Sequence record: NZ_CP064874.1
Length of the DNA stretch: 64,000 nucleotides
Origin: a plasmid
Direction: 5' to 3' (one strand)
In this document: piece by piece, positions 1-64,000 of the stretch
Numbering within the stretch: position 1 is the stretch's first letter
How the letters are laid out: each line of letters opens with the position of its first letter
Notes under the pieces: generated by a model
Told to the model about the DNA's origin: nothing
The model's input: only the letters and a program-made list of their open reading frames with translations
Databases searched by the model: none
Translations under genes and position numbers: made by a program

Positions 1-415
1 CGGCCCACCGCTCGACGTCGAGGCCGACGTCTCGACCGTTCGCGATGTGGACTCGGACCAACCTTCGAAGCTGTCGACCGTACTTGTACGGCATGGTGCT
101 CTCGGCGGGGTACGCGGCAGCCAGCCCCGACTCCCACTCATGGATCCCGTCGACCACGACGCGATCGGCCCATGCGAGGCTTGCGGTTCGCGGGCACGCA
201 TTGGTGAGACTGCGAAGGAGACTGATGACCGCAACACGGTACTGATATGCCGTGCCGTCAGCCAGCGCGAACGTGCGTCTCATGTCGACGAGTGCGTCCG
301 AGAGCTCAGCGGCCAGGATCGGGTGCGCGAAGTCCAGCGGTCTGATCGTGCCGTCGTTGCTCCCGCCCGCGATCGTGAACGTCATCCGACGAGGGGAGAG
401 GTCGTGGCCGGTCAT
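1..415 (-). CDS. hypothetical protein, partial (runs off the window start); ATGA start/stop overlap with the upstream integrase
   Basis: Open reading frame from ATG at 415 on minus strand to position 1 without stop (MTGHDLSPRRMTFTIAGGSNDG...); stop of integrase (412-414) overlaps its ATG; high GC3. Confidence 0.4.
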   Translation of the reverse strand, partial: MTGHDLSPRRMTFTIAGGSNDGTIRPLDFAHPILAAELSDALVDMRRTFALADGTAYQYRVAVISLLRSLTNACPRTASLAWADRVVVDGIHEWESGLAAAYPAESTMPYKYGRQLRRLVRVHIANGRDVGLDVERWA

Positions 416-1824
416 TCTGCCTTCCGATCCGCGAGGACGGCGTCGGCGAAGGTCGCGGCCTCGTCGCTCCAGCTCTCGAACACGTCCTGGATGAGTGCGT
501 CTGTGTCCTCGATGTATCGCAGGTAGATCATGGTCGTGGCAGGGTTCGAATGGCCAAGAAGTCGCTGCACAGTCAGTCTCGGGTTGATCGCTATGTGCTC
601 GGACAGAGTGGCCGGTCCGAGGTTGCCAGCGCGGCGGTCGGCCTCACGGGCGAGCGCGACATCGGTGAGTGCCTTGAGGAGCACGACGGCGAAGGTGTGA
701 CGCAGATCATGCGGTGTGATTTGCGCTCGGCGCCCTCCCATCTCAACTTCAGCGAGCTCAAGGGTGCGACGACTCGCCGCGGCAAACGTGGCATGCCAGG
801 CTCGTCGACTTATCGGTAGCCCCCCTCGGCCCAGGAACAATCCCAGCGCCTCGAGCCCGTGATCGCGTTCGATCACCGCGATTCGGCGCAGGTGCGGCGG
901 GAGGAGATGTAGTGGCCATCTCGACCGGCGCCCGTCGAGCCGCCCACGGATGACGCCGGCAGAGACGTCGAGCTCGTCGACGACAAACAGATCGGCTCGA
1001 CGCGACCATAGTGAGTTGGCAGATGCGCGAACGACGGCACGGCGCTCCGTTCGGCGATAGAGGTCGACGGCGCGCAGTGCGGTGAGCGGAACATGGACAC
1101 GGCGCCGCTTCTGGTACTTGGCGCATGCTTCGAGGAGTACGGAGGCACCCGTGCCGGCGGGTGCGGGCAGCTCGGCATCCAGCAACGTCGAAAACTCGCC
1201 GAGTCGCATCCCTGTCGTCACGGCGACCTGCGCGCCAGCCTGGGAACGCAAGCTCGTTCTTCCCCGCCAACTCGCATCCAGCTCGCCGAGTGCGGTTTGC
1301 CCACCGAGGCCGATGTCGCGGAATGCGCGCCACTGCGCCTGACTCAACGGGCGTATGTCTGGCTCACTCCGCCACGGGTTGCGAAGCGCTGACGATCTCC
1401 CGATGGTGATCCACGGCTCACGACGAACCTGCCCGGTCTGCACGAGAAGCTGGTAGATCCCGTGAACGACGACGACGTCGCGTCGCCAGGTTGCCGGCGA
1501 GACTGCGCGATCCCCACCGCCGAGCCGCCACTCTCGGTACGCGACGATATCGTCGGCCGACGCGTGCACCACGTCAGTCCCACGATCTTCGAGGAATCCA
1601 GCGAAGCGAAGCGCGTCGTACGCGTAGTTGCGCACTGTCGACGTTGACGTCGAACCCGCAATGACCCGGAAGTAGGTCTGCCAGGGCTCAACCGGTCGCC
1701 ATCGATCGTCGAGCAGCACGGGCAGTCCGTCGGGAAGCGAACGTGAGCTCGCGTAGACGTCGCGCGTGTCTTCGTCGACGTCAGTGGGCACGGCGAGTTG
1801 GTGGTTGATGAAACGCAGATGCAT
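412..1824 (-). CDS. tyrosine site-specific recombinase / phage-type integrase
   Basis: ORF 412..1899; likely start MHLRF at 1824; C-terminal catalytic motifs HDLRHTFA and LLGHSNPATTMIYLRY typical of tyrosine recombinases. Confidence 0.85.
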   Translation of the reverse strand: MHLRFINHQLAVPTDVDEDTRDVYASSRSLPDGLPVLLDDRWRPVEPWQTYFRVIAGSTSTSTVRNYAYDALRFAGFLEDRGTDVVHASADDIVAYREWRLGGGDRAVSPATWRRDVVVVHGIYQLLVQTGQVRREPWITIGRSSALRNPWRSEPDIRPLSQAQWRAFRDIGLGGQTALGELDASWRGRTSLRSQAGAQVAVTTGMRLGEFSTLLDAELPAPAGTGASVLLEACAKYQKRRRVHVPLTALRAVDLYRRTERRAVVRASANSLWSRRADLFVVDELDVSAGVIRGRLDGRRSRWPLHLLPPHLRRIAVIERDHGLEALGLFLGRGGLPISRRAWHATFAAASRRTLELAEVEMGGRRAQITPHDLRHTFAVVLLKALTDVALAREADRRAGNLGPATLSEHIAINPRLTVQRLLGHSNPATTMIYLRYIEDTDALIQDVFESWSDEAATFADAVLADRKAE

Positions 1825-1906
1825 CGCTCTCCGAGGTTGTTCGGGTGGTCGATTGAGACACTGACCGAACGTACACATAACGGCGTGCGGCTGTGGCAAC
1901 TTCCTG

Positions 1907-3592
1907 GTGGTCGGCTACCGACAGATGCGAGCCCTCGATCTTGAGGTTCTGCTGCGGATCCAAGAGCTGTCCGGTGAGACGGCCCGCACAATGTTCTTCA
2001 CCGAGGAGCACCTCGCCGTGCGGCTGTCGAGCTTCCACGGGATCGAGCTCGAGGAATGGCCCGCGCAGATCGCAGCGACGGCGCTGCACCTGGTGGAACA
2101 CCAGGCAAACCAGGCGATGGAGCTGGCGCTTGGATCTGCACCAGATCCGCTGCCGCTGGACAAGATCAAGAGCATCGTCGTCGGCAACGCGCTGCGTGTC
2201 GACTGGGCAGCTGTCCTACAACCGACTGAGCACCTGTACATCATGGGCAATCCGCCCTTCCTCGGCCACGCCACCCGCTCGACCGAGCAAGCGCAGGAAC
2301 TTCGCGACGTGTGGCGGAGGGACGACATCGGTCGGCTGGACTATGTCACCGGCTGGTACGCGAAGGCTCTCGAGCTGCTCGGCCGTCCCGGCTACCGAGG
2401 CGAGTTCGCGTTCGTCTCGACAAACTCGATCGCACAGGGAGAGCCGGTGCCAGCGCTCTTCGGCCCTGTGTTTGCCGCAGGGTGGCGCGTCAAGTTCGCG
2501 CACCGGACGTTCGCGTGGACCAGTGAAGCGCCCGGCGCTGCGGCAGTGCATTGCTCGGTGATCGGTTTTGACCGGCCGTCGAGGAAGAGAGCGCGGCTGT
2601 TCGACTACTCAGGAAACCTCAAGGGCGAGCCCGTCGAGATCCCCGTCGTGGATCAGCTCAACGGATACCTGGTCGACGGTCCCATTGTGCTAATCGATCA
2701 GCGGCGAAGCCCGCTGGCGTCGGCTCTCCCTCCGATGGTGTTCGGGAACATGGCTCGCGACGACGGCAATCTCCTGATCGAGCCGGCCGACTATGCGGAA
2801 GTGATGGCAGATCCGATCGCCGCGAAGTACGTCCGGCCGTTTGTCGGCGCCCGACAGCTCATCCACAACGAACCCCGGTGGTGCCTGTGGCTCGTGGATC
2901 TTGACCCCAGCGACATCGCCCGATCCCCGATACTCCGCGGGCGGCTGGATGCCGTGCGTCAGTTCCGCGCAGCGTCGAAGGCCGAGTCCACGCGACAGAT
3001 GGCGGACACGCCGCACCTGTTCGGTCAAAGGTCGCAACCCGACACGCCCTATGTCTGTGTGCCGCGGCATGTGAGCGAGACACGCAAGTTCTTCCCGACC
3101 GCCCTGTTCACCCCTGATGTGATCTGCGGTGACGCGAACTTCAAGGCAGACGACCCAGACGGCCTCGCCTTCGCAGTGATCTCGTCGTCGGCATTCATCA
3201 CCTGGCAGCGCACTATCGGCGGTCGCCTTGAGTCTCGTCTGCGCTTCTCGAGCACCCTGACGTGGAACACTTTCCCCTTGCCCGCCCTCACCGACACGCA
3301 GCGTGCCGCCATCATCGCCGGGGGGCAAGCCGTTCTGGATGCGAGAGCGCTACGCCCAGAACGCTCGCTCGCAGACCACTACAACCCCCTCGCGATGTCG
3401 CCCGAACTGCTCCGGGCGCATCGTGAGCTCGACACTGCTGTCGACAAGGCCCTGGGCCTGCGGGGGATAGCGACGGAGGCTGACCGACTGCGAGCGCTGT
3501 TCGCCAGCTATGCGAAGCTCACCACGGTCGACGAGCTCGCGATGCCGAAGAAACGTCCCCGCAAGGCGACAGCAGCGAGTGCGGCATCGTGA
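1907..3592 (+). CDS. N6-adenine DNA methyltransferase, MmeI/type IIG-like (or PglX-like) catalytic motif IV plus target-recognition region; appears to lack motif I, so probably 5'-truncated
   Basis: MGNPPF (NPPF motif IV) at about residue 116, FVSTNSIAQG block, long C-terminal TRD-like region; no FxGxG/DPACGSG AdoMet motif upstream; starts 8 bp from the divergent integrase start. Confidence 0.6.
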   Translation: MVGYRQMRALDLEVLLRIQELSGETARTMFFTEEHLAVRLSSFHGIELEEWPAQIAATALHLVEHQANQAMELALGSAPDPLPLDKIKSIVVGNALRVDWAAVLQPTEHLYIMGNPPFLGHATRSTEQAQELRDVWRRDDIGRLDYVTGWYAKALELLGRPGYRGEFAFVSTNSIAQGEPVPALFGPVFAAGWRVKFAHRTFAWTSEAPGAAAVHCSVIGFDRPSRKRARLFDYSGNLKGEPVEIPVVDQLNGYLVDGPIVLIDQRRSPLASALPPMVFGNMARDDGNLLIEPADYAEVMADPIAAKYVRPFVGARQLIHNEPRWCLWLVDLDPSDIARSPILRGRLDAVRQFRAASKAESTRQMADTPHLFGQRSQPDTPYVCVPRHVSETRKFFPTALFTPDVICGDANFKADDPDGLAFAVISSSAFITWQRTIGGRLESRLRFSSTLTWNTFPLPALTDTQRAAIIAGGQAVLDARALRPERSLADHYNPLAMSPELLRAHRELDTAVDKALGLRGIATEADRLRALFASYAKLTTVDELAMPKKRPRKATAASAAS

Positions 3593-3924
3593 GCTGGCCG
3601 TACCCGACCGTCCGCGTCGATGGGACCGCGACGGTCGATGAGGAAGGGGAGAATCAGGTCTGCGCCTGTGGCAATGATTCGTGGACTCAGGACTGGCGGA
3701 GCGCCGATCGTCTTGGGCGTCTTGCCTTCGATGCTGCTGGTTCGGCCGACCCCGACGAGTTCGCGGTCTGCCCAGTGTGCGGCCGTGTGTATCCCAACGC
3801 TGCTCTGTTCCACGGCGCCGCGGCCGCGGTGGCTCGCTATGAGATCACTAGTGCCGAGTTCATTGCTGCGCTACAGCGGTATGACCACGACGCCTACGGA
3901 TCCGGCGGGTCGCTGACGAGCTGA
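3589..3924 (+). CDS. hypothetical small Cys-rich (zinc-ribbon-like) protein
   Basis: GTGA overlap with methyltransferase stop; CxC...CPVC motif; high GC3. Confidence 0.45.
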   Translation: MSWPYPTVRVDGTATVDEEGENQVCACGNDSWTQDWRSADRLGRLAFDAAGSADPDEFAVCPVCGRVYPNAALFHGAAAAVARYEITSAEFIAALQRYDHDAYGSGGSLTS

Positions 3925-3969
3925 GTCACGCGGTCGTCGTCGGCACGGGGCTGTCGGTGCGCCGGCATA

Positions 3970-4251
3970 GTGTTCGCTGTTGTGGTGCAGCACTGGTCTC
4001 CGATGTCTCAGCTGCAGGCGTCGCCGGAGCCGGGGATCTGGTACGTGTTCGACCACAGCAAGAGGATCGCGATCATCCGCCATGTCGAGATCCGCGGCCG
4101 TAGGCTGCTGCGTTCCGTGACGTTCGATCGCGATCCCGAGCGGCGAGTGTTGATCGGCTACTTCCCCGACGATGCAATGAGGCTCGCTGTCGAGTGCACC
4201 TGGTCGGAGTATGTGAGGGCGACTGGTCCACCGGTGAGCAATCGTCGATGA
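3970..4251 (+). CDS. hypothetical protein
   Basis: 93-aa ORF with coding-like GC3, no recognisable motif. Confidence 0.35.
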   Translation: MFAVVVQHWSPMSQLQASPEPGIWYVFDHSKRIAIIRHVEIRGRRLLRSVTFDRDPERRVLIGYFPDDAMRLAVECTWSEYVRATGPPVSNRR

Positions 4252-4409
4252 TCGCGTGCCACCGGGGCAAGAGAAAACGGCACCCGGCCGGAGCGTGGAA
4301 ATTGTCACATTCACCAACGATCCAACTGAGGAGGAGCCATCGCCCCGAGGGGCGGAAGGGAACCTGCTCAACAGCCGGGTGCCGCGCCTTAGTGTACCGC
4401 GCGGGGCGG

Positions 4410-4685
4410 TCAGAGCGGGGTGGATTGGAGGAGCTCGTCAGCGACTCGGTCGAGCAGCTGAGGGGTGAGCTGCTCGTGGCGTCCTGCGCGCTTTATGGCG
4501 TCGATCGTCGCGAGGATCGTGGTGTGCGCGTCCGGTGCAGAGGGGATGGTCTTCTGTGCCTGTCGGATGCGTGCGCTGAGCTCAAGGATCGCGGTCTCGT
4601 CGCGTTCATTGTTCGCGTAGCCGGCGGCGAGCTCGAGCGACTTGTGTAGCAGGCGGGTCTCGGTGGTGGTGAGCGGTGCGGTCAT
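4410..4685 (-). CDS. hypothetical protein
   Basis: 91-aa ORF, 4-bp overlap with the upstream ORF 4682..4966; followed by GC-rich hairpin 4375-4408. Confidence 0.45.
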   Translation of the reverse strand: MTAPLTTTETRLLHKSLELAAGYANNERDETAILELSARIRQAQKTIPSAPDAHTTILATIDAIKRAGRHEQLTPQLLDRVADELLQSTPL

Positions 4686-4966
4686 CGTGTCCTCGTGTTC
4701 AGGAGATCTGCGGTCAGTCGGGCGAAGCGTGTGTCGACGTCGCGCTGGTCGGGGAGATCGACGTCGGCCGCGATGGGTCGGGCGTCGTAGAAGTGGTGCC
4801 GGATGACGCGGCCCCGGTGGTCGACCAGGCCCTCACCCTCGCCCTCGATCGGCTCGAGCAGAGCGACGATGGTGACGGCGAGCTCGCGTGCTGTCGCGCG
4901 CTCCCGGATGAGGGCATGATCTCCGAGGCGCAGTGCCGGCCACGCAGTGAGCTCGGGGTCGGTCAT
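4682..4966 (-). CDS. hypothetical protein
   Basis: 94-aa ORF translationally coupled to neighbours (4-bp overlaps both sides). Confidence 0.45.
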   Translation of the reverse strand: MTDPELTAWPALRLGDHALIRERATARELAVTIVALLEPIEGEGEGLVDHRGRVIRHHFYDARPIAADVDLPDQRDVDTRFARLTADLLNTRTR

Positions 4967-5208
4967 GAGGGTGTTCCTTCCTTGCTTCTGGGGGAGGAGC
5001 GGCGTAGCCGCCGAGCGGATTTGGGGAGGGGTTCGTTGCGAGGCAGCTTCGCGAGGCGCCAGTCATCGCGGACGGCGATCGCGGCGGCGAAACAGGTCAT
5101 GAGCGTGGGGTGGTGGTGGTTGGCGCATCCGGCGCGGGTCTGACATCCGAGGTCGTAGCCCTCGGGGCTGCCGTGGATGATCTGTCGAGCGACCTCGTCG
5201 GAAAGCAT
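4963..5208 (-). CDS. small protein with HG-x3-GY-x2-GC-x4-GC-x-NH Cys/His motif (paralogue of 63227..63478)
   Basis: IHGSPEGYDLGCQTRAGCANHHHPTLMTC aligns with LHGTTAGYLAGCRSKGGCPNHGNRQLLTC of ORF 63227..63478. Confidence 0.5.
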   Translation of the reverse strand: MLSDEVARQIIHGSPEGYDLGCQTRAGCANHHHPTLMTCFAAAIAVRDDWRLAKLPRNEPLPKSARRLRRSSPRSKEGTPS

Positions 5209-5218
5209 GGCCTGGTCC

Positions 5219-5629
5219 TCAGTCGAAGCTGGCGTCGATCAGGAGGTCGAGCGCGTCGGCGAGCTCACGGAGCCTGTAGCTGCGTCGACCGGCGATGACG
5301 TGGCCGAACAGGTTGACGAAGTGCAGCTCGCGAGTGGTGGTGTCGGCGACGGCGACGGTATGGACGTCGTGAGCGTCGATGTACTGCCAGCTGATGATGT
5401 AGTTGCGGCCGGCGACGTGCGCTTGAGCCCAGCGGAAAAGCAGTGCACCGAGCGGACCATCTTCGGATGCGCGGGTCGAGTAGGGGTCGGCTGGCACGAT
5501 CGCGTCGACGGAATGGAAGCCGACAGAGGAGCGGGAGATCTCGTAGCTGTCCAGCGGGATGTCGAGGAAGAGATCGTTGTAACGGGTGCCGGTGTCATCG
5601 GTGATGACGATGTTGTTCAGAGTGCTCAT
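5219..5629 (-). CDS. hypothetical protein
   Basis: ORF 5219..5791 trimmed to internal Met MSTLNNIVITDD (start at 5629). Confidence 0.45.
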   Translation of the reverse strand: MSTLNNIVITDDTGTRYNDLFLDIPLDSYEISRSSVGFHSVDAIVPADPYSTRASEDGPLGALLFRWAQAHVAGRNYIISWQYIDAHDVHTVAVADTTTRELHFVNLFGHVIAGRRSYRLRELADALDLLIDASFD

Positions 5630-5655
5630 CGTTGTCAGTCCTCTCGGGTGGGGGG

Positions 5656-6378
5656 TCATGCGGCGCAGCTGGCGAGCTGCGCGCGGAGCGTGGAGTAGTC
5701 GGCCGGGTTGACCGTCAGCTGGTAGGCGGTGAGGACGTCGACGAAGCGCGCAGCGTAGGCGCATCCGTAGTCCGCGTTCGGGGGCATCCATTCGGAGGGG
5801 CCGCGATCGCTCTTCGACTGGTTGGTGCTGCCGTCCGTGGCCTGCAGATTGAGAGGATCGTTGGCGAAGCGCTCACGCTGGGCCTCGTCCCATTCGTCGG
5901 CGCCCTGACGCCACCCCCACGCGAGCGGCACGACATGGTCGATCTGCACGAGCTCACTCGTGCCCTGGCCGCGCTCGAAGGCGATCGTGAGCCCGGTGTA
6001 AGGGTCGTGAAGCGTTCCGGTGAGGACGACGCAGTCGTGTGTGCCGGGCTTGGTGGTGATGTTCTCGAGCGCGGCCGCGAGTGCGTCGTTGCGCTGGTCA
6101 CAGCCGTTGCGGTCGATGTCGGCCCAGCGTTGCCCGAACGCGTCACGGTCGTAGCTGTCCTGGTCGGCTGCATCGGCCACGACGAGCTGCTCGAGCTCAT
6201 CGAGGGCTGCGGCGGCGTCCGCGGAGATCTCTGCGGTAGGCACAGGCACAGGCGCGGGCGCGGTGTCGGTGAGGTCGCTGACGCCGGAGGGCTGGCTGGT
6301 GATCGCGATCGCGCCAGCGAGCAGGGCGACGACAACAGCGCCGGCGGCGGAGGCGAGGCGTGTGGTTCGGCGGTTCAT
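5656..6378 (-). CDS. secreted DUF1524 / HNH-like nuclease-domain protein
   Basis: ORF 5656..6864 trimmed to MNRRTTRLASAAGAVVVALLAGAIA (signal peptide) at 6378; C-terminal IDHVVPLAWGW ... GSTNQSKSDRGPSEW resembles GmrSD C-terminal/DUF1524 nuclease fold. Confidence 0.6.
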   Translation of the reverse strand: MNRRTTRLASAAGAVVVALLAGAIAITSQPSGVSDLTDTAPAPVPVPTAEISADAAAALDELEQLVVADAADQDSYDRDAFGQRWADIDRNGCDQRNDALAAALENITTKPGTHDCVVLTGTLHDPYTGLTIAFERGQGTSELVQIDHVVPLAWGWRQGADEWDEAQRERFANDPLNLQATDGSTNQSKSDRGPSEWMPPNADYGCAYAARFVDVLTAYQLTVNPADYSTLRAQLASCAA

Positions 6379-6389
6379 GAGTGGTCCGT

Positions 6390-6593
6390 TCAGAGGAAGA
6401 GGGCGGCGCCGAGTACGACGGCCGCGGCGACCGCGGCGACGCTGAGGAGAAGGGTGACGAGGAACTTGAGGCTGCGCCGTACCGTGCGCTCTGCGCGGCG
6501 TGCAGTGTCGACGGTGACGAGGATGCCGACGAGGCCGCCGCTGCCCAGCAGAAGGGGAGCGAAGTCGCGGGCGGTAGACAGGGCGAGATCCAT
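6390..6593 (-). CDS. small membrane protein
   Basis: 67 aa, two hydrophobic helices; RBS GGAGGAACCC; immediately downstream of motif-2 copy. Confidence 0.45.
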   Translation of the reverse strand: MDLALSTARDFAPLLLGSGGLVGILVTVDTARRAERTVRRSLKFLVTLLLSVAAVAAAVVLGAALFL

Positions 6594-6617
6594 GGGTTCC
6601 TCCGGGGTATTCGTCTA

Positions 6618-6651
6618 GGGGTATAGGTCGCAGTTCGGGGTGTTCGCGGAC
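6618..6651 (-). promoter_or_regulatory. motif-2 copy a: TGTCCGCGAAC-N16-TATACC (minus-strand reading), putative promoter
   Basis: plus strand GGGTATAGGTCGCAGTTCGGGGTGTTCGCGGACA; lies between terminator hairpin 6661-6690 and RBS of 6593 gene. Confidence 0.55.
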
Positions 6652-6660
6652 AGAGATTCT

Positions 6661-6690
6661 CGGGGGCGGGCATAGGCGAGCCCGCCCCCG
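6661..6690 (-). terminator. GC-rich hairpin after gene 6698..7573
   Basis: CGGGGGCGGG-N10-CCCGCCCCCG inverted repeat directly 3' of stop at 6698. Confidence 0.5.
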
Positions 6691-6697
6691 AGGGCTG

Positions 6698-7573
6698 TTA
6701 CGCGGCCGCGGCCTGGTCGTCGGCGCCGAGCATGGCGTCGGCGATCGCGTTGACGGCACGGAGGACGTTGCCGGCGACGCTGCGGATGAGGTCGACGTCA
6801 CCGCCGGCCCATCCTGCGACGTACCCGATCGACCACGCGGACGTGTCGAGTCCGAGGAGGCCACCGGCGCAGTACGCGACCGACTCGGCTTCGGTCTCGA
6901 TCACTCCGCGGTGCTCGCGGGTGCTGCCCTCGTCGAAGTGCAGAAGTGCGTGACCGATCTCGTGCAGGAGGGTCTTGACGCGCATGGCCGGTGCCATCTT
7001 GCTGTCGACCCGGATCTGTCGGGCCTGGCCATCGGTGTACCCGTTGAGCCCGTCCTGTGCGATGTCCTCGAGCGCGACATCCCAGCCCTGCGCGGTGATG
7101 AAGTCGGCGAGCTGGTCGAAGAGGCCTGCGACGTCGTCGCCCTCGAGGTAGATGGCCGGCTGCTCGGGGAGCGGCTCGCCATCGGTGTCGCGGACGTCGA
7201 ACACGGAGAGCACCGGGTAGATCACTCGACTGCTGGTGGACTCTTCTCCGGTGGCCTCGTCGACCTCGACGATCCGCTTGGTGGAGTAGCCGAAGATCTT
7301 GATCGACTTCGCGCCCTTGACGACGTGACGGCCGAGGGTCTCCCACTGGCGGTAGCCGAGGCAGTGGGTGCCGCCCTGCGCGAGGATGAGCATCTGGTTG
7401 GAGAACGAGCGCCGGCGGACGATGCGCGCGAAGCGCAGCCAGGCCTTCCAGTTCTCGCTCTCGGCCAGCGTGGCGACCTGTGCGGTGAGCTGCTCGTGGA
7501 GCGCCTCGGCCTGTGCGCGGCGCTCTTCCGGGGTGCGGCGGGTGGTGCCGCTGCGGCGGGTCTTGGTGGTCAT
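6698..7573 (-). CDS. ardC: ArdC-like antirestriction protein (ssDNA-binding N-domain plus zincin-like metallopeptidase HExxH)
   Basis: ORF 6698..7660 trimmed to MTTKTRRSG (RBS GGAGGA); N-terminal DUF1738-like block; LLHEIGHALLH zinc-peptidase motif. Confidence 0.7.
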   Translation of the reverse strand: MTTKTRRSGTTRRTPEERRAQAEALHEQLTAQVATLAESENWKAWLRFARIVRRRSFSNQMLILAQGGTHCLGYRQWETLGRHVVKGAKSIKIFGYSTKRIVEVDEATGEESTSSRVIYPVLSVFDVRDTDGEPLPEQPAIYLEGDDVAGLFDQLADFITAQGWDVALEDIAQDGLNGYTDGQARQIRVDSKMAPAMRVKTLLHEIGHALLHFDEGSTREHRGVIETEAESVAYCAGGLLGLDTSAWSIGYVAGWAGGDVDLIRSVAGNVLRAVNAIADAMLGADDQAAAA

Positions 7574-7599
7574 GGTGTCCTCCCTCAGAGTGGACGAGT

Positions 7600-7647
7600 A
7601 GTGAATGTGACATTCACTAGTATGAGGCATTCGATATGCCCCGTCAA
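7600..7647 (-). promoter_or_regulatory. promoter/operator copy 1: TTGACG-N17-CATACT followed by 19-bp palindrome AGTGAATGT-S-ACATTCACT
   Basis: Operator at 7600-7618, about 27 bp upstream of ATG 7573; -10 at 7619-7624, -35 at 7642-7647 (minus-strand sense). Confidence 0.7.
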
Positions 7648-7678
7648 CTCCGATTTGCACCCGCCTGCAGCGGGGGTC

Positions 7679-8632
7679 TCAGCCCGGAAGGATGTCGGTG
7701 GCGGCTTTGGGGTACGCGGTGCGCGGCAGCCCGATCGGCAGCCGGCGACGCTGGGAGCTGCTGCCAAGAGGGAAGGCGTATCGGAAGTTCCCCGGATGCC
7801 TGATCTTCGTGACATCGAGCGCGGCGAGCGCCTCGCGCAGCCAGGCTCGCGGGTCTTGCCCTGCGCGGCGGATGGGGGCGCCGAGCGAGACCAGGTGTCG
7901 CTCGGCGGCGTCGGCGCCTCGCTCCTGTCCTCTTACCTTGGACAGAGATCTCTCGGAGAGCACGAGGCCGCGGCGGGGGAGGTAGTTCAGGGTGCGTGCG
8001 GTGCTGCGGCCGAGGGCGATCGCGTTGACGCTTTGGTATATCCCGCCGATGTGGCCGGGCGAGGTCTGTTCGATGCGCTCGATTGTGGTGCCGTTGTCGA
8101 GGGTCTCGGTGATCTGTCGGCGCCGTGGCAAGGGGTCGGCGAAAGAGACGACGCCGCGGATGCCCCGGTCGTAGGCGTGGCGGAAAGCGCGTGCGAGGAA
8201 CCAGGATTCGGCGTTCGCGGGTGTGTCGGTGAGTACGAATCGGCCGAGCTCGATGCTCTGTTCGTAGGGCTCGAGCGTGCCGAAGACGGAGCTGAGGACT
8301 CCTCTGCTCATCGGGGTGGAGAAGGTGGCGACGCCGACCAGTGCCATCTCGTCGACCATGGCGCCGTTGATGGGGAAGCGGTCGTCGCGGGTGAGCAGCC
8401 CGATCGAGAAGCGTGCTGCGGGGAAGGATGCTGCGTAGTGCTCGTCGATGACGAATGCTCGCGCGGCGGCTTCCGTGATCGGGGCCACCTGGTATAGACG
8501 GGGGTCGAACCCGCCTTCGGAGATGTGGCGCCACGAATGGGCGCCGCGAGACCAACGCTGGCAGTAGTCGCTCGCGGGGGAGGAGGGCGGCTCGGCCGGC
8601 ATGAGTACCGGCCGAGCGTTCAGGGTGGGCAT
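7679..8632 (-). CDS. hypothetical protein
   Basis: ORF 7679..8701 trimmed to MPTLNAR at 8632, 5 bp after stop of upstream gene; no confident family assignment. Confidence 0.5.
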   Translation of the reverse strand: MPTLNARPVLMPAEPPSSPASDYCQRWSRGAHSWRHISEGGFDPRLYQVAPITEAAARAFVIDEHYAASFPAARFSIGLLTRDDRFPINGAMVDEMALVGVATFSTPMSRGVLSSVFGTLEPYEQSIELGRFVLTDTPANAESWFLARAFRHAYDRGIRGVVSFADPLPRRRQITETLDNGTTIERIEQTSPGHIGGIYQSVNAIALGRSTARTLNYLPRRGLVLSERSLSKVRGQERGADAAERHLVSLGAPIRRAGQDPRAWLREALAALDVTKIRHPGNFRYAFPLGSSSQRRRLPIGLPRTAYPKAATDILPG

Positions 8633-8636
8633 GAGG

Positions 8637-8960
8637 TCAGATCTGCGCAGCGATCGCGCGGAGCTGCTCGTCGACGTCGGGGGCGACGTCGATCCACTCA
8701 CCGGTCCTGGGGTGCAGCCCGACGATGAGCGCGGTGCTGAACAGCAGTGCGCTGCGGCCGTGCTCGGTCAGGTAGAGCGAGGCGAGCAGGTTCGGCTCTG
8801 TGACCTTGAGACCGGCTTCCTCGTCGACGAGCAGTGCGTGGCCGTTGGTCAGGCGGAGCTCTGCGACCCAGCCGCCGATCTCGCGCTGGTAGTCGGGCAG
8901 CTCGTCGATGCGGATGGTGTCGATCTCGCCAGCGGGGGTGATCTTGATGGCCGTTGTCAT
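8637..8960 (-). CDS. DUF3846-like protein
   Basis: 107 aa; pattern GEIDTIRIDELPDYQREIGGWVAELRL...LLVDEEAGL matches DUF3846 proteins common in actinobacterial phages/ICEs; RBS GGAGGAC. Confidence 0.5.
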   Translation of the reverse strand: MTTAIKITPAGEIDTIRIDELPDYQREIGGWVAELRLTNGHALLVDEEAGLKVTEPNLLASLYLTEHGRSALLFSTALIVGLHPRTGEWIDVAPDVDEQLRAIAAQI

Positions 8961-8985
8961 GGAGTCCTCCTCAGATCAGAACGGT

Positions 8986-9034
8986 AGTGAATGTGACATT
9001 CACTGATGGTACGCGGGCGACGTACCCTCGTCAA
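8986..9034 (-). promoter_or_regulatory. promoter/operator copy 2: TTGACG-N17-TACCAT plus palindromic operator
   Basis: Operator 8986-9004 immediately upstream of RBS/ATG 8960; -10 9006-9011; -35 9029-9034. Confidence 0.7.
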
Positions 9035-9044
9035 CCGCCGTGGA

Positions 9045-10448
9045 CTAGAGGAGTGCTGAGTCGACGCGGCAGCACTTCTGCTGCGCATAGGGGCGTTCAC
9101 TCAGCGGCATCCAACCCGGTTCCCTTCGCCGAATGAGCCGGGGATGCCCGGCTTCCCCCTCCGTGGTCATGTGGGGGCCGGCGTTGGTCCAGCAGTTCTG
9201 CGCGCGCGTCTCGCACCACAGCGCGAGCCGCGCTTCGCGGGGGAGGCAGGCACGATGTGTCCACCAGGCGCGCTTCTCGCCGTAGGGTCCGAACTGGTGG
9301 CCCTCGCTGTGCGCGATCGCGTCGTGGACGGCGCGGAAGACGTCGTTGGCGAGCATCGGCGCCCGCTCGCCCGTGGGCAGGGTGACCGTAACGCTGCGAG
9401 CCATCGGATGATCCGGCGGAAGGGCCCCCTCGCTGTGCTGCGAGACCTCGGTGCGGAAGTAGAACAGGTGCTTGTTCTCGCGGAGATCGGCCAGCATCGC
9501 GGCAGAGTCGGCGTAGGGTTGCTCGGTCTCGCCGTGCCAGGGCTCGAAGGTGTAGCCGGCTTCTGTGAGCATGTCCCACTGAGCGCCGATGTGCTGCCGC
9601 AGTGATCGGTAGGAGCGGGCGACCTGCGGGTGCGCGGGCTCGTGCGGTGCGGCCGCGTATGCCCTCGCTGCAGCGATGTCGTCGAGCTCGGTCAGTCGGG
9701 GGATCGGCGTGCGCTGTGGGAAACCGTGCGCATCGGCGTACCGCTCTCTGAGCGACTGGATCTCCTTGATCGGCTGGTGGTGACGGTAGCTGTCGTTGCC
9801 GGGCACGAAGGCAACGTGCGCTCGAGCGAAGGTGGGTTCTGTTCCGAGACGGGCGGCGATCGCGTTCACGGCGGATGCCGGCAGCGGATACTCGGCGGGT
9901 TCCGCGATCTCGAGCTTGCCGTCATAGAGCCTGCCTCCCGGTGCGCCGGCGGCGCGGAGAATGTCGAGGGTCTCCTGGACCTGCTGCTGCGAGCCGGTGC
10001 CGGCGGCGAAGCTGTAGACCCGGTCGGGGCCGTCAGCGTCGAAGTACCCGGCCATGATGCTGTCCTGCTCATACCGCCCCGCCAGCTCGCCGGCCCAGTC
10101 GGTGACCTGCTCGAAGCTGTCCGCGTGGACGATGTAGGCGCCTGCAGGCTCCGACGTGCCCTCCCAGAGCCCGTCCGCGTGCTGCAGCTCGGAGATCTCG
10201 ATCCCGTGACGTTCCGCGGCCGCGCGCAGGGTGTCTTCGTACTCGATCCACTCGTCGGTGTCCCAATAGCTGGGGCGCGAGCTCATCCGCATCAGCTCGC
10301 CCGAGACCGGCCGGAACGGGGTCGCGCCGATGAAGGCCTCAAGCTGCTTCTCGGCGTTCCGCTCGCGCTTCTCGGCGCGGCGACGCCGCTGCCCTTCGGC
10401 CGTCGACGACGGGCACCGCCGCCCTCCGTGGTCGATGTCGTCGCACAT
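9045..10448 (-). CDS. hypothetical protein (467 aa)
   Basis: ORF 9045..10580 trimmed to MCDDIDHGGRRC at 10448 (RBS GGGAGAGG); no recognisable domain. Confidence 0.5.
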   Translation of the reverse strand: MCDDIDHGGRRCPSSTAEGQRRRRAEKRERNAEKQLEAFIGATPFRPVSGELMRMSSRPSYWDTDEWIEYEDTLRAAAERHGIEISELQHADGLWEGTSEPAGAYIVHADSFEQVTDWAGELAGRYEQDSIMAGYFDADGPDRVYSFAAGTGSQQQVQETLDILRAAGAPGGRLYDGKLEIAEPAEYPLPASAVNAIAARLGTEPTFARAHVAFVPGNDSYRHHQPIKEIQSLRERYADAHGFPQRTPIPRLTELDDIAAARAYAAAPHEPAHPQVARSYRSLRQHIGAQWDMLTEAGYTFEPWHGETEQPYADSAAMLADLRENKHLFYFRTEVSQHSEGALPPDHPMARSVTVTLPTGERAPMLANDVFRAVHDAIAHSEGHQFGPYGEKRAWWTHRACLPREARLALWCETRAQNCWTNAGPHMTTEGEAGHPRLIRRREPGWMPLSERPYAQQKCCRVDSALL

Positions 10449-10469
10449 GGCCTCTCCCGTTCGTCTGCT

Positions 10470-10503
10470 GGGTATAGGCCGGGGTTGGGGGTGTTCGCGG
10501 ACA
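10470..10503 (-). promoter_or_regulatory. motif-2 copy b
   Basis: plus strand GGGTATAGGCCGGGGTTGGGGGTGTTCGCGGACA, preceded (in transcript sense) by hairpin 10510-10537. Confidence 0.55.
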
Positions 10504-10558
10504 GAAATCGGGGCCCCGCCGGTCGGCAGGGCCCCGATGAGGGCGGCATGGTCAAACG

Positions 10559-10687
10559 TCAGCCGTTGAGCTCCTCCCACACCTGGTAGGCGCGGTGAAA
10601 CTCCGGGCTGTCATCGTCGCCGTCACGCACGAGCTGGTCGAGGTACTCGTCGAGCTCAGCCTGGGAGAGCTGGCGGGGATCCTTCAT
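10559..10687 (-). CDS. small acidic hypothetical protein (42 aa)
   Basis: MKDPRQLSQAELDEYLDQLV... in-frame tail of ORF 10559..11065; 4-bp overlap with upstream gene end. Confidence 0.3.
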   Translation of the reverse strand: MKDPRQLSQAELDEYLDQLVRDGDDDSPEFHRAYQVWEELNG

Positions 10688-10962
10688 CCTTCGGCTCCCG
10701 CCTCGGCAGGCGGGCAACTGCACCGTGCACGCGGCCGCGAACCGTTCCAGTTCCCGACGTAGAACAGCGCGCACGGCCATTCGTGCTCGCCGCGGCGCCG
10801 CAGCCTGGGGACGGTCACCGTGAGCTCGCTGCCCAGGCTCAGCGCGTCCATGATGTCGTCCGCGATGTAGCCGGCCTCCTCGTCCGCCTCGTCCGTGTGC
10901 TGCTGGATCGTGCGCACGATCGTTGCGCGCACGTCCAGCGTGACGGTCGGCGATGCCTCGTT
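10684..10962 (-). CDS. hypothetical protein
   Basis: ORF 10684..11268 trimmed to MNEASPTVTL at 10962 (ATGA overlap with upstream membrane protein gene). Confidence 0.4.
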   Translation of the reverse strand, partial: NEASPTVTLDVRATIVRTIQQHTDEADEEAGYIADDIMDALSLGSELTVTVPRLRRRGEHEWPCALFYVGNWNGSRPRARCSCPPAEAGAEG

Positions 10963-11318
10963 CATCGGGTGTCCTCGTCGGGGTCCACACGCTGGATCGC
11001 CTCGTGCAGGCGGGCCAGTCGGTCCTCTCGCACGATGATGACGAAGACCACCGCAATGCCGGCAAGAGGCAGGAGCACGATCGGGGCGGGGACCACGATC
11101 ACCACGCCGACAGCGAGCAGCACGATCGGCAGGATCACCCTCAGCGTTGCGCGGCGGTGCTGACCGAGCTCGTTCCTGATGCGATCCTTGATGACCCCGT
11201 CCTGCTGTGCGAAGGCGGTGGCCGGGTCCGAGGAACGCAACATGCTCCGGATTGCGCGAGTTGTCCACTCGCTCAGCGTGCGCTGATGCCGATCCCTACT
11301 ACTCTCACGCCCGGTCAT
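10962..11318 (-). CDS. membrane protein, hypothetical
   Basis: 118 aa with two long hydrophobic helices (ILPIVLLAVGVVIVVPAPIVLLPLAGIAVVFVII). Confidence 0.5.
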   Translation of the reverse strand: MTGRESSRDRHQRTLSEWTTRAIRSMLRSSDPATAFAQQDGVIKDRIRNELGQHRRATLRVILPIVLLAVGVVIVVPAPIVLLPLAGIAVVFVIIVREDRLARLHEAIQRVDPDEDTR

Positions 11319-11806
11319 CGCGTGTACTCGCTCGGGGACGGGATCGGCAGGTCAGGATCGCGGATCTCGTACTGCCGGTCCTCCACGTAGGCCGCGTACT
11401 CGTCTGCGAAGTCGTATGCCTCGGCCTCGCTGTGCCCTTCCTGGCGCGCATGATCGAACGCGCTCCGCCACGGCTGACCGGTCGAATCGAGCGGCGGGTA
11501 CAGGCGGTCGATCAGCACCTGATTCGCAGCGTCGTCGATCCTTCCGCGAGCCTCGGCGTCGGCGATCGCTCTCGCAGTCGCATGTGTGCCGTCTCGCAGC
11601 CGCGACAGATCACTCGAAGAGGGCACCACCCGCGCATAGGTGCAGTCGTCCCACCGGCAGTAGGTGGTCGTCTCCTCTGGCGTGAGCGGGCGGGGAGTGA
11701 CGCTCACCAGCGCGGCGCCGCGTCCGCACACGGGGCATCGTCGAGCCTCCGCGCTGCGGACACCAACGCCGCGGCGATGGGCTGTGTTGTTCCGGCGCTC
11801 GGTCAT
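11315..11806 (-). CDS. hypothetical zinc-ribbon protein
   Basis: CPVCG ... C..DDC motif; 4-bp overlaps with flanking genes. Confidence 0.5.
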   Translation of the reverse strand: MTERRNNTAHRRGVGVRSAEARRCPVCGRGAALVSVTPRPLTPEETTTYCRWDDCTYARVVPSSSDLSRLRDGTHATARAIADAEARGRIDDAANQVLIDRLYPPLDSTGQPWRSAFDHARQEGHSEAEAYDFADEYAAYVEDRQYEIRDPDLPIPSPSEYTR

Positions 11807-12024
11807 CGCTCGCTCCCGCTCTCGTTGGGCGGGTTGGTGATGATGAACCCTGTGCCGGCGTCGGGCTGGTCCTGGCGCAGTCCGACGATCTCGGTGTCGG
11901 TCGCGTCGGTGTCGTTGAGGGTCTGAGCGAGCAGGTCGGCGTACTCGTCCGCGGTGAGTGCCTGGACCGCGGCGGCGTCGGTGACGTCGACGGGCTTGCC
12001 GTTGACGTGGAAGATGCGGGTCAT
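11803..12024 (-). CDS. hypothetical protein (73 aa)
   Basis: ORF 11803..12588 trimmed to MTRIFHVNGK with RBS GGAGAG. Confidence 0.4.
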   Translation of the reverse strand: MTRIFHVNGKPVDVTDAAAVQALTADEYADLLAQTLNDTDATDTEIVGLRQDQPDAGTGFIITNPPNESGSER

Positions 12025-12071
12025 GGGGTTCTCTCCTGCTGATGCGTCGTGGTGTCCATCCTCGTCGTGGG

Positions 12072-12371
12072 TCAGCGGAGGTCGAGCTCGACGCTGTCGG
12101 CCTCGAGGTCGGGGATGGTCTGGGCAGGGTGGCTGAACGTGACAGCCGGGCCGTGGACGATTACACGGTCGCCGCGGTGGGTCGTCAGCCGGAGCATCTC
12201 GGCGAGGATCCCGTTGGCGTGGACGTTGTATGAGCCGGCGTCGGTCTCGACGCGGAACCCTACGCGCGCCTGACGGTCGGTGAGTCGGCGGACGAGGGTG
12301 AGCGGTGTGCGGACGGTTCCTGCGATGGTGACCGCGGTGCCCGTGGGGGCTGCGGCCTGGGTGATGGTCAT
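12072..12371 (-). CDS. hypothetical protein, possibly OB-fold/SSB-like
   Basis: MTITQAAAPTGTAVTIAGTVRTPLTLVRRLTDRQARVGFRVETDAGSYNVHANGILAEMLRL loosely resembles actinobacterial SSB N-terminal OB fold; RBS AGGAGACAGG. Confidence 0.4.
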   Translation of the reverse strand: MTITQAAAPTGTAVTIAGTVRTPLTLVRRLTDRQARVGFRVETDAGSYNVHANGILAEMLRLTTHRGDRVIVHGPAVTFSHPAQTIPDLEADSVELDLR

Positions 12372-12392
12372 GGCCTGTCTCCTCAATCAAAT

Positions 12393-12445
12393 AGTGAATG
12401 TGACATTCACTGACTATACGCCTGCGAGTCTGGTAGGGGAACCCC
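12393..12445 (-). promoter_or_regulatory. promoter/operator copy 3: -10 TATAGT plus palindromic operator
   Basis: Operator 12393-12411 is 21 bp upstream of ATG 12371; -10 at 12413-12418. Confidence 0.65.
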
Positions 12446-12477
12446 CGTGCCTGACTGTGCCGCAGGCCCTTCTTGCT

Positions 12478-12511
12478 GGGTATAGGCCGGTCTTGGCGCT
12501 GTTCGCGGACA
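12478..12511 (-). promoter_or_regulatory. motif-2 copy c (here upstream of operator copy 3)
   Basis: plus strand GGGTATAGGCCGGTCTTGGCGCTGTTCGCGGACA. Confidence 0.5.
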
Positions 12512-12535
12512 CCCGAGTTGCGAAGATCGGTGAGG

Positions 12536-12778
12536 TTAGTCGTCGATGCTGCTGTCGGGTTCGTCACACGCGCCACTGTTGATGGCATCGACGCCGGCTT
12601 TCGTGAGCACCCAGCCGGGTTCGACCCATGAGTAGCGCTCGATCAGACCGCGCCTGCGGAGAGACTGGATGGTGCCACCGGGAATCCCCAGGCCTGTCGT
12701 ATCGAGGTAGCTGGCGCCACCGGAGGGGGACCGGCCATCGGCGATCATCCGCATGGTGACCCGCTGCGACCAGTTCAA
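12536..12778 (-). CDS. putative winged-helix DNA-binding protein
   Basis: GGTIQSLRRRGLIERYSWVEPGWVLTKAGVDAI resembles a recognition helix plus wing; candidate regulator. Confidence 0.35.
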   Translation of the reverse strand: MNWSQRVTMRMIADGRSPSGGASYLDTTGLGIPGGTIQSLRRRGLIERYSWVEPGWVLTKAGVDAINSGACDEPDSSIDD

Positions 12779-12814
12779 CGGCGGGGCCTTCTTGCGGCGG
12801 TTGAGCTGTCGATG

Positions 12815-14092
12815 TCAGGCGGAACGTGCGAGCTGCGCAGCGGAGGCGGTCGGCTGCAGCGCGAGGAGCCGCTGCGCCTTCGCTGCTTCGATCTCGCCCG
12901 GCAGCTCTCCCTTACGAGCGCCGGAGCGGCCGTAGAGAAGGACTTTCACGCCGGTCTTGGAGGCCTGCGCTCGGTCGGCGATCTCGAGGATGGTCATGCC
13001 GGAGGCCATCAGTTGTCGGACGTGCCGGCGAACGGGGTCAGCGGGCACGCGCGGGGCCTGCGGGGCGATGCCGGCTTCCCGCCGCCGGCGTCGCTCTTCG
13101 GTCAGCGATGCGTCGGCGCAGGAGATCTCGGCAGGGCATTGATCTCGGTCCTTGCAGCCGAGCTGGTAGCCGTAGGCGGTCCCGTGGTGTTCGGCCGGGA
13201 TGCTCTGTTCCTTCCGGTTTGCCATCCACTGCCGGTGATACTCGCGGCCCGCCTCGATGCACTCCGGTCGATCGCAGCCACGCGCCCGGCAGGCGTTGGT
13301 GCCGTGCGGCTGCAGCTGCCGCGGTCGGGAGACGCGAGGGGCCCGCGGGGTCTGCGGCCGCGGCATCCGCGGCCTGGCCGGCGGTGCCGGGCGATCATGC
13401 TTCGCGAGCTCGTCGACTGCTGCCTGATGCCTGGCGGTGGCGTCCTGCAGAGCACGCTCGATCACGCCGCCGACCGATAGGCCGCTTCCGGCGGCGATGG
13501 TGGCCGTCTTGAGCGTCTCGACCGCGGAACGCAGCTGGACGCGCAGATCCCGGTGGTCGCTGCGCCACTGTGCGAGCTCGTCGACGTGACGATCCAGCGC
13601 TGCTTCGTAGCCGTCGACCGTCTCCGCGAACGTGCTGGCACGCTCGACGGGGAGCGTCTCGGCCGCGAGGCGGGCCTTGTCGATCCACTGATAGCCAGGA
13701 TGCGTGCGCGTCCTCAGCAACGTCGGTCGCGGGGTCGCGATCCTCAGCGGCGCCGTCTTCGGCGGGCGGGCGGGCCGTGCTGTCGGTGTGCGCTTCGAGG
13801 CCTGCTTGGGTCGGCGGGGCTGCGTGGCTTCGGCCGCGGCCCGGCGCTCTTCTCGAGCGGCGATCTTGTCACGCTGCCGGGACTGGTCGCGTGCGGCTGC
13901 GTCGCGCTCGAGGATCTCCGCAAGGGGCGTGCCGGCGTCGATGAGCTTCGCGAAGGAGAAGTCGCCGGCATAGCGGGTGTGGATGGTGCGGCAGGGGATG
14001 AGCGCGGGGCACGCTGCAGTGCGGCATCCGCGGCGGTACCCGTCCGGGGTGCCGTGCGGGAAGCTGTCGTCGAGCAGGTCGAGGGTGGACAT
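12815..14092 (-). CDS. multi-motif protein: three copies of HGT-x2-GY-x2-GC-x5-C Cys/His motif plus C-terminal HTH
   Basis: ORF 12815..14293 trimmed to MSTLDLLDDSFPHGTPDGYRRGCRTAAC (start 14092); further copies HGTNACRARGCDRPEC and HGTAYGYQLGCKDRDQCPAE; C-terminal GMTILEIADRAQASKTGVKVLL HTH-like. Confidence 0.55.
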   Translation of the reverse strand: MSTLDLLDDSFPHGTPDGYRRGCRTAACPALIPCRTIHTRYAGDFSFAKLIDAGTPLAEILERDAAARDQSRQRDKIAAREERRAAAEATQPRRPKQASKRTPTARPARPPKTAPLRIATPRPTLLRTRTHPGYQWIDKARLAAETLPVERASTFAETVDGYEAALDRHVDELAQWRSDHRDLRVQLRSAVETLKTATIAAGSGLSVGGVIERALQDATARHQAAVDELAKHDRPAPPARPRMPRPQTPRAPRVSRPRQLQPHGTNACRARGCDRPECIEAGREYHRQWMANRKEQSIPAEHHGTAYGYQLGCKDRDQCPAEISCADASLTEERRRRREAGIAPQAPRVPADPVRRHVRQLMASGMTILEIADRAQASKTGVKVLLYGRSGARKGELPGEIEAAKAQRLLALQPTASAAQLARSA

Positions 14093-14103
14093 CACGTTCG
14101 GCC

Positions 14104-14565
14104 TCAGTAGCGCAGGAGCTTCGCGGTGACGAGCGACAACAGCGCCGCCCGTTGCGGAGAGTTGAGGCGGGAGAAGTGCGCGCCCAGGGTGTCCAGTGCT
14201 GCGGTGAACTCGGCAGGCAGCCCGTCGAGATCCCGCTTGACGCGCCGCTCGTTCGCGTCGCGCTGCGCCTCGGCCTGATCGGTCACACGCCACTCGTCGG
14301 TGGCCGCGCGGTCGGCATAGGCGCCCGTGATCCGTGGCGCATGCAGCCCGCGGGTGTAGAGCGAGTTCGGCTCGTCGATCGGGCGAGTGATCGTGATGAT
14401 CGCGCCGACCGGCGCCGACGTGTACGGCTTGTACGAGCCGAGCTCCTTGTCGGAGATCTCGCCGTCGACGAGCGTGCGGTACCAGTGCGCGAGCTTGCCA
14501 TTGCCCGCCTGCCTGCGCCCGACGTAGACGACATCCTCAGTGACGGTCTCTGCCGATTCGCTCAT
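14104..14565 (-). CDS. hypothetical protein
   Basis: ORF 14104..14580 trimmed to MSESAETV, RBS GAGGAG; operator copy 4 about 30 bp upstream. Confidence 0.5.
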   Translation of the reverse strand: MSESAETVTEDVVYVGRRQAGNGKLAHWYRTLVDGEISDKELGSYKPYTSAPVGAIITITRPIDEPNSLYTRGLHAPRITGAYADRAATDEWRVTDQAEAQRDANERRVKRDLDGLPAEFTAALDTLGAHFSRLNSPQRAALLSLVTAKLLRY

Positions 14566-14593
14566 GGGCGATCTCCTCAATCAATCAGAAAGT

Positions 14594-14642
14594 AGTGAAT
14601 GTGACATTCACTGATACTAGAGAGGTTGCAGCGTTCTCGCAA
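14594..14642 (-). promoter_or_regulatory. promoter/operator copy 4: TTGCGA-N16-TAGTAT plus palindromic operator
   Basis: Operator 14594-14612; -10 14615-14620; -35 14637-14642. Confidence 0.7.
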
Positions 14643-14826
14643 CCGTCGTCGTCGTCGTCGCCGAAAGTCGAGAGCGCTGCCTGTCGGCGGGCACGGTGCG
14701 CATGGGCTCATCACGAGGCGCTTCGATCTCGAAGCCGCACGCGCCGCAGCTGTGCAGTCCGACGCCATCGACGTCGTCGGATGGGATGTACATGGTGGTG
14801 GGCTCTTCGCACATCAGGCAGCGCAT
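14617..14826 (-). CDS. small zinc-ribbon protein (69 aa)
   Basis: MRCLMCEEPTTMYIP...HSCGACGFE; in-frame tail of ORF 14617..15129. Confidence 0.4.
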   Translation of the reverse strand: MRCLMCEEPTTMYIPSDDVDGVGLHSCGACGFEIEAPRDEPMRTVPADRQRSRLSATTTTTVARTLQPL

Positions 14827-14846
14827 GGTGATCTCCGATCGTGTGG

Positions 14847-15311
14847 TCAGGCGGTAGCCGCCGGGGTGATCTGCTCGACGGTGGCTGAGTAGCCGCGGTG
14901 GGAACCCCAGGCGGCGGCGATGCGGTCGGCGACGTCGCGGTCTTCGCCGAGGTAGGGGCGGTATCGCTTGCCTCGCGGGTCGGTGATGACGACCTGGACG
15001 ACGCCGGAGGGCTCGCGCACGGTGACTCGGGCAGCAGGGATTGGGTGGGCGTGGACGCGGCCGGCGATGATGAAGGTCGGGTACAGATCGCGTGCGAGCT
15101 CGGGGGAGCGGAACACGTCGTGGACCCATGCCGTGATGGCGATCGCGCCGGCAGGACTGAACCCGATGAGGCGGGCGGGGAGCTGCTCGAGCCCGGAGCG
15201 GACGAAGTAGTGCTCGTCGACGAGTATCGGCGCCGGCGGATGCAGAGACCGCTCGTCGTGGGCGGGGTAGATCGTCAGGCTGGTGCGGCTGTTCATGAGG
15301 CGCTCGTTCAT
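14847..15311 (-). CDS. hypothetical protein
   Basis: ORF 14847..15515 trimmed to MNERLMNSRTSL (ATGA overlap with upstream gene). Confidence 0.45.
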   Translation of the reverse strand: MNERLMNSRTSLTIYPAHDERSLHPPAPILVDEHYFVRSGLEQLPARLIGFSPAGAIAITAWVHDVFRSPELARDLYPTFIIAGRVHAHPIPAARVTVREPSGVVQVVITDPRGKRYRPYLGEDRDVADRIAAAWGSHRGYSATVEQITPAATA

Positions 15312-16078
15312 GCGGTGCGGCGGATGCCTACGGCGATGATGTGCGCCTTGGTGGGACGGGAGTAGAAGCCGAAGCTGTCGTCGTCGTCCGAGGCGGAGAC
15401 GGTTGCGGTGAATGCGACGACGTCGCCGCGCGTCGCGGAGGAGATCTCGGAGGGCTTGGTGCCCCACACGCGCCAGCCTTCGCCCTGGACGAGGATCTTG
15501 ACGGTGATGCCCCACTGGGTGTCGGTGGTCTTGGTTGCGAGGATCTCACCCTGGATGAGGGTGCGTCCCGTGGGGACGGGGCGGCGCGCTGCCAGCTCGC
15601 GCTCGAGCTGCTCGAGCAGCTCGTGGGCAGTGCGGACCTCATCGGCGTCGAGGGTGCCGGTGGAGTCCTCGAGCGAGTCGAGGAGGTAGCCGATCTTCTC
15701 GCGCAGCGGGTTGCCCTCCCGGATGCTCAGATGAGCTTCGGTGAGCTGGTCGCGCAGGCCGGGGTGCTCGGCCTCGAAGGCAGCGCGACGGGCGGTGATC
15801 GCGCGCGTCGTGTCGATGTGCTCGGCGTGCGCCTTCGCGTGGGCGCGGGCGGTGGCGCGAGCGCTGCTGACGAGCCGGCTGCGAGTGCCGGTGCCGTGGC
15901 AGTCGAAGCAGATCGGGCGACCGTGGCCATCGGTGAAGTGGGTGGGCCCGGTGTACAGGCCGGTGCCGATGCACTTGCCGCAGGTGTCGGTGATCCGCTC
16001 GGAGCCCTTGCGGCCGGGGAAGGGGTCGACGTAGAAGTCGTGCCAGTCTGCCGGTGCGGTGGTGTCGATGCTGTCCAT
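15308..16078 (-). CDS. hypothetical protein with N-terminal zinc finger (CGKC...CFDC)
   Basis: 256 aa, RBS GGAGGA; preceded by motif-2 copy d. Confidence 0.5.
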   Translation of the reverse strand: MDSIDTTAPADWHDFYVDPFPGRKGSERITDTCGKCIGTGLYTGPTHFTDGHGRPICFDCHGTGTRSRLVSSARATARAHAKAHAEHIDTTRAITARRAAFEAEHPGLRDQLTEAHLSIREGNPLREKIGYLLDSLEDSTGTLDADEVRTAHELLEQLERELAARRPVPTGRTLIQGEILATKTTDTQWGITVKILVQGEGWRVWGTKPSEISSATRGDVVAFTATVSASDDDDSFGFYSRPTKAHIIAVGIRRTA

Positions 16079-16098
16079 GGGATCCTCCGATGCGTCTG

Positions 16099-16133
16099 TG
16101 GGTATAGGCCGCGGATCGTTCTCTTCGCGGACA
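16099..16133 (-). promoter_or_regulatory. motif-2 copy d
   Basis: plus strand GGGTATAGGCCGCGGATCGTTCTCTTCGCGGACA; hairpin 16147-16179 just upstream in transcript sense. Confidence 0.55.
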
Positions 16134-16342
16134 TGAAGGGGAAGGTGCGGGGGCGGCTATGTCACGGAGCCGCCCCCGCGGCGGCGACCTGGTTGGGAGG
16201 ACGGCGGTCGCCGTGAGGGACGGAGCGAAGAGCGCGGCGAGCGCTCGTCAGGCTGCGGTGTGGCGCCTGTCCCTGGGAGGGGAACGGCGTTGCGCGGTTC
16301 CCCTGGCTGTGGGTCTGTGGGGTCTCCCTCTACTCAGTTAGT

Positions 16343-16389
16343 AGTGAATGTGACATTCACAGAGTAGGGGGTTTCTGCGTGCGGGTCAA
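16343..16389 (-). promoter_or_regulatory. promoter/operator copy 5: TTGACC-N17-TACTCT plus operator; no ORF for about 190 nt downstream
   Basis: Operator 16343-16361 (18/19 match), -10 16361-16366, -35 16384-16389; transcript would run through a structured leader to hairpin 16147-16179. Confidence 0.6.
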
Positions 16390-16417
16390 GCGTCGATCTT
16401 GTAGGGATCTTTCTGAA

Positions 16418-16469
16418 ATGTCCATTTCGCAGTTGAAATGTCCACGCGATGTCCATATGGACATTTCGG
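16418..16469. repeat. about 50-bp direct repeat copy 1 containing TGTCCA iterons and palindrome TGTCCATATGGACA
   Basis: ATGTCCATTTCGCAG...ATGTCCACGCGATGTCCATATGGACATTTCGG; second copy at 18093-18143 with 3 mismatches. Confidence 0.7.
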
Positions 16470-16601
16470 ACGCCGGCCGACCGTCGCGATCATGTGGGCG
16501 GCGGTTTCACAGCGCCTCAGCTTCTCTGCTGGATCGCGGCTAGCGCCCGGGTATTGTCGGCACGATGCCGTTGCCGCGTATCCGTTGTTGAAGGGGTGAG
16601 T

Positions 16602-17255
16602 ATGTCTGCTGTTGTTGCGCGACTTGACGTGGACCTCACGGATATTGAGTGCATTGTGAAGGTCACGCGGCCACTGGTCGGAGTACCGGACTCCGTGAAC
16701 TGGACGGAGTTGCCGTCGGGCGTCGCGAAGATCTCCGCTGACGCGACGTTGTACATCTTCGATGACGACGACGAGGGGGAGCCGGAGCGTCGTGTCATCG
16801 CGCGCGCTACTGCGTACACCGTCGACCTCGACCGGGTGGGTGACGTCGTTGACGTGTTCGATCAAGTAGGCGGCGAAGCATTCGAGATCACCGAGTCGAT
16901 TCTCGGTGATGAGAACGTCTTCGAGTGGCTCGACTCCCGCGATCCGCTGGTTGGCGAGCAGGTGTCGCAGCTCGTGATCGTCGAGGGCGTCTTTGTGGAG
17001 CCACCGTACCGGGGTCAGCGCCTTGGTCCACGTCTGCTCACGACGCTGGTGGAGACGGTGACCGGCACGGGGAGGGAGACTCTCATCGTTCTCCGCGCGC
17101 AACCGGTGCCGTGGGAGCACCTGTCCGAGATCGAGTTTCGGCGCTCCCGAAAGAAGGTCGCTGCGTCGTACGAAAGCGTCGGGTTTGCGCACTTCCGGGA
17201 CAACATCTATTGGCGTCACAACGCGTTCGTCGGGACCGAGAACCTCGAGGCGTGA
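16602..17255 (+). CDS. GNAT family N-acetyltransferase
   Basis: ORF 16449..17255 trimmed to MSAVV (RBS AAGGGGTGAG); LVIVEGVFVEPPYRGQRLGPRLL matches GNAT motif A (R-x-x-G-x-G/A). Confidence 0.5.
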   Translation: MSAVVARLDVDLTDIECIVKVTRPLVGVPDSVNWTELPSGVAKISADATLYIFDDDDEGEPERRVIARATAYTVDLDRVGDVVDVFDQVGGEAFEITESILGDENVFEWLDSRDPLVGEQVSQLVIVEGVFVEPPYRGQRLGPRLLTTLVETVTGTGRETLIVLRAQPVPWEHLSEIEFRRSRKKVAASYESVGFAHFRDNIYWRHNAFVGTENLEA

Positions 17256-17526
17256 GTCACGCCCCCGGGTATTTGGGAACCTTCAGGTCGACCTCCCCGG
17301 CCAGGTGGCGAGCGTCGTCGGGCGGGTCCAGTTGCGGCGGGCGGTGCGCTCCGTGGTGAGATCGTGCGGAGCGGCAACGATCCACACGGTCGCTTCCCGC
17401 GTCGATCAGATCCGACGAGCCCTCACTGACTATCACCACGATGGCTCACCAACGTCTACGACGAAGACAACCCGGCCGGATCCTCCACCACACCAGGGGA
17501 CAGGACCATCAATCAAGAAGGGTTTC

Positions 17527-17820
17527 TCATGCAGTCAGCGCCTCGAGGATGAGACCGCGCACGTGATCAAAGTCGAGGTCGGCCGGAAGCTGGAGCCACG
17601 CGTTCTTCTGACCCTTGTAGTGTGTCCCGACGCCGGCGTCAACGAGAGCCGCCGTGCGCATTGGGTCAAGCTTCACCACCACCTGCCCGCCGCTGGTCAT
17701 GGCGCGCACGGCGCCACTGCTGCTTCCCGAGACGATGAGACTGCCGCGGTGGTTCCGTGACACACCGTCAAGCGCAGTCATCTCGTGAGCGATCGTGTCG
17801 AACACTTCATCCCCAGTCAT
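17527..17820 (-). CDS. putative MmcQ/YjbR-like DNA-binding protein
   Basis: MTGDEVFDTIAHEMTALDGVS ... GTHYKGQKNAWLQLPADLDF pattern; weak assignment. Confidence 0.3.
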   Translation of the reverse strand: MTGDEVFDTIAHEMTALDGVSRNHRGSLIVSGSSSGAVRAMTSGGQVVVKLDPMRTAALVDAGVGTHYKGQKNAWLQLPADLDFDHVRGLILEALTA

Positions 17821-17937
17821 CACGGTTCTCCCTTCATGCGCGGTCGACGACCCCAAAGCGATCCCTACAGGTGGCCCTCAGAAGAAGTGTCCCACTCAGG
17901 CTCCTTCACGCGGAAGACCACGGCGCGCAACGCTTCG

Positions 17938-18039
17938 GGCGCAGAGCTGCGGATCAAGGCCGCCGGGTTACCGGCTCGCAAAACGTTGGAGGACTTCGAT
18001 TGGGATGCGCAGCGGAGGGCGCTCGCAGACCAGTTCTGA
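17938..18039 (+). pseudogene. istB: IS21-family IstB helper N-terminal fragment
   Basis: ELRIKAAGLPARKTLEDFDWDAQ matches IstB/DnaC-like N-terminus (KTLEDFDF motif) then stops; no ATPase domain. Confidence 0.5.
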
Positions 18040-18092
18040 CGACCGACAGCAGTTCATCGTCAGCCGGTTCCTACAGATGTCACGCTCCGAGT

Positions 18093-18143
18093 TGTCCATT
18101 TCGCAGGGGAGATGTCTACGCGATGTCCATATGGACCTTTCGG
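18093..18143. repeat. about 50-bp direct repeat copy 2
   Basis: TTGTCCATTTCGCAGGGGAGATGTCTACGCGATGTCCATATGGACCTTTCGG. Confidence 0.7.
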
Positions 18144-18222
18144 GGCATTGGGGCGAGTCGCTTCGGTGGGATTCGCAAAAAACGTCGAGACGCCGACTGA
18201 CCGGCGCTCGTAGATTCGAAGC

Positions 18223-18507
18223 GTGTCCTCAGTCGTCCTTCCACTCACCGCTCAGCGGCATGCGGAACGTGTGAGCCGGGCACTTCACTGGATGGAGGAG
18301 CGTCTCGAGGAGCCGGTGACCCTCGCCGAGATCGCGGCGGTCGCTGGTCTTTCGCCGCATCACTTTCACCGCGTCTTCCGTGCGGTCGTGGGTGAGAACC
18401 CGAAAGCGCACCTGCGCCGGTTGCGGCTTGAGCGAGCGGTCTACCGACTCAAAGTCAGTACGGACACGGTGCTGCACATCGCGTTGGAATCGGCCGCGTC
18501 CGTTTGA
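18223..18507 (+). pseudogene. AraC-family HTH fragment, truncated after the first HTH by the IS256 insertion
   Basis: LAEIAAVAGLSPHHFHRVFRAVVGENPKAHLRRLRLERAVYRL is AraC HTH; ORF ends at the IS256 left IR. Confidence 0.55.
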
Positions 18508-18518
18508 GTGGTGGTCTT

Positions 18519-19897
18519 TCGCTTCGTTGCGATGATCAGCTGTCGTTAGTTTAGGCGGCGGTGATCTCGGGGAGTATCACCGCCTCGTCGATGGTGGGGG
18601 TGGTCGCGGTGAGCTCGGTCATGGAGGCTTCGGAGAAGTAGCGGCGGTCGGCGGCTTCCCATTCGTCGTGTTGCTCGACGAGGACGGAGCCGGCCAGGCG
18701 GAGCAGGGCGGCGTTGTTCGGGAACACGCCAACGACGTCGGTGCGGCGCTTGATCTCCCGATTGAGGCGTTCCAGCGGGTTCGTGGACCAGATCTGTCGC
18801 CAATGCCGGGCGGGGAACGCTTTGAACGCGAGGATGTCGTCACGGGCGTCGGTGAGCATCACGGCGGTCTTGGGGTGGACGCGCTCGATCATGCGCACGA
18901 CTTCGTCGAACTGGGCATCGATGTGCTCGGCGTCGGGTTGGGCGAAGATCGTGCGGATCACGCTGGCGACCATCTCCTGCCGGCCCTTCGGGAGGGCGGT
19001 CAGGACGTTGCGCATGAAGTGGACGCGGCAGCGCTGCCAGGCGGCGCCCTGCAACACGGTCGCTGCGGCCTTCTTCAGTCCGGCGTGGGCGTCGGAGATC
19101 ACCAGCTTCACCCCGCCCAGACCTCGTGTCTTCAACGAGCGCAGGAACTGCTTCCAGAACTCCTCGGTCTCGCTGTCTCCGACATCGAAGCCCAGCACGA
19201 CCCGCCGCCCGTCAGCGGCGACGCCGATCGCGACGACGACCGCCTGGGACACGACACGGTGGTCGATGCGGACCTTGCAGTAGGTCGCGTCGAGGAACAC
19301 GTAGGGGTAGGCGATGTCAGACAGCGAGCGGTCGCGGAACGATGCGACCTCGGCGTCGAGCCCTTGGCAGATGCGGGACACCTCGGACTTCGAGATGCCA
19401 GTGTCAGCGCCGAGCGCTTTGACGAGGTCATCGACCTTCCGGGTTGAGACGCCGTGGAGGTAGGCCTCCATCACGACCGCGAACAAGGCTTGGTCGACCC
19501 GGCGGCGCCGCTCCAGCAGCGACGGGAAGAACGACCCCTGCCGCAACTTCGGGATCCGCAACTCCAGATCCCCAGCCGTGGTCGACAGCACCCGCGGCCG
19601 GGAACCGTTGCGGGTAGTCGTGCGCTCGCTCGTGCGCTCGTAGGGGGCGGCGCCGATGAATGCGGCTGTCTCCGCGTCGATCAGCTCCTGGTAGAGCCGC
19701 TCGGTCGCGGCTCGGATGCGGTCGGTGGTGCCGGTGAGCTTCAGTTCCCCGAGCAGCTCGAGGAGGGCAGACTGGTCAAGAGCCATCGTGCGGTGTCGTC
19801 TTTCTGTGTGAGTTCTTGGTCGTTCTCACTGACCATCGCACGATGGCTCACCCCGTCGCGGTCACGACGCCGCGGGCCCGAAAGACCACCACCCCGC
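18519..19897 (-). mobile_element. IS256-family insertion sequence
   Basis: Transposase ORF 18551..19786 (411 aa, classic IS256 Tnp); imperfect terminal IRs GTGGTGGTCTTTCG at both ends. Confidence 0.8.
18551..19786 (-). CDS. IS256 family transposase
   Basis: Full-length match to IS256 transposase architecture (MALDQSALLELL ... DATYCKVR ... WQRCRVHFMRN). Confidence 0.9.
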   Translation of the reverse strand: MALDQSALLELLGELKLTGTTDRIRAATERLYQELIDAETAAFIGAAPYERTSERTTTRNGSRPRVLSTTAGDLELRIPKLRQGSFFPSLLERRRRVDQALFAVVMEAYLHGVSTRKVDDLVKALGADTGISKSEVSRICQGLDAEVASFRDRSLSDIAYPYVFLDATYCKVRIDHRVVSQAVVVAIGVAADGRRVVLGFDVGDSETEEFWKQFLRSLKTRGLGGVKLVISDAHAGLKKAAATVLQGAAWQRCRVHFMRNVLTALPKGRQEMVASVIRTIFAQPDAEHIDAQFDEVVRMIERVHPKTAVMLTDARDDILAFKAFPARHWRQIWSTNPLERLNREIKRRTDVVGVFPNNAALLRLAGSVLVEQHDEWEAADRRYFSEASMTELTATTPTIDEAVILPEITAA

Positions 19898-19983
19898 GGG
19901 ACTCCAGGCCCGGTAGCCGGGGAACGACTGGGCCCGGCCGGTGAAACCATGCGCCCACTCGGTGAGATCGTCCAGCCGCCCCC

Positions 19984-21495
19984 TGTGCGTCAGGATGGGG
20001 TGAGACACCAGCACTGCTGACCTTCGCACTGCACGGGGCGAGAACGGACCAATACTGAGATGACGATGACGGTTGCTGACGTCGGCACCGATGATGGGGC
20101 TATGGCTCCTCGTGCTGACCGGCCCAAGAGGCGGACGTTCACCGCCGAGTTCAAAGCGGCGATCCTGGCCGAGTACGACGCCGCGGACCGCTCTGGGCGT
20201 GGGGAGATCCTGCGCCGGGAGGGCCTGTACACCTCCCACATCATCGAGTGGCGCAAGGCCGCGGCCGCCGGCTCGCTGTCCGGGCTGGGCAGCAAGCCGC
20301 GGGACCGGCGCGAGCGGGAGCTGCAGGCGCTACGGGCCCGGGCGGAGAAGGCCGAGGCCGAGCTGGCCAAGACCAGGGCGGCGCTGGACCTGATGGGAAA
20401 AGCACACGCGCTCTTGGAGACGCTCTCCGAGAGCGCGGACAAGCCGCCGCGGTCGCCGCGGTGATCAACCCGGCCGTCGACGGGCTGGCCGAGCACGTCG
20501 GCACCGCGGCTGCGTGCGCGCTGCTGGGTCGCTCCCGCGCCAGTCACTACCGGGCCAAGAACCCGCCACCGCCACGTCCACGGACACCGCGGCCGGCACC
20601 GGCGAACAAGCTGTCCGCCGCCGAGCGGGCCCACGTGCTGGCCGTGTTGACCAGCCAGCGGTTCGCGGACAAGTCGGTCGCCCAGGTCTGGGCCACGCTG
20701 CTGGACGAGGGCACCTACCTGTGCTCGATGTCCACGATGCACCGGATCCTGCGCGAGCACGACATGGCCGGGGAACGGCGCCGGCAGGCGAGCCACCCGC
20801 CCCGGACCCGGCCCGAGCTCGTCGCGACGGCGCCGGGGCAGGTGTGGAGTTGGGACATCACAAAGCTCAAGGGGCCGGAGCGGGGCGTGTACTACGACCT
20901 GTACGTCGTGCTCGACATCTTCTCCAGGTTCGTCGTGGGCTGGACCATCGCGGCCCGCGAGGACGCCGAGATCGCCAAGAACCTGCTCGAGCACGCCATG
21001 GGCATCCATGGCGTGCCGGAGGCGATCCACGCCGACCGCGGGACCTCGATGACCTCCAAACCGGTCGCTCAGCTGCTCGTCGACCTCGGGGTGGCCAGGT
21101 CGCACTCCCGCCCGCACGTGTCGAACGACAACCCTTACAGCGAGGCGGCGTTCAAGACGCTGAAGTACGCCCCGGTCTTCCCCGAGCGCTTCGGGTCCCT
21201 GGCCGACGCCGGCGCGTTCGCCGAGCAGTTCTTCGCCTACTACAACCACGAGCACCGCCACTGCGGGATCGGGCTGCACACCCCCGCCAGCGTCCACTTC
21301 GGCACCGCCGGGCAGGTCCGCGCCCAGCGCCAGGCCACCCTGGACGCGGCCTACGCCGCCCGTCCCGAGCGCTTCGGCCACCGCCGACCCCAGGCGCCCA
21401 AGCTGCCCGAGGCCGCCTGGATCAACCAGCCCTCACAGGAGGCCCTCATACAGACCGCCTGACGGAATCTGTCTCACCCGCCTTGACACTTTCCG
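19984..21495 (+). mobile_element. IS3-family insertion sequence, copy 1 (identical to copy at 56320-57831)
   Basis: IRs TGTGCGTCAGGATGGGGTGAGACA / TGTCTCACCCGCCTTGACACTTTCC; orfA/orfB with frameshift window near 20455. Confidence 0.85.
20060..21462 (+). CDS. IS3 family transposase OrfAB (OrfA 20060-20464 HTH; OrfB frame 20248-21462 DDE integrase; programmed -1 frameshift)
   Basis: OrfA leucine-zipper/HTH; OrfB WSWDITKL ... DDE motifs (HADRGTSM ... NPYSEAAFKTLK). Confidence 0.85.
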
Positions 21496-21642
21496 GAAGA
21501 CCACGGCCTGCTCACTCGCACCGTCTACCCCGAGGTTCCCGCTCGCGTGGAGTACGAACTTACTGACCTCGGACACAGCGCAGCCGCCCCGTTGAAGCAT
21601 CTGCGCGACTGGGTTGAACACAACGTCGGAACCGACCAGTAG
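21496..21642 (+). pseudogene. HxlR-family transcriptional regulator C-terminal fragment (5' part removed by IS3 copy 1)
   Basis: In-frame from the IS end: ...VYPEVPARVEYELTDLGHSAAAPLKHLRDWVEHN stop; no start codon. Confidence 0.55.
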
Positions 21643-21656
21643 CGACCCCCTCGGCG

Positions 21657-21779
21657 CTACATCGAGCCAGGAGTCCCGGCCTCCGCGTAATACCGCGTCA
21701 ACACAGACGAGGCGTCGCGGTCGCCGTCACCGGACACGACAGAGTTCAGCAGGTACCGGTACCCGTCACCGGTCGTCAT
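21657..21779 (-). pseudogene. orphan MobF/TraA-type relaxase N-terminal fragment (40 codons)
   Basis: MTTGDGYRYLLNSVVSGDGDRDASSVLTRYYAEAGTPGSM stop; matches the conserved N-terminus of actinobacterial MobF relaxases. Confidence 0.5.
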
Positions 21780-22679
21780 CACCCTAATTGATAACGTCAC
21801 ACCTAGAAGGTGCGAAGTAACCGACGCGCGAGCACAGGAGCGCTTCTGTCATTTCGAAGGCGAGACTTCGCGCGATTGGGATTCGCCGGGCCATCCTTCT
21901 TCTCTTTCGTCGAACGTCACCGCAACACCGTGTCGCTGGGGTTCGTGAAATCTTCTTCCGGAAGCGAAACCCAGGTACTGCGCCATGAGGAACTCGCCGC
22001 AGCGATGCACAGGCGTTCGACAGTTCGGTCGCACGAACCGATCGTTTGTTAACGGACGGCACTGTACGTCGATCGAAAGTCGCGCCGACACCCCCTGCGA
22101 ATTCGCGTCGCGGGATAGTTTGCCAGGATCCGGCGATCAGCGTGGTGCGCATCAAGGAGGTGCGCAGCGGCCTCAGCACGAGGAGCCTGCCCGCGAGGCC
22201 GACCACCCCGCCCCTAGGAACGGTAGGAGTGCGACGTCGGGGCGAGCTGGGGGCCACCCCCCGAGACCGAAAGTAGCACCGCAGCGACGATAAGCGCCAC
22301 GCCAACCAGGGTGGTCGTCAGCTCCCCGACCAACGAACCGATCCATCCGCGTTCCTGGAGGTCTCGGAACATCCTTATGCTCAGCCCGAACGTTCCGTTC
22401 GAGCTGCGAACCGATCGTCTCGATGCGTCGTGGCAGACGCCTCAGCTGTCCACCGATGACCTGGAGTTGCACGCGGCCGTCGGCGAACATCTCCCTTGAG
22501 TCCATCGCCAGACGTATGAAATGAGGAGTTCGAGCAAGGGCCCGATCGACCAAGTCGTAGTCGGCAACGAGCTGGCACAGCGTTCCCTCGAGTGACACGA
22601 AGGAAACGACTGGCGTTCTCCTCCGCTGTTGGGGACGTCGGGTCGGCTGAAATAATGGCCGGGACGATACGGTGGCGAG

Positions 22680-23594
22680 TCAGAGCGCCGTGATCCACCG
22701 CGCGATCTCGTCAGCGATCTCGTCGCTATTGTCTTCGACCATCAGCGAGTGGCCGTTCCCAGCGAGAAGAGGCAGTTCGGACGACCAGAAGGTGACGGCG
22801 GCGCCCTGATCGGTGAGCCAGGCCACGATGTCCTGATCCAGCTGCGAGGGGTGGTCGGTATCGGCTCCACCCGTGAAGACGAGAATCGGCTTGTTCGTGA
22901 ACGCGTCGGTCGGCCCGATCCTCATTTGGCTCCCACCGATGTTCTGACGCTGATAAAGCATCCGGGCCGGGATCGGCCGAAGGGTGCGGCGGAACACCTC
23001 GATGCACTCGCGGGGGAACCGCCGGCTGGGTCCGATGGCCTTGTCGTTCACGAAGGCGCTTGTGGGTTCCCAGAAACCCATCTTCGGGATGGTCCAGTCG
23101 ATGGCCGCTCCACGGATGGAGACCTCCTGGTCGGACTCCCTCACGATCTCGGGCACCGCCTGTATATTTCCAGGCGGGCCCGGAGCGACGGCTACGAGCC
23201 CGTCGATGAGATCGCCATGCGTCTCTAGGAGGCGGAAGCCAATCGGACCTGCCATCGAGTGCACGACCAGCACGACGTTCCGGCCGAGACCAGAGAGGAA
23301 CACGCCCATCCCTCGGCACACGCTCTCATAGTCCAGCCGCGCAGACGCCGCACGATCATCGACGTGTTGGGCCGCCTCATAGGACAACCCCAGCCAGTCC
23401 ACCACCAGCACACCGTAGCCATGCGATACGAATCGTGCCGCCCAGCCCTGTCGGCCGTCGGGCGTCTCGAGATAGTACTCGTTCGAGGCACCACCCCCGT
23501 GCACGAGGACGATCCACCGAGCAGGCGCACCCGACGGCGCCAGTTCGGTGTACGAGATCGGCGCGACGTCGTCTGGGCGTGAAATCGAATCCAT
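22680..23594 (-). CDS. alpha/beta hydrolase
   Basis: ORF 22680..23618; HSMAGP nucleophile elbow, LVHGGG oxyanion region. Confidence 0.7.
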   Translation of the reverse strand: MDSISRPDDVAPISYTELAPSGAPARWIVLVHGGGASNEYYLETPDGRQGWAARFVSHGYGVLVVDWLGLSYEAAQHVDDRAASARLDYESVCRGMGVFLSGLGRNVVLVVHSMAGPIGFRLLETHGDLIDGLVAVAPGPPGNIQAVPEIVRESDQEVSIRGAAIDWTIPKMGFWEPTSAFVNDKAIGPSRRFPRECIEVFRRTLRPIPARMLYQRQNIGGSQMRIGPTDAFTNKPILVFTGGADTDHPSQLDQDIVAWLTDQGAAVTFWSSELPLLAGNGHSLMVEDNSDEIADEIARWITAL

Positions 23595-23610
23595 AGCTTC
23601 CCCAGGCCTG

Positions 23611-24333
23611 TTAGGCAATGACGGCGTCGAGGGCCCGTGCGAGCCTCTCCGGATGCGTGAGCATCACCAAATGGCTTCCGTCGATCTCGATCGTGCGCGG
23701 ACTATCAAGCCGCCCGGCCGCGGCCTGGTAGATCTCAGCGGGAACGGCCTGGTCCTGAGCGAGGAACACATAACTTGACGGGATGCTGCTCGCCCAGAAC
23801 CGGTCGAGGCGGATCGGCTCATCGGACCAGCCTGCCGGCGCTGGGACGAGCCTCGGCTCGAGCGCGGCGAGCTGCTGCTGCTCGAACGGGGACATGTCCT
23901 GCATAGACGCGGCCCAGAGCTCAGGCGGCATGACGATGGTGTTGTCGTCGGACTGACTCGCAAGCGCCTTCGTCGCTGCGACCAACGGATCGGGGAGCAC
24001 GTCGTTAATGGTCTCGCCGTCGCGCAGCACCCAGGCGTCGACGAAGACGACCCGGCCGATGCGCTCGGGCATCGCCTCAGCGACGAGTTGGATGAGCGGA
24101 CCTCCGCCGCTATGACCGACGAGCACGATGTCGAGCTGGGTGAGCTCTCTTACCTGATCGATCAGATCGCGCGCCATCATGCTCATCGTGACGCCGGAGC
24201 GGTCCACGTCACCGTCTTCGAGACCGCGCAGCGTCGGCGCGATCACCTCGTGCCCCATTCTGCGCAATTCGTCGGCGACGCCGTCCCACACCCAGCCGCC
24301 TACCCATCCGCCGTGCACCAGTACGATCTGCAT
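23611..24333 (-). CDS. alpha/beta hydrolase (esterase-like)
   Basis: VLVHGGWVGGWVW ... LVGHSGGG motifs; 8-bp overlap with downstream hydrolase. Confidence 0.7.
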   Translation of the reverse strand: MQIVLVHGGWVGGWVWDGVADELRRMGHEVIAPTLRGLEDGDVDRSGVTMSMMARDLIDQVRELTQLDIVLVGHSGGGPLIQLVAEAMPERIGRVVFVDAWVLRDGETINDVLPDPLVAATKALASQSDDNTIVMPPELWAASMQDMSPFEQQQLAALEPRLVPAPAGWSDEPIRLDRFWASSIPSSYVFLAQDQAVPAEIYQAAAGRLDSPRTIEIDGSHLVMLTHPERLARALDAVIA

Positions 24334-24494
24334 TGATCATCCTCTTCGCATATTTATCTGCTGAGCAGAACTTGTTCCTAACTAGAAGACACAATAGCTT
24401 GCGCGGCGCCAACAGTCCAGCATGGCTCGAGCTCTCTTCAGAACGCGCCGAACGACCCCTGCACCAGGTCGCAGGGGAAAGAGACGACGAGCCT

Positions 24495-24880
24495 TCAGGA
24501 GGTCAGGTCGGCCAGACGTACGGCTGCCTCATCGAGGAGTGCGACGAGGGTCTTCACCTTGCGGGGAGGCAAGCGGAACACCGGGGCAGATGCGTTGATC
24601 GCCAACCGCAGCCCGCTCGCCGAGGGAACGGCCACGGCCACCGAGGCCACGCCCTCCTCGCTCTCCTCCCGGTTCGTTGCATAGCCCTGCTTCGCGACAA
24701 GATCCAGTTGTGCGAGGAGCTCGGTCTTGGTACGGATCGACTGCGGAGTCACCTGTGAGAGTTGCTCGTCGGGGTAGAGACGGTCCAATTGTTCTCGCGG
24801 GAGCTGCGCCAGGAGAACCTTTCCCGTGGAGGTGCAATGGGCCGGCATCTCCTTGCCCAACCGTGAAGCGACTCGCACCG
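24495..24880 (-). pseudogene. IclR-family regulator C-terminal effector-domain fragment (N-terminal HTH missing)
   Basis: GKVLLAQLPREQLDRLYPDEQLSQVTPQSIRTKTELLAQLDLVAKQGYATNREESEEGVASVAV is the IclR C-domain; the upstream in-frame sequence is not HTH-like. Confidence 0.5.
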
Positions 24881-24889
24881 CCGTCGTCG

Positions 24890-25275
24890 GTTCCGCGACC
24901 GGGGTCGTGCCCGACGTGAACCAGATCCAGCTCAGCCCCGACATCGCCCGTACCGTTCCTCGACGCGCGCACGAGGTGCTCGGTATCGTGACCGAGAGCT
25001 GGAGCCCGCTCGGCCGCGGGCCCGAGCTGCGGGAGAACCCGACGATCGTGCAGATCGCGGCGGACGTCGGACGAACGGCGGCACAGGTGGTGCTCCGCTG
25101 GCACGTGCAGCAGGGCCTCGTGCCGGTGCCGAGATCGTCAGACCCCAAACGCCTGGTCGAGAACCTCTCGGTCTTCGACTTCCGCCTTAGCACCGACCAG
25201 ATGGCCACGCTTGCGTCCCTCGACAACGGCGAAGCCGCCGCGCGGGACTCTGACCTGCCCGAGAACGGTCATTAG
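24890..25275 (+). pseudogene. aldo/keto reductase C-terminal fragment (N-terminal half missing)
   Basis: PDVNQIQLSP...SWSPLGRG...TAAQVVLRWHVQQGLVPVPRSSDPKRLVENLSVFDFRLS matches the AKR C-terminus; the fragment abuts the IclR fragment. Confidence 0.55.
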
Positions 25276-25312
25276 TCCACCAAGAACACCAAAATCGTCA
25301 CCGATCTGGTAA

Positions 25313-25504
<192 letters not shown>

Positions 25505-25679
25505 TGATGGCTCGAACGTAGGCGCGATCTGCCTTGCTCGCCTCACCTTCGGCTCGCTCGACAGCCGCGTCCAAACCATCGCGAAGTCGCGTGCACTGCA
25601 GATGGCGGCGAGGGAGAGAGTAAGTTCTGCAGTGTGCCCGATCGGGAACAGGGGGTGGGCTTTAGTACCCCTGCCCGAA

Positions 25680-26114
25680 TTCGCGAAGTCTGGGCCACAG
25701 ATCGCCGCCGACGACGCCGAAGACCCCTACGTCCGCCAGCATGCCGCCGAAGCCCTGCTTGAGATCAACGAAGACCGGAAAGTCAACGGCCGCTACCTCG
25801 CCGTCAAGACCCGACAGAACCTCGCCCGCCTCACCGACTTCGCCGAACACACCCGTCGGTTTCCCTGCCTCTTCCGCCTCGATCAACGCCACCTGTGCAC
25901 CCCTATCAGCGGGAGCGAGGGTCTCGGGAAGCTTCTCAAGCCGACGGGCAACTCGCTCGGCAGTGCTTGCGAATCGGCGGTACGGACGACCCAACTGTTC
26001 GCTCGTGTTGGGGTCCTGGCCGTGCCCCATGAGACGGCGGAGCTGCTCCTCGCTGACCTCACCACCGGGTTCGACGGCGCCAGAAATGTACGCGAGACCC
26101 GATCCGAGCCATGA
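25680..26114 (+). CDS. hypothetical protein, possible HEAT-like repeat (low confidence)
   Basis: Part of ORF 25461..26114 with high GC3; DPYVRQHAAEALLEIN resembles a HEAT/PBS-lyase repeat; the start is uncertain. Confidence 0.25.
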   Translation, partial: FAKSGPQIAADDAEDPYVRQHAAEALLEINEDRKVNGRYLAVKTRQNLARLTDFAEHTRRFPCLFRLDQRHLCTPISGSEGLGKLLKPTGNSLGSACESAVRTTQLFARVGVLAVPHETAELLLADLTTGFDGARNVRETRSEP

Positions 26115-26131
26115 GCCCGGCGGCGTGCTGT

Positions 26132-26449
26132 TCAGTCGTTCAGCCGGTGGAGCCAGTAGCCGGGTTCGCGGCGCTCGTGGGCGTAGGCGAGGATCAGGAT
26201 CGTGTCCGGCTCCACCGTGTAGACGATGCGGTACGGGTATCCGCGAACGGCCTTGCTGCGGATCACGGTGCCATCGTCAGCGGTCGTGAATGGTGGGGCG
26301 GCGTTCGGCCATTGGTCGAGGTCTTTCCGGGCTTGCCTTGCTCGGTCGATGAGCGCAAGGCCGATCCCTGGCTCCTGGTCTTCGTACCAGCGCACGGTGG
26401 CGTCGAACTCCGCGACGGCCTCGGGGTGCTCTCGCTGGGCCAAGGTCAT
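26132..26449 (-). CDS. type II toxin, RelE/ParE family
   Basis: 105 aa; C-terminal YRIVYTVEPDTILILAYAHERREP typical of ParE/RelE; 4-bp overlap with the upstream antitoxin gene. Confidence 0.65.
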   Translation of the reverse strand: MTLAQREHPEAVAEFDATVRWYEDQEPGIGLALIDRARQARKDLDQWPNAAPPFTTADDGTVIRSKAVRGYPYRIVYTVEPDTILILAYAHERREPGYWLHRLND

Positions 26450-26682
26450 GCGGTGAGCAAGGCGCGCAAACGCTCGTAGTGCTCGTCGGCATCCACCAGA
26501 TCGACCGCACCCTCACGCACCTCGGCCAGTCGCCGGGTAGCCTCGGCACGCCAGGCTGCATCGACCTCGCTCTCGTCGTCTGCATCATGGAGGCTTTCGA
26601 GCAGGGCGTTAGCGACGACCGCGCGCTGATCGGCGTCGAGCGCGAGGCCGTCTCGGATCAGAGTTGCGGTGTCGGGTGTCAT
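26446..26682 (-). CDS. putative addiction-module antitoxin
   Basis: ORF 26446..26712 trimmed to MTPDTATLI; small acidic protein upstream of and overlapping the toxin gene. Confidence 0.5.
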   Translation of the reverse strand: MTPDTATLIRDGLALDADQRAVVANALLESLHDADDESEVDAAWRAEATRRLAEVREGAVDLVDADEHYERLRALLTA

Positions 26683-26785
26683 GTATTCAAGTGTACGTCG
26701 AACGGCCGACAATCGCGCTGGGCGTCTGTGGCTCGGGTTGCGGGGCTGCTGTGAACGTCACGCCGACGCGACGTGCTGCTGATGC

Positions 26786-29700
26786 TCATAGGCCGCGTGC
26801 TGGCCCGTCATGTCGCGGGTCGTTGCGCCGCGGGTCGCGTTCGGTCGGCTCGCGGAGTTGCCGTTCGCGTTCGGCGAGTGCTTGCTGCCTTGCTTCGTGC
26901 TCGGCGCGGGTGGTTTCGATCCGTGCGGCGGCGTCGCGGATCGGTAGCGCGCGGAGGTAGTCGGCCTCGGCTCGGAGCGCGGTGGCTTGCTGGTGCGCCT
27001 GTCCTGCTTGCTGTGCTGGGTTCGGCAGTCGCATCCCGACCCGGTGGCGCATCACCGCCTGCGGCCCGTACTCGCTGACCAGCAACGCCCGGCGTTCCTG
27101 CTCGTGCCGCTGCCGCAACTCGTCACGGTCGGCTCGCGCGGCCTCGACGTGCTGGGCGGCGTCGATCACGCGGGGATCGGCCTCGGCGCGACGCTCGGCC
27201 TGTCGTGCCGCCCACTCGGGCAGGGTGTCGGTGGTGCGGGGTGGTTCGCCCCATGTTTCGCGCACCCGTGCCCGAACCGTCCGGGTGTGCTCGCTCGTCT
27301 GGCGGTGCTCCGCGCGGGCCTTGCGCCTGCCGAGCCTGCCGACGGTGGCGAGTCGGCTGCTTGCGGCGGCCTCGCGCTCGACAGCATCGAGATAGGTGGT
27401 GCCGTCTGCCTCGGCCTGCACCGTCAACGGTTCCGCGATTTCGGCACGGATGCGCGCCGCCTCGTCCTCGGCGTGGCGGAGCACGTCGGCGTGCTCGTCG
27501 TCCTCGGTCTTGTGTGTTGCGCGCTGGGCGTCGAACCTGGCAGCGGTCTGCTCCCAGCGTTCCGCCGCACGTTCGGCTCGTTCGGCTTCGGCGGTGAGGC
27601 GGGCGAGTTCTTCGGTGATGAGCTGCACGGGGCCATCGCTGACGAGGCCTTGCACGGCGTCGATGGCTTGGGCGGTGGCGTGGTCGAGGCCACGGTCTGC
27701 CGGGTCGCGTTCCATCGCCTCAACGAACCGCGCCCGCGCATCCGCCATATCAGCGGCGACGACGTGGAGTTGGTTCTGTTGGCGGCCTCTCGTCATGCCG
27801 ACGTAGACGCCTGCCGCGCTCGTCGCCTCCGACAAGGCCGTGTGGGAGGCATCGACGGTTGCGCCTTGGACGCCGTAGGCGGTCGCGGCATACGACAGGT
27901 GCGCCCACTCGCTCACGTACTCGGCGGGGAGGGCGACGGTGCGGCTGTGCTTGCCTCCGCCGCTGACTTCGCGGGCGTAGACGCTGCCCTCGTCGGTCAC
28001 ATGCTGCACGATCCATTGCTGCCGGTTTGCCACGCCGAGGTCGCTGCTGTTCTTCCGGGTCTGGATCAGGTCGCCAGCGCCGATGCTCAGCCCGTCGCTG
28101 CCGGTCGTCGTCATAGTGTCGTCGACCTCGCCGCGCTCGACCCGCCCGGCGCGGATGTGCTCGTTCAGCTCGGTGGCCTCGTCGTTGGTGGCGACGGTGA
28201 TCGCTTCGCCGTCGTGGGCGTGGGCGGTGATGTGCTCGCGGGCCGCTTCCTCGTCGGCATGCAAGGTCACGAGGCCCATCGTGGCGAGTCGGTCGAACAC
28301 GTCGCCGGGGTGCTCCCGGTCACGCATGACCAACGTCAACGCCGCATACTCGGCATCGGTGAACCTGTGGAGTTCGGTCATGTCGTAGGTACGGCCACGA
28401 ATCTGGGCGGCCATGTCGAGCACCCCGCCGCGCCCGACCGCCGGGAGCTGCGCCCGGTCGCCCACGAACGCGACCGACGCGCCTGCCTCGGCGGTGACGG
28501 TCAGCAGAGCGAGGGCGGTGTCCTGGTCGAGCATCCCCGCTTCGTCCACGATCACCCGCTCACCCCGCGACAGCACGGCGTCGTTTGGTGGGCCGGTGTA
28601 GATGTTCCCGGTTGCAGGGTCGGTGTCGCCGGGTGCGAGGCGTGTCCATACGCCGTCCTCGTTCCACCGCCACCCATGCGCATACACGAGCGCCGCGACG
28701 GAGGTTGCGGGCACGCCGAGTTCTTCGTGGGCGACCTGCGCCGCACGCAACGTCGGCGCAACCACCCGCGAGGATCGCCCGTGCTCGGCTGCAACCTCGA
28801 TGGCGACGCCGAGCATGGTGGTCTTGCCTGCGCCCGCCGCGCCCTCGACAATCACGAGCGGGTTGGTCGAGGCGACGGCAGCGGCGGCCACGGTCTGCCC
28901 GGTGTCGAGTCCGGCGGCTTGCGCAGCGTCGGTCACGTCGGGGTGCTTCGGCTCCCGTTCCGGCGTCGCGGCGGTGAGTTGGTCGCGGAGTGCGGTCTCG
29001 GCGGCGACGACGCCAAGGCTGGTGAGGTGGGCGACGTGCTCGGGTTGCACCATGCCCGGCGGCAGCACCGAGAAACAATCCGAGGCGGCGAGTCCGGTGG
29101 CGAGGTCGATGAACTCGCGCAACTCCGCCGGGGTCGCTTGCACGCCTGCCTCGGTGGTGATGCGGGTGACGTGCTCTCGCACGGTGTGCGGTGCCCAGGT
29201 CGATGCAGCCGCCGCGCAGCGATCCAGCGCACGACTGGCGACCTGTTGCACGCTGAGGTCATCCAGCGATGCCGGCGCAACGGTGTCGGGGTGCTGCAAG
29301 CTCTCGGGGTGGTAGCCGGCGTCTCGGAGTTCCTGCTGCCACCACTGCTCGTTCTTCAAGTCCGCCGGTTTCTTGCCGGGCCGCTGGAACGCCCACGCCG
29401 CGTCCTGCATCCGAGCGGTCAACACCGGGCCGGGCGTCTCGCCGGGATGCTTCGCTTGCCACTCGGCCTCCATGCGTTCCAGGTTGCGTCTGATCTGCGC
29501 CGACCGCTTCGACATGACGGCGTTGAACGGCTCCAACTCCACAACCTCACCGCTTACGGGGTCGAGGGTCAGGCCATGCTCGGAGAGCGTGGCGGCGAGC
29601 TGGGGGTGCGCGGCGATCACCGCCGTACCGAGAGCACGGATCGCGCCCTGCTGCTGGAACAACGCCGCCGTGGTCAGCGCCCGCCACTTCCCGCCCGCCC

Positions 29701-30241
29701 ACACCCTCGTGCCAATCTGGAAATGGATATGCCGGTGCGGATCACCCGCACGACTCGTCTTGTGCGTGATCGCGACGGTCTGCATGTGCTCGACCGGCAG
29801 CACCTCCTGCGCGCCGCGCGGCCCCGCCAACGTGACCGAATGCTGACCAAGGAAGTGCTGAATCTCCCGCGCCGCATCCCGCTGCGTCGCGTCCAACGCC
29901 TCGGACACGTCCGGGTGGAGTGCGGCGGCGACCGACAGGCTCTTCGGCGCGTTGATCGTCATCTCCGCGAACAACGGCGACCCCCGACGCACCTTGCCCG
30001 GCTTGCGCGGGGTACCCATCGACTCCCCGGTGTCCGGGTTCACCCAATCGACCCAGGCTTCGTACTCATCCGCCGACAGCGACCGAGCAGCGGTGACCTC
30101 GCCGGTCGCGTCGATCACGGCGTACTCGGCCACGGCCTGGTCTGCGCCGAGGTAGTACTCGTCAGCGCGGGAGCGGTCGGCCTCGACATAGGCGCGCGCG
30201 GCAGCACCGCTGCCGTGGAACAGCTTCACTCCACCCTTCAC
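26786..30241 (-). CDS. MobF-family conjugative relaxase/helicase (TrwC/TraA-like)
   Basis: ORF 26786..30586 trimmed to GTG at 30241 (RBS GGAGG); relaxase motifs INAPKSLS and HRHIHFQIG; helicase Walker A VIVEGAAGAGKTT, Walker B RVIVDEAGML, VFVGDRAQLPAV, GMTRGR. Confidence 0.85.
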   Translation of the reverse strand: MKGGVKLFHGSGAAARAYVEADRSRADEYYLGADQAVAEYAVIDATGEVTAARSLSADEYEAWVDWVNPDTGESMGTPRKPGKVRRGSPLFAEMTINAPKSLSVAAALHPDVSEALDATQRDAAREIQHFLGQHSVTLAGPRGAQEVLPVEHMQTVAITHKTSRAGDPHRHIHFQIGTRVWAGGKWRALTTAALFQQQGAIRALGTAVIAAHPQLAATLSEHGLTLDPVSGEVVELEPFNAVMSKRSAQIRRNLERMEAEWQAKHPGETPGPVLTARMQDAAWAFQRPGKKPADLKNEQWWQQELRDAGYHPESLQHPDTVAPASLDDLSVQQVASRALDRCAAAASTWAPHTVREHVTRITTEAGVQATPAELREFIDLATGLAASDCFSVLPPGMVQPEHVAHLTSLGVVAAETALRDQLTAATPEREPKHPDVTDAAQAAGLDTGQTVAAAAVASTNPLVIVEGAAGAGKTTMLGVAIEVAAEHGRSSRVVAPTLRAAQVAHEELGVPATSVAALVYAHGWRWNEDGVWTRLAPGDTDPATGNIYTGPPNDAVLSRGERVIVDEAGMLDQDTALALLTVTAEAGASVAFVGDRAQLPAVGRGGVLDMAAQIRGRTYDMTELHRFTDAEYAALTLVMRDREHPGDVFDRLATMGLVTLHADEEAAREHITAHAHDGEAITVATNDEATELNEHIRAGRVERGEVDDTMTTTGSDGLSIGAGDLIQTRKNSSDLGVANRQQWIVQHVTDEGSVYAREVSGGGKHSRTVALPAEYVSEWAHLSYAATAYGVQGATVDASHTALSEATSAAGVYVGMTRGRQQNQLHVVAADMADARARFVEAMERDPADRGLDHATAQAIDAVQGLVSDGPVQLITEELARLTAEAERAERAAERWEQTAARFDAQRATHKTEDDEHADVLRHAEDEAARIRAEIAEPLTVQAEADGTTYLDAVEREAAASSRLATVGRLGRRKARAEHRQTSEHTRTVRARVRETWGEPPRTTDTLPEWAARQAERRAEADPRVIDAAQHVEAARADRDELRQRHEQERRALLVSEYGPQAVMRHRVGMRLPNPAQQAGQAHQQATALRAEADYLRALPIRDAAARIETTRAEHEARQQALAERERQLREPTERDPRRNDPRHDGPARGL

Positions 30242-30251
30242 TCTGGCCTCC

Positions 30252-30271
30252 CTCACGAGTCGTCTCGTGAG
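30252..30271 (-). promoter_or_regulatory. hairpin CTCACGAG-TCGT-CTCGTGAG just upstream of the relaxase RBS; candidate oriT/nic-region or regulatory structure
   Basis: 8-bp perfect inverted repeat 11 bp from GTG start; MobF oriT sites typically lie upstream of the relaxase gene. Confidence 0.3.
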
Positions 30272-30468
30272 AGAGGTGCGCACTACGGCCCCGCCGTAAA
30301 ATACGTGCCTCACTGAGATAGGGGGCAGATGACTGATGGAGCCGAGCGTCAGCGCGAGAGCGTCGCACAGAGTGTCGCTGGCAAGAGTTGGCGTCACAAA
30401 GTTCGAGGGAACTTTCGGAGTTCGGTTCGATGAAGTGACTAGTCTTCTCGGCGAACTTCGTGACCTGA

Positions 30469-31053
30469 TTACTGCCCGATGAGTCTTCGGGCAGCGGTGA
30501 CGACGGAGGCACGGCGGCGTGCGTGTTCGGCGTCGCTCTCGGCTCCGGTGATCATGCGGGCGACCTGCGGTACCGCTGACCACCATCCGGCGAGTGAGAG
30601 CACGAGGAACATCAGGTGGTCGGCGTCGAGGTCGCTCGTTACTGTGCCCTTGGCCTGTCCGTCGGTCATGGCGGCGACTTTGTATCCGTAGTATTCGCGC
30701 CGCTCGGCCTCGTCGGGTACTTCGGTGTCGAAGACGAGCCCTTCCCAGCGCATGAGCCTGCCGAGTTCGGGGTGCTCGCGGTGGTAGTCGTAGACGCGCC
30801 CGGCGTAGTCGCCCACGTCCTCGGTTGCGAATGATTCGACGGGCACGTCGCGGGCTACCTTCGCCAGTTCCTCGCGCAGTACGGTGGCGAAAAGTCTGTC
30901 CTTGCCCCCGAAGTGCGTGTAGACGCGCTCCTTGTTCACCCCGGCGGCCTTGGCGATGCGCTCGATGGTCGTGCCGTGCGGCCCGTGCGCGGCGAACTCG
31001 GCCACCGCCGCGTCGAGGATGCGGCGCTTCCTGCCCTCAACATCCCAGCCCAT
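30469..31053 (-). CDS. TetR/AcrR family transcriptional regulator
   Basis: ORF 30469..31230 trimmed to MGWDVEGRKRR (RBS GGGAGGTGG); N-terminal HTH ILDAAVAEFAAHGPHGTTIERIAKAAGVNKERVYTHF. Confidence 0.8.
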   Translation of the reverse strand: MGWDVEGRKRRILDAAVAEFAAHGPHGTTIERIAKAAGVNKERVYTHFGGKDRLFATVLREELAKVARDVPVESFATEDVGDYAGRVYDYHREHPELGRLMRWEGLVFDTEVPDEAERREYYGYKVAAMTDGQAKGTVTSDLDADHLMFLVLSLAGWWSAVPQVARMITGAESDAEHARRRASVVTAARRLIGQ

Positions 31054-31109
31054 CGTTCCCACCTCCCGTCTCGTGCGGTAAACCCAACGCTCACGTTGCG
31101 TCTTCGCGC

Positions 31110-31230
31110 GTCCGGACGGTCCGAGGATCGCGGTGCCGGCACGTTCGACATGCATGACCTGTAGGTCGGAGTATCCGCCCCAGTTCAGGACCTGGACCTT
31201 CTCGATGCGGAACTGCCCATTGATTAGCAT
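31110..31230 (-). pseudogene. JetC (Wadjet SMC-like ATPase) N-terminal fragment, about 40 codons, fused in-frame into the tetR upstream region
   Basis: MLINGQFRIEKVQVLNWGGYSDLQVMHVERAGTAILGPSGRAKTQ resembles the JetC/AAA_23 N-terminus with degenerate Walker A; ATGA overlap with the DUF4194 ORF. Confidence 0.4.
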
Positions 31231-31232
31231 CA

Positions 31233-31649
31233 GGACTCCTCGTCAAGGAGCTGGGCTGAGTTTTCGGTGCCATTCCCGTCATTTGCGGTGGCGCCTGCCC
31301 CGAGCCGGTATGCCGCTTCCAGCCGCGTCAGTTCATCGACACCGACAAGAGGTACCACGACTGGCGAGATCGTGTAGAGGTAGTCGGCGTCAGGGTCCTG
31401 GTTGAGCAGCCGCAGATCCTGCAGCTGCCGGATGGCGGCGGTGACGCGACGATCGAACTTCGCCTGGTCGCCGTCGTCATCCTGGCGGTAGGCGCTAAGG
31501 AACTCGTCGATCTGAGCCCGGGTGACCACGACGAGCTCGTCCTGGGGGTCGGCGTGGGCGCACTCCTGGCAGAGAAAGATGAGCAGGAACGAGGCGTCGC
31601 GACTGAGCGGGCGATCTTTGCGGAGGATGCGGGGAGTGTCCTCCTCCAT
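31233..31649 (-). pseudogene. JetB (DUF4194) C-terminal fragment, N-terminal part displaced by the ISL3 insertion
   Basis: DRPLSRDASFLLIFLCQECAHADPQDELVVVTRAQIDEFLSAYRQ...acidic tail; 3' part of ORF 31230..32882, whose 5' portion is antisense to the ISL3 transposase. Confidence 0.45.
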
Positions 31650-31664
31650 GATCTGCCGTTTGAA

Positions 31665-33122
31665 GGCTCTTCGGACATTCGGTGGGGGTGAGGCTTGCCG
31701 GGTGGGGTTCGGCGGGTAGGGGTCGAGGTCCCCGAGGATCAGTAGCGCTAACTGTCTGATCTTCACGAGGACCTCGACGTGCTTCACCCTACTTCGGGGT
31801 GCGCTTCCGCGCGCTCTGCCGCTGATCCGTGTTCCCGCTGCGACGTTCTGCTGGGTCTTCCCGATGTCCATGTCGAGCGCGTCGACCGTCGCGACGGGCT
31901 GCTGGTGGTGACGGTCTCGACGCCAGCGGCGCCGACCGGCTGCCCCTCGTGTGGGGTCGTCGCGACCGGCCGCGGACGCCGTCGACGGGTGCTTCATGAT
32001 GTGCCCGCGACGACGCGGGTGCGGATCGTATGGCGGCAGCGGGTCTGGCGGTGCGACGAGGTGGGATGCGCGCGGCGGACGTTCGTGGAGCAGCTCCCGG
32101 GTCTGGTCGCCCGGCGCGGGTCGATCACCACGCGCGCCGTCGGCTGGGCGATCGGGCAGCTGCGCCGCGAGCACGCCACCGTGCACGGTATCGCCCGTCA
32201 GCTCGGCACGTCGTGGAAGACGGTGTGGCGCGCTGTCGAGCCTGAGTTGGAGCGGCTCGCGGCCGACGAGTCCCGATTCGAGAACGTCACCACGCTCGGT
32301 GTCGATGAGCACATCTGGCATCACGTCGACCCCCGCAAGCGCGGTCCGAAGGAGCTTACCGGGATGGTCGATCTGAGCCGCGACGCGGACGGGAAGACGC
32401 GGGCCAGGCTGCTCGACCTGGTGCCGGGCCGCTCCGGGAAGGCCTACGCGTCCTGGCTCGCCGAACGCGGCGAAGCGTTCCGGCAGAACGTGAAAGTCGC
32501 GGCTCTTGACCCGTTCGCCGGCTACAAGACCGCGATCGACGACCAGCTCGAAGACGCCACGGCCGTGCTGGACGCATTCCACGTCGTCAAGCTCGGCACC
32601 GCCGCCGTCGACGAGGTCCGCCGCCGCGTCCAGCAGGACACCCTCGGGCATCGCGGTCGGACCGGCGACCCGCTCTACGGGATCCAGACCATCCTCCGCG
32701 CCGGCGCCGAGAACCTCACCGAGAAGCAGCGGACCAGGCTCGCGGCAGCGATCGAGGCCGACCCCGCGCACGACGAGGTGTTCGTCGCATGGCAGTGCGC
32801 CCAGCAACTGCGTTCCGCCTACCACCAGAAGGACCTCGCCGAGGGCCGCCAGATCGCGGAGAAGGTCGTCGACACATTCCACACCTGCCCGATCCCCGAG
32901 ATCGCCCGCCTCGGCCGCACCCTCCGCCGCTGGCGAGCCGCGTTCCTGGCCTACTTCACGACCGGACGATCATCGAACGGCGGCACTGAGGCCGTGAACG
33001 GGATCATCGAGCTGCACCGCCGCCTCGCCCGCGGCTTCCGCAACCGCGACAACTACCGGCTCCGCATGCTCCTCGCCGCCGGCGGACTCACCCCATGACC
33101 CCCACCGAATGTCCGAAGAGCC
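31665..33122 (+). mobile_element. ISL3-family insertion sequence, copy 1
   Basis: Perfect terminal IRs GGCTCTTCGGACAT ... ATGTCCGAAGAGCC; transposase 31779..33098; no matching 8-bp direct repeats. Confidence 0.8.
31779..33098 (+). CDS. ISL3 family transposase
   Basis: 439 aa; N-terminal zinc-finger/HTH, DDE domain; about 90 percent identical to 52906..54225. Confidence 0.85.
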   Translation: MLHPTSGCASARSAADPCSRCDVLLGLPDVHVERVDRRDGLLVVTVSTPAAPTGCPSCGVVATGRGRRRRVLHDVPATTRVRIVWRQRVWRCDEVGCARRTFVEQLPGLVARRGSITTRAVGWAIGQLRREHATVHGIARQLGTSWKTVWRAVEPELERLAADESRFENVTTLGVDEHIWHHVDPRKRGPKELTGMVDLSRDADGKTRARLLDLVPGRSGKAYASWLAERGEAFRQNVKVAALDPFAGYKTAIDDQLEDATAVLDAFHVVKLGTAAVDEVRRRVQQDTLGHRGRTGDPLYGIQTILRAGAENLTEKQRTRLAAAIEADPAHDEVFVAWQCAQQLRSAYHQKDLAEGRQIAEKVVDTFHTCPIPEIARLGRTLRRWRAAFLAYFTTGRSSNGGTEAVNGIIELHRRLARGFRNRDNYRLRMLLAAGGLTP

Positions 33123-33221
33123 AGTTGCCGGCACCGGGGGAGAGGGGCCCAGCGCTAGGGCGTGTTGATCAAGAAGGTGCGGGGTGGCCAGCCGCCGCGA
33201 GTTGCGCGGGAGAATGGGCGT

Positions 33222-33551
33222 GTGAAGATCCAGGTGCTGCATATCGAGGATTGCCCGAATTGGCAGGAGGCGGGCGATCGAGTACGGCTGGTGCTCGACT
33301 CGATCGGACGGGGCGATGTTCCGGTGGAGTTCGTGTTGATCCGCACCGAGGCTGAGGCGGTGAGCTCTGGTTTCGCGGGCTCGCCCACGATTCTTCTGGA
33401 CGGTCAGGACTTGTTCCCGTCCCAGGGGAACACTGCCGACTTGGCGTGCAGGGTCTATCTGACCGAGCGCGGCTTTGCGGGTGCGCCGACGGTGGGACAG
33501 CTTGAGCGCACGCTGCAGGAGCGCGAAGCGCTCAGCGGAGATCGGTCTTGA
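33222..33551 (+). CDS. passenger ORF inside IS5 copy A: thioredoxin-like hypothetical protein
   Basis: GTG start with RBS GGGAGAA; VKIQVLHIEDCPNWQEAG...; located between the IR and the transposase stop, opposite strand. Confidence 0.4.
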   Translation: MKIQVLHIEDCPNWQEAGDRVRLVLDSIGRGDVPVEFVLIRTEAEAVSSGFAGSPTILLDGQDLFPSQGNTADLACRVYLTERGFAGAPTVGQLERTLQEREALSGDRS

Positions 33552-34417
33552 TCCAGATCAGCGCCGCGGCGAGGCTGACGGCGGCTCGGTAGTTGAGGGC
33601 GAGTTTGTCCGAGCGCATCGCGATGCCGCGCCACTGCTTGAGACGGTTGAAGCAGCGTTCTACGACGTTGCGTCCCTTGTAGCGTTCCTTCTGCTTGTCG
33701 CCGAAAGCGATCGGCCGGCCCGGCTTCTTGCGGCGGTGCGCGATCTGGTCGTCCCGCTCGGGGATGGTCGCCGCGATCCTCCGGTCGCGGAGCCAGGCGC
33801 GGTTCGCCCTTGAGGGGTACCCCTTGTCGGCGAGCACCCGGTCGGGGCGGGTGCGGGGGCGGCCCTTCCCGTCGCGGGGAACGCGGATGTTCTCCAGCAC
33901 CGCGCTCATCATCGTGGTGTCGTTGATGTTCCCGGCGGTGATCATCATGCTCAGCGGCCGGCCGCGGCCGTCGCAGACCAGGTGCAGTTTGGTCGTCAGC
34001 CCGCCGCGGGAGCGTCCGATCCCGTGATCAGGCGGCTCGGACCACGGATTCTTGTGATTCGGCACAGCCCCCTGTGTCCCGGGCGAGGGTCGCGCCGTGC
34101 TGATGCACGCGCGCGATCGTGGAGTCGATCGAGACGACCCAGTCGATTTCCCCAGCGGCGTCGGCCTGCTTCTGCACCTCGGTGAGCAGCTTCTGCCAGG
34201 TGCCGTCCCCGGCCCACCGGTTGAACCGCTTGTAGATCGAGTTCCACTTCCCGAACCGTTCCGGAACGTCACGCCACGGCGCACCGGTCCGGTACTTCCA
34301 CGCCATCCCCTCGATAGCGAGCCGGTGATCCGTCCACGGCCGCGACCGACCGGTCACCGTCGGCATCAACGGCTCCATCACGGCCCACACCTCGTCAGAG
34401 ATCTCCTGTCGCGTCAC
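33532..34417 (-). CDS. IS5 family transposase (OrfA 34028-34417 plus OrfB 33532-34284, frameshifted)
   Basis: OrfA MTRQEISDEVWAVMEPLMP (DUF4096-like); OrfB DDE C-terminal (ADKGYPSRANRAWLRDRRIAATIPERDDQ). Confidence 0.8.
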
Positions 34418-34465
34418 CGTTCAAGACTCACCCACCGAGGAGCGGAACCTCTTGATCAACACGCC

Positions 34466-34861
34466 CTAGGCGGAGGCCTTCGCCTTGGCTTTCTCGATCT
34501 GATAAACCCGCTGCTTGCTGATCCCGAGTACGCGGCCGACGTCGGGGGCGGAGTACTTCTCGTTCCTGAGCGCGGTTACCACGGCGCGGCGACGCTCCGC
34601 GGCGCGGGCCTGAGCCCGACGCGCCTCAGCTTCGTCCTTCTCCGCCTGTGCCCACTCGTCGAGCAGCTGCTTAGGGGCGCGCACGTCGACGGTGACGGCC
34701 ACCTCGGCGGGGTCGACGTTGAGCCACATCGCAGCGACACCCTGGGCCTCGCGATCTACCTCGTCGAGAGAGGCTGCCTGCCCTCCGGTGCCGAGTTCGG
34801 GGATCTCGAACACCCACCAACGGCCTTCGCGCTCGACGCTGACGGCGAATGTCTGTGTCAT
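34466..34861 (-). CDS. hicB: HicB-family antitoxin with C-terminal HTH
   Basis: ORF 34466..35017 trimmed to MTQTFAVSVEREGRWWVFEIPELG (RBS GAGGGAGGA); RNase H-like HicB fold signature; C-terminal ribbon/HTH. Confidence 0.65.
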   Translation of the reverse strand: MTQTFAVSVEREGRWWVFEIPELGTGGQAASLDEVDREAQGVAAMWLNVDPAEVAVTVDVRAPKQLLDEWAQAEKDEAEARRAQARAAERRRAVVTALRNEKYSAPDVGRVLGISKQRVYQIEKAKAKASA

Positions 34862-34874
34862 CGCGTCCTCCCTC

Positions 34875-35084
34875 TCACTTCCAGGCCTGGGGGAGTGTCG
34901 CCCCGGCCCTCTCGATCTGTCGCAGCACGCCCGCTGAGACTTCCTTGTGCCCTGCCGGGATCGAGGCTTTCTGCGACTCGTCGGGCAGGCCCCATAGTTC
35001 GTGGCTACCCTGACCATCGCGCAGATAGACCCAGCCGATGCTCTTCAGGTGCTTCAGCACGTCTCGCGTTCGCTGTGCTTTCAT
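34875..35084 (-). CDS. hicA: HicA mRNA-interferase toxin
   Basis: 69 aa; MKAQRTRDVLKHLKSIGWVYLRDGQGSHELWGLPD typical HicA. Confidence 0.7.
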   Translation of the reverse strand: MKAQRTRDVLKHLKSIGWVYLRDGQGSHELWGLPDESQKASIPAGHKEVSAGVLRQIERAGATLPQAWK

Positions 35085-35770
35085 GAGTCTAGTCTAGACC
35101 CCCCTTGCCCGCAAGTCAAGGGGGTCTTGCCTTTTTGGTATTGTTCTTCGGTTTCAAACTCGGTGCCACACAGGCCGCAAAGGATCGGGCCCGCGTCGAT
35201 CACGGCGTTGGATGCGCGGATCTTGCGGCTGCAGCTGCACACGGCCGTGCGGCCGTTGTTGCTCTTGGTCTTGCCCTCCGCGTCAGGCGATTCGCTTCGA
35301 CGGTAGGCGGTGATCGCCGCCGTGAGCTGCGCAACCTCGGCCGCGTACGTCTCGGCGGTTCCCGTGGGCACGGTGGTGACTGACCATCCGATGCGGGGAT
35401 CTTTCTCGAGCGTCAGACCGAAGCTCTCTGCGATGCTCCGAAAAGCTGCGTTGTGGTAGCGGCCCTGTCTGCTGGTGTCTTTGATTCCTCGCGTGTTCGC
35501 GGCGCCGTGGGCGGCTTCGTGCAGAAGTGTGCCGAGCACGTCCACGCCGCCGCGTGAGAGTCCTTCACCGCCGATGAACAACTCGTGCACCACCTCGTCA
35601 CCACGCACCCACCGATCGGGGGCGAAGTGGCCGAGATTCACGCCCTTGACCGTGCGACCGGACGCGAGGGTAACGACGACCTCCGGCACGTCGCTGTGGC
35701 GCTGCTGAATCGCGGCCCAGGTGCGTTCGATCGCTGCGACCAGGGGAGCGGAGGTGCCCTCGCCCATCAC
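35081..35770 (-). CDS. SprT-like zinc metalloprotease-domain protein with C-terminal zinc ribbon
   Basis: LLHEAAHG HExxH motif; C-terminal CSCSRK...CGLCGTEFE. Confidence 0.4.
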   Translation of the reverse strand: MMGEGTSAPLVAAIERTWAAIQQRHSDVPEVVVTLASGRTVKGVNLGHFAPDRWVRGDEVVHELFIGGEGLSRGGVDVLGTLLHEAAHGAANTRGIKDTSRQGRYHNAAFRSIAESFGLTLEKDPRIGWSVTTVPTGTAETYAAEVAQLTAAITAYRRSESPDAEGKTKSNNGRTAVCSCSRKIRASNAVIDAGPILCGLCGTEFETEEQYQKGKTPLTCGQGGSRLDS

Positions 35771-35810
35771 ACGGCCTCCGAGACCGGCGGAGAGTCAATA
35801 TTGAGGGTTG

Positions 35811-36900
35811 CGCTATTCGCAAGCACGCGTCGATCCGCTCATGCCTTTGAGCGACAGCTAGCTGTATGAGGCCATGACGTTGCTGACTCGCGTCGGTGTC
35901 GCAGAGGCGGGCGGTTGCCCGTCGTGAGCGCCGTGGGGACGGTGATAGTTGTAGTGCCGGTTCCACACTTCGAGCGCGGCAGCGCGTTCGGCTTCTGAGC
36001 GCCAGATGCGCGCGTAAAGAAACTCTTCGGCGAGGATCCGGTTGTAGCGCTCGACTTTGCCGTTGTGTCGAGGCGTGTATGGCGTGATGCGCTGGTGTCG
36101 ACTGTTCCCGACTGCGTCGTGGAAAGCTGCGGATCGGTAGCAGGAACCGTTGTCGGTCACGACCCGCTCGATCCCGGCGATGCCGTGCTTGGCGAACCAA
36201 GCTCTTGCACGTCCGAGGAACGCGACGGCAGTGGCGGCTTTCTCGTCCGGCAACGCTTCGGTGTACGCGAGTCGGGTGTGCCCGTCGATGGCCGAATGCA
36301 GGTAGACGTACCCAGTCTTCGTACCCCGGGTCTTCTGACGTGCGACAGCTTTGGCTTTCTCGCTGCCTTTGCCGTGCACACGCCACCCGCCGCCATCAGG
36401 GATACGACCGACCTTCTTCACGTCCAGGTGCACCATGTGGCCGGGACGTTTGGTGGTGATGCGTTGCGGTTCCCGATTCAACTCGCCGTTGGGGTCAATA
36501 TACTTGCGCTGGTTCAGGCCCAGCTGCGCGAGGAGCCGGGTGATGGTGCGACGACTGACCGGTGTTCCTGCTTGCTCGAGCTCGAATGCGATACGGGACG
36601 CTGGCCATTTCTGTTCTCGTCGCATTGACTCGATCTGCTCCACGAGGCGGCCAGGCGTTGCAGATGGTTGACGGATCGGCGACGACGAGCGGTCCTGTAG
36701 ACCGAGCTTCCCGAATCGTTTGTATCTGTTGACCCATTTCGAGGCGGTCGCGCGGGAGATCCCCATCTCTGCGGCAACATGAGAAATAGGTCGAGTCCGA
36801 CAGCGCGCGACGAGTCGACGACGACCTTCGACCGTCAGTGGCGAATTTGCGTGCGTCACTTGACCACCTCGCTCTCGACGGGTGCAATCAGCCGAATAAG
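35811..36900 (-). mobile_element. IS481-family insertion sequence
   Basis: Transposase 35858..36859; imperfect terminal IRs (GCTATTCGC..CACGCGTCGA / CTTATTCGG..CACCCGTCGA); left end lies inside the 3' end of the MFS gene. Confidence 0.65.
35858..36859 (-). CDS. IS481 family transposase
   Basis: GTG start VTHANSPLTVEGRRRLV (typical IS481 N-terminus), HTH plus rve DDE domain (YLHSAIDGHTR ... TDNGSCY ... NGKVERYN). Confidence 0.8.
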   Translation of the reverse strand: MTHANSPLTVEGRRRLVARCRTRPISHVAAEMGISRATASKWVNRYKRFGKLGLQDRSSSPIRQPSATPGRLVEQIESMRREQKWPASRIAFELEQAGTPVSRRTITRLLAQLGLNQRKYIDPNGELNREPQRITTKRPGHMVHLDVKKVGRIPDGGGWRVHGKGSEKAKAVARQKTRGTKTGYVYLHSAIDGHTRLAYTEALPDEKAATAVAFLGRARAWFAKHGIAGIERVVTDNGSCYRSAAFHDAVGNSRHQRITPYTPRHNGKVERYNRILAEEFLYARIWRSEAERAAALEVWNRHYNYHRPHGAHDGQPPASATPTRVSNVMASYS

Positions 36901-38037
36901 CGGAACTGCGAGCAGCAGTGCCGTGGTGGTCGCGAGCGCGGCTACCCAAACGGGTCCGAGCGCGCCCGGCATGACGCTGAGTGCGGCGGAGGCGAGCACG
37001 GGACCGGCGGCCGCGCCAACGTTGAGTGCCGCTGTCGCGTATGACCCTGCCATGGTGGGTGCACTCGCCGCGGCATAGAGCACTCGTGTGATCAGCGTGC
37101 TCCCGACGGCGAACCCCACCACACCCTGAGTGAATACGAGCCCGAGCAGGGCAACGGGGTTCGTTGCAAAGAGGGCCAGCGCGACCCACCCGAGCACCAG
37201 AACGCTGCCACCACCGACGATGACGATCCTGGGTCGGGCATCCGAGAGTCGTCCCGCAACGGTGACGCCGATGAAGGAGCCGACGCCGAAGAGCACAAGG
37301 GCCAGCGGTACCCACCACTGGCTCAGGCCGGCGGTGTCCGTAACGATCGGCGCGAGATAGGTGAGCGTGGCGAAGGTGCCGGCATTCACCAGGGCAGCGA
37401 GCAGCATCGTTAGAACGAGGCGCGGCGAGGACAGCTGCGCCAGTTCCACACGCAGCGAGGTCGAGGACGACTCCTCCCTTGACGAGTCGTGAACTTGAGT
37501 GTTGAAGCCCGCGGCAATGCCGATCGCAGCGGGGACGCAGAGAAGAGCGATCGCCCAGAACGTCGACTGCCAGCCGAGTGCCGTTCCAAGCAGTGCACCG
37601 GCGGGGACGCCGGCGACGGTGGCGACGGTGGTACCCGCCAGCAGAACCGCCACGGCCCGCCCTTTGGCATCGGGTGCTACGAGTCTCGTCGCCGCACCCA
37701 AAGCGACCGCCAGGAAGCCTGCATTCACGATCGCCGCGATCACGCGCGTGATGAACAGAACCGTGAAATCCGGCGTAAGTGCCCCGACGACGTGGGATAG
37801 CGCGAATACGATCGCGCAACCCAGGAGTGTCGCCTTCACGGGGAGGTGACGAGTGAGCGCGGCCATCGCCGGTGCACCGATCACCATCCCTGCGGCGAAC
37901 GCCGATGTCAGGAGACCAGCGGTCCCCACGGAAACGCTGAAGTATGTGGAGATGTCGGGCACGAGGCCGGCGAGCATGAATTCGGAAGTACCCATGGCGA
38001 AGACCACCAGGGCAAGAAGATAGAGAGCGAAAGGCAT
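36856..38037 (-). CDS. MFS transporter; the last about 15 codons and the stop are supplied by the IS481 end
   Basis: ORF 36856..38139 trimmed to MPFALYLLALVV; 12 predicted TM helices; stop TGA overlaps the IS481 transposase GTG (GTGA). Confidence 0.7.
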   Translation of the reverse strand: MPFALYLLALVVFAMGTSEFMLAGLVPDISTYFSVSVGTAGLLTSAFAAGMVIGAPAMAALTRHLPVKATLLGCAIVFALSHVVGALTPDFTVLFITRVIAAIVNAGFLAVALGAATRLVAPDAKGRAVAVLLAGTTVATVAGVPAGALLGTALGWQSTFWAIALLCVPAAIGIAAGFNTQVHDSSREESSSTSLRVELAQLSSPRLVLTMLLAALVNAGTFATLTYLAPIVTDTAGLSQWWVPLALVLFGVGSFIGVTVAGRLSDARPRIVIVGGGSVLVLGWVALALFATNPVALLGLVFTQGVVGFAVGSTLITRVLYAAASAPTMAGSYATAALNVGAAAGPVLASAALSVMPGALGPVWVAALATTTALLLAVPLIRLIAPVESEVVK

Positions 38038-38604
38038 CGAGATAGCTCCGAAGCGAGAGTACGAACAAGAGAACGTCTCGTCACCACGGTCAGCGCCCAG
38101 AGGGCACCCGGATGCCGTGCTGCGCGCAGCACTGGGCAACAGAGAGCTAAGGGCTCAGCGGAGGTGAGGGGCTGACGGCGTGACCGAAAGCCCCTGAGTG
38201 TCCGATTCAGGGCTCGACATACCGCTCACCTTACCTGGCTGCGCCGCCAGCCCCAAGAAGTGTCAACAACCTCCTGGCCAGCAACAGCTAGCAGATCGTC
38301 GTCCGCCGAGTGTGGTGGGCTTGTACCTCTCCTCTGTTGCGGAGATCTCCGGGCAGGCGCGTCCCGCTGACGAGAGCCACAAACTCCAGGCGGAGTCTCT
38401 TCGGTGGTTGCTCTGATCACGTCGTTCGATACACTCGGAATGTGCATTTGTACTTCCTGTGACGGCTGAGTAAGGCCTACCGCGCTCGTTGAGTCATCCG
38501 AGCCTGCGGCGGCCGCTCGTTCTCGACCCTGCACGGGTCGCCGTCACCTTGCGCACCCTCGCACGCTTCATAGCCGTGCGGTGCGTCGTTTCCGAAGGAT
38601 ACGA

Positions 38605-40245
38605 ATGCTCTCCCTCAACACCCCTCTACCAGCGCGCCATCGCGCGCAGCTCATCGCCTCCGACGTCTCCGTAACGCGCGGAGCCACCCCCGTCCTCAGC
38701 CACGTCGACCTCACGGTCACGGCCACCTCGCGAGTAGCGATCGTGGGCGAGAACGGCCGGGGGAAGTCGACGCTCCTGCACGTCCTCAGCGGCGCTCTCA
38801 CCCCGGACAGCGGAGTAGTGCAGCGACTCGGGACGGTCGGCATAGCCGAACAAGAGATGCCGACCGGCGGCAACCGCACAGTGGGCCAGGCGGTCGCGGA
38901 AGCGATCGCGCAGCCGCTCGCCGCCGTTGCGGCCCTCGATTCGGCCGCGGTGTCACTCGCCGCAGGCGTCCCCGGCGCCGAAGAACGATACGCCGCCGCA
39001 TTGGAACACGCCGAAGTCCTCGATGCGTGGGATGCCGAACGGCGGGTGCAGATCGCGTTGGAAGCACTCGACGCCGAAACGGAGCCATCCCGGCGCCTGG
39101 ACGACCTCTCCGTCGGGCAGCGCTATCGAGTCCGTCTGGCGTGCCTGCTCGGCGCCGACGACGATTTCCTGCTCCTCGACGAACCCACAAATCACCTCGA
39201 TCGAAGCGGCCTCGAGTTTCTGACCACGCAACTGCGGTCGCGAAACGGCGGCGTGGTCGTCGTCACCCATGATCGCGCGCTGCTCTCCGACGTCGCGGAG
39301 ACGATCGTGGACCTCGACCCGACCCCGGATGACCGGGTGCGCGTGTACGGCAACGGTTATGCCGGCTACCGCGAGGGCCGGCGCGCCGAGCGCGAACGGT
39401 GGGAGCACGAATTCGAGCGACAGCAGACCGAGCTCGCGCGGCTGCAGGACAGTCTCAGCTCGGCGCAGAACCGACTCGTCTCGGGGTGGCGACCAGAGAA
39501 GGGAACCAACAAGCACGGACGGGCCACGCGCGCGGGCGGGCTCGTGCAGAGCGTGCATCGCCGGCAGGAGCAACTCGAAGCGCACGCGGTGACTGTTCCC
39601 GAGCCGCCGCAAGTGTTTCGCTTCCCGGAGCTTGCGACCCGAACCGGAGCGGTGCTGTTGAGCGTGGAGGACGTGACCGTGACCGGCAGGCTTACGCGCC
39701 CGGCGGCGTTCTCTCTGTCACACCGCGGGCGTCTCGTAGTGACCGGACCCAACGGGGCCGGCAAGTCCACACTGCTGAGCGTCGCAGCGGGAGACCTCCG
39801 CCCGGACACCGGCACCGTTCGTCGCCCGCAGAACGTGCGGCTCGCTTTTCTGCGCCAAGAGTCGGAGCTGCCGCTGGATCGTCGCGCGAGCGAGTTCTAC
39901 GCAGCCCACGTCGACGCGCTCGTTCCATCGCGTGAGGCAGTCGGTCTCTCGCAGCTCGGGCTCCTGCGCGCCCGCGAATCGAGCAAGCGGATAGGTGAGC
40001 TGTCGATGGGCCAGCAACGGCGCCTCGAGCTGGCCCTGGTGCTCGCCACCAAGCCGCACGTGCTCTTGCTCGACGAACCGACCAACCACCTATCGATCGC
40101 GCTCGTCGACGAACTGACCGACGCGCTCAACGCCACCCAAGCGGCTGTTGTCGTATCCACCCACGACCGGCAGCTTCTCCGCGACGTCGAAGGCTGGCCG
40201 GCACTGCAACTGGAAGCTACGACCGAAAGCGAGGCGCTCGTATGA
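38605..40245 (+). CDS. ABC-F family ATPase (tandem ABC domains, no TMD); possible ribosomal-protection antibiotic-resistance type
   Basis: Two Walker A ([18 protein letters not shown]), two signature/Walker B ([11 protein letters not shown]); inter-domain linker; ATGA coupling to the downstream MFS. Confidence 0.75.
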
Positions 40246-41507
40246 CCCGCGAGACTCCCGACCGGCTGCGGGCGCTGCGCCCTCTCGCTACCCGCGACTA
40301 CCGGCTGCTGTTCGCGGCCGTCGGTATCGAAGTCTTCGGCACCGGCATGTGGACCATCGTCATGGTGTTTCAGGTGCTCGCACTCGACGACAGCCCCCTT
40401 GCCCTGTCAGCCGTCGCTACCGGGCTCAGCCTCGGCCTCTTCGCTTTCTCGGTCCTCGGCGGGGTGGTAGCCGATCGCTTCTCGAAGCGGCGGATCATCA
40501 TCACCGTGCAGGGACTCACCGCGGCGGTCATGGCCGCCGTCGCGGTGCTGTCCCTCACGGGCGCGATCGAGTTGTGGCATGTCGGGCTCGCCTCGTTCGC
40601 CATGGGCGCGGGTAGTGCGTTCTTCTACCCGGCCTACAGCGCCTACCTCCCCCAAGTACTACCGCCCGAACAACTGCTCGCCGCAAACGGGCTCGAAGGG
40701 GCTCTCCGGCCCTCGATGGGGCAGGGCCTCGGACCCGCCCTCGGAGGGATCATCGTCGGGGCGTTCTTCCCCGCCATCGGAGCGGTCATCGTCGCCGCGT
40801 CCTACGCAGTCGCGTTCGTCATCACACTGTTCCTCAGCCGCCGGGAGGAAACCACCGAACCGGAACAGTCGCAGCAACGCACGAGCGTGTGGGGCGACCT
40901 CAAAGCCGGGGTCCGCTACGTCGCCCGCACCCGCTGGCTGCTATGGACCCTGATCTTCGGATCATCCCTCGCGCTCATCATCCAGGGCCCAATCGAGGTA
41001 CTTCTCCCCTTCCTCACCCGCGACCGATTCGACGACGCCGAAGCAACGTTCGGACTACTACTCGCCGCCTACGGAATCGGAGGCGCCATCGGATCGCTCA
41101 TCGTGTCGTCACTCAAACTGCCCCGGCGATACCTGACACTGATGATCGGCCTCTGGGGCGGCGGTACCCTCCCGCTCGTGCGCATCGGCCTCGCCAACAA
41201 CCTAATAGTGATGCTCGCCACACTGTTCGCGGTCGGAGCTGCCACAGGAGCCGGCGTGGTGATCTGGGGCACACTGCTTCAACGCCTCGTGCCACCCGAA
41301 ATGATCGGCCGTGTCGCCAGTCTCGACTTCTTCGTCTCCATCGCGTTCATGCCCGTCTCGATCGCCATCGCCGGGCCCCTATCGCTGATCGTGCCGATAC
41401 CAGCCATCTTCATCGTGGCCGGCGTCGCGCCGACGCTGCTCGCCATCGTCGCGCTTCTAGCCGGACGCATGCGGGACGTCGAGACGAGACACCCCCTGGA
41501 CACTTGA
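40242..41507 (+). CDS. MFS transporter (efflux-like)
   Basis: 421 aa, 12 TM-like hydrophobic segments, MFS motif [12 protein letters not shown]. Confidence 0.75.
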
Positions 41508-41608
41508 CCCAGCGCCGCACTGCGTCCCTGATTGTTAGCGTCCTGGAAGGAATTGACTCGGCTTGGAGTTCTCGGGCCGCGGCTGCCTGAACCCACTCCG
41601 ATGTGCCC

Positions 41609-43450
41609 TCAGCGGGGGAGGAAATCTGCTCTCGCGGCGACGAACTCGGAATTGTCGCGTTGCGAGAACTGCGACCATCGGCTCGCTGTCTGCGGCGTGA
41701 TTCCCATCTGAACGGCCACGATAGCGGCGGGGAGGTCGCTAGCGAGGGCGAGCATGGCGTAGTTCCGGGCGATCCGCGGGCTGACCCCGGCCCGCGCTAT
41801 CCACCGTCCGAGGGTCGTGGGATGGATCGGCTCGTGGTGTCGTCGGGGAGATGGGAATAGATACGATCCCTCACCGGCTCGCCGAGTCGCCCCCGGATTC
41901 TGCTCAGCTTCTTTCACGAGCTGCGCGAAGAGTTGAGCGACCGAGTTCGGGATCTCGATGGGTTCTGTCGATAGCGCGAGATACGTTCGTCCTCCGGCTG
42001 TACTGGTGTCGACAGTGGTGAGCCGGTGGATGCGGTCGGTTCGAGCTCCGTAAAGGAGCACGAGCAGCGCGGCAACCCTGGTCGCGAGGCTCACCGTGTC
42101 GTCCGACCCGGCGATAAACGTGCGGACCAGAGCGTGATGCTCGTCCTCCCCGCTGACCTCGCTCGGCCTGGCCTGCTGTCCGCGCTCGACGCGGAGTCCC
42201 GGATACTGGCCGGTGGACCTGAGCCACGAGATGAACGGTGCGATGTCGCCGGTGCGGGCTGCGTTGCCGCCGACCCACCGGTCTAGGACCTCCTGTGTCA
42301 GCGCGGAGAAGCCCGCCCCTTCTTGCTCGACGTGCTGCAGGAGTCGCGCGGCCGCGCGGATCCGTTCACGCGCGGAATCTGCGACACCGACCGTGGTACG
42401 GCGGCGTCCTGCCCGCCGCCGCACAGTCCGCAGCACCTTCCATTGTGCATAGGGAGTGATCTCGGCGGCATGGTGTGAAGGAAGCTGGATCAGGTACTCG
42501 TCGACCCATGTTTCGAGCCGCTCAGTCTGCTCATCTCGTACCGGGAGAACGCCGACGTCGACCAGGAGCGCACGGAGATGATGTCGCGCCTGCCCAGGCG
42601 GACACGCGTCAACGCGCGCATGCGTGATCGACTCTTCCGACCCGATCGCTCGGAGCAGAGCTCTCGGGGTGGGCTTGAGCAGCCATCTCATGGTCGAGTC
42701 CACGCGACCTCGATAAACGAGCGCGTCCGGGAGCCCGGCCAAACGCCCGGGGATCACCCCCGTCGCGGACGCGAGGAGGTCGCCGGCGGCTCGAACGACG
42801 GAGCAGCGGATGCAGGTGTTCTCGAAGTGCTGCTCACCCGGGGCGCCACACGTGGCACAGACGTAGTCGCGCGTCGACCCTGCACACGGCCCGCAAACGC
42901 GCTCCCCTCGGTCATCGCGACCGATGAGCGCTTTCACCTGCCCACAAGACCCGCAGCCGTCGGGGTGGCGGAGCTCGCGTCGATAGCACACGCCGCATAT
43001 AGACCCGAGGGGCCAGGTCGTATGAACCGCGCGCTTCTCACCGCAGATGGCGCACTCGGCGATGGGGGTGCGGTAGCAGCTGTGGCACAGATCTGCTACG
43101 CCATTCTGGTGGCGGGTTGCGACGCGTCGCTCCCGTCCGCATTGTCCGCACGCTCTGACCGGTGCGGAGTAGCAGCGCTGGCAGAGATCCTGACCGTCCA
43201 CGATGGCGGTGACGTGATCGACACGGCCGCATCCCGCACACGCCCGCTTAGGGCGCGCGCAGTGCCCGCAGAGTGGTGCGCCGTCCTCGGCTCGAGCGCT
43301 GGGCGCACGGATGCGACCACAGCGCGAGCACTCCATACGTCGGCTGACGTTGTAGCACGGTCGGCAGAGCCCTCCACCGTCGGGGAGTCGTTTCACCCGC
43401 GGGGCGCGGCTTCCGCACTCGGAGCAAGGATGCTCCGGCACCACGGTCAT
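41609..43450 (-). CDS. tandem zinc-ribbon protein (14 CxxC) with C-terminal tyrosine-recombinase-like domain lacking an obvious catalytic Tyr
   Basis: ORF 41609..43582 trimmed to MTVVPEHPCSECGS; repeated C-x2-C-x9-12-C-x2-C units; C-terminal LLVLLYGARTDRIHRL, HPTTLGRWIARAG recombinase-like boxes but final motif reads QTASRWSQF. Confidence 0.55.
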   Translation of the reverse strand: MTVVPEHPCSECGSRAPRVKRLPDGGGLCRPCYNVSRRMECSRCGRIRAPSARAEDGAPLCGHCARPKRACAGCGRVDHVTAIVDGQDLCQRCYSAPVRACGQCGRERRVATRHQNGVADLCHSCYRTPIAECAICGEKRAVHTTWPLGSICGVCYRRELRHPDGCGSCGQVKALIGRDDRGERVCGPCAGSTRDYVCATCGAPGEQHFENTCIRCSVVRAAGDLLASATGVIPGRLAGLPDALVYRGRVDSTMRWLLKPTPRALLRAIGSEESITHARVDACPPGQARHHLRALLVDVGVLPVRDEQTERLETWVDEYLIQLPSHHAAEITPYAQWKVLRTVRRRAGRRRTTVGVADSARERIRAAARLLQHVEQEGAGFSALTQEVLDRWVGGNAARTGDIAPFISWLRSTGQYPGLRVERGQQARPSEVSGEDEHHALVRTFIAGSDDTVSLATRVAALLVLLYGARTDRIHRLTTVDTSTAGGRTYLALSTEPIEIPNSVAQLFAQLVKEAEQNPGATRRAGEGSYLFPSPRRHHEPIHPTTLGRWIARAGVSPRIARNYAMLALASDLPAAIVAVQMGITPQTASRWSQFSQRDNSEFVAARADFLPR

Positions 43451-43776
43451 TTCGAATGCCCGGGCCGATTGATCGTCGTTCGGCGGGCGGATACTCGGCT
43501 CTTCCGCGGGATGACTTCCCCGGAAGCCTTCCTGGCGGACGCCTCGACGATGCGGGGTTCGATGAGGTCGTTGGGTGTGCACTCAAGGATGTCGCACAGC
43601 GCGATCAGCGTAACCATGCTCAGGCGCTGCGGCTGACCCGTCACCAGCCGGTAGGTCTGCTCCCGGGAGAGCGCGACACCACGCTCAGCGAGCAGCGGCT
43701 GCAGGTCCGTCGTGGCGAACATTCCACGCTCCGCCATCTTCGCTCGCAGATGCCAGACGTAGTCCATCTCTTTCAC
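43447..43776 (-). CDS. XRE-family HTH transcriptional regulator
   Basis: VTLIALCDILECTPNDL HTH; ATGA overlap with the downstream gene and 4-bp overlap with the integrase gene. Confidence 0.7.
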   Translation of the reverse strand: MKEMDYVWHLRAKMAERGMFATTDLQPLLAERGVALSREQTYRLVTGQPQRLSMVTLIALCDILECTPNDLIEPRIVEASARKASGEVIPRKSRVSARRTTINRPGHSK

Positions 43777-44927
43777 CGTGCTGCCTCCTCGAAGTCGGCG
43801 CCGTAGCGGGTGTGAATAGCTTGGGTGAGCAGCCGGTTCCGGTACTCGTTAGAGACGCCGACGTAGATCGCGGTCGTCGAGGAAAACGAGTGCCCCACCT
43901 GCTCCTGAATGAACCGCTCCGGGTAGTCGAACTCCACCAGGTGCGTCACGTACGAGTGCCGCAACGAATGCAGATCCAACGAAGAGTCGATCCCCGCGGC
44001 ATCACGAGCTGTACAGAACGCTTCGTTCGCCGCACGCCTGCTCAGCCTCGTGCCCCGTTCGGTCACCCACAGAGCAGGCGACGAACTCGACGATGACGAC
44101 AACGCCGGCCGAACCTCATCGAGGTAGTGCGCCAGCGTCTCCGCGATCCAGCCCATCTCCGGAACGGTGAGCACCGTGCGCCGCTTCGACGGGCCCCCGC
44201 GGCTCGCTTTGCCATGGCGCACCGACAGTGCACCGAATCGGTCTAGGTGCGGCAGCTTCGCGTTGCGGCGGAGATCCACGAGATCAAGCATGACCGCCTC
44301 ACGTCTTCGCAACCCGAACGCATAGACGCACTTGAGAAGCGCGGCGTCCCGCACGGCCTGAACCGCACCCTTTCGCCGTCGCGACAGGATCCGTGCGGCG
44401 AGCCCGTCGGCCGCATCGAACAGCGCCTGGACTTCGTCGAATGTCAACGGTCGCCGCGCGGCATCGCCCTCGTACTCGCTGACATGCACAATCGAGTTGT
44501 CCTCATGGAACACCTGTCTGGGTGCAGCGCCAAAACGCGCTTCACACTCGGACAGCCAGGGATATCGAGGATCAGTGATGTACTCGCAGAACATCTTGAT
44601 GTCGATCTCGTATCCACGCAGCGTCGATAGCCGCAACGGCTTCACGCCCGAGCGCAGCTCACTGATCCACGCCTCCGCCTCCGCCGGCGTCCATTGCCAC
44701 GGGTACATACCCGTGAAGTCCACGAACCGGCGCACGAGCCGCTCTCTCGCCGCAATCGTCGGAGCCTTCAAGAAGCGAGCAATCTGCTGGGCTCGCCACC
44801 CATTCAACATCCCGTCGAGCACGGCTCCCTCAGGGTCAAGATGAATGACATTCCGCGCGGAGACGAGCCGCTGCGCAGACGATGGATCAACTTCAAGCAC
44901 ATCCTCATGATGCATCCAATACAACAT
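43773..44927 (-). CDS. tyrosine recombinase / integrase
   Basis: ORF 43773..44990; catalytic boxes LHSLRHSYVTHLVE and VGHSFSSTTAIYVGV. Confidence 0.8.
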   Translation of the reverse strand: MLYWMHHEDVLEVDPSSAQRLVSARNVIHLDPEGAVLDGMLNGWRAQQIARFLKAPTIAARERLVRRFVDFTGMYPWQWTPAEAEAWISELRSGVKPLRLSTLRGYEIDIKMFCEYITDPRYPWLSECEARFGAAPRQVFHEDNSIVHVSEYEGDAARRPLTFDEVQALFDAADGLAARILSRRRKGAVQAVRDAALLKCVYAFGLRRREAVMLDLVDLRRNAKLPHLDRFGALSVRHGKASRGGPSKRRTVLTVPEMGWIAETLAHYLDEVRPALSSSSSSSPALWVTERGTRLSRRAANEAFCTARDAAGIDSSLDLHSLRHSYVTHLVEFDYPERFIQEQVGHSFSSTTAIYVGVSNEYRNRLLTQAIHTRYGADFEEAAR

Positions 44928-45008
44928 TGATGCAAATGAAGTACTCTGGGTGATCAAGAGTGGCGCAGAGACCCCCGGCCCCCTCGACATCCTTCTTGAG
45001 CTCAGGCT

Positions 45009-45317
45009 CTACCGCGCGGGCGATCGCGCTTCGCGCGTTGCATCGGATGGCAATATCGCCCGTTTTGCGATCGCATCGATGAGGTCCGGGCGAAACCCTG
45101 TCCAGGGCGCCATGCCGGGAACTTGGACCACCGGAAGCTGCGTCGAGCCTCCCGCCTGCGCCACTCGCCGCGCCGTCGCCGCCGCGTCGAGGTCTGCGTC
45201 GACGTCAACGGACTCGAACGCGATTCCCCGCTCGGTGAGCGCTCGGCACGTTGCCCTGCACTGCACGCATCCCTCTCGGCCGAACACTTGCACCTCGCCG
45301 GCTTCTGTCGCACTCAT
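45009..45317 (-). CDS. NrdH-like glutaredoxin
   Basis: ORF 45009..45470 trimmed to MSATEAGEVQVFGREGCVQCRATCRALTERGIAFESVDV ... PVVQVPGMAPWTGFRPDLI (CxxC redoxin, NrdH pattern). Confidence 0.55.
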   Translation of the reverse strand: MSATEAGEVQVFGREGCVQCRATCRALTERGIAFESVDVDADLDAAATARRVAQAGGSTQLPVVQVPGMAPWTGFRPDLIDAIAKRAILPSDATREARSPAR

Positions 45318-45361
45318 CGTCCCTGCCCCTTCCCCCTCACGTTCTTTTGCCGTGAAGGCGA

Positions 45362-46256
45362 CTAGGGCGTGTCTCTTAAAGCCTTGAGCCAGATGGTGAT
45401 GGCGCGTAGGACGACGCCGCCGCGATAGGTCAGGGCGAGTTTGTCGTAGCGGGTGGCCAAGGCGCGCCATTGCTTGAAGATGTTGAATCCGCGCTCGACG
45501 ACGTTGCGGCGCTTGTAGGCCTCGGTGTCGTAGGTGACCGGGCGACCACCCTTGGCGCCGCGGCGCTTGCGGTTGGCGATCTGATCATCGCGTTCGGGGA
45601 TGACGGCCTGGATGCCGCGCCGGCGCAACAGCTTGCGGTTGGCCCGGGAAGAGTAAGCCTTGTCACCCAGCGCCCGGTCGGGCCTGGTGCGTGGCCGGCC
45701 CCCACCCAGGCGCGGTACCCGCAGGGCGTTCATCACGTGCTCGAACATCGGGGAGTCCCCGCCCTGCCCGGGCCCGAGCAGCATCACCAGCGGCCGCATG
45801 TTCCCGTCGCACAGGTGGTGGATCTTCGTCGACAGGCCGCCGCGGGAGCGGCCGATGGCGTGATCAGGCGGCTCGATGCGCAGATTCGTGTAATTCGTCA
45901 GGTCCCCCTGTGTCCCGGGGCAGGTTGGTGGCGTGCTGATGGGCGCGGTTGATCGTGGAGTCCACCGAGACTTCCCAGTCGATCAGCCCGGCGGCGTCGG
46001 CATGGGCCAGCAGGACGCTGTGGATCTTGTCCCACGTCCCATCACCGCTGAAGCGGCGGTGCCGCTTCCACACCGTCTGCCACGGCCCGAAGCACCCGGG
46101 TAAGTCCCGCCACGCGATCCCGGTCCGGTAGCGATAGATGATGCCCTCCACCACGGTGCGATGATCGGCGAACGGCCGACCACGACGCCCCTGCGAGGAC
46201 GGCATCAACGGAGCAATCAGCTCCCACTGCGCATCAGTCAGCAACTCCGTTCGAGA
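45362..46256 (-). CDS. IS5 family transposase (OrfA about 45864-46256, OrfB 45362-45799, frameshifted)
   Basis: Related to copy A (LTDAQWELIAPLMP; IPERDDQIANRKRRGAKGGRPVTYD). Confidence 0.75.
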
Positions 46257-46309
46257 CACACACCGAGCGTTCCAGCGACCAGCCCAAACCTTTGGGAGAC
46301 ACGCCCTAG
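45362..46309 (-). mobile_element. IS5-family (IS427-group-like) element, copy B
   Basis: Perfect terminal IRs CTAGGGCGTGTCTC at 45362-45375 and 46296-46309; two-frame transposase. Confidence 0.8.
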
Positions 46310-46341
46310 TCGCTTTCCAGGAGAACTGGCTCTTCGCGCGG

Positions 46342-46956
46342 ATGGCGAGCGACGTCTTGCCGAGTCTTTCCAGGATGATGATCGGGTTCATCGGCGCTGT
46401 GGTCATCGGCGTGGTCGTGGGGTTCGTTCTCGGTCAGGCGCACCGCCTCCACGCGATGTTCGCACCCGTGCTCGAGTTCCTGCGCGCGATCCCTGCGGTC
46501 GCGTTGATTCCCCTCGTCATCATCGTGCTGGGCCTCGACGACACCGCGAAGGTGATTCTGATCACCTTCATCTGCCTCTGGCCCGTGCTCCTCAATACCG
46601 AAGCTGCAATCAGAGGAATGGACCCCGGACTGCGCGAGACCGCCCGGGTGTACGGCATCCACTGGTTCCGCTACGAGTTGCAGGTCGCACTTCCCGCGGC
46701 AGCTCCGCAGATCTTTGCCGGAATGCGCACGAGTCTTTCGCTCGCGCTCATCATGGTCGTCGTGAGCGAGATGATGGCGGGAGGCAACGGGATCGGCGTC
46801 TTCGTTCTTCAGTCGCAGAGGTCGTTCGCGATCACGGACATGTGGTCGGGCATCGTGCTCATCGGGATCTTCGGGTACGTGTTCAACCTGCTGCTCATCG
46901 TCGTCGAGAACCGGGTGCTCGCGTGGCACCACGGCGCGAACACCGCCGTGGAGTGA
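46342..46956 (+). pseudogene. ABC transporter permease (SsuC/TauC-like), 5'-truncated by IS5 copy B
   Basis: 204 aa beginning mid-membrane domain; EAA-like loop region; the ORF begins 33 bp after the IS end. Confidence 0.55.
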
Positions 46957-46978
46957 CACCGCGGTCGAGAGGACGCCC

Positions 46979-48145
46979 TCACACCTCGATGCCGCCGCAC
47001 CACACACGCAGAACGCGACGCGCGGCAGCGATGTCGGTGAGCGGATCGCCGTCCACCAGCACGAGGTCGGCTCGCAATCCGGGGGTGATCGCCCCCCGAT
47101 CGTCGAGTGAGAACGCGTGCGCGGCCGTCGAGGTGGCAGCGCGCAGCGCTTCGGCTGTTGACAGGCCGGCGTCCACGAGCAGAGCGAGTTCGTCGTGCAT
47201 GCTCTCGCCGTATGGCGGCATTGCCCGTTCGAGGAGCCCGATGTAGGCGTCTTCGTCGTGCATGCTCTCGCCGTATGGCGGCGATGCCCGTGTGAAGGAC
47301 CCGATGTTGGCGTCGGTGCCGGCCAGGACCGGAACGCCCGCGGCATGCATCGCGCGCGTGCTCTCGTGGGCGTGTGCATAGCTCACACCGGGAACGCCCG
47401 CTGCGGTGAGATTCGCGGCGACGCCTTTCATCACCGTCAAGGTCGGGATGAACACCGTGCCCTGGGCGAGCATCGTCTCAGCCGTCGCATCGTCGAGCGC
47501 GCGGTCGAGTGGAGCATGGGTGATCATGTCGGCCCCCGCAGCGAGGCTCATACGCACAGCTTCGTACAGGGCTGCGTGCGCGATGACCTTGAGCCCCCGC
47601 GCGTGCGCAGCAGCCACGAGTGCATCGAGCACGTCCTGGGTGGGACCGGGCAGATCGGCGATGATCTTGATGTAATCCACCCCGTCTGCCACCTGCACCT
47701 CGACGAACCGCTCCGCCTTGTCGGGGGAATCGACCAGCGCGACGTCCGGATAGGTCGGAATGCGGCTGTGCGTGCTGCCCTGAGATGTCGCCGCCATGCC
47801 GGCGGTGCGGAAGTCAGCGACTCCCCTCAGTCCCCGCAACGACTGGAACTGTGATGCGGGCCATGTCGCCATGTCCAGGCCGGTGGTGACACCGTACGTG
47901 GCGAGCGTCTCGAGGGACTCGCGCCCCTTCAGGTGCATGTGACAGTCGATCAGGCCAGGAAGGAGCACCGTACCTTCCGCGTTGACGACAGCGGCACCGA
48001 CGACGACCGCATCCGCTGATACGTCACCGATGCGCCCGTCGGGCTGGACGACGACCGTCGTGGGGGCGCTCAGACTGTGTCCGTCGAAGACCCTGGTGTT
48101 CGTGATCGCGGTCGCAGAGACTGCGCCGAGCGTGGAATCCGTCAT
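46979..48145 (-). CDS. amidohydrolase-family metal-dependent hydrolase; contains a 63-bp in-frame tandem duplication (47188-47313)
   Basis: LPGLIDCHMHL metal-binding motif; duplicated peptide PPYGESMHDE x2. Confidence 0.7.
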   Translation of the reverse strand: MTDSTLGAVSATAITNTRVFDGHSLSAPTTVVVQPDGRIGDVSADAVVVGAAVVNAEGTVLLPGLIDCHMHLKGRESLETLATYGVTTGLDMATWPASQFQSLRGLRGVADFRTAGMAATSQGSTHSRIPTYPDVALVDSPDKAERFVEVQVADGVDYIKIIADLPGPTQDVLDALVAAAHARGLKVIAHAALYEAVRMSLAAGADMITHAPLDRALDDATAETMLAQGTVFIPTLTVMKGVAANLTAAGVPGVSYAHAHESTRAMHAAGVPVLAGTDANIGSFTRASPPYGESMHDEDAYIGLLERAMPPYGESMHDELALLVDAGLSTAEALRAATSTAAHAFSLDDRGAITPGLRADLVLVDGDPLTDIAAARRVLRVWCGGIEV

Positions 48146-48199
48146 GAACTGCTCCGTTCGAGGAGATGTAGATACGAGACATTATTGTTCACGGGCTGA

Positions 48200-49105
48200 C
48201 TACTCTCCCGCCGACGCGTTGACGGCGGCGAGCTGCTCGTCGGGGGTCATGTTCATGAACGCCTCGAGCATCTCGGGAGTCATCTCGTAGACGGTCGGGA
48301 ACTGCCCGATCGGCACGACGGAGTGCAGCACCCGGTCGCCGTAGACGTGCACGAGGTTGTAGGACTGGCCGCCGTCCTGGCCGCGGGCACCGGGGTAGGC
48401 GACGGCGAGGTCCTGCGTGTAGCAGGTCGCCGACGCGACCGACACGGGCACGCCCGCGAACGTGCTGGTGGTCGAGTAGTGCAGGTGACCGCCCAGGATG
48501 CCGCGCACGTCGGTGCCCCGGATGACCTCGGCGAGGCGCTCCTGGTCGCGCAGCTCGACCAGGGCGATGAGCCCGATCGGGCTCGGCACGGGCGGGTGGT
48601 GCAGCGCGATGAGGGTGCCGTCGGGCGCGGGGACTTCGAGCTCGCGGCGCAGCCACGCCAACTGCTCGTCGCTGATCTCGCCGTGGTGCTGCCCGGGCAC
48701 CGTCGAGTCGAGCGCGATGATGCGCAGACCGTTGACGTCGTAGACGCGGTCGACGGGCTCGGACTGGTCGGCCTCCTCGTCGAGCAGGCCGCGGCGGAAC
48801 GCGACGCGCTCGTCGTGATTGCCCATCACCCAGATCACCTGGGCACCGAGCTTCTCGGCGGCGGGCTCGACGATGGCCCGCAGGCGCTCGTAGGCGTCGG
48901 GGCGGCCGGTGTCGGCGAGGTCGCCGGTGAACACGATCGCTTCGGGGCGGGCGTTGGCCTTGGTGAAGCCGTCGAACAGCTCTGCGAGGTTCTTGTCACT
49001 GTCGATGCGCTCGTGCAGCAGGTCGCCGTCGCCCACGAAGTGGGTGTCAGAGACATGCAGGATGAAGTGCTCGGGAGCGGGATGCTGGCTCGCGATGTGC
49101 GACAT
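48200..49105 (-). CDS. metallophosphoesterase (cyclic-nucleotide phosphodiesterase CpdA-like)
   Basis: HVSDTHF, GDLAD, GNHD, GHLH calcineurin-like phosphoesterase motifs. Confidence 0.75.
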   Translation of the reverse strand: MSHIASQHPAPEHFILHVSDTHFVGDGDLLHERIDSDKNLAELFDGFTKANARPEAIVFTGDLADTGRPDAYERLRAIVEPAAEKLGAQVIWVMGNHDERVAFRRGLLDEEADQSEPVDRVYDVNGLRIIALDSTVPGQHHGEISDEQLAWLRRELEVPAPDGTLIALHHPPVPSPIGLIALVELRDQERLAEVIRGTDVRGILGGHLHYSTTSTFAGVPVSVASATCYTQDLAVAYPGARGQDGGQSYNLVHVYGDRVLHSVVPIGQFPTVYEMTPEMLEAFMNMTPDEQLAAVNASAGE

Positions 49106-49123
49106 GGTGTGTGTTCCTTCCGA

Positions 49124-49954
49124 TCAGACCGCGGTGGCGGCGGGGTCGATGATCACGGCGGTGAGACGCTCGAGCTCGGTGGGGGTGAGTCCGTGGGCGA
49201 GGAGGTAGGCGCTGATCGACCCGTGCTCGCGGTCGATGCGCTCGAGCAGCGCCTCGAGCACCTCGGCGGGGCTCTCGGTGATGAGTTCGACCATTCCCGC
49301 GGTCAGTTCGATGCCGCGCTGTTCGAAGACGGCGGTCATCGCGTCTGACCACTCGCCGCGCAGGTTCTCGGCGGTGGCGGCGTAGTCGGCCACGACGTCG
49401 TCGCGGTCGACCCCGGCGGCGGCGAGCGCGAAGGCCACGACGAGACCGGTGCGGTCTTTGCCGGCGGTGCAGTGCACGAGCACCGCGTCGTCGTCGTCAG
49501 CCGCGATGATCACCCGGATCGCGTCGACCAGCTGCGCCCCGCGCTCGTCGACGATGTGGTCGTAGACGGGCACGAGTCCGACGTGCGTGGTGGCCTGCGC
49601 GGCCGGGTCGGCGTCGTCGAACACGGGCAGGTGGTGCACGGTGACCTCGAGCCCGTCGACCGCGCTCGGCGCTGTGGCGCGCTCGTCGCCGCCGCGCAGG
49701 TCGATGATGTGGGCGACGCCGATCTCGGCCAGCCGGTCGCGACCGGTCGCGTCGATGCGGTGCAGAGCATCTGACCGCAGCAGCTTGCCCCACCGGCTGG
49801 TGCCGCCGGCTGCACGGTAGCCGCCGGTGTCGCGCAGGTTGTAGAGGCCGGCCACGGCGTGGCGACGCTCACGAGGCGCCGCGGTCGCGGCATCCGGCGA
49901 CGAAGCGGCCGCGGCATCCGTCGCCGAAGGCGTCAGGTCGAGGTCGATGGTCAT
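49124..49954 (-). CDS. protein tyrosine/serine phosphatase
   Basis: ORF 49124..50092 trimmed to MTIDLDL; HCTAGKDRTG CX5R active site. Confidence 0.7.
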   Translation of the reverse strand: MTIDLDLTPSATDAAAASSPDAATAAPRERRHAVAGLYNLRDTGGYRAAGGTSRWGKLLRSDALHRIDATGRDRLAEIGVAHIIDLRGGDERATAPSAVDGLEVTVHHLPVFDDADPAAQATTHVGLVPVYDHIVDERGAQLVDAIRVIIAADDDDAVLVHCTAGKDRTGLVVAFALAAAGVDRDDVVADYAATAENLRGEWSDAMTAVFEQRGIELTAGMVELITESPAEVLEALLERIDREHGSISAYLLAHGLTPTELERLTAVIIDPAATAV

Positions 49955-50784
49955 TCGATCAGCCCCTGCGCGCGCTCGGCGGCCTCGGTCATAGTGGCGG
50001 CCGGGTCGGCGCCGTAGAAGACCGCGTCTTCGATGGCGGTGGCGAGCACCTGGTCGACCTGGGCGTAGCTGTCGCCGGGGTACGACACCCACGGCTCGAG
50101 CGCGTCGAGCTGCTCGAGGTTGGGCTTCACGAGCGGGTTGGCTTCGACCCAGTCATAGAGCGGTCCGCCCTCGTCGGCCATGCTGCTGCGCAGCGGTAGG
50201 TACCCGATCTGGGTCGAGATGATCTCGTAGGCGCGGGGGCTGGTCATGAACTGCATGAGCTCCCACGCGGCGGCCTGCTTGGCGGGGTCGGTGGCGAACA
50301 TCGCGAGGAACGAGCCCGAGTTGGTGGGCACGACCGCCTGGTCTCCGAACGCGGGCAGGGTGTGAGCGTCGAGGGTCCAGCCACCGGCCTCGGCGCCCAT
50401 CATGAACGCGCCCTGCAGGGCCGAGCTGTTGACGTGGATCGCGGTCTTCCCCTGCGCGAACGCCTCGTACTGGCTGGTGAAGTCCTCGTTGGTGAGCACG
50501 CCGTCCTCGTACATCTCGGTGAAGGTCGCGACCGTATCGATCGCGGCGTCCGAGCCGAACTCGATCGTCGTGCGGTCATCGCTCAGCACCTGGGCGCCGT
50601 TCGAGAGGAAGAGGCCCTGCATGCACCAGCTGCCGCCGGTGATCACGCACGACGCGCTCATCGAGGGGGCACCGGTGGACTCGGTGATCTGCGCGGCGGC
50701 GTCTTCGATGATCAGGTCGATATCACTGACGGCGGCGGTGCTCTTGAAGGAGCGACCGACACCAGAGAGCTGGATCGTTCCCAT
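49951..50784 (-). pseudogene. ABC sugar-type substrate-binding protein fragment (no signal peptide or N-domain)
   Basis: 277 aa resembling the C-terminal lobe of family-1 SBPs; too short and lacks a lipobox. Confidence 0.35.
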
Positions 50785-50886
50785 GAGTCGCCTTCTGCAA
50801 GCGACCTGACGAACCGGGGCCTTCCCGCGAAATCCGCTTGCAGAGCTATTGCAATCGAGGAAAGTGAATTTCCTGCAAACGGAGTG

Positions 50887-51806
50887 TCAACGCCCATCGC
50901 CGTGGTCGATAACGTCTGGCACGTCGGATGCCTCGGCGTCGGAGCCGTCGTCGGCGACGATGTCGAGCACCTCTTCGCGCACCGCGAGGCGCGCGCGGTC
51001 GGCGGCGTCGCTCATGCGGTCGGCGACGGCGATCTGCAGGGCGTTGAGCACGAGCAGCTGTACGAGCCCGCTGCCGAGAATGCCTTGACCCCACGCCTGG
51101 AAGCGCGCACCGGCGACGAGCAGGTGGTCGGCGCGGGTGGTGAGCGGGGTACGGGCGAAGCTCGTGACCCCGATCACGGTGGCGCCGGCGTCGACGGCGG
51201 CGTCCGCAACCGCGAGGGTCACCGAGTTGGCGCCACTCGAGCTGACGATGAGGCACACATCACCGGGGGCGAGCACGCGGGCGGTGAGGTGGGCGACCAC
51301 GCCGTCAGCGGGCGCTTCGCAGGGCCGGCCGTTGACGGCGAACGCGACGGCCGACGCCTGGGCGGCGGCGTGCGAGGCGCCGGTGCCCGAGATCAGCAGG
51401 CGCGGCGCGCGGGCGATGGCGTCGGCAGCGGCGTCGAACGCGACCGGGTCGATCGAGGCGAGCGCGGTCTGCAGCATCCCACCCGCCCCTCGGCCAGCCA
51501 CCGCAGAAAGCCCTCGGTGCCGGCGGGTGCGTCGGGCGCGGCGGTGGCGTCGGCGGCGAGGTCACGCACGAGCAGCATGCGCAGGTGCTGAAAGCTGCGC
51601 AGCCCCAGCGCCTGGGCGGTGCGGCTGACGGTGGCCGGCGACGTGTTGGCGGCTTCGGCGAGGTCGGCGCCCGACATGTCGACCACGTCGTGGGGTCGCT
51701 CGGCGCAGATGCGGGCGACGCGCTGCGCGCTCGGTACGAGCGACGGCAGGATCGAGAGGATGTGGTCGATGGTTCCGCCGAGCGGCGGCTCGTTGAGGGG
51801 CGAGTT
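50887..51806 (-). pseudogene. MurR/RpiR-family regulator disrupted by a frameshift (HTH_6 domain in ORF 51393..51878, SIS domain in ORF 50887..51501)
   Basis: HTH block SAQRVARICAERPHDVVDMSGADLAEAANTSPATVSR and SIS block LLISGTGASHAAAQ lie in different frames, switching near 51480-51500. Confidence 0.55.
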
Positions 51807-52791
51807 CATGTAGCCGGTGATCACCTTTCGGGTTCGCCGCACATCGTATGGGCGCAATGCGACCACGACCCCAACCATAGGTGAACGCAGCGTTCATCGC
51901 CTCCGCTATCCGCGAAAGGCAATTTCATGACCTCCCTGCGTCCGCTCGAGCTCCCGAACAGTGCCATGCCCGCAAGGAAGTCGGCCAAGGGTGACTCGAC
52001 CGAAGACGCCCACCTCGAGCGCCGCGATGGCGCCTACGATGACCGTCCGTGCGAGCCAGAGCCACGTGATCTGTCGATCCCGGCGGTCAAGCGCTCGAAC
52101 GTTCCGCACGTCGATGTTCCGCTGGCGGGGGCGCCGGGGCAGCAGACACCGGTAACCAACGACGCGAAGAAGCCTGCCACGACGATGACGCCCGCAGCGC
52201 GGAACCAGAGGGCGGGGGCGACGCGCGAAACTGATCCTGCTCATGGCCCGATCAGACCGATGGCCACTCAGACGTGAAAGGGGAGACATCGCGCCCGGGC
52301 CGAACCGTCGCACGCTGACGTCCCCTCACCGCGCAGTGCCCGCAAGGGGATGGTAGATGGGCGAGCAGTTCTGGGACTCTGGTCGACGATTCTTCAGCTC
52401 GCCTGTGGAAGTCCCTGGGACAACGCCTGTCGGATTCTCCAAACAGGAAAACCGCTGAGCTGCGCAATCAAGTCCACATCGAACTCGTGCTCGAAGTAGG
52501 CCACCCGCACCGCCCGGATGCGCGACGGATTGTCACCGAAAGCCAGTGTGAACTCGGTGGCGTAGCGCTCCCAGACGCTGAACTCATACCCCGGTGCCGT
52601 CACGATGCATTCACCTCATCCCGGGTGCAACTCTCAGGAGTGGTCGCGGTGCTAATGCGATGCTACGACACCCGTGTTAACGCCAGGACACAAGGAGATT
52701 CCGGGAAAGCTCGCTACGCACGGTGTGCACCGATACGGGGATGGCCCGCCCGGGGTGCATGGTTCACACCGGGGTGACCAAGGGAATTGGG

Positions 52792-54251
52792 GGCTCTTCG
52801 GACATGCGGTGGGGGTGAGGCTCGCCGGGTGATGGTCGGCGGGTAGGGGTCGAGGTCCCCGAGGATCAGTAGCGCCAACTGCTGATCCATCACGAGGACC
52901 TCGACGTGCTTCACCCTACTTCGGGGTGCGCTGACGCGCGCTCTGCCGCTGATCCGTGTTACCGCTGCGATCTGCTGGTCGGTCTCGACGGCGTCCATGT
53001 CGAGCACGTTGACCGCCGCGACGGGCTGCTGATCGTCACCGTTTCGACACCGGCGGCGCCGACCGGGTGCCCGTTGTGCGGGGTCGTGGCGATCGGTCGA
53101 GGGCGCCGCCGTCGAGTGTTGCATGACGTGCCGGGCGTGACGCGGGTGCGGATCGTCTGGCGGCAACGGGTCTGGCGATGCGGCGACGTGGGCTGTGCCA
53201 AGAAGACGTTCGTGGAGCAGCTTCCCTCGCTGGTCGCTCGGCGCGGGTCGCTCACAAGGCGAGCCGTCGACTGGGCGATCGGGCAGCTGCGCCGCGAGCA
53301 CGCCACGATCGAAGGACTACGTCGTCAGCTCGGGACATCGTGGAAGACGGTGTGGCGGGCTGTTGAGCCTGAACTGGTGCGGTTGGCAGCCGACGAGTCC
53401 CGGTTCGAGAACGTGACCACGCTCGGCGTCGACGAGCACATCTGGCATCACGTCGACCACCGCAAGCGGGGCTCGAAGGAACTGACCGGCATGGTCGACC
53501 TCAGCCGCGACAGCACCGGGAAGACGCGGGCCAGGCTGCTCGACCTCGTGCCGGGCAGATCGGGGAAGGCATACGCGTCCTGGCTCAGCGAGCGGGGCGA
53601 AGCGTTCCGAAAGAACGTGAAGGTGGCGGCGCTGGACCCGTTCGCGGGCTACAAGACTGCGATCGATGACACGCTCGAAGACGCGGTCGCTGTGCTGGAC
53701 GCGTTCCATGTCGTCAAGCTCGGCACCGCCGCCGTCGACGAGGTCCGCCGCCGCGTCCAGCAAGACACCCTCGGGCATCGCGGTCGGAAGGGCGACCCGC
53801 TCTACGGGATTCAGACCATCCTCCGTGCCGGGGCCGAGAACCTCACCGACAAGCAGCGGATCCGGCTGACCGCGGCAATCGAGGCCGATCCTGCGCACGA
53901 CGAGGTGTTCGTCGCGTGGCAGTGCGCACAGCAGCTGCGCTCTGCCTACCACGCGAAGGACCTGACCGAGGGGCGGCGGATCGCCGAGAGGGTGGTCGAC
54001 ACGTTCCACACCTGCCCGATCCCCGAGATCGCCCGCCTCGGCCGCACCCTCCGCCGCTGGCGTTCAGCGTTCCTGGCGTACTTCACCACGAGCCGCGCGA
54101 ACAACGGCGGCACCGAGGCGATCAACGGGATCATCGAGCTCCACCGCCGCCTCGCCCGCGGCTATCGCAACCGCGAGAACTACCGCCTCCGCATGCTCCT
54201 CACCGCCGGCGGACTCACCCCATGACCCCCCCACCGGATGTCCGAAGAGCC
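52792..54251 (+). mobile_element. ISL3-family insertion sequence, copy 2
   Basis: Same terminal IRs as copy 1; transposase 52906..54225 about 90 percent identical to copy 1. Confidence 0.8.
52906..54225 (+). CDS. ISL3 family transposase
   Basis: 439 aa, collinear with 31779..33098. Confidence 0.85.
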   Translation: MLHPTSGCADARSAADPCYRCDLLVGLDGVHVEHVDRRDGLLIVTVSTPAAPTGCPLCGVVAIGRGRRRRVLHDVPGVTRVRIVWRQRVWRCGDVGCAKKTFVEQLPSLVARRGSLTRRAVDWAIGQLRREHATIEGLRRQLGTSWKTVWRAVEPELVRLAADESRFENVTTLGVDEHIWHHVDHRKRGSKELTGMVDLSRDSTGKTRARLLDLVPGRSGKAYASWLSERGEAFRKNVKVAALDPFAGYKTAIDDTLEDAVAVLDAFHVVKLGTAAVDEVRRRVQQDTLGHRGRKGDPLYGIQTILRAGAENLTDKQRIRLTAAIEADPAHDEVFVAWQCAQQLRSAYHAKDLTEGRRIAERVVDTFHTCPIPEIARLGRTLRRWRSAFLAYFTTSRANNGGTEAINGIIELHRRLARGYRNRENYRLRMLLTAGGLTP

Positions 54252-54320
54252 AGTTAAGTGATATTGAGCCGGGAATGCCCATAAACGGCGTTCCCGGTTC
54301 ATGGACGTTCGGAAGTAGTA

Positions 54321-55193
54321 ATGGTGAGCAACGGAACCCTGGAAACGCAGTATCAGGATCGTGGGACTCTGACGGCGCGAATACGAGCACTTCGCCCATC
54401 CATGTCGCAAACGCAAGCGGCCGTGGCCAACGTTGTGTTGACGAACCCTGCCGGTGTATTGCACATGACGGTGAGTGAACTCGCGAGGGTGTCGCGCAGC
54501 TCCGTGGGGAGCGTGGTCCGGTTCTGCCAAGATCTGGGCCTCAAGGGGTATCAAGAATTCAAATTGCAGTTGGCCTCTGAAATTCCAGTTGGCGAAGAAT
54601 CCGGTGTCAGCCATACGGAAACGTCCGGGTCAATCGTGTCTGAAGTATTTCAATCGACGGCACGCGCTATTTCGGAAGGCGAAGCAAGTATTGATCCGAA
54701 CGAATTTCAACGTGCGGTGTCCGTGCTTGATAAGGCAGATCGGATTCTTCTGGTGGCTAGTGGCCAGTCCTCGCCAATTGCCCTTGATACTGCCCTCCGT
54801 TTCCGCAGCGTGGGGCTCGAGGTGAATCATCCGGGAGATCCGGTATCGCAACATATCGCATCCTCGATGCTGGGCCCGGGCGACGCTTGCCTGGCAATCA
54901 GCCACACCGGCCGCACCAAAGCAACGGTCGCGGCCGCGGAATCGGCGCGAGAGTCAGGGGCGGCGGTCGTTTCGGTGACCAGCTTCTATCGCTCCCCGCT
55001 GGTGGCCGCATCCACCGTGGCACTCGTTGCCGGATCAGGTGAGACGCGGTTTCAAATCGAGGCCATGATGAGCCGGTTTGTGCATCTCGCGGTGCTGGAT
55101 GCACTCTATTCTGCGATCACCGCCGAAAACCCCGAGCGCACCCTCAAGGGAGCGGCGCGGGCTGCGCAGGCTGAGGAAATGTTCCGCGACTGA
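54321..55193 (+). CDS. MurR/RpiR family transcriptional regulator (intact), in a lower-GC islet
   Basis: N-terminal HTH_6 plus SIS domain (LLVASGQSSPIALD). Confidence 0.75.
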   Translation: MVSNGTLETQYQDRGTLTARIRALRPSMSQTQAAVANVVLTNPAGVLHMTVSELARVSRSSVGSVVRFCQDLGLKGYQEFKLQLASEIPVGEESGVSHTETSGSIVSEVFQSTARAISEGEASIDPNEFQRAVSVLDKADRILLVASGQSSPIALDTALRFRSVGLEVNHPGDPVSQHIASSMLGPGDACLAISHTGRTKATVAAAESARESGAAVVSVTSFYRSPLVAASTVALVAGSGETRFQIEAMMSRFVHLAVLDALYSAITAENPERTLKGAARAAQAEEMFRD

Positions 55194-55268
55194 TCATTTG
55201 ATAGTTCAACAACACGGCCCGGGCCCTCCTGGAGGAGAGAGGACCCGGGCCGTAGCTTTTGGTTCGAA

Positions 55269-56150
55269 TTATGCCCAGGCCGTCGGCTTGTCCAGCGCGT
55301 TCAGTTCAATCTCGGCGAGGACTCCGTAGTGGTCGCTTGCCGTCGGATACTCGTTGAACACAACCTTGCTCGAGTTGATGACACTCTCGACCGTGAGGTG
55401 GTTTACCGTCGAGCCGGCGAGTACATAATCGATGCGGCGGTGGTGGGGTTCCTGCACCACGTAGTTCGGAACAATTCCCTGACCGTCGGTCACGCTTCGG
55501 GCGACCCACGGGCTATCGGTGGTCCAGGTGTAGCCGGGGCCACCGTCTCCGGCAATTGCCCAGGTGTCGCGGAAGGCGGCGCTGCGGCCGTTGATGGCTG
55601 ATTTGCCGGTGTAGAACCGCATGCAGTCCTGGTCGGGAGCGGCGTCAAAGTCGCCCGCAATAATCGTGGGGGCCTCTTGACGGCGCTTTTCTTCAAGTTC
55701 AGTGACGAACAGCGCCTGCTCCACACGAGCGGCCTCGTCGGTGAAATTGAAGCTCGGGCGCGGGCCGAGGAAGAGCATGTCCACGCCGATGGGCAGTGAC
55801 AGCACGGCTTCCCATACATAGGGTCCGTCGGCTGCGGGAAGCTTGTGGGTGGTAATGCTCTTGGGTTCCCAGCGCGTACCAACGGCGGTTCCCCAGGCGG
55901 GCCACTCGAAGTCAGCGAAGTCGGATGCGTGGCGAGCGAAGTCGGATGCGTGGTGCCAGTGGAGGCTCGAGTTTTCCTTTACGAGCTGGAAGGCATCGCG
56001 CTCCGGGGTGCGGACGACTTCCTGCAGGAAGACAATGTCGGCGTCGTGCTCTTCGAGGCCTTTAAGTAGGAGCGCGTCGCGCTTTTGCTGATCGCGGGGG
56101 GCGAGCCAAATGTTCAGTGTCAGTACCCGTAGGTTCATTTTTTTGTTCAT
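55269..56150 (-). CDS. endonuclease/exonuclease/phosphatase (EEP) family protein; 21-bp in-frame tandem duplication at 55915-55956
   Basis: LTLNIW...DIVFLQEV...IIAGDFDA...SDHYGVLAEI EEP motifs; duplicated HASDFAR/HASDFAD. Confidence 0.7.
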   Translation of the reverse strand: MNKKMNLRVLTLNIWLAPRDQQKRDALLLKGLEEHDADIVFLQEVVRTPERDAFQLVKENSSLHWHHASDFARHASDFADFEWPAWGTAVGTRWEPKSITTHKLPAADGPYVWEAVLSLPIGVDMLFLGPRPSFNFTDEAARVEQALFVTELEEKRRQEAPTIIAGDFDAAPDQDCMRFYTGKSAINGRSAAFRDTWAIAGDGGPGYTWTTDSPWVARSVTDGQGIVPNYVVQEPHHRRIDYVLAGSTVNHLTVESVINSSKVVFNEYPTASDHYGVLAEIELNALDKPTAWA

Positions 56151-56234
56151 GCGGGAAAGCTATGCCGCCAAAGTGAACAAGGTTCCAAAAAAGAGTTAAC
56201 TTGCGGAACTAATTTTTCCCGTCGAGTCGTCAGC

Positions 56235-56319
56235 GCTTGGGGAAGGCGTCGAAATCAATGTCGAGTTCGACCTGGTCGGCGCGGAAGCGGGTGTTTGAAT
56301 ACTGCAGTGGCCGGCCCCC
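56235..56319 (-). pseudogene. 3' gene fragment (about 28 codons, ...VELDIDFDAFPKR-stop) cut by IS3 copy 2
   Basis: In-frame coding tail ending at stop 56235 abutting the IS3 left IR; no upstream continuation. Confidence 0.3.
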
Positions 56320-57831
56320 TGTGCGTCAGGATGGGGTGAGACACCAGCACTGCTGACCTTCGCACTGCACGGGGCGAGAACGGACCAATACTGAGATGAC
56401 GATGACGGTTGCTGACGTCGGCACCGATGATGGGGCTATGGCTCCTCGTGCTGACCGGCCCAAGAGGCGGACGTTCACCGCCGAGTTCAAAGCGGCGATC
56501 CTGGCCGAGTACGACGCCGCGGACCGCTCTGGGCGTGGGGAGATCCTGCGCCGGGAGGGCCTGTACACCTCCCACATCATCGAGTGGCGCAAGGCCGCGG
56601 CCGCCGGCTCGCTGTCCGGGCTGGGCAGCAAGCCGCGGGACCGGCGCGAGCGGGAGCTGCAGGCGCTACGGGCCCGGGCGGAGAAGGCCGAGGCCGAGCT
56701 GGCCAAGACCAGGGCGGCGCTGGACCTGATGGGAAAAGCACACGCGCTCTTGGAGACGCTCTCCGAGAGCGCGGACAAGCCGCCGCGGTCGCCGCGGTGA
56801 TCAACCCGGCCGTCGACGGGCTGGCCGAGCACGTCGGCACCGCGGCTGCGTGCGCGCTGCTGGGTCGCTCCCGCGCCAGTCACTACCGGGCCAAGAACCC
56901 GCCACCGCCACGTCCACGGACACCGCGGCCGGCACCGGCGAACAAGCTGTCCGCCGCCGAGCGGGCCCACGTGCTGGCCGTGTTGACCAGCCAGCGGTTC
57001 GCGGACAAGTCGGTCGCCCAGGTCTGGGCCACGCTGCTGGACGAGGGCACCTACCTGTGCTCGATGTCCACGATGCACCGGATCCTGCGCGAGCACGACA
57101 TGGCCGGGGAACGGCGCCGGCAGGCGAGCCACCCGCCCCGGACCCGGCCCGAGCTCGTCGCGACGGCGCCGGGGCAGGTGTGGAGTTGGGACATCACAAA
57201 GCTCAAGGGGCCGGAGCGGGGCGTGTACTACGACCTGTACGTCGTGCTCGACATCTTCTCCAGGTTCGTCGTGGGCTGGACCATCGCGGCCCGCGAGGAC
57301 GCCGAGATCGCCAAGAACCTGCTCGAGCACGCCATGGGCATCCATGGCGTGCCGGAGGCGATCCACGCCGACCGCGGGACCTCGATGACCTCCAAACCGG
57401 TCGCTCAGCTGCTCGTCGACCTCGGGGTGGCCAGGTCGCACTCCCGCCCGCACGTGTCGAACGACAACCCTTACAGCGAGGCGGCGTTCAAGACGCTGAA
57501 GTACGCCCCGGTCTTCCCCGAGCGCTTCGGGTCCCTGGCCGACGCCGGCGCGTTCGCCGAGCAGTTCTTCGCCTACTACAACCACGAGCACCGCCACTGC
57601 GGGATCGGGCTGCACACCCCCGCCAGCGTCCACTTCGGCACCGCCGGGCAGGTCCGCGCCCAGCGCCAGGCCACCCTGGACGCGGCCTACGCCGCCCGTC
57701 CCGAGCGCTTCGGCCACCGCCGACCCCAGGCGCCCAAGCTGCCCGAGGCCGCCTGGATCAACCAGCCCTCACAGGAGGCCCTCATACAGACCGCCTGACG
57801 GAATCTGTCTCACCCGCCTTGACACTTTCCG
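56320..57831 (+). mobile_element. IS3-family insertion sequence, copy 2 (identical to copy 1)
   Basis: Identical OrfA/OrfB translations and ends to 19984-21495. Confidence 0.85.
56396..57798 (+). CDS. IS3 family transposase OrfAB (frameshifted)
   Basis: Identical to 20060..21462. Confidence 0.85.
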
Positions 57832-57889
57832 CTTCGATTACAGCCCGATCACGGAGCGACCGACGATTTCGTGGCCGAATGGGGCCCGA

Positions 57890-58693
57890 GTGGCGTTCTA
57901 TGTCGGGCTGAACATCGAGCACTATCAGATCGACAAGCCCTCCACGAGCATCTTCGGCGGTACCGCGATGCTGCAGCCGGATCCACTCAATTACGGCTGG
58001 CGCGATTACGGTCCGCGGGTAGGCCTGTGGCGGATGATCGAGAGCCTCGACCGACATGGAGTGCCCGCAAGTGTGCTTCTCAACTCCGACGTTTGTCGGC
58101 ACTACCCCCAGATTCTCGAGGCAGGCCGGCAACGCGGCTGGGCGTGGCTCGCGCATGGCCGCGACAATTCCACCTTCCAAGCTGGAATGGGTGCTGACAC
58201 GGAGCGCGCCTACCTTCAAGACGTGACGGATACAATCGCCTCCGCCACCGGAGTACGGCCGCGGGGCTGGCTTGGCCCGGCGCTCACAGAGACGTTCGAG
58301 ACGCCGCGGATCCTTCGGGAGCTGGGGTATGACTACGTCCTGGACTGGACGAACGACGATCAGCCGTATCCGCTGAACGTCGACGGGATGTTCAGCGTTC
58401 CCTACACGATAGAACTCAACGATGTGACGATGTTCGTGAGTAAGAGCTATACCGGCCCGCAGTTCCTGGAAGCGGTGATCGACCAGTTCGATCAGCTCTA
58501 TTCAGACTCCGAGCACTCGGGTCGCGTCATGTCGCTGCCGTTGCACCCGTTCATCGTCGGCCAGCCGTTCCGCCACCGCTACCTTGATCGGGCCCTCGAG
58601 CACATCACGTCTCACGATGGTGTCTGGGTGACGACGAGCGATGCCATCGCGGCGCACTATCAGTCGACGGGGAACAGGAGAGCCGATTCGTGA
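57890..58693 (+). CDS. polysaccharide deacetylase-family protein (PuuE-like); native 5' end disrupted by IS3 copy 2
   Basis: The frame is open back into the IS end (...[27 protein letters not shown]), matching the PuuE N-terminus; the ORF-track start 57890 is GTG. Confidence 0.6.
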
Positions 58694-59355
58694 CGAATAC
58701 GGAGCTGATCGATGAGTACGCACGGCTGCGCGACGAGTTCAAGGCCAAGGGATTGGGCGGCCGGATCGGCTACGGCGAGAAGCCGGCGCTGCTGATCGTC
58801 GACTTGATCACCGGATTCACGGACAGCCGTTCGCCCCTGTCAGGCGAACTGGAGTCACAGCTGGCCGCCACCAATGCCTTACTCGTCCCCGCCCGTGAAC
58901 TCGAGATCCCCATCTTCTTCTCGACGGTCGCGTACGACACCGAATTGCAGGAGGCGGGGCTCTGGATCAAGAAGATCCCGTCCAACCACCTGTTGGTGGA
59001 GGGCAGCGAATGGGTGGAGGTCGACAGCAGGCTGGGCCAGCTGCCCCACGAGATGACCCTGGTGAAGAAGTACGCATCCTGCTTCTTCGGAACTGATCTC
59101 GCCGCACGCTTGATCTCACGGGGTGTCGACACCATCATCATCGTCGGCTGCACCACCAGTGGGTGCGTGCGCGCCTCGGCGGTTGACGCCTGCTCCTACG
59201 GCTTCCACACCATCGTCGTCGAAGAGGCAGTCGGCGACCGGGCAGCCCTTCCGCACCTGGCCAGCCTCTTTGACATCGACGCGAAGTACGGCGATGTCGT
59301 CAGCCTCGACGACGCACGTGCTTACCTGCGGGGGCTTGCGCAACAGAACGATTGA
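58690..59355 (+). CDS. isochorismatase-family cysteine hydrolase
   Basis: [11 protein letters not shown] ... [19 protein letters not shown] catalytic Cys motif; GTGA overlap with the upstream gene. Confidence 0.75.
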
Positions 59356-59406
59356 CTGCAGTAACGCCGTGGGGCCAACTTCCTCTGTGCGGAATATTGA
59401 ACCGGC

Positions 59407-59799
59407 GTGCAGGCCGAGATCCCGCAGATGCTGGCGCAGGGCGGCGGATCCATCATCAACACCGCCTCGTCCCTCGGGCAGGTCGCCATCGCCCACCAGT
59501 CCGCCTACGTCACGTCGAAGCACGGCGTCATCGGCCTCACCCGAGCCGCCGCGGTGGAGTACTCCGACAAAGGCATCCGCGTGAACGCAGTGCTGCCCGG
59601 GGTGATCCAGACGCCAATGATAGACGCGCTGGAGGAGACCTACCCCGGCTTCAAGGACGCGCTGCTGACGAAGCACCCGATCGGCCGACTCGGCACGCCG
59701 CACGACATCGCCGAGATGGTCGCGTGGCTCGGTTCCGACGCGGCCGCCTTCGCGACCGGCGCGCAGTTCGCCGTCGACGGCGGGTACCTCGCGATTTAG
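59407..59799 (+). pseudogene. SDR-family oxidoreductase C-terminal fragment (no NAD-binding N-terminus)
   Basis: GGSIINTASSLG...YVTSKHGVIGLTR (catalytic YxxxK) ... VNAVLPGVIQTPM; lacks the TGxxxGIG region. Confidence 0.55.
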
Positions 59800-59822
59800 A
59801 CGAGGTGGCCACGACGGACGGG

Positions 59823-59848
59823 AGGCACGGTGTCAGCTGACACCGTGC
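59823..59848. terminator. bidirectional terminator palindrome GGCACGGTGTCAGCTGACACCGTGCC
   Basis: Perfect 26-bp palindrome between two convergent SDR fragments. Confidence 0.5.
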
Positions 59849-59884
59849 CTCACGTCCGTCACCGGTCGCGCCGCGACCCGCGTG

Positions 59885-60187
59885 TCAGCCGTTCTTCGCG
59901 GCCAGTCGGTCCGTCTCGCTGTCGTTCCGCCACCCGGCGGTCGCGCCGCCGTCGACGCTGTAGTTCTGTCCGGTCACCCAAGAGGACTCGTCGGAGGCCA
60001 GGTAGAGCGGCATGTACGCGATGTCCTCGCCCGTGCCGGGGCGTTGAATGAGCGCGTTGCCGACCTGCCAGGCCTTGCCCTCCGCATCCACCGCCTTGTC
60101 CGTCGCCGGGGTGCTGACGAAGCCAGGCGAGATCGAGTTCGCGCGGACGCCGTAGCGGGCGCCCTCCGCAGCGAGCGACTTCGTCAT
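59885..60187 (-). pseudogene. second SDR-family C-terminal fragment
   Basis: MTKSLAAEGARYGVRANSISPGFVSTP...; N-terminal two thirds absent. Confidence 0.5.
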
Positions 60188-60195
60188 CGCGATGA

Positions 60196-60474
60196 CGCCG
60201 CCCTTCGCGGTGGTGTGCGCGACCTGGCGAGCGGCTCGATCCCGCGACCTTCGCGATCGACGGAAAGCAACTCGAGATCGATCTCGAGTTCGAGGCCTGG
60301 GCCAAGAGCGCGCGCCGCATCGGCGCAGCCACCCGGCGTCCGGCGAGGACGTCGCGGGGCGGACGGGCCGATCTCAACACGGTGCGTGAATGGGCCAGTC
60401 AGAACGGACACCAGGTCAGCGATCGCGGCAGGGTTCCCGCGTCCATCCTCGAGGCGTACGACGCGGCGCACTGA
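60196..60474 (+). pseudogene. lsr2: Lsr2-family nucleoid-associated protein lacking its start and first about 25 codons
   Basis: Frame without ATG: ...[19 protein letters not shown]...[30 protein letters not shown] stop; C-terminal Lsr2 DNA-binding motif RGRVPA. Confidence 0.55.
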
Positions 60475-60479
60475 CGCGG

Positions 60480-61538
60480 TCACTCCTGGGCTGAGCCGCG
60501 CGCTGCGCGCCAGTGCTCCGTGACGGGATAACCGGAGCGCACGTGCGCGCGCACGTGGACCTCCCCCGAAGGGGATCCGCTGCCGCCCGGCTCCGGCGGC
60601 GGAGGGTTCTGTGTCCAGCCTGAGCCAGGGACCCAGACCGTCCCCGGTTGCACGGGCGCGTCGGCGAGCGCGGGATCGATCAGCTGACGCGCGAGAGCCA
60701 CGGCCTCACCCAGATCGGTGATCCCGCCGGCTGAGGGCGTGCCGGCCGCGAGCACCCGGTAGGGACCGTCCCAACCGTCCGGGACCGTGAACGTAGTGAA
60801 CGAGTCGAGCTTTGACAGTGCACGCTTCGCGTCGATGGCCATCTGCAGCTCGCGCAGGTCGACGCGCTGCGTGCGTGCAATGGTGACGATGTCCACCAGG
60901 TCTTTCGCGCGGCTGCTGGGGCGGCCGTTGTAGGTGCTCATCGTCGCAGTGACCTTCTCCGCGACCTGATCGGAGATCGGGAACAGCCGGTAGGGGTGCG
61001 ACGGGACCGGCCGCCCCAGCTGCAGCCGCGTCGACGGCTCGATCGTCTCGACGCGGCCGACCGGGGGAGGGCCGACGACCACGTCGATGGGGATGTCGGA
61101 GATCCTCCGGCCGGTGTTCGCGTCCAGACATGTGAACACCAGGCGCCGGGTCGCGACACCCGGCTGGTTCTCTCCTCGCCCGGTCGCACGGGCACGGGTG
61201 AGCTGGAACCGCACATGGTCGCCGAGATCACGCGCGGCTGCCTGCTCGAGCGCCTGCTGCGCGGCATCCAGATCGGCGGCGCCGGTCGAGGCCAGATCCA
61301 GGTCTTTCGTCGACCGTGACTTCGGCACCCGGGCGAGCATCGCCGTGCCGCCCTTGAGCAGCCACTCGGACTCTTCCCCCTCCGCAAAGACCCGGCTGAG
61401 GAAACGATCGTGCTGTGCCTGCACGATCTGCGCATTCACATCCAGCGCGCTCGCGCCGTCACCGGCTGCCTTCGTCGCGGCCGCCTTGATCGCCTGCGCA
61501 AGCCCCGTCCAGTCTTTGTAGCCGTCGGGCTCAGGCAT
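60480..61538 (-). CDS. AbiEii/AbiGii-family nucleotidyltransferase toxin (type IV TA)
   Basis: ORF 60480..61598 trimmed to MPEPDGYKDW; nucleotidyltransferase fold signature LLKGGTAMLARV...DLDL. Confidence 0.6.
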   Translation of the reverse strand: MPEPDGYKDWTGLAQAIKAAATKAAGDGASALDVNAQIVQAQHDRFLSRVFAEGEESEWLLKGGTAMLARVPKSRSTKDLDLASTGAADLDAAQQALEQAAARDLGDHVRFQLTRARATGRGENQPGVATRRLVFTCLDANTGRRISDIPIDVVVGPPPVGRVETIEPSTRLQLGRPVPSHPYRLFPISDQVAEKVTATMSTYNGRPSSRAKDLVDIVTIARTQRVDLRELQMAIDAKRALSKLDSFTTFTVPDGWDGPYRVLAAGTPSAGGITDLGEAVALARQLIDPALADAPVQPGTVWVPGSGWTQNPPPPEPGGSGSPSGEVHVRAHVRSGYPVTEHWRAARGSAQE

Positions 61539-62190
61539 CGGCCGGCACCACCGCGTCGACGCCCGCAAGAGCGAGCAGATCAGCCGCGAGCGCGGCACCC
61601 GAGGGGTACTTGTTGGGCTTGGCCAGCGGCTCCAGATACTCGGTCAGGCGGGCGGGGGAGAGCAGCTTTCCCGCGTCCGCGGCGTCGGCGAGCGCATCGG
61701 CGACGAGGGAGCGGTCGACCCACTGCTCGATCAGGTCGGCGATCGTGCGCTCGACGCTCATGGTCGGCATCCCGTCGACGGAGACCACCTCGGTGGGCGC
61801 GAGCTCGCGGGTGCGGAGCCGCACCCCGTCCAGGCGGGTACCGCGGCGGGTGGGAACGACGAACTCGAGTGGCCCGGGGAACCAGTCGCCGATGCCATGC
61901 AGCTGCGCGGCCGTCTGGCCTGCGGCGACGACGGGCGGGACGCCGGTGTCTGTGCGGGGACGGTCGGCGCCGCCGAGGGCGAGCCAGGTCGCGAGGATCG
62001 CCTCCTGCTCGTGCTCTGGCGCGCCGGCGAGGCGGTAGACGCCGCGCGCGACGCGGATGAGCGCGCCGCTGTTGGCGAGGCGCGTCAGGGTCGGGCGCGC
62101 CACGCCAGCCTCGAGCGCCTGGGCGGTGGTCACCAGGCCCCAACGCTGTGACGCGAGCTCGCCCAGACGAGCGAAAGTTGATCCTGCCAT
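61531..62190 (-). CDS. AbiEi-family antitoxin/transcriptional regulator
   Basis: ORF 61531..62265 trimmed to MAGSTFARLGELAS; N-terminal wHTH LVTTAQALEAGVARPTLTRLANSGALIRVARGVYRL typical of AbiEi. Confidence 0.6.
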   Translation of the reverse strand: MAGSTFARLGELASQRWGLVTTAQALEAGVARPTLTRLANSGALIRVARGVYRLAGAPEHEQEAILATWLALGGADRPRTDTGVPPVVAAGQTAAQLHGIGDWFPGPLEFVVPTRRGTRLDGVRLRTRELAPTEVVSVDGMPTMSVERTIADLIEQWVDRSLVADALADAADAGKLLSPARLTEYLEPLAKPNKYPSGAALAADLLALAGVDAVVPADA

Positions 62191-62302
62191 GCGCACAGTG
62201 TAGCGAGAAACCGCAACAAACGTTGTAGCTCGTTCAGATTGTCGACTTCGAGCCTCTGGGGCCACCCCTTAGCAGTGAGGGGGTTCCAAACCCTCGGGAA
62301 CG

Positions 62303-62324
62303 GGTTATATTCGGGAATATAACC
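62303..62324. promoter_or_regulatory. perfect palindrome GGTTATATTC-GG-GAATATAACC between the abiE operon and the 62343 operon; candidate operator
   Basis: AT-rich 22-bp inverted repeat in a GC-rich genome, 19 bp upstream of ATG 62343. Confidence 0.45.
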
Positions 62325-62342
62325 ATCTGTGAGGAGGAGAAG

Positions 62343-63227
62343 ATGCGGACCCACACCTGCCCGCCGGACCACAAGCACGGGCTGACCTCCACCTGCTACG
62401 TCGTCCACCTCTGCGGGTGCCGCGCCTGCATGGACGGCAACGCGCGCCGCCGCCGCGACCGCTACCGTCTCCTGGCCTACGGGCGATACCAGGACGCGCA
62501 CCAACCCATCGAGCCGATCCGGCAGCACCTGCAGGCACTGGTCGACACCGGGATGATCCCCGAACGGATCGCCATCAGCGCCGGCGTCGGCGGCGCCACG
62601 GTCCGTCGCCTGCTCAACAGCGAGACGGCACGGTTCGTCACCGGCGCCACCGCCCGCAAACTCCTCGCAGTCACCCCCGACAGCAGCACTCTCGCCGCGC
62701 AGGGCCGAGTCAACGGCCGCGGCACCCGCCGGCGCCTCCAGGCTCTGGCCGCGATCGGATGGAACCACCACGAGATCGCACGCCGACTCGGCTACCCGCG
62801 CTGGAAGGTCAACAAGGCACTCGAAGGCGCCTACGTGGACATCCGTGTCCACGACGACATCGCCGCGCTCTACGACGAGCTCTGGGACCAGCAGCCCCCC
62901 ACCCACACCCGAGCGCAGCGGGTCGGCCGCTCCTACGCACTCACGGTCGCACGCCGGCACGGCTGGCTGCCGCCGCTGGCCTGGGACGACATCGACACCG
63001 ACCCGGCACCGCCCACAGCCGGGCAGGAACCCCTGCTCGACGAGATCGCGATCGAGCTCGCTCTCGCCGGCCAGAACGTCCGCCTCACCCGAGACGAGCG
63101 CCTCGAAGCCACCCGACGCGGGACCGAACGCGGACTCAGCCTCACCCAGCTCAGCGACCTGCTCGGCGTCGACGTCCGCACCATCGACCGCGACCGTGAC
63201 GACCTCGGACTCCGGCAGGCCGCCTGA
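62343..63227 (+). CDS. putative DNA-binding protein: N-terminal Cys/His motif (HKHGLTSTCYVVHLCGCRAC) plus three HTH-like repeats
   Basis: RBS GAGGAGGAG; HTH-like blocks RIAISAGVGGATVRRLL, HHEIARRLGYPRWKVNKAL, LSLTQLSDLLGVDVRTIDR. Confidence 0.5.
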   Translation: MRTHTCPPDHKHGLTSTCYVVHLCGCRACMDGNARRRRDRYRLLAYGRYQDAHQPIEPIRQHLQALVDTGMIPERIAISAGVGGATVRRLLNSETARFVTGATARKLLAVTPDSSTLAAQGRVNGRGTRRRLQALAAIGWNHHEIARRLGYPRWKVNKALEGAYVDIRVHDDIAALYDELWDQQPPTHTRAQRVGRSYALTVARRHGWLPPLAWDDIDTDPAPPTAGQEPLLDEIAIELALAGQNVRLTRDERLEATRRGTERGLSLTQLSDLLGVDVRTIDRDRDDLGLRQAA

Positions 63228-63478
63228 TGAGCAAGACGCTCGACATCCTCGAAGCCGCCCTGCACGGCACCACCGCCGGCTACCTGGCCGGATGCCGCAG
63301 CAAGGGAGGATGCCCGAACCACGGCAACCGCCAGCTGCTCACCTGCACCGAAGCGGCCCGCGCCCGCCGCCACTACTTCTCGCTCGCCTCGCTCGAGGAG
63401 ACCGAGCCGATCACCCGGCAGATGCTCCGCGACGCCAAGAACAGCCCCTTCGCACCGAAAGAAGCCGCAGATGTCTGA
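63227..63478 (+). CDS. small Cys/His-motif protein (paralogue of 4963..5208)
   Basis: LHGTTAGYLAGCRSKGGCPNHGNRQLLTC; ATGA coupling with the upstream gene. Confidence 0.5.
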   Translation: MSKTLDILEAALHGTTAGYLAGCRSKGGCPNHGNRQLLTCTEAARARRHYFSLASLEETEPITRQMLRDAKNSPFAPKEAADV

Positions 63479-63773
63479 CCAGCCGAACACCTTCACCATC
63501 GACTCCACCAAAGAGGGAGAGTGGCTGCGGGTCGTCCGCGCGCTCGGCGGCCATCGCTGGGCCCTGTCGCTGCGCTTCAACCCCCTCCCGCTGACTCAGC
63601 GAGGCGCCCGGCACACCCGGCCAACGCGGCAGCCCACACCCCACGCGGCAGCAGGCCACGGGCCGAACGCGAGACTGCACCTGCCCAGCTGCGCGATCTC
63701 CCCCCAGCTCGGCAACGGCCGCGGCGCCCACCTCAAGCAGATCCCCCACCTGGGCCGAACCGAGGAGCACTGA
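63471..63773 (+). CDS. hypothetical protein
   Basis: Start overlaps the upstream stop (ATGTCTGA); 100 aa. Confidence 0.35.
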   Translation: MSDQPNTFTIDSTKEGEWLRVVRALGGHRWALSLRFNPLPLTQRGARHTRPTRQPTPHAAAGHGPNARLHLPSCAISPQLGNGRGAHLKQIPHLGRTEEH

Positions 63774-64000
63774 TGACCGACATCGCCGTGCGCCTCCAGG
63801 AAGCCATGACCATCCAGACCGGCACACCCGTCACCGTCCGATGGAGCTTCCGCGAGTTCGCGCTCAACTGCACCCGCCGCGACGGCCGCCCCCTCACCCA
63901 ACGGATGCACAGGCTCTTCCAGACGCTGCTCAACCGTGAAGCGCTCCGCGAGCTCACTCCAGGAGAAGACCCAACGATGGGATCCCGCGCAACCCTCATC
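63773..64000 (+). CDS. hypothetical protein, partial (runs off the window end)
   Basis: ATG at 63773 overlapping the upstream stop; open to the window end. Confidence 0.35.
   Translation, partial: MTDIAVRLQEAMTIQTGTPVTVRWSFREFALNCTRRDGRPLTQRMHRLFQTLLNREALRELTPGEDPTMGSRATLI

Follow-up and report, generated by a model that had tools for sequence, protein, structure and literature searches.

Actinobacterial ECF promoters usually carry a GGAAC-like -35 element and a CGTC (CGT-type) -10 element, and the Tn916 regulator Orf7 resembles a sigma factor. Orf7 and Orf8 are element-encoded positive regulators that act downstream of a repressor-controlled step and activate the transfer genes of Tn916 (PMC5812530). 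On the Bacillus subtilis plasmid pBS32, the plasmid-encoded sigma factor SigN (ZpdN) reads its own set of -35/-10 promoters on the same plasmid (PMC6751061). Here we describe repeated intergenic blocks in a stretch of plasmid DNA of 64,000 nucleotides (the whole of which is called the window below) which, judged from sequence and gene context, almost certainly represent a promoter class confined, among the recognised instances, to one Microbacterium conjugative plasmid family. The best explanation as a whole, and one that we consider fairly likely, is that these plasmid-specific promoters are read by a divergent sigma factor encoded by the plasmids themselves.

A pattern search of the 64-kb window for TGTCCGCGAAC-N16-TATACC returned exactly four matches, all on the minus strand. 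Three of them (6620–6652, 10471–10503 and 12479–12511) had no mismatches and the remaining one (16101–16133) had a single mismatch (C11 to G). In 100 dinucleotide shuffles the motif occurred 0.12 times on average and four matches were never reached. The four repeated blocks reported in the initial annotation are real, with starts displaced by 1–2 nt from those given there (6618, 10470, 12478 and 16099). The conserved unit consists of TGTCCGCGAA (10 nt), a variable 13-nt spacer and GGCCTATACC (10 nt), and the block is 33 bp long. In three of the four window copies, the Shine-Dalgarno sequence lies 12–16 nt and the ATG 22–26 nt beyond the motif end, while the copy at 12479–12511 is followed by an operator (12394–12410) that starts 68 nt downstream and by an ATG 107 nt downstream. 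This agrees with the arrangement first described, in which three copies precede a ribosome-binding site and one an operator, but the distance to the former had been put at about 20 nt.

The motif-bearing part of the window is a 14.5-kb segment that is 86–88% identical to the Microbacterium plasmid pYJNG. The copy at 16101–16133 (minus strand), TGTCCGCGAAG-N12-GGCCTATACC, is the predicted promoter, with a predicted start near 16096–16097, of a gene for a 256-aa Cys-rich protein (MDSIDTT...; 15308–16078, minus strand; ATG 22 nt past the motif) and of the genes after it. This protein had no Pfam or NCBIfam match, and orthologues of the copy were found on pYJNG (L012:47617) and five more in metagenome contigs. 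The copy at 10471–10503 (minus strand; predicted start near 10466) is the predicted promoter of a gene for a 467-aa protein (MCDDIDHGG...; 9045–10448, minus strand; ATG 22 nt past the motif) with homologues on pYJNG (94%), the M. sediminis plasmid (61%) and pAL1 (52%); eight distinct orthologous copies were each located 5' of an MCD(D/E)(I/V)DHGG protein gene. The copy at 6620–6652 (minus strand; predicted start near 6615–6616) would serve a 67-aa predicted membrane protein, so annotated on pYJNG (MDLALST...; 6390–6593, minus strand; ATG 26 nt past the copy), the HNH endonuclease gene directly after it (5656–6393, minus strand) and small downstream genes, and its orthologues lie on pYJNG (L012:37787), L015, L038, L045 and L055. 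The pattern match at 12479–12511 (minus strand) stands in tandem with a sigma-A-like, operator-controlled promoter downstream, and a 99-aa gene (MTITQAA...; 12072–12371, minus strand), whose product gave no match in family searches, is located 3' of both promoters; orthologues of this copy were found on pYJNG (L012:43345), L027, L038, L046, L037 and L062.

GC-rich hairpins on the minus strand precede three of the copies: a 12-bp stem at 16147–16179 that ends 13 nt 5' of the 16101 copy (MFE -30.4, z -3.84), a 14-bp stem at 10507–10538 that ends 3 nt 5' of the 10471 copy (MFE -32.8, z -4.51) and a 13-bp stem at 6659–6692, after an ArdC-like gene, that ends 6 nt 5' of the 6620 copy (MFE -36.7, z -4.00). 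No hairpin was found 5' of the 12479 copy (folding z = 0.02), and a T-tail terminator scan detected no T-tail on the window hairpins. The hairpin at 16147–16179 probably terminates transcription of the upstream unit as a terminator that lacks a T-tail. Each block had been said to follow a hairpin, which holds for these three window copies but not for the 12479 copy, and for 26 of the 65 unique instances overall; the hairpin is part of the upstream gene and not of the motif.

The blocks appear to be interleaved with sigma-A-type promoters that a palindromic operator would shut. These operator promoters have a TAnnnT -10 (TATAGT, TACCAT, TAGGCT and others, all sigma-A-like) with GTGAATGTCACATTCAC immediately after it, as at 12394–12410 (minus strand), where the palindrome lies directly 3' of TATAGT and precedes the 99-aa gene. 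A sigma-70 scan called the operator-type promoters at 9006–9034 and 7619–7647 and no others. With its TAnnnT -10 and GTGAATGTCACATTCAC, the operator class is distinct from the blocks, as originally proposed. The window also contains one copy of a second promoter type, TGTCGAC-N18-CCCCTTAGCAG (62240–62275, plus strand), 5' of an ORF at 62343–63227. This site is of the M. sediminis-plasmid type, has the same geometry and sits in a block 99.5% identical to the M. sediminis plasmid, which carries seven copies of the TGTCGAC-type promoter.

On pYJNG, ten motif copies were found on both strands, all intergenic and, like the four in the window, all in the direction of the next gene, whose start codon lies 22–107 nt past the motif except for one at 579 nt. 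They head backbone operons for type IV secretion, the coupling protein, the Tad pilus, a primase-like giant gene and anti-restriction genes. Exact matches on 49 metagenome contigs added about 60 copies, giving 66 unique instances, which fall into about ten groups by orthologous downstream gene, all of plasmid backbone. The block-to-ATG distance is 21–26 nt in three gene groups and 38–107 nt in the remaining groups. Absence from homologous elements, which had been named beforehand as evidence against the reading, applies to distant relatives only, namely pAL1, with no copies of the motif, and the M. sediminis plasmid, with an analogous but different motif; pYJNG and dozens of contigs keep it.

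Over the 475 kb scanned, 68 sites matched the 20 positions without mismatch and 10 with one mismatch, none had two to four, and background matches appeared from five upward. The distance from TGTCCGCGAA to GGCCTATACC was always 13 nt with a variable spacer sequence, and spacings one base shorter or longer yielded no real copies, just isolated 4-mismatch matches. The two positions before CCTATACC, which were outside every search pattern, carry G in 65/65 and in 62/65 unique instances, and a purine stands at position +5 past the block in 58/65. From one gene group to another, neither flanks nor spacers resemble each other, and the copies are therefore not duplicated segments. The initial annotation had also asked whether the motif could belong to a structured RNA. 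Since RNAalifold predicted 0 pairs (0 kcal/mol) for 30 diverse instances, that objection fails and the promoter reading survives; an Rfam search of positions 4000–17000 gave no match at E<=1.

We infer that TGTCCGCGAA acts as a -35 element (roughly -37 to -28) and GGCCTATACC as an extended -10 element (roughly -15 to -6), with CCTATA as its AT-rich melting part. Transcription would start at the conserved purine 4–5 nt past the block and produce leaders of about 15–20 nt carrying the Shine-Dalgarno sequence. The spacing of the two blocks fits sigma-70 -35/-10 geometry provided that CCGCGA and CCTATA form the centres of contact (16-nt spacer), while TGTCCG and TATACC taken as hexamers give a 21-nt spacer that is outside normal sigma-70 geometry. 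A housekeeping SigA promoter was rejected because no register of GGCCTATACC matches the -10 TANNNT by combining A at position 2 with T at position 6. An ECF promoter was also rejected, as judged against the consensus given above: AAC is not conserved in the -35 because position 11 is C in just 22/65 instances and G in 39/65, and the downstream block contains no CGT. A dedicated promoter class, as first suggested, is thus supported by conserved gene positions, orientation and invariant spacing, and the comparisons below point to an alternative sigma as its reader, whereas the palindrome and the hairpin at every copy were not upheld.

The candidate reader on pYJNG is H7694_RS16945, a 267-aa protein that is unannotated as a sigma factor and whose gene adjoins DNA-transfer genes. 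PGAP annotated no other sigma factors on pYJNG. The gene is divergent from the type IV secretion operon in all relatives examined, and on related plasmids the gene for the sigma-fold protein adjoins one motif-type promoter. The synteny of sigma gene, divergent secretion operon, ParA and Tad is kept in 7/7 further contexts examined, and the gene and the motif promoters share one replicon in pYJNG and seven other contexts. An AF2 model (pLDDT 80) has two helical domains with a disordered linker between them, and as modelled the protein shows the folds of sigma-70 domain 2 and domain 4 on either side of this flexible linker. Its best Pfam matches (Sigma70_ECF, E=0.0064; Sigma70_r4_2, E=0.0016 and 0.00011) are all below curated cut-offs, and a PDB sequence profile search with the candidate found no sigma. 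No operator, and no motif copy pointing in its direction, was found at the candidate sigma gene, which therefore shows no sign of the self-activation that many alternative sigmas display.

We then compared the motif with the candidate across plasmid lineages, where both blocks shift together. At 70–100% candidate identity the motif is exact, at 60% the -10 block is GGCCTATATGAC and at 50% it is CCCTATATGA. At 39% identity TGTCCG(C/T)GAA is found with GCATATC, at 38% TGTCCG alone with CACCTAT, and at 35%, on the M. sediminis plasmid, TGTCGAC-N18-CCCCTwGTAGG with unchanged geometry. The domain-4 recognition helix is SRETLNRR wherever the -35 block keeps CG(C/T)GAA, and TPATLSKR or TVAAMRKR where it does not. 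No repeated motif was recognised for the relatives L072 (46% identity) and L069 (37%). The plasmid sigma-like protein is probably the reader of the blocks, on the strength of this correlative link.

The same promoter features are expected if the blocks are read by an alternative sigma of the host, such as a Microbacteriaceae ECF or group-3 factor, which would tie transfer to a host signal and leave the plasmid protein a different role. The window and other fragments hold the promoters without the candidate sigma gene, and sequence methods fail to confirm the candidate as a sigma, both of which are in line with a host reader. We nevertheless regard a host reader as unlikely, in that the recognisable metagenome instances are all 5' of plasmid-backbone genes with an evident chromosomal context in none, and the block is unlike the actinobacterial ECF consensus GGAAC/CGTC. 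Moreover, the motif differs at the same gene positions between pYJNG and the M. sediminis plasmid, and such a change between related plasmids of one genus fits a plasmid-carried reader rather than a reader shared through the host.

It is also rather improbable that the upstream block is bound by a plasmid-encoded non-sigma activator which recruits the polymerase of the host to a -10 that is weak and atypical. CGCG centres the upstream block, three of the four window copies form a 10/12 palindrome, and a second TCCGCGA lies directly 5' at the secretion-operon and coupling-protein promoters (aTCCGCGAtgTCCGCGAag). Genes for several uncharacterised helix-turn-helix proteins lie nearby, and one of these genes follows an operator promoter. 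Activator candidates include a 431-aa protein with a C-terminal helix-turn-helix (12815–14110) and small helix-turn-helix proteins whose genes neighbour that of the giant primase. However, the near-palindrome TGTYCGCGRACA noted at the outset is not conserved: CA at positions 11–12, and with it the palindromic extension TGTCCGCGAACA, occurs in just 10/65 unique instances and the conserved 10-mer is at best 6/8 symmetric, so that the basis for a dimeric activator was rejected. The downstream block bears no relation to the upstream one, is equally invariant, asymmetric and unfit for the housekeeping TANNNT, and changes jointly with the upstream block across plasmid lineages, and no activator candidate has family or structural support.

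That the blocks have no role in transcription, and are instead a structured RNA, a recombination/nicking, priming or partition site or repeats from recent duplication, is very improbable. The almost invariant cores are unusual for ordinary promoters and these plasmids do carry a giant primase-like gene and a relaxase, but there is no consensus RNA structure or Rfam match, and orientation tracks the downstream gene on both strands and not the direction of replication or transfer. In most gene groups the Shine-Dalgarno sequence and start codon follow the block within a narrow range of distances, and unrelated flanks and spacers argue against duplicated segments.

Under the favoured explanation of plasmid-specific promoters with a plasmid-encoded sigma, the reader would be RNA polymerase carrying the very divergent sigma-70-fold protein and not the housekeeping sigma. 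The promoters would jointly head the plasmid backbone, comprising the secretion operon, coupling protein, Tad/Flp pilus, giant primase-like gene, and the anti-restriction and unknown genes that the window contains. The window's 14.5-kb pYJNG-like block appears to lie in a mosaic plasmid segment without the sigma gene. As the 64-kb window has no gene for the candidate sigma, its four promoters would depend on a factor supplied by another part of the replicon or by a co-resident plasmid, and would be silent without it.

Compared with known systems, the blocks share with SigA/HrdB-type actinobacterial promoters a position 5' of genes and an AT-rich element near -10, but lack the TANNNT of that class in any register of GGCCTATACC. 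ECF promoters usually have an AAC -35, which is not conserved in the blocks, and a CGT-type -10, which the blocks lack. Relative to ECF (group 4) sigmas the candidate is longer (250–270 aa), with about 50 additional residues at its N terminus, falls below the Pfam Sigma70_r2, r4 and ECF thresholds and has no evident anti-sigma gene. SigN of pBS32 offers a likeness in that the regulon of a large-plasmid sigma stands beside repressor-controlled sigma-A promoters, the reader here being a candidate. SigN is a sequence-recognisable and biochemically shown sigma, whereas the present protein is a candidate sigma by its modelled fold; SigN is LexA-repressed and self-activating, while the candidate's gene has no operator and no motif of its own. 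The pBS32 regulon leads to cell death whereas the blocks here precede conjugation and pilus genes, and the host phylum and consensus differ as well. Tn916 is similar as a conjugative element with a TcpC/VirB4-type Gram-positive secretion system under element-encoded positive control, but it relies on read-through from one promoter after excision, while on the plasmids described here a dedicated promoter recurs at about ten dispersed positions.

A pattern search of the window for TGTCCGCGAAC-N16-TATACC over its full 64 kb returned exactly four copies, all of them minus-strand and one with a single mismatch (6620-6652, 10471-10503, 12479-12511 and 16101-16133), against a mean of 0.12 in shuffled sequence, in which four were never reached. 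The repeated block described in the initial annotation is thus real, and reading all four sites upheld the overall layout given there while correcting several of its details. An ATG with a clear GGAGG-type ribosome-binding site was found 22-26 nt downstream of three copies, and the copy at 12479 is followed after 68 nt by the palindrome GTGAATGTCACATTCAC and after 107 nt by its own gene. Each copy had been said to follow a terminator-like hairpin; hairpins that are strong and GC-rich, with stems of 12-14 bp and z near -4, do precede three copies but not the one at 12479, a terminator scan found no T-tail on them, and a hairpin accompanies only 26 of 65 instances overall. The hairpin is part of the upstream gene and not of the motif. 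The near-palindromic form claimed for the upstream element is likewise an accident of the window's own copies, its ...AACA end occurring in only 10 of 65 instances.

Each of the four window copies has a counterpart before the corresponding gene in pYJNG, the 148.6-kb plasmid of Microbacterium sp. YJN-G, which as a whole carries 10 copies on either strand, each intergenic and oriented as the next gene. These copies head a type IV secretion operon (TcpC-like, VirB4-like and M23 peptidase genes), an FtsK-like coupling protein, Flp/Tad pilus genes, a giant CHC2 primase-like gene, the four units also present in the window and two more small-gene units. A metagenome scan, using cores of the pYJNG-type motif spaced by N15, yielded 49 stretches, many of them holding between two and four copies, and pooling these with the window and pYJNG gave 66 unique instances that fell into about ten groups by downstream protein, all of them plasmid backbone. 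Across 475 kb of motif-bearing DNA, 68 sites had no mismatch and 10 had one mismatch over the 20 core positions, none had two to four, and the chance background appeared from five upwards. The GG before CCTATACC, which lay outside the search pattern, was conserved in 65/65 and 62/65 instances and a purine was found at the fifth base after the block in 58/65, while the 13-nt spacer was variable. The Arthrobacter plasmid pAL1 encodes a homologue (52% identity) of the 467-aa protein and carries no motif copy; the motif is therefore specific to a sub-family.

At the giant primase gene, an ATG 4 nt after the motif was considered as a leaderless start, but the 130-145-aa frame before the gene is not coding-like (codon-position GC 0.58/0.64/0.65), so this ATG was not used for placing the start site. 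Directly after the motif at this gene, a stretch of ~570 nt opening with ATG is conserved in pYJNG (L011:10150-10724) and in the related contigs L018, L021, L025, L032, L039, L052 and L058, and could represent an extended leader or some other non-coding element.

No sigma factor is present in the PGAP annotation of pYJNG. The secretion-operon promoter on this plasmid is one of the motif copies, and divergent from that operon lies H7694_RS16945, a 267-aa 'hypothetical' protein whose C-terminus resembles sigma region 4. Its Pfam matches were sub-threshold (Sigma70_ECF, 0.0064; Sigma70_r4_2, 0.0016 for the Microbacterium sediminis homologue), and no Pfam domain was found among its 40 homologues, which are 36-93% identical. 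An AlphaFold model built from the homologues (pLDDT 80) has two helical domains with a disordered linker between them; the sigma proteins listed beside it are SigB, RpoH, SigK and SigA domain 2, likewise the ECF factors SigW, SigK and AlgU, and, separately, domain 4 of SigD and SigR. No sigma was matched when the PDB sequences were searched by profile, so membership in the sigma family is assigned on fold alone. In a profile search of 1.84 billion representatives, this sigma-like family comprised 823 clusters (E<=0.001, 50% identity), of which those sampled were annotated as 'hypothetical' and had no significant Pfam match. A weak Sigma70_r4 match at window 34466-35017 was rejected as a sigma factor, the encoded protein being a HicB-like antitoxin with a helix-turn-helix tail.

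In its own direction, the sigma-like gene is preceded by neither the motif nor the operator. Its leader is conserved in pYJNG (L011:35337-35420) and in L023, L024, L036, L044, L057, L067-L072 and L065, reading CTGAGGA(A/G)CGTGGCCyTCGTCA ... ACGAAGGGCCATTTC-ATG in most contexts, with the 5' part alone kept in the M. sediminis copy and TT(T/A)TCC-N18-19-CTGAGG conserved upstream. The leader forms a hairpin with a likely ribosome-binding site in its 3' arm, which suggests translational or other control of the sigma-like gene itself.

In all seven further contexts examined, the sigma-like gene and the secretion operon were divergently arranged, with parA and the Tad locus after the sigma-like gene. 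The sequences ahead of the genes for secretion, pilin and coupling protein shifted stepwise with the sigma-like protein. At 70-100% identity to the pYJNG protein, the exact motif was found (TGTCCGCGAA upstream and GGCCTATACC downstream); at 60% the upstream block was still TGTCCGCGAA and the downstream block was GGCCTATATGAC; at 50% they were TGTCCGCGA(A/G) and CCCTATATGA; at 39%, TGTCCG(C/T)GAA and GCATATC; and at 38%, TGTCCG only and CACCTAT. The M. sediminis plasmid, whose protein is 35% identical, has seven copies of a promoter with TGTCGAC upstream and CCCCTwGTAGG after N18, in which the offsets of TGTC and the CC..T transition match those of the pYJNG type. Where CG(C/T)GAA is kept, the predicted recognition helix of domain 4 is always SRETLNRR; where it is lost, the helix is TPATLSKR or TVAAMRKR. 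In the relatives L072 and L069, no motif was definable. This co-divergence, a correlation, is the pattern that a plasmid-carried reader predicts. A motif read by a factor shared among hosts is hard to reconcile with stepwise change alongside a plasmid protein.

The alternative that the motif is part of a structured RNA fails, since RNAalifold predicted no base pairs within it for 30 diverse instances and the motif region had no Rfam match. A phage origin of the DNA was also rejected, with no megablast match among 50,697 phage records and no tRNAs.

The housekeeping -10 hexamer TANNNT fits no register of GGCCTATACC, whereas the operator promoters on the same DNA have a TAnnnT -10 immediately before the perfect palindrome GTGAATGTCACATTCAC and, in many cases, TTGAC 17 nt upstream. 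Two promoter classes are therefore interleaved, as the initial annotation had proposed in setting the motif apart from operator-controlled promoters. There are about 30 operator promoters in pYJNG and six in the window, with the palindrome at 7601-7617, 8987-9003, 12394-12410, 14595-14611 and 16344-16360 and a degenerate copy at 4298-4314; they precede the ArdC-like, DUF3846/Mom-like, 99-aa and 153-aa/431-aa units. The M. sediminis plasmid and the secretion/Tad contigs yielded no such promoter. One possible repressor of the operator promoters is the product of a GntR-family gene of pYJNG.

The genes around the motifs are mostly without a known family in Pfam and NCBIfam, and scans of these ORFs for a regulator gave only a Mom-like domain. 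The exceptions (ArdC-like, Mom-like, DUF3846, HNH nuclease and MmeI-type methyltransferase genes) look like an anti-restriction cluster, in which a 317-aa protein with a domain of Mom, the phage Mu DNA modification protein (7679-8632, minus strand; PF25680, E 1.4e-17), is encoded next to the ArdC-like and DUF3846 genes. A 431-aa protein (12815-14110, minus strand) that contains the Cys-rich motif 'HGTxxGYxxGC' twice and a helix-turn-helix-like segment at its C-terminus had no Pfam, NCBIfam or PDB match; its gene is downstream of an operator promoter, from which it is predicted to be expressed.

Window 1883-16399 is 86-88% identical to pYJNG and the remainder is a mosaic, including several blocks 99-100% identical to the M. 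sediminis plasmid, one matching plasmid B of Microbacterium sp. No. 7, and copies of IS256 and IS5. Neither tblastn nor a profile search found a homologue of the candidate sigma in the window, so its four promoters would depend on a factor encoded elsewhere or be stranded. A single M. sediminis-type promoter, TGTCGAC-N18-CCCCTTAGCAG, is located at 62240-62275, and thus the segment mixes two promoter types. It is followed by a sigma-A-like GTTCCA-N17-TATATT, the palindrome GGTTATATTCGGGAATATAACC (62303-62324) and an ORF (62343-63227), such that the region 62240-62330 repeats the two-layer layout with different sequences.

Elsewhere in the mosaic, a block at 26000-31100 that carries MobF relaxase, TetR and RelE/ParE genes is 100% identical to the Rhodococcus pyridinivorans plasmid NZ_CP063451.1 and its neighbouring blocks are Microbacterium-like, which points to recent exchange between genera. 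Two identical ~1.5-kb copies of an IS256-family element (404-aa transposase) in direct orientation (19981-21495 and 56317-57831) bracket about 35 kb including the MobF relaxase and accessory genes, and a third IS256-family transposase (18551-19786) is at the edge of the pYJNG-like block.

We consider it very likely that the 33-bp blocks are promoters. The upstream block would be the -35 element and GGCCTATACC an extended -10 with the melting core CCTATA, transcription presumably starting at the conserved purine 4-5 nt downstream of the block and producing short leaders, some 15-20 nt long. On correlative evidence, we favour with some reserve the reading that the blocks are recognized by the sigma-like plasmid protein: it would bring core polymerase to about ten such promoters, from which the transfer backbone would be expressed together with some of the anti-restriction region, with the sigma-A promoters and their palindromic operator as an independent, repressor-controlled layer. 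The dedicated promoter class postulated in the initial annotation thus holds as a distinct, conserved class with a co-diverging sigma-fold candidate, its link to that reader being correlative. On conjugative plasmids of the Microbacterium type, the family members examined adjoin the type IV secretion genes. We rate as evenly balanced the broader proposal of an unannotated sigma-70-fold family, missed by the sequence models, in which every lineage has evolved a nearly invariant promoter type and the resulting private, mutually orthogonal sigma/promoter pairs drive the whole transfer backbone, with mosaics carrying two types.

Full-text literature searches gave only chance primer matches to the motif strings, and no match to the sigma-like family or to an Actinobacteria plasmid sigma of this kind. 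To our knowledge, the activation of conjugation genes in actinobacterial T4SS plasmids is poorly understood. If the sigma/promoter link is real, it would allow the transfer regulon of a plasmid family to be recognized by a simple sequence marker, add a new sigma branch overlooked by current annotation pipelines and offer natural orthogonal sigma/promoter pairs usable in high-GC hosts. With two promoter types on one mosaic plasmid, whole gene modules could be left stranded or rewired by recombination. The link would also explain how recombined backbone modules can fall silent or come to need a co-resident plasmid.

Of the sigma groups, the two-domain ECF-type factors are those that the sigma-like protein most resembles, but it fails the sequence models and its promoter is without the AAC and CGT features usual in the ECF consensus. 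The closest described system is SigN of Bacillus subtilis pBS32, a plasmid sigma with a plasmid regulon beside repressor-controlled sigma-A promoters (PMC6751061). The sigma role of SigN has biochemical proof whereas that of the present protein is predicted from its fold, and the system described here differs in showing no visible self-activation and in belonging to another phylum, with another consensus and another regulon.

What the first reader, a model, noticed from the sequence alone, without database searches (positions are those of the whole stretch)
19984..57831. Nested IS pairs create potential composite transposons or recombination substrates: identical IS3 copies bracket 35 kb; ISL3 and IS5 pairs nest inside
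The two IS3-family copies (19984-21495 and 56320-57831) are identical along their entire length and lie in direct orientation. This means recent transposition or gene conversion, and makes the intervening 35 kb (relaxase, TA systems, resistance-like genes) deletable or mobilisable by homologous recombination. Inside are two ISL3 copies (about 90 percent identity) bracketing 19.7 kb and two IS5-group copies bracketing 11 kb, all in direct orientation. None shows clean target-site duplications, consistent with later rearrangements. Truncated host genes abut several ends: the HxlR fragment, the PuuE-like deacetylase, the ABC permease, JetB and the AraC fragment.
Basis: seen in the sequence. Interest (0 to 1): 0.6.

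Follow-up and report, generated by a model that had tools for sequence, protein, structure and literature searches.

The report
IS-stitched mosaic region on actinobacterial plasmid
Two identical insertion sequences do bracket about 35 kb of plasmid DNA, but this is an ordinary patchwork of pieces from other bacteria's plasmids joined at insertion sequences, not a transposon that moved as one unit.

Summary
Two 1,515-bp IS3-family copies (19981-21495 and 56317-57831) are 100% identical, both on the + strand, and enclose 34,821 bp. An ISL3 pair and two IS5-family elements are nested inside.

Corrections:
- The IS3 left ends lie 3 bp further left than reported.
- The ISL3 copies are 86-87% identical, not 90%.
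- The "IS5 pair" is two different elements (1,311 and 964 bp, about 68% identical).
- No AraC fragment was found. A gntR remnant abuts IS3 copy 2.

Intact copies of this IS3 in other genomes carry 3-bp target duplications. Neither window copy does, nor does the pair taken as a unit. The four IS3 junctions cut four unrelated sequences. Three of them recur separately in other genomes with different partners on the far side of the IS. The enclosed DNA is a mosaic, 99.5-99.9% identical to segments of Rhodococcus, Gordonia and Microbacterium plasmids.

The structure was therefore most likely assembled by recombination or rearrangement at IS copies, not by composite transposition. The identical IS3 pair remains a plausible substrate for deletion or excision, which I did not test. 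This is a known kind of structure and of low interest.

The parts
18492..19910 (-). IS256-family element (transposase 18551-19786). Not listed in the finding. No target duplication.
   Evidence: NCBIfam IS256 369 bits. 100% identical to two copies on the M. sediminis plasmid and to L043 and L050. Flanks shown.
19911..19980 (.). 70-bp orphan between IS256 and IS3 copy 1, origin unknown. The IS256-orphan-IS3 arrangement recurs in two metagenome contigs.
   Evidence: L043 matches window 18492-21495 and L028 matches 19864-21495, both at 100%. Each has a different sequence to the right of the IS3.
19981..21495 (+). IS3-family copy 1, 1,515 bp. orfA is 20060-20464. A candidate -1 slippery heptamer G GGA AAA lies at 20395-20401. 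orfB runs to 21462. No target duplication (left flank ..GCC, right flank GAA..).
21496..21642 (+). hxlR' remnant (codons 69 to the end), cut by the right end of IS3 copy 1.
   Evidence: Pfam HxlR, profile positions 44-88 of 91. The uninterrupted gene is in Rhodococcus pNAPH at L004 3933-4283. The same IS3|GAAGACC junction occurs in L006, L012 and L023.
21496..31108 (.). Rhodococcus-plasmid module: two alpha/beta hydrolases (22680-23594 and 23611-24333, - strand), iclR', an internal deletion joint at about 24894-24899, aldo/keto reductase', ParE toxin (26132-26449) and antitoxin, MobF relaxase (26786-30586, - strand), TetR.
   Evidence: 99.5-99.97% identical to pNAPH in two pieces. 99.9% and contiguous in Rhodococcus sp. 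LW-XY12 pLW1. Pfam and NCBIfam.
31109..31664 (-). Wadjet remnant: first 124 nt of jetC plus the 3' 435 nt of jetB, cut by the left end of ISL3-A.
   Evidence: DUF4194 hit at 1.2e-15. 100% identical to L016, which carries jetA-jetB-jetC' and continues uninterrupted past the ISL3-A insertion point.
31665..33122 (+). ISL3-family copy A, 1,458 bp (transposase 31779-33098). 25-bp perfect terminal inverted repeats GGCTCTTCGGACATTCGGTGGGGGT. No 8-bp duplication.
33157..34467 (-). IS5-family element #1, 1,311 bp, with its transposase split into two frames.
   Evidence: NCBIfam IS5_3. 99.8% identical to M. sediminis plasmid 92019-93329. Inverted repeats shown.
35782..45105 (.). Integrative module shared with Gordonia and Microbacterium plasmids: ABC-F ribosomal-protection-like protein (38605-40245), Tet(V)-like MFS transporter (40242-41507), hypothetical protein, HTH regulator, tyrosine recombinase (43773-44990, - strand), ending inside a glutaredoxin/nrdH-like gene.
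   Evidence: 99.8% identical to pGOR1, a G. sihwensis plasmid and an M. proteolyticum plasmid. NCBIfam.
35863..38286 (-). IS481-family element carrying cmx as a passenger gene (transposase 35858-36853, Cmx/CmrA 36856-38139). It is flanked by the 6-bp duplication GCTAGC.
   Evidence: NCBIfam IS481 299 bits and cmx_cmrA 482 bits, both above cut-off. pGOR1 has the uninterrupted site. Inverted repeats match at 18 of 25 positions.
45354..46317 (-). IS5-family element #2, 964 bp, with 21/22 terminal inverted repeats. It abuts a 5'-truncated ABC permease (46342-46956).
   Evidence: Joining the two flanks does not restore the permease reading frame.
48193..52791 (-). Phosphoesterase, tyrosine phosphatase, solute-binding protein' and RpiR/SIS cluster, next to ISL3-B. 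It is inverted relative to the M. sediminis plasmid and has a 1.7-kb internal deletion.
   Evidence: 99.4-99.9% identical to M. sediminis plasmid 70720-77015. Pfam.
52792..54251 (+). ISL3-family copy B, 1,460 bp (transposase 52906-54225). No 8-bp duplication.
   Evidence: Both of its flanks are the same in contigs L052, L053 and L055.
54252..56316 (.). RpiR/SIS regulator (54321-55193, + strand), endonuclease/exonuclease/phosphatase-family protein (55269-56150, - strand) and the last 29 codons of a gntR gene (56230-56316, - strand), cut by the left end of IS3 copy 2.
   Evidence: Pfam. Contigs L048-L051, L053 and L054 continue uninterrupted into gntR and, in most of them, a phnGHIJ cluster exactly where the window has the IS3.
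56317..57831 (+). IS3-family copy 2, identical to copy 1. No target duplication (left flank ..GCC, right flank CTT..).
57832..59886 (+). PuuE-like deacetylase lacking its N-terminus (57890-58693), isochorismatase-family amidohydrolase, SDR'. This is the right outer flank of the IS3 pair.
   Evidence: Together with the IS3, contiguous at 99.86% with M. sediminis plasmid 109143-112711. The same IS3|CTTCGATT junction occurs in L009. NCBIfam PuuE profile positions 72-294 of 297.
60526..60535 (.). Empty site for an ISL3-bounded 10.7-kb unit that is present in the M. sediminis plasmid.
   Evidence: M. sediminis 69260-79986 is flanked by the 8-bp duplication GGATAACC. The window has that sequence once.

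Best explanation
This is the accessory region of an actinobacterial, Microbacterium-type plasmid. It was built up piece by piece, with joints at insertion sequences.

The two IS3-family copies are intact, canonical elements: orfA/orfB, a candidate -1 frameshift site, a DDE domain, and 3-bp duplications where they have simply inserted in other genomes. In this window neither copy sits where it first inserted. Each of the four IS3 junctions truncates a different, unrelated sequence. The junctions were therefore created by separate insertion events in separate places. They were later brought together by recombination between IS3 copies on different DNA molecules or segments (homologous recombination or cointegrate formation), and possibly by IS-mediated adjacent deletions.

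The result is a 34.8-kb mosaic between two identical direct repeats. It contains a Rhodococcus-plasmid module, a Wadjet remnant, a Gordonia-type integrative resistance module with an IS481-cmx insertion, and a phosphoester-utilisation cluster.

Shown here: the anatomy, the absence of duplications, the empty sites, and the re-use of junctions.

Inferred: the recombination route. Also inferred: RecA-type recombination between the 1,515-bp repeats could now delete the segment. That would release a 36,336-bp circle carrying one IS3, the MobF relaxase, the ParE system and the resistance and hydrolase genes. It could equally amplify or re-insert the segment at another IS3 copy.
For: - Identity and orientation of the pair.
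- IS ends and 3-bp duplications in simple insertions elsewhere: L008 (CGG) and L018 (CAT); L046 (AAA).
- No duplication on either window copy or across the pair.
- Empty sites: hxlR and the Rieske-gene site are uninterrupted in pNAPH; gntR is uninterrupted in L048, L050, L051 and L053 by direct sequence inspection, and L049 and L054 match up to the same position. In no case is the missing half on the other side of the same IS or of the pair.
- Junction re-use: IS256-70bp-IS3 occurs in L028 and L043 with two other right flanks. IS3|hxlR' occurs in L006, L012 and L023. IS3|deacetylase' occurs in the M. sediminis plasmid and L009 with two other left flanks.
- Mosaic cargo at 99.5-99.9% identity to plasmids of different genera, with sharp breakpoints at or near IS ends.
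- ISL3-A's left flank continues uninterrupted in L016, while its right flank in the window is unrelated.
- Plasmid context: backbone at 87% identity to a Microbacterium sp. YJN-G plasmid, MobF relaxase, AbiE backbone shared with the M. sediminis plasmid.
Against: - No sequence was found that represents either the precursor or the deletion product (IS256-70bp-IS3-deacetylase' with a single IS3). The predicted excision or deletion is therefore untested.
- Homologous recombination cannot be told apart from transposase-driven rearrangement (adjacent deletion, cointegration) using sequence alone, because all copies are identical and leave no conversion tracts.
- The left junction of copy 2 (gntR'|IS3) was not seen in any other assembly.
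- The source genome and its reads are not available, so the co-occurrence of both copies on one molecule rests on the assembly as given.
Confidence: 0.78

Rival explanations
1. Transposase-driven intramolecular events produced the unmatched flanks, rather than homologous recombination between copies. These would be IS3 adjacent deletions or inversions, or IS3-mediated cointegration followed by incomplete resolution. This is a variant of the main explanation, not an alternative to the mosaic reading.
For: Every flank is a truncated gene, and one flank per copy could have been replaced by an adjacent deletion. ISL3-A also has one original flank and one foreign flank. The IS3 reading frames and ends are intact.
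Against: The same junctions recur in several genera with different partners. That is most simply explained by exchange between copies on different molecules. Adjacent deletion requires both flanks to have been on one molecule beforehand.
Confidence: 0.2
2. The IS3-34.8 kb-IS3 segment is a genuine composite transposon that inserted here as one unit. The duplication was later lost.
For: Two intact, identical, directly oriented copies with intact outer ends. A smaller 7,461-bp segment bracketed by the same IS at both contig ends exists in L006 and L023. ISL3 ends did move a 10.7-kb unit with an 8-bp duplication in the M. sediminis plasmid.
Against: No duplication (GCC vs CTT). The outer flanks are unrelated and each recurs independently with other partners. 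The unit is not found anywhere else in PLSDB, the GTDB representative genomes or the metagenome contigs.
Confidence: 0.05
3. Assembly artefact: one IS3 copy was duplicated, or modules from different replicons were joined wrongly across collapsed IS repeats.
For: Identical 1.5-kb repeats are classic causes of misassembly. In short-read assemblies this IS forms its own 1,515-bp contig (L007, L010, L017, L022). The gntR'|IS3 junction is unique to the window.
Against: Three of the four junctions are seen independently in other assemblies. The window runs uninterrupted through several repeated IS, as a long-read or finished assembly would. Segment 50700-56316 is contiguous in L053.
Confidence: 0.05

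Closest known systems
IS3-family insertion sequences (copy-out-paste-in elements such as IS911, IS3, IS150)
   Same: The length of 1.5 kb. orfA has a weak HTH_Tnp_1 match and orfB has an rve DDE domain in the -1 frame. A G GGA AAA heptamer lies in the correct register. Simple insertions in other genomes give 3-bp duplications. The NCBIfam IS3 model scores above its cut-off.
   Different: The usual TG...CA termini are not at the very ends. They lie 3 and 7 nt inside, and the inverted repeats are imperfect and gapped. In this window neither copy retains a duplication. I could not obtain an ISfinder name.
Classical composite (compound) transposons such as Tn10 or Tn5
   Same: Two copies of one IS bracket cargo that includes resistance genes.
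   Different: No duplication around the unit. The outer flanks are not a single interrupted site. The unit is not seen elsewhere. The interior is itself a mosaic containing four further IS.
IS26-type pseudo-compound transposons and translocatable units (PMC7986276, PMC7885326)
   Same: The pattern matches: identical IS copies in direct orientation, cargo segments between them, no duplications, and the same IS-cargo junctions re-used in different contexts.
   Different: The IS here belongs to the IS3 family, not IS6/IS26. The transposase-dependent targeted conservative reaction is documented for IS26-family members only. Ordinary homologous recombination explains the pattern here without it.
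IS-rich mosaic accessory regions of actinobacterial catabolic and resistance plasmids (for example Rhodococcus pNAPH, Gordonia pGOR1, the M. sediminis YLB-01 plasmid)
   Same: Whole modules are shared at 99.5-100% identity, as are the same IS256, IS3, IS5 and ISL3 elements.
   Different: This particular order of modules is in none of the 72,556 PLSDB records. No record covers 80% or more of any 24-kb query.

Membership tests
IS3 family | DDE (rve) transposase matching the curated family model | tested here: met
   NCBIfam transpos_IS3 181.8 bits against a cut-off of 160. Pfam rve 1e-20 on the modelled OrfAB protein.
IS3 family | Two overlapping reading frames with orfB in the -1 frame and a slippery heptamer | tested here: met
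   orfA is 20060-20464 and orfB is in the -1 frame. G GGA AAA at 20395-20401 is in zero-frame register. Frameshifting itself was not demonstrated.
IS3 family | 3-4 bp target-site duplication | tested here: met
   Met for simple insertions of the same IS elsewhere: CGG (L008), CAT (L018), AAA (L046). Absent on both window copies.
IS3 family | Terminal inverted repeats ending 5'-TG...CA-3' | tested here: inconclusive
   TG and CA are present but lie 3 and 7 nt inside the ends defined by the flanks. The inverted repeats are imperfect with gaps.
Composite transposon (IS3 pair) | One target duplication flanking the whole unit | tested here: not met
   The left outer flank ends ..GCC and the right outer flank starts CTT...
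Composite transposon (IS3 pair) | Outer flanks are two halves of one interrupted site | tested here: not met
   The left flank is IS256 plus a 70-bp orphan, also seen in L028 and L043 with other right flanks. The right flank is the truncated deacetylase, also seen in the M. sediminis plasmid and L009 with other left flanks.
Composite transposon (IS3 pair) | The same unit found at another location | tested here: not met
   Not found in PLSDB, the GTDB representative genomes or the metagenome contigs.
IS26-like pseudo-compound transposon | IS of the IS6/IS26 family with a targeted conservative reaction | tested here: not met
   The transposase is IS3-family. The reaction itself cannot be tested with these tools.
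ISL3 family | Family transposase model, long terminal inverted repeats and an 8-bp duplication | tested here: met
   NCBIfam 286 and 268 bits against a cut-off of 180. 25-bp perfect inverted repeats. The 8-bp duplication GGATAACC is seen for the ISL3-bounded unit in the M. sediminis plasmid. It is absent on both window copies.
IS5 family | Family transposase model and terminal inverted repeats; the two elements being copies of one IS | tested here: inconclusive
   Both elements match transpos_IS5_3 and have inverted repeats. They are 1,311 vs 964 bp and about 68% identical, so they are not the same IS. A TA dinucleotide straddles each end, which may or may not be a 2-bp duplication.
IS481 family (element carrying cmx) | Family transposase model, TGT...ACA ends and a 6-bp duplication at an NCTAGN-type site | tested here: met
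   NCBIfam 299 bits against a cut-off of 224. TGT/ACA ends, GCTAGC duplicated, and pGOR1 has the uninterrupted site. The NCTAGN target preference is recalled from memory.

The most novel reading that the evidence does not exclude
This IS3-family element can use another copy of itself as a target and form cointegrates conservatively, as IS26 does. That would generate directly oriented arrays without target duplications and move 'IS plus adjacent DNA' units between actinobacterial plasmids. It would account for two observations: six of the nine full-length copies with both flanks visible lack a duplication (though several of these share a junction and are not independent events), and single junctions recur with many partners.
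Probability: 0.05. Interest if true: 0.6.

Novelty: new member of a known kind. Interest (0 to 1): 0.2.

Why it matters
The region is a clear, well-documented example of a familiar process. A handful of IS elements, one of them sequence-identical across at least four actinobacterial genera and near-identical in a fifth, stitch together modules from Rhodococcus, Gordonia and Microbacterium plasmids. Those modules carry candidate ester hydrolases, a relaxase, cmx, an ABC-F protein and a Tet(V)-like pump.

That is useful for tracing gene flow among environmental actinobacteria and for annotating this plasmid. It adds no new mechanism. The practical consequence is that the 35-kb segment is probably unstable, and that short-read assemblies of relatives will break at these IS.

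Tried and rejected
- Source or sister contigs: I looked up three window proteins by exact sequence (34466-35017, 35081-35770, 46979-48145). None was on record.
- The 70-bp orphan: I tested whether it and the L028 or L043 right flanks are two halves of one gene. The L028 flank is an IS110-type transposase N-terminus, but the joined reading frame was not convincing and the alignment was uninformative. The orphan's origin remains open.
- IS5 #2: I tested whether it is a simple insertion in the ABC permease by joining its flanks. No permease N-terminus was restored.
- AraC fragment: I looked at every IS end with Pfam and six-frame translations and found none.
- Literature: searches on the comparator strains, on the M. 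sediminis plasmid and on phthalate esterases (DpeH/MpeH) found no description of this region or of the IS.
- Identity as evidence of recent intra-replicon duplication: rejected, because the IS is identical or nearly so in most assemblies that carry it.

Full report
**Observation**

A self-comparison of the window finds one long perfect repeat, 19975-21495 against 56310-57831. Direct comparison shows that 19981-21495 and 56317-57831 are identical over 1,515 bp. Both copies are on the + strand, 36,336 bp apart start to start. They enclose 34,821 bp.

The extra few bases of similarity to the left are a chance resemblance between the flanks (GCCG-CC against GCCGGCC).

The second repeat is the ISL3 pair, 31665-33126 against 52792-54255 at 86.7% identity. 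From their terminal inverted repeats the elements are 31665-33122 and 52792-54251. Global identity is 86.3% at nucleotide level and 88.9% at protein level, and the longest identical run is 59 bp.

The two IS5-family elements share only short 78% patches. Their inverted repeats define 33157-34467 (1,311 bp) and 45354-46317 (964 bp), which are about 68% identical overall. NCBIfam confirms the IS3, ISL3 and IS5 family assignments.

The ISL3 identity was overstated, and the IS5 "pair" is two different elements.

**The IS3 element**

The same 1,515-bp sequence turns up in many other assemblies. It is 100% identical in Microbacterium spp., Microcella alkalica, Tersicoccus mangrovi and a Streptosporangium, 99.9% identical in Pseudoclavibacter, and 100% identical in about twenty metagenome contigs. 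It is also on the Microbacterium sediminis YLB-01 plasmid. In several draft genomes it assembles as a contig of exactly 1,515 bp.

Three full copies elsewhere are simple insertions with 3-bp duplications immediately outside these ends:
- CGG in L008.
- CAT in L018.
- AAA in L046.

Internally the element has these features:
- orfA at 20060-20464.
- orfB in the -1 frame, running to 21462.
- A G GGA AAA heptamer in the correct register at 20395-20401.
- An rve DDE domain.

It is a canonical and apparently functional IS3-family element. Because copies are identical in most assemblies that carry them, the identity of the two window copies says nothing about a recent event within this replicon.

**The four IS3 junctions**

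None carries a duplication, and there is none across the pair. Each junction is considered in turn.

- Copy 1, left. The flank is a 70-bp orphan preceded by an IS256. This IS256-70bp-IS3 arrangement is also in metagenome contigs L043 and L028, each with a different sequence to the right of the IS3.
- Copy 1, right. The flank is hxlR cut at codon 69. The uninterrupted gene is in Rhodococcus pNAPH. The identical IS3|hxlR' junction is in Microbacterium sp. 5K110 (L006), Microcella (L023) and Tersicoccus (L012). In L006 and L023 a 7,461-bp stretch from hxlR' to a Rieske dioxygenase gene is bracketed by IS3 ends at both contig ends. Both of those sites are uninterrupted in pNAPH.
- Copy 2, left. 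The flank is the last 29 codons of a gntR gene. Contigs L048-L051, L053 and L054 all match up to exactly window 56316; L048, L050, L051 and L053, inspected directly, continue into the rest of gntR, and most of these contigs carry a phn cluster beyond it.
- Copy 2, right. The flank is a PuuE-like deacetylase lacking about 70 N-terminal residues. The IS3-deacetylase-amidohydrolase-SDR' stretch is contiguous at 99.86% with M. sediminis plasmid 109143-112711. The junction is also in a Streptosporangium contig, L009. In both cases the left flank differs from the window's.

So four unrelated sequences abut the two copies. The missing halves are not on the other side of the same IS or of the pair. 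Three of the four junctions exist independently elsewhere with other partners.

**The cargo is a mosaic**

| Window | Content | Closest match |
|---|---|---|
| 21496-31108 | Two alpha/beta hydrolases, iclR', aldo/keto reductase', ParE toxin and antitoxin, MobF relaxase, TetR | 99.5-99.97% to Rhodococcus pNAPH; contiguous in Rhodococcus sp. LW-XY12 pLW1, including the same internal deletion joint near 24899 |
| 31109-31664 | jetC'/jetB' Wadjet remnant | 100% to L016 |
| 35782-45105 | ABC-F protein, Tet(V)-like MFS pump, tyrosine recombinase | 99.8% to a module that sits next to a glutaredoxin gene in Gordonia pGOR1, a G. sihwensis plasmid and an M. proteolyticum plasmid |
| 48193-54256 | Phosphoesterase cluster plus ISL3-B | 99.4-99.9% to M. 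sediminis plasmid 69255-77015, inverted, with a 1.7-kb deletion |
| 50700-56316 | Same cluster through to gntR' | Contiguous in L053 |

Outside the pair, 1-16399 is a Microbacterium plasmid backbone, 87% identical to a plasmid of strain YJN-G. Window 60526-64000 is an AbiE-containing backbone shared with the M. sediminis plasmid. No PLSDB record covers 80% or more of any 24-kb query.

**The other IS elements**

ISL3-A's left flank continues uninterrupted in L016. Its right flank in the window is unrelated, and there is no 8-bp duplication. ISL3-B likewise has none.

ISL3 ends are active in this gene pool, however. In the M. sediminis plasmid a 10,727-bp unit is flanked by the 8-bp duplication GGATAACC. 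The unit consists of ISL3-B, cargo and a 36-bp solo end identical to the right end of ISL3-A. The window has the empty site at 60526-60535.

The IS5 elements each have a TA dinucleotide straddling both ends. This could be a 2-bp duplication, but the evidence is weak. The M. sediminis copy of IS5 #1 shares the flanking A and T. The inverted repeats of IS5 #2 extend 11 nt beyond the TA.

Two IS were not in the finding:
- An IS256 at 18492-19910, which has no duplication.
- A 2,424-bp IS481-family element at 35863-38286. It carries cmx as a passenger, has TGT...ACA ends and a clean GCTAGC duplication, and pGOR1 has the uninterrupted site.

**Interpretation**

The anatomy rules out a simple reading in which the IS3-35 kb-IS3 segment transposed here as a unit.

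The best explanation is stepwise assembly. There were several independent IS3 insertions in different replicons. Exchange between IS3 copies followed, and possibly IS-mediated adjacent deletions as well. This joined modules from different plasmids.

The pattern resembles IS26-type pseudo-compound transposons: direct orientation, no duplications, re-used junctions (PMC7986276, PMC7885326). But the IS here belongs to the IS3 family, and ordinary homologous recombination is sufficient. I give an IS26-like mechanism about 5%.

What the pair can do now is inference from established knowledge of recombination between direct repeats. It could delete the segment, or excise it as a 36,336-bp circle with one IS3. 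No replication gene was recognised in that circle, but it would carry a MobF relaxase. It could also amplify the segment or re-insert it at another IS3 copy. I found no sequence representing the deletion product or the circle.

An assembly artefact cannot be excluded without reads. It is unlikely, because three of the four junctions are independently attested and the window reads through several repeats.

**Verdict**

This is an ordinary, if nicely documented, IS-mediated mosaic on an actinobacterial plasmid: a new instance of a well-known kind, of low interest.

Noticed in passing
window 35863-38286: An IS481-family element carries the chloramphenicol exporter gene cmx as a passenger. It is 2,424 bp with TGT...ACA ends and inverted repeats matching at 18 of 25 positions. 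It is flanked by a clean 6-bp duplication, GCTAGC. Gordonia pGOR1 has the uninterrupted site.
   Followed up: yes
window 60526-60535; M. sediminis plasmid NZ_CP038257.1 69260-79986 (L002): The window holds the empty site for a 10.7-kb ISL3-bounded unit in the M. sediminis plasmid. That unit consists of ISL3-B, cargo and a 36-bp solo ISL3-A-type end, and it inserted with the 8-bp duplication GGATAACC.
   Followed up: yes
window 18492-19910: An IS256-family element, 100% identical to two copies on the M. sediminis plasmid and to copies in L043 and L050. It has no target duplication. It lies 70 bp from IS3 copy 1.
   Followed up: partly
window 31109-31664; L016 657-4956: A remnant of a Wadjet (jetABCD) defence operon: the 5' end of jetC and the 3' part of jetB. 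The jetC' start is fused in frame to the TetR reading frame. In the MAG contig L016 the same operon is cut in jetC by the same IS3.
   Followed up: partly
window 22680-24333: Two adjacent alpha/beta hydrolases lie on DNA 99.5-99.9% identical to plasmids of Rhodococcus pyridinivorans 5Ap (pNAPH), Rhodococcus sp. LW-XY12 and Glutamicibacter sp. ZJUTW. The last two strain names turn up in the phthalate-ester degradation literature, though I did not read those papers to confirm it. They may be phthalate ester hydrolases. Their function and names were not established.
   Followed up: partly
window 38280-45105: The ABC-F, Tet(V)-like MFS and tyrosine recombinase module ends inside a glutaredoxin/nrdH-like gene in three different plasmids. 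This suggests a site-specific integrative element that targets the 3' end of that gene.
   Followed up: partly
L006 (Microbacterium sp. 5K110) and L023 (Microcella alkalica), whole contigs: A 7,461-bp segment runs from hxlR' through two hydrolases, iclR and a dioxygenase cluster to a Rieske gene. It has IS3 ends in the same orientation at both contig ends. It is therefore either an IS3-bounded unit or a circle with one IS3. Both of its end points are uninterrupted in Rhodococcus pNAPH.
   Followed up: partly
L016 (contig labelled Planctomycetota MAG), L039 (TARA contig) and other metagenome contigs: Exact copies of this actinobacterial IS3 appear in metagenome bins of unrelated taxa and in ocean metagenomes. 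That could reflect mis-binning or Microbacterium-type contamination. It was not examined.
   Followed up: no
window 24894-24899: An IS-free deletion joint fuses iclR' to the 3' part of an aldo/keto reductase gene. It is identical to the joint in Rhodococcus sp. LW-XY12 pLW1. pNAPH carries the 8.4 kb that is missing here (a dioxygenase cluster, IS256 and IS110).
   Followed up: partly

Follow-up and report, generated by a model that had tools for sequence, protein, structure and literature searches.

A 558-bp type I Wadjet (JetABCD) remnant on a large Microbacterium plasmid, a probable scar of insertion sequence-driven rearrangement

The large Microbacterium plasmid analyzed here very probably carries a non-functional relic of a type I Wadjet (JetABCD) system, 558 bp in length, that represents a scar of rearrangement driven by insertion sequences (ISs). 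In the window, i.e., the whole 64-kb stretch of plasmid DNA that was analyzed, this relic consists of the 3' part of jetB and the first codons of jetC. Type I Wadjet, or JetABCD, is the system known as MksBEFG in Corynebacterium glutamicum and as EptABCD in Mycobacterium smegmatis. An earlier note on this DNA had described a degraded Wadjet system; a type I remnant is indeed found between the end of an ISL3 element and the upstream region of a tetR gene, while the proposal that a complete system was inactivated in place is unproven. A literature search on this plasmid returned nothing specific to it.

Identity and limits of the jetB and jetC pieces

The remnant (window positions 31664..31107, minus strand) was matched, by blastn and by base-by-base comparison, to positions 10232..10789 of an intact Microbacterium Wadjet locus (L003) with 558 identities over 558 nt, and this identity extends to the jetB-jetC junction of all of the contigs L003 to L010. 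The limits of the remnant are hence 31107-31664 rather than 31110-31660 as initially reported. The jetB stop codon (31230-32) and the jetC start overlap by 1 nt in the form TGATG, where an ATGA overlap had been read, and 41 jetC codons plus 1 nt, as opposed to 40 codons, are present.

Translation of positions 31664-31233 (minus strand) yields the 144-aa sequence FKRQIMEEDTPR...AQLLDEES, which matches Pfam DUF4194 (E 4.8e-16) over the last two thirds of the profile (positions 48-165 of 165), as well as the PADLOC JetB1 models (best E 2.3e-36), with the match comprising residues 78-221 only; these profile searches bear out the JetB-like C-terminal region proposed previously. In an AlphaFold model of JetB, which is of low confidence (pLDDT 61) and was used for secondary structure and domain order only, residue 78 falls on the final strand of the first (N-terminal) of the two winged-helix domains. 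The jetB remnant is thus predicted, under this model, to have lost most of this first domain together with the N-terminal helix, and to retain the C-terminal winged-helix domain and the acidic tail.

The jetC open reading frame (ORF) begins MLINGQFRIEKVQVLNWGGYSDLQVMHVERAGTAILGPSGR and encodes MLINGQ...GPSGR; its product matches Pfam AAA_29 (E 7e-7) and, at profile positions 13-49 of 1112, PADLOC JetC1 (E 1.7e-11), in agreement with the JetC-like N-terminus that had been recognized. No full-length SMC-type ATPase is encoded, with 41 of the 1136 JetC residues left and the Walker A motif GPSGRGKST cut after GPSGR, by a breakpoint that lies inside codon 42. The residues AKTQRER that follow GPSGR come from foreign tetR-upstream DNA, and the sequence GPSGRAKT, which had been taken for a degenerate P-loop, is therefore a junction artefact.

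Missing from the remnant are JetA, JetD, 96% of JetC, with half of its Walker A motif, and one third of JetB at the N-terminal end. When the 20.7-kb intact Wadjet locus was used as blastn query, jetA, jetD, the remaining part of jetC, and the neighboring genes had no match in the 64-kb window. The place of JetA (the DUF3375 kleisin), upstream of jetB, is occupied by the ISL3 element, and tetR-mobF is found instead of JetD (DUF3322 plus a Toprim-type nuclease) downstream of jetC. That a complete Wadjet lost its function "in this mobile region" can thus not be kept as written, since the rest of the 20-kb Wadjet locus is absent from the window. Coordinates of the remnant and of the features around it are given in Table 1.

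Table 1. Wadjet remnant and surrounding features in the window
Feature	Position	Strand	Details
MobF-family relaxase	26786..30241	-	Pfam TrwC E 4e-38, AAA_30 E 1e-40; 99.97% identical to pNAPH
tetR	30469..31053	-	194 aa; 100% identical to tetR of the Rhodococcus plasmids pNAPH and pLW1
Truncated tetR upstream region	31054..31108	-	Proximal palindrome GCAACGTGAGCGTTG and ribosome-binding site kept
Illegitimate junction	31107..31108	.	2 nt (CG) common to jetC and the tetR-upstream sequence (microhomology)
jetC remnant	31107..31230	-	Codons 1-41 plus 1 nt of the 1136-codon jetC; corresponds to L003 10666-10789 (100%)
jetB remnant	31233..31664	-	Codons 78-221 of the 221-codon type I jetB (KITE subunit, DUF4194)
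ISL3-family IS	31665..33122	+	1458 bp; 24-bp terminal inverted repeats GGCTCTTCGGACATTCGGTGGGGG; transposase ORF 31779-33098
DF-family thioredoxin-like ORF	33162-33551	+	NCBIfam E 1.4e-17, below the curated cut-off
IS5, two-ORF transposase	33532-34417	-	
HicA toxin and HTH partner	34466-35084	-	
IS481-family transposase	35858-36904	-	

Open reading frames cross both edges of the remnant. On the jetB side, a chimeric ORF, in which JetB residues 78-221 are preceded by 41 or 69 residues encoded by the ISL3 end in antisense, has been annotated as a DUF4194 protein in GenBank (QXE31728.1, 185 aa) and in RefSeq (WP_254385474.1, 213 aa); both annotated proteins are located on one 177,760-bp Microbacterium paraoxydans plasmid. 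A longer open frame of 550 aa (31230-32882, minus strand) covers the entire ISL3 transposase gene in antisense and extends into the truncated jetB; this frame is an artefact of high GC content and explains why annotation pipelines call "DUF4194" proteins of 185-213 aa here.

Edges of the remnant and plasmid context

At the upstream edge, one 24-bp ISL3 repeat begins at position 31665, where it abuts jetB exactly at codon 78, and the other repeat ends at 33122, which substantiates the view that the end of an ISL3 copy lies within jetB. The element encodes a DDE transposase (Pfam DDE_Tnp_ISL3, E 2.7e-53; NCBIfam transpos_ISL3, E 4.3e-85) and has terminal inverted repeats, consistent with its assignment to the ISL3 family. 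An 8-bp target-site duplication is absent, as the two flanks read CGTTTGAA and AGTTGCCG; however, a second ISL3 copy in the window (52792-54251, 86% identical) is also not flanked by a target-site duplication, so that a missing duplication alone is weak evidence. DNA on the far side of the ISL3 element is unrelated (a DF-family gene followed by IS5) and does not include the 5' part of jetB.

Two routes to this arrangement were considered and rejected. Recombination between the two ISL3 copies of the window is not compatible with their 86% identity and with the lack of an exchange of flanks, and movement of ISL3 and the 558 bp as one unit into the spacer between tetR and a gene for an MFS transporter is not compatible with the absence of a duplication and with the far side of ISL3, which is not pNAPH spacer sequence. 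Searches for the exact ISL3/jetB junction pattern yielded no matches in either genome_contigs or metagenome_contigs, and the predicted complementary junction (the jetB 5' part joined to the ISL3 end, with a duplication of 0-12 nt allowed) had no matches in metagenome_contigs. Among cluster members, no N-terminal JetB stub that ends at codon 77 was found; stubs with other endpoints were present.

At the downstream edge, identity to jetC reaches down to 31107, and identity to the Rhodococcus pyridinivorans plasmid pNAPH starts at 31108 and continues from there downward at 99.97%; the corresponding identity to plasmid pLW1 of Rhodococcus sp. LW-XY12, from 31078 downward, is 99.9%. The module common to these plasmids, after which catabolic genes are found, comprises tetR and the genes for a MobF relaxase and a toxin/antitoxin pair of the RelE/ParE type, and it has different upstream neighbors in pNAPH and pLW1. 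In pNAPH, the tetR spacer contains the palindromes AATCCAACGTTTCCGTTGGATT and GCAACGTGAGCGTTG, which are followed by a divergent MFS transporter gene; when the window was aligned with both pNAPH and pLW1, it was found to lack this MFS gene as well as the distal palindrome. The two palindromes of the form CAACG...CGTTG are likely TetR operators, and the junction seems to have cut the tetR-mobF genes off from their native promoter. Breakpoints in the tetR spacer differ across plasmids, as seen when window positions 31054-31108 are compared with L001 7900-8060 and L002 7870-8030, being at -55 in the window and at -25 in pLW1, with an intact spacer in pNAPH.

The joint between jetC and the tetR-upstream sequence is located 55 nt upstream of the tetR start codon. 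A tetR fusion had been reported here and, in line with that report, a 253-aa ORF consisting of JetC residues 1-41, an 18-aa linker, and TetR extends without interruption between 31230 and 30469; however, this in-frame joining is incidental and due to chance, as TetR has its own ribosome-binding site (GGGAGGTG) and ATG start codon at 31053. The TetR family protein itself (Pfam TetR_N, E 4.5e-16; TetR_C_21, E 1.1e-33) is identical to WP_024476687.1, which is annotated with 194 aa from the internal ATG on both pNAPH and pLW1. It is most improbable that the chimera represents a new regulator in which an N-terminal extension alters the behavior of TetR: while the frame is open and the apparent loss of the native tetR promoter may mean that transcription comes from upstream, tetR keeps a strong ribosome-binding site and the ATG used for the 194-aa protein on two other plasmids, an in-frame joint has a prior of roughly 1 in 3, and a 41-residue part of an ATPase head with half of a Walker A motif has no plausible fold.

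The remnant is located in an IS-rich accessory region in which ISL3, IS5, IS481, and a HicAB pair are found within approximately 5 kb. Window positions 1883-16399 share 87% identity with a plasmid backbone from Microbacterium in which ArdC and methyltransferase genes occur, and the rest of the window is a mosaic of modules for which matches at 99-100% identity are found on plasmids of Rhodococcus, Gordonia, Glutamicibacter, and Microbacterium. Positions 21497-31108 match the Rhodococcus plasmids pNAPH and pLW1 (hydrolase genes, mobF), and positions 35783-45106 and 48194-54257 match modules of Gordonia and Microbacterium plasmids, all at 99-100%; the matching modules encode an ABC-F protein, a Cmx-type MFS efflux protein, and an integrase in Gordonia YC-JH1, G. 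sihwensis, and M. proteolyticum, and an ABC transporter together with ISL3 copy 2 in a plasmid of M. sediminis. These sequence identities indicate very recent exchange between genera among actinobacteria of soil and sludge. Two IS3-family copies (19980-21495 and 56316-57833), which are 100% identical and directly oriented, bracket the accessory mosaic of approximately 35 kb, and the region between them is a candidate composite transposon.

The intact operon and the origin of the remnant

A protein search with the JetB piece identified a 221-aa DUF4194 protein (P0002; MULTISPECIES [Microbacterium]) that is 100% identical over the piece and is encoded on 285 contigs. In eight contigs encoding this protein, genes for a DUF3375 protein (485 aa), JetB (221 aa), and an SMC-like ATPase follow each other in that order with overlapping stop and start codons, and seven of the eight (L003-L009) encode a full-length ATPase of 1136 aa, followed by a 401-aa protein with DUF3322 and JetD_C domains. 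The proteins encoded by L003 match the PADLOC type I models JetA1 (1e-144), JetB1 (9e-59), JetC1 (5e-203), and JetD1 (6e-83). As jetABCD is carried by L003-L009 as well as by L017-L020, with 100% identity over the remnant, descent of the remnant from a complete four-gene operon is supported. Members of the intact allele cluster are located on contigs of 3.5-3.8 Mb, i.e., on chromosomes. By contrast, no relative of this Wadjet above 34% protein identity was found among the 72,556 plasmids in PLSDB, and searches with the remnant DNA against PLSDB plasmids, in near and distant modes, detected nothing beyond the tetR and ISL3 edges; an orphan JetB of this clade was likewise not found on other PLSDB plasmids.

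In L003 (positions 1-20666), and also in L004-L009 and L017-L020, the intact Wadjet is part of an apparent defence island, in which it adjoins a PDC-S06-like AAA_13 ATPase (PADLOC E 1e-110) and a PIN_12 protein. It is followed by TniQ, TniB, and a product with an HTH that runs off the end of the locus and is possibly a transposase. With this neighborhood, the intact Wadjet, which is almost the same in several Microbacterium species, resembles the cargo of a Tn7-like transposon; transposons of this type are on record as carriers of Wadjet (PMC8649781). Between the genes for the PIN_12 protein and the PDC-S06-like ATPase, the spacer contains a tandem array (L003 5322-5587) of approximately ten 24-nt units with the consensus ACCGCCACCAGGAAGCGTCGACAA and approximately 73% matches.

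With regard to how the remnant arose, the capture of a chromosomal piece alongside ISL3 is slightly favored over decay of a complete system in place, and the remnant may thus have arrived already truncated next to ISL3. Under the capture scenario, the plasmid would have become joined to jetB on a chromosome through an ISL3 copy that either transposed into this gene or recombined with a copy already resident there. The plasmid would then have been freed by imprecise excision, with jetC codon 42 and the tetR spacer recombining illegitimately, and this excision would have taken 558 bp of chromosomal DNA along next to ISL3 while deleting the plasmid MFS gene and the tetR promoter segment. The chromosome would be expected to have been left with a junction of jetA, jetB (codons ~1-77), and ISL3 and, possibly, with a reciprocal joint ...GTAGTAGGCTAAC-CG-GCAAGTCCACCC..., in which a pNAPH-type tetR/MFS spacer would be fused to jetC from codon 42 onward. 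Such a capture would explain the exact joint between the IS end and jetB, the missing duplication, and the microhomology joint, as well as the loss of the MFS gene and the tetR promoter, the 100% identity to chromosomal alleles, and the absence of other Wadjet DNA; it also fits a clade that has no relative above 34% identity on PLSDB plasmids.

Decay in place, which we consider possible although on balance doubtful, supposes that a complete Wadjet, probably together with its Tn7-like carrier, was once present on the plasmid as a weapon against smaller competitors, and that only 558 bp of it were left after ISL3 had inserted into jetB, DNA adjacent to ISL3 had been deleted, and another deletion, or a recombination, had extended into tetR. 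The TniQ, TniB, and transposase genes that adjoin the intact locus, together with the record of Wadjet as Tn7-like cargo, suggest that the locus is mobile, and ISs are dense here, with ISL3, IS5, IS481, and IS3 found within approximately 6 kb. Furthermore, JetABCD restricts circular DNA only up to approximately 100 kb (bioRxiv 10.1101/2022.10.04.510915), so that a 178-kb plasmid could carry Wadjet without targeting itself. On the other hand, the 64-kb window contains no other piece of the Wadjet/Tn7-like locus, no PLSDB plasmid carries a close relative of this Wadjet, and more events are needed than for capture. That the jetBC piece was joined to the plasmid by an assembly error through repeated ISs is very unlikely; the region is repeat-rich, with two ISL3 copies and two identical IS3-family copies, but the jetC/tetR junction is located in unique sequence and not at a repeat, the ISL3 copies share no more than 86% identity, and a deposited record of a complete plasmid shows the same arrangement.

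Function and relation to other cases of Wadjet loss

Wadjet has been shown to require a JetC dimer, the JetA kleisin, a JetB KITE dimer, and the JetD nuclease (bioRxiv 10.1101/2023.11.03.565488). As the remnant has neither JetA nor JetD, a stub of only 41 residues for JetC, and an incomplete JetB, we infer that the relic has no function and would be unable to restrict plasmids, a conclusion that is drawn from missing parts and not from accumulated mutations; the 100% identity to the intact gene indicates a recent event, so that no signal of decay or selection can be read from the remnant.

A role as an anti-Wadjet decoy, in which JetB(78-221), expressed from the ISL3 end, uses its C-terminal winged-helix domain to sequester resident JetA or JetB in a dominant-negative manner and thereby shields plasmids, has very little likelihood. 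This idea draws on an uninterrupted ORF, annotated by NCBI at 185 and 213 aa, on the predicted retention of the C-terminal winged-helix domain, on 100% identity to the chromosomal allele that would have to be bound, and on the geometry of the complex, in which DNA is clamped on the heads of JetC by a JetB dimer (bioRxiv 10.1101/2023.11.03.565488), an arrangement open to dominant-negative interference. Against it, a sigma-70 scan of positions 30900-32000 found no promoter-like site, although such a scan is uninformative for actinobacterial promoters; the first 41-69 residues of the protein stem from the ISL3 end read in antisense; confidence in the structure model is low (pLDDT 61); and there is no conservation signal, with the fragment being too young. 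In addition, no orphan JetB of this clade is found on other plasmids, and a plasmid of 178 kb should, given the size limit cited above, already escape Wadjet. If true, the decoy would represent a plasmid-encoded anti-Wadjet factor born from a captured piece of a defence system.

Compared to known type I Wadjet systems, the remnant resembles its source operon, i.e., JetA (DUF3375), JetB (DUF4194), JetC (SMC-like ATPase), and JetD (DUF3322 with a Toprim-type C-terminal domain), in matching JetB1 and JetC1 and in the order of jetB and then jetC with overlapping stop and start codons. It differs in having 144 of 221 JetB and 41 of 1136 JetC residues, a bisected Walker A motif, and neither JetA nor JetD; it would thus be unable to form the JetA2B4C4 motor or to recruit the nuclease, and is a relic rather than a member of the system.

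Other interruptions of this Wadjet were also observed. In the Microbacterium luteum chromosome CP063814.1 (L011 6364-8030), the same jetB allele is split (147 aa and 99 aa) by a 1667-bp IS of the DDE_Tnp_1 family with a short target duplication, with jetA, jetC, and jetD intact, and this jetB::IS junction recurs in three short metagenome contigs (L012-L014). While the allele is IS-interrupted in both cases, the M. luteum case is a simple insertion with four genes in place, whereas the remnant is plasmid-borne and limited to 558 bp. In a marine-metagenome contig (L010), jetC is interrupted at approximately residue 706 (called product, 726 aa) by an IS3-family IS (12782-14299) that is 100% identical to the two copies in the window; jetD is gone, and everything downstream of the jetC break is replaced by other DNA. 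Further stubs with other breakpoints were found in short metagenomic contigs and may be assembly artefacts. These cases hint that ISs repeatedly knock out Wadjet in this Microbacterium lineage.

Loss of Wadjet has also been linked to plasmid uptake in other bacteria. An eptC mutation in M. smegmatis mc2155, attributed to work by Panas et al. in 2014, is reportedly a spontaneous loss of Wadjet through which plasmid uptake was gained. In spontaneous Clostridium cellulovorans mutants, Wadjet loss improves plasmid uptake (PMC12287153). These mutants and the remnant are alike in that loss of function goes with carrying or accepting plasmids; however, the mutants, in contrast to the plasmid-borne remnant, have chromosomal lesions with a measured phenotype.

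Overall, the remnant is an ordinary pseudogene scar of a well-characterized system, with an ORF already annotated in GenBank and RefSeq. The "DUF4194 domain-containing protein" on this plasmid should be annotated as a pseudogene, and defence-system finders should not count a system here. While of little importance alone, the remnant has modest value as a marker, as it shows that a Microbacterium plasmid has physically exchanged DNA with a Wadjet locus that is otherwise found on chromosome-sized contigs.
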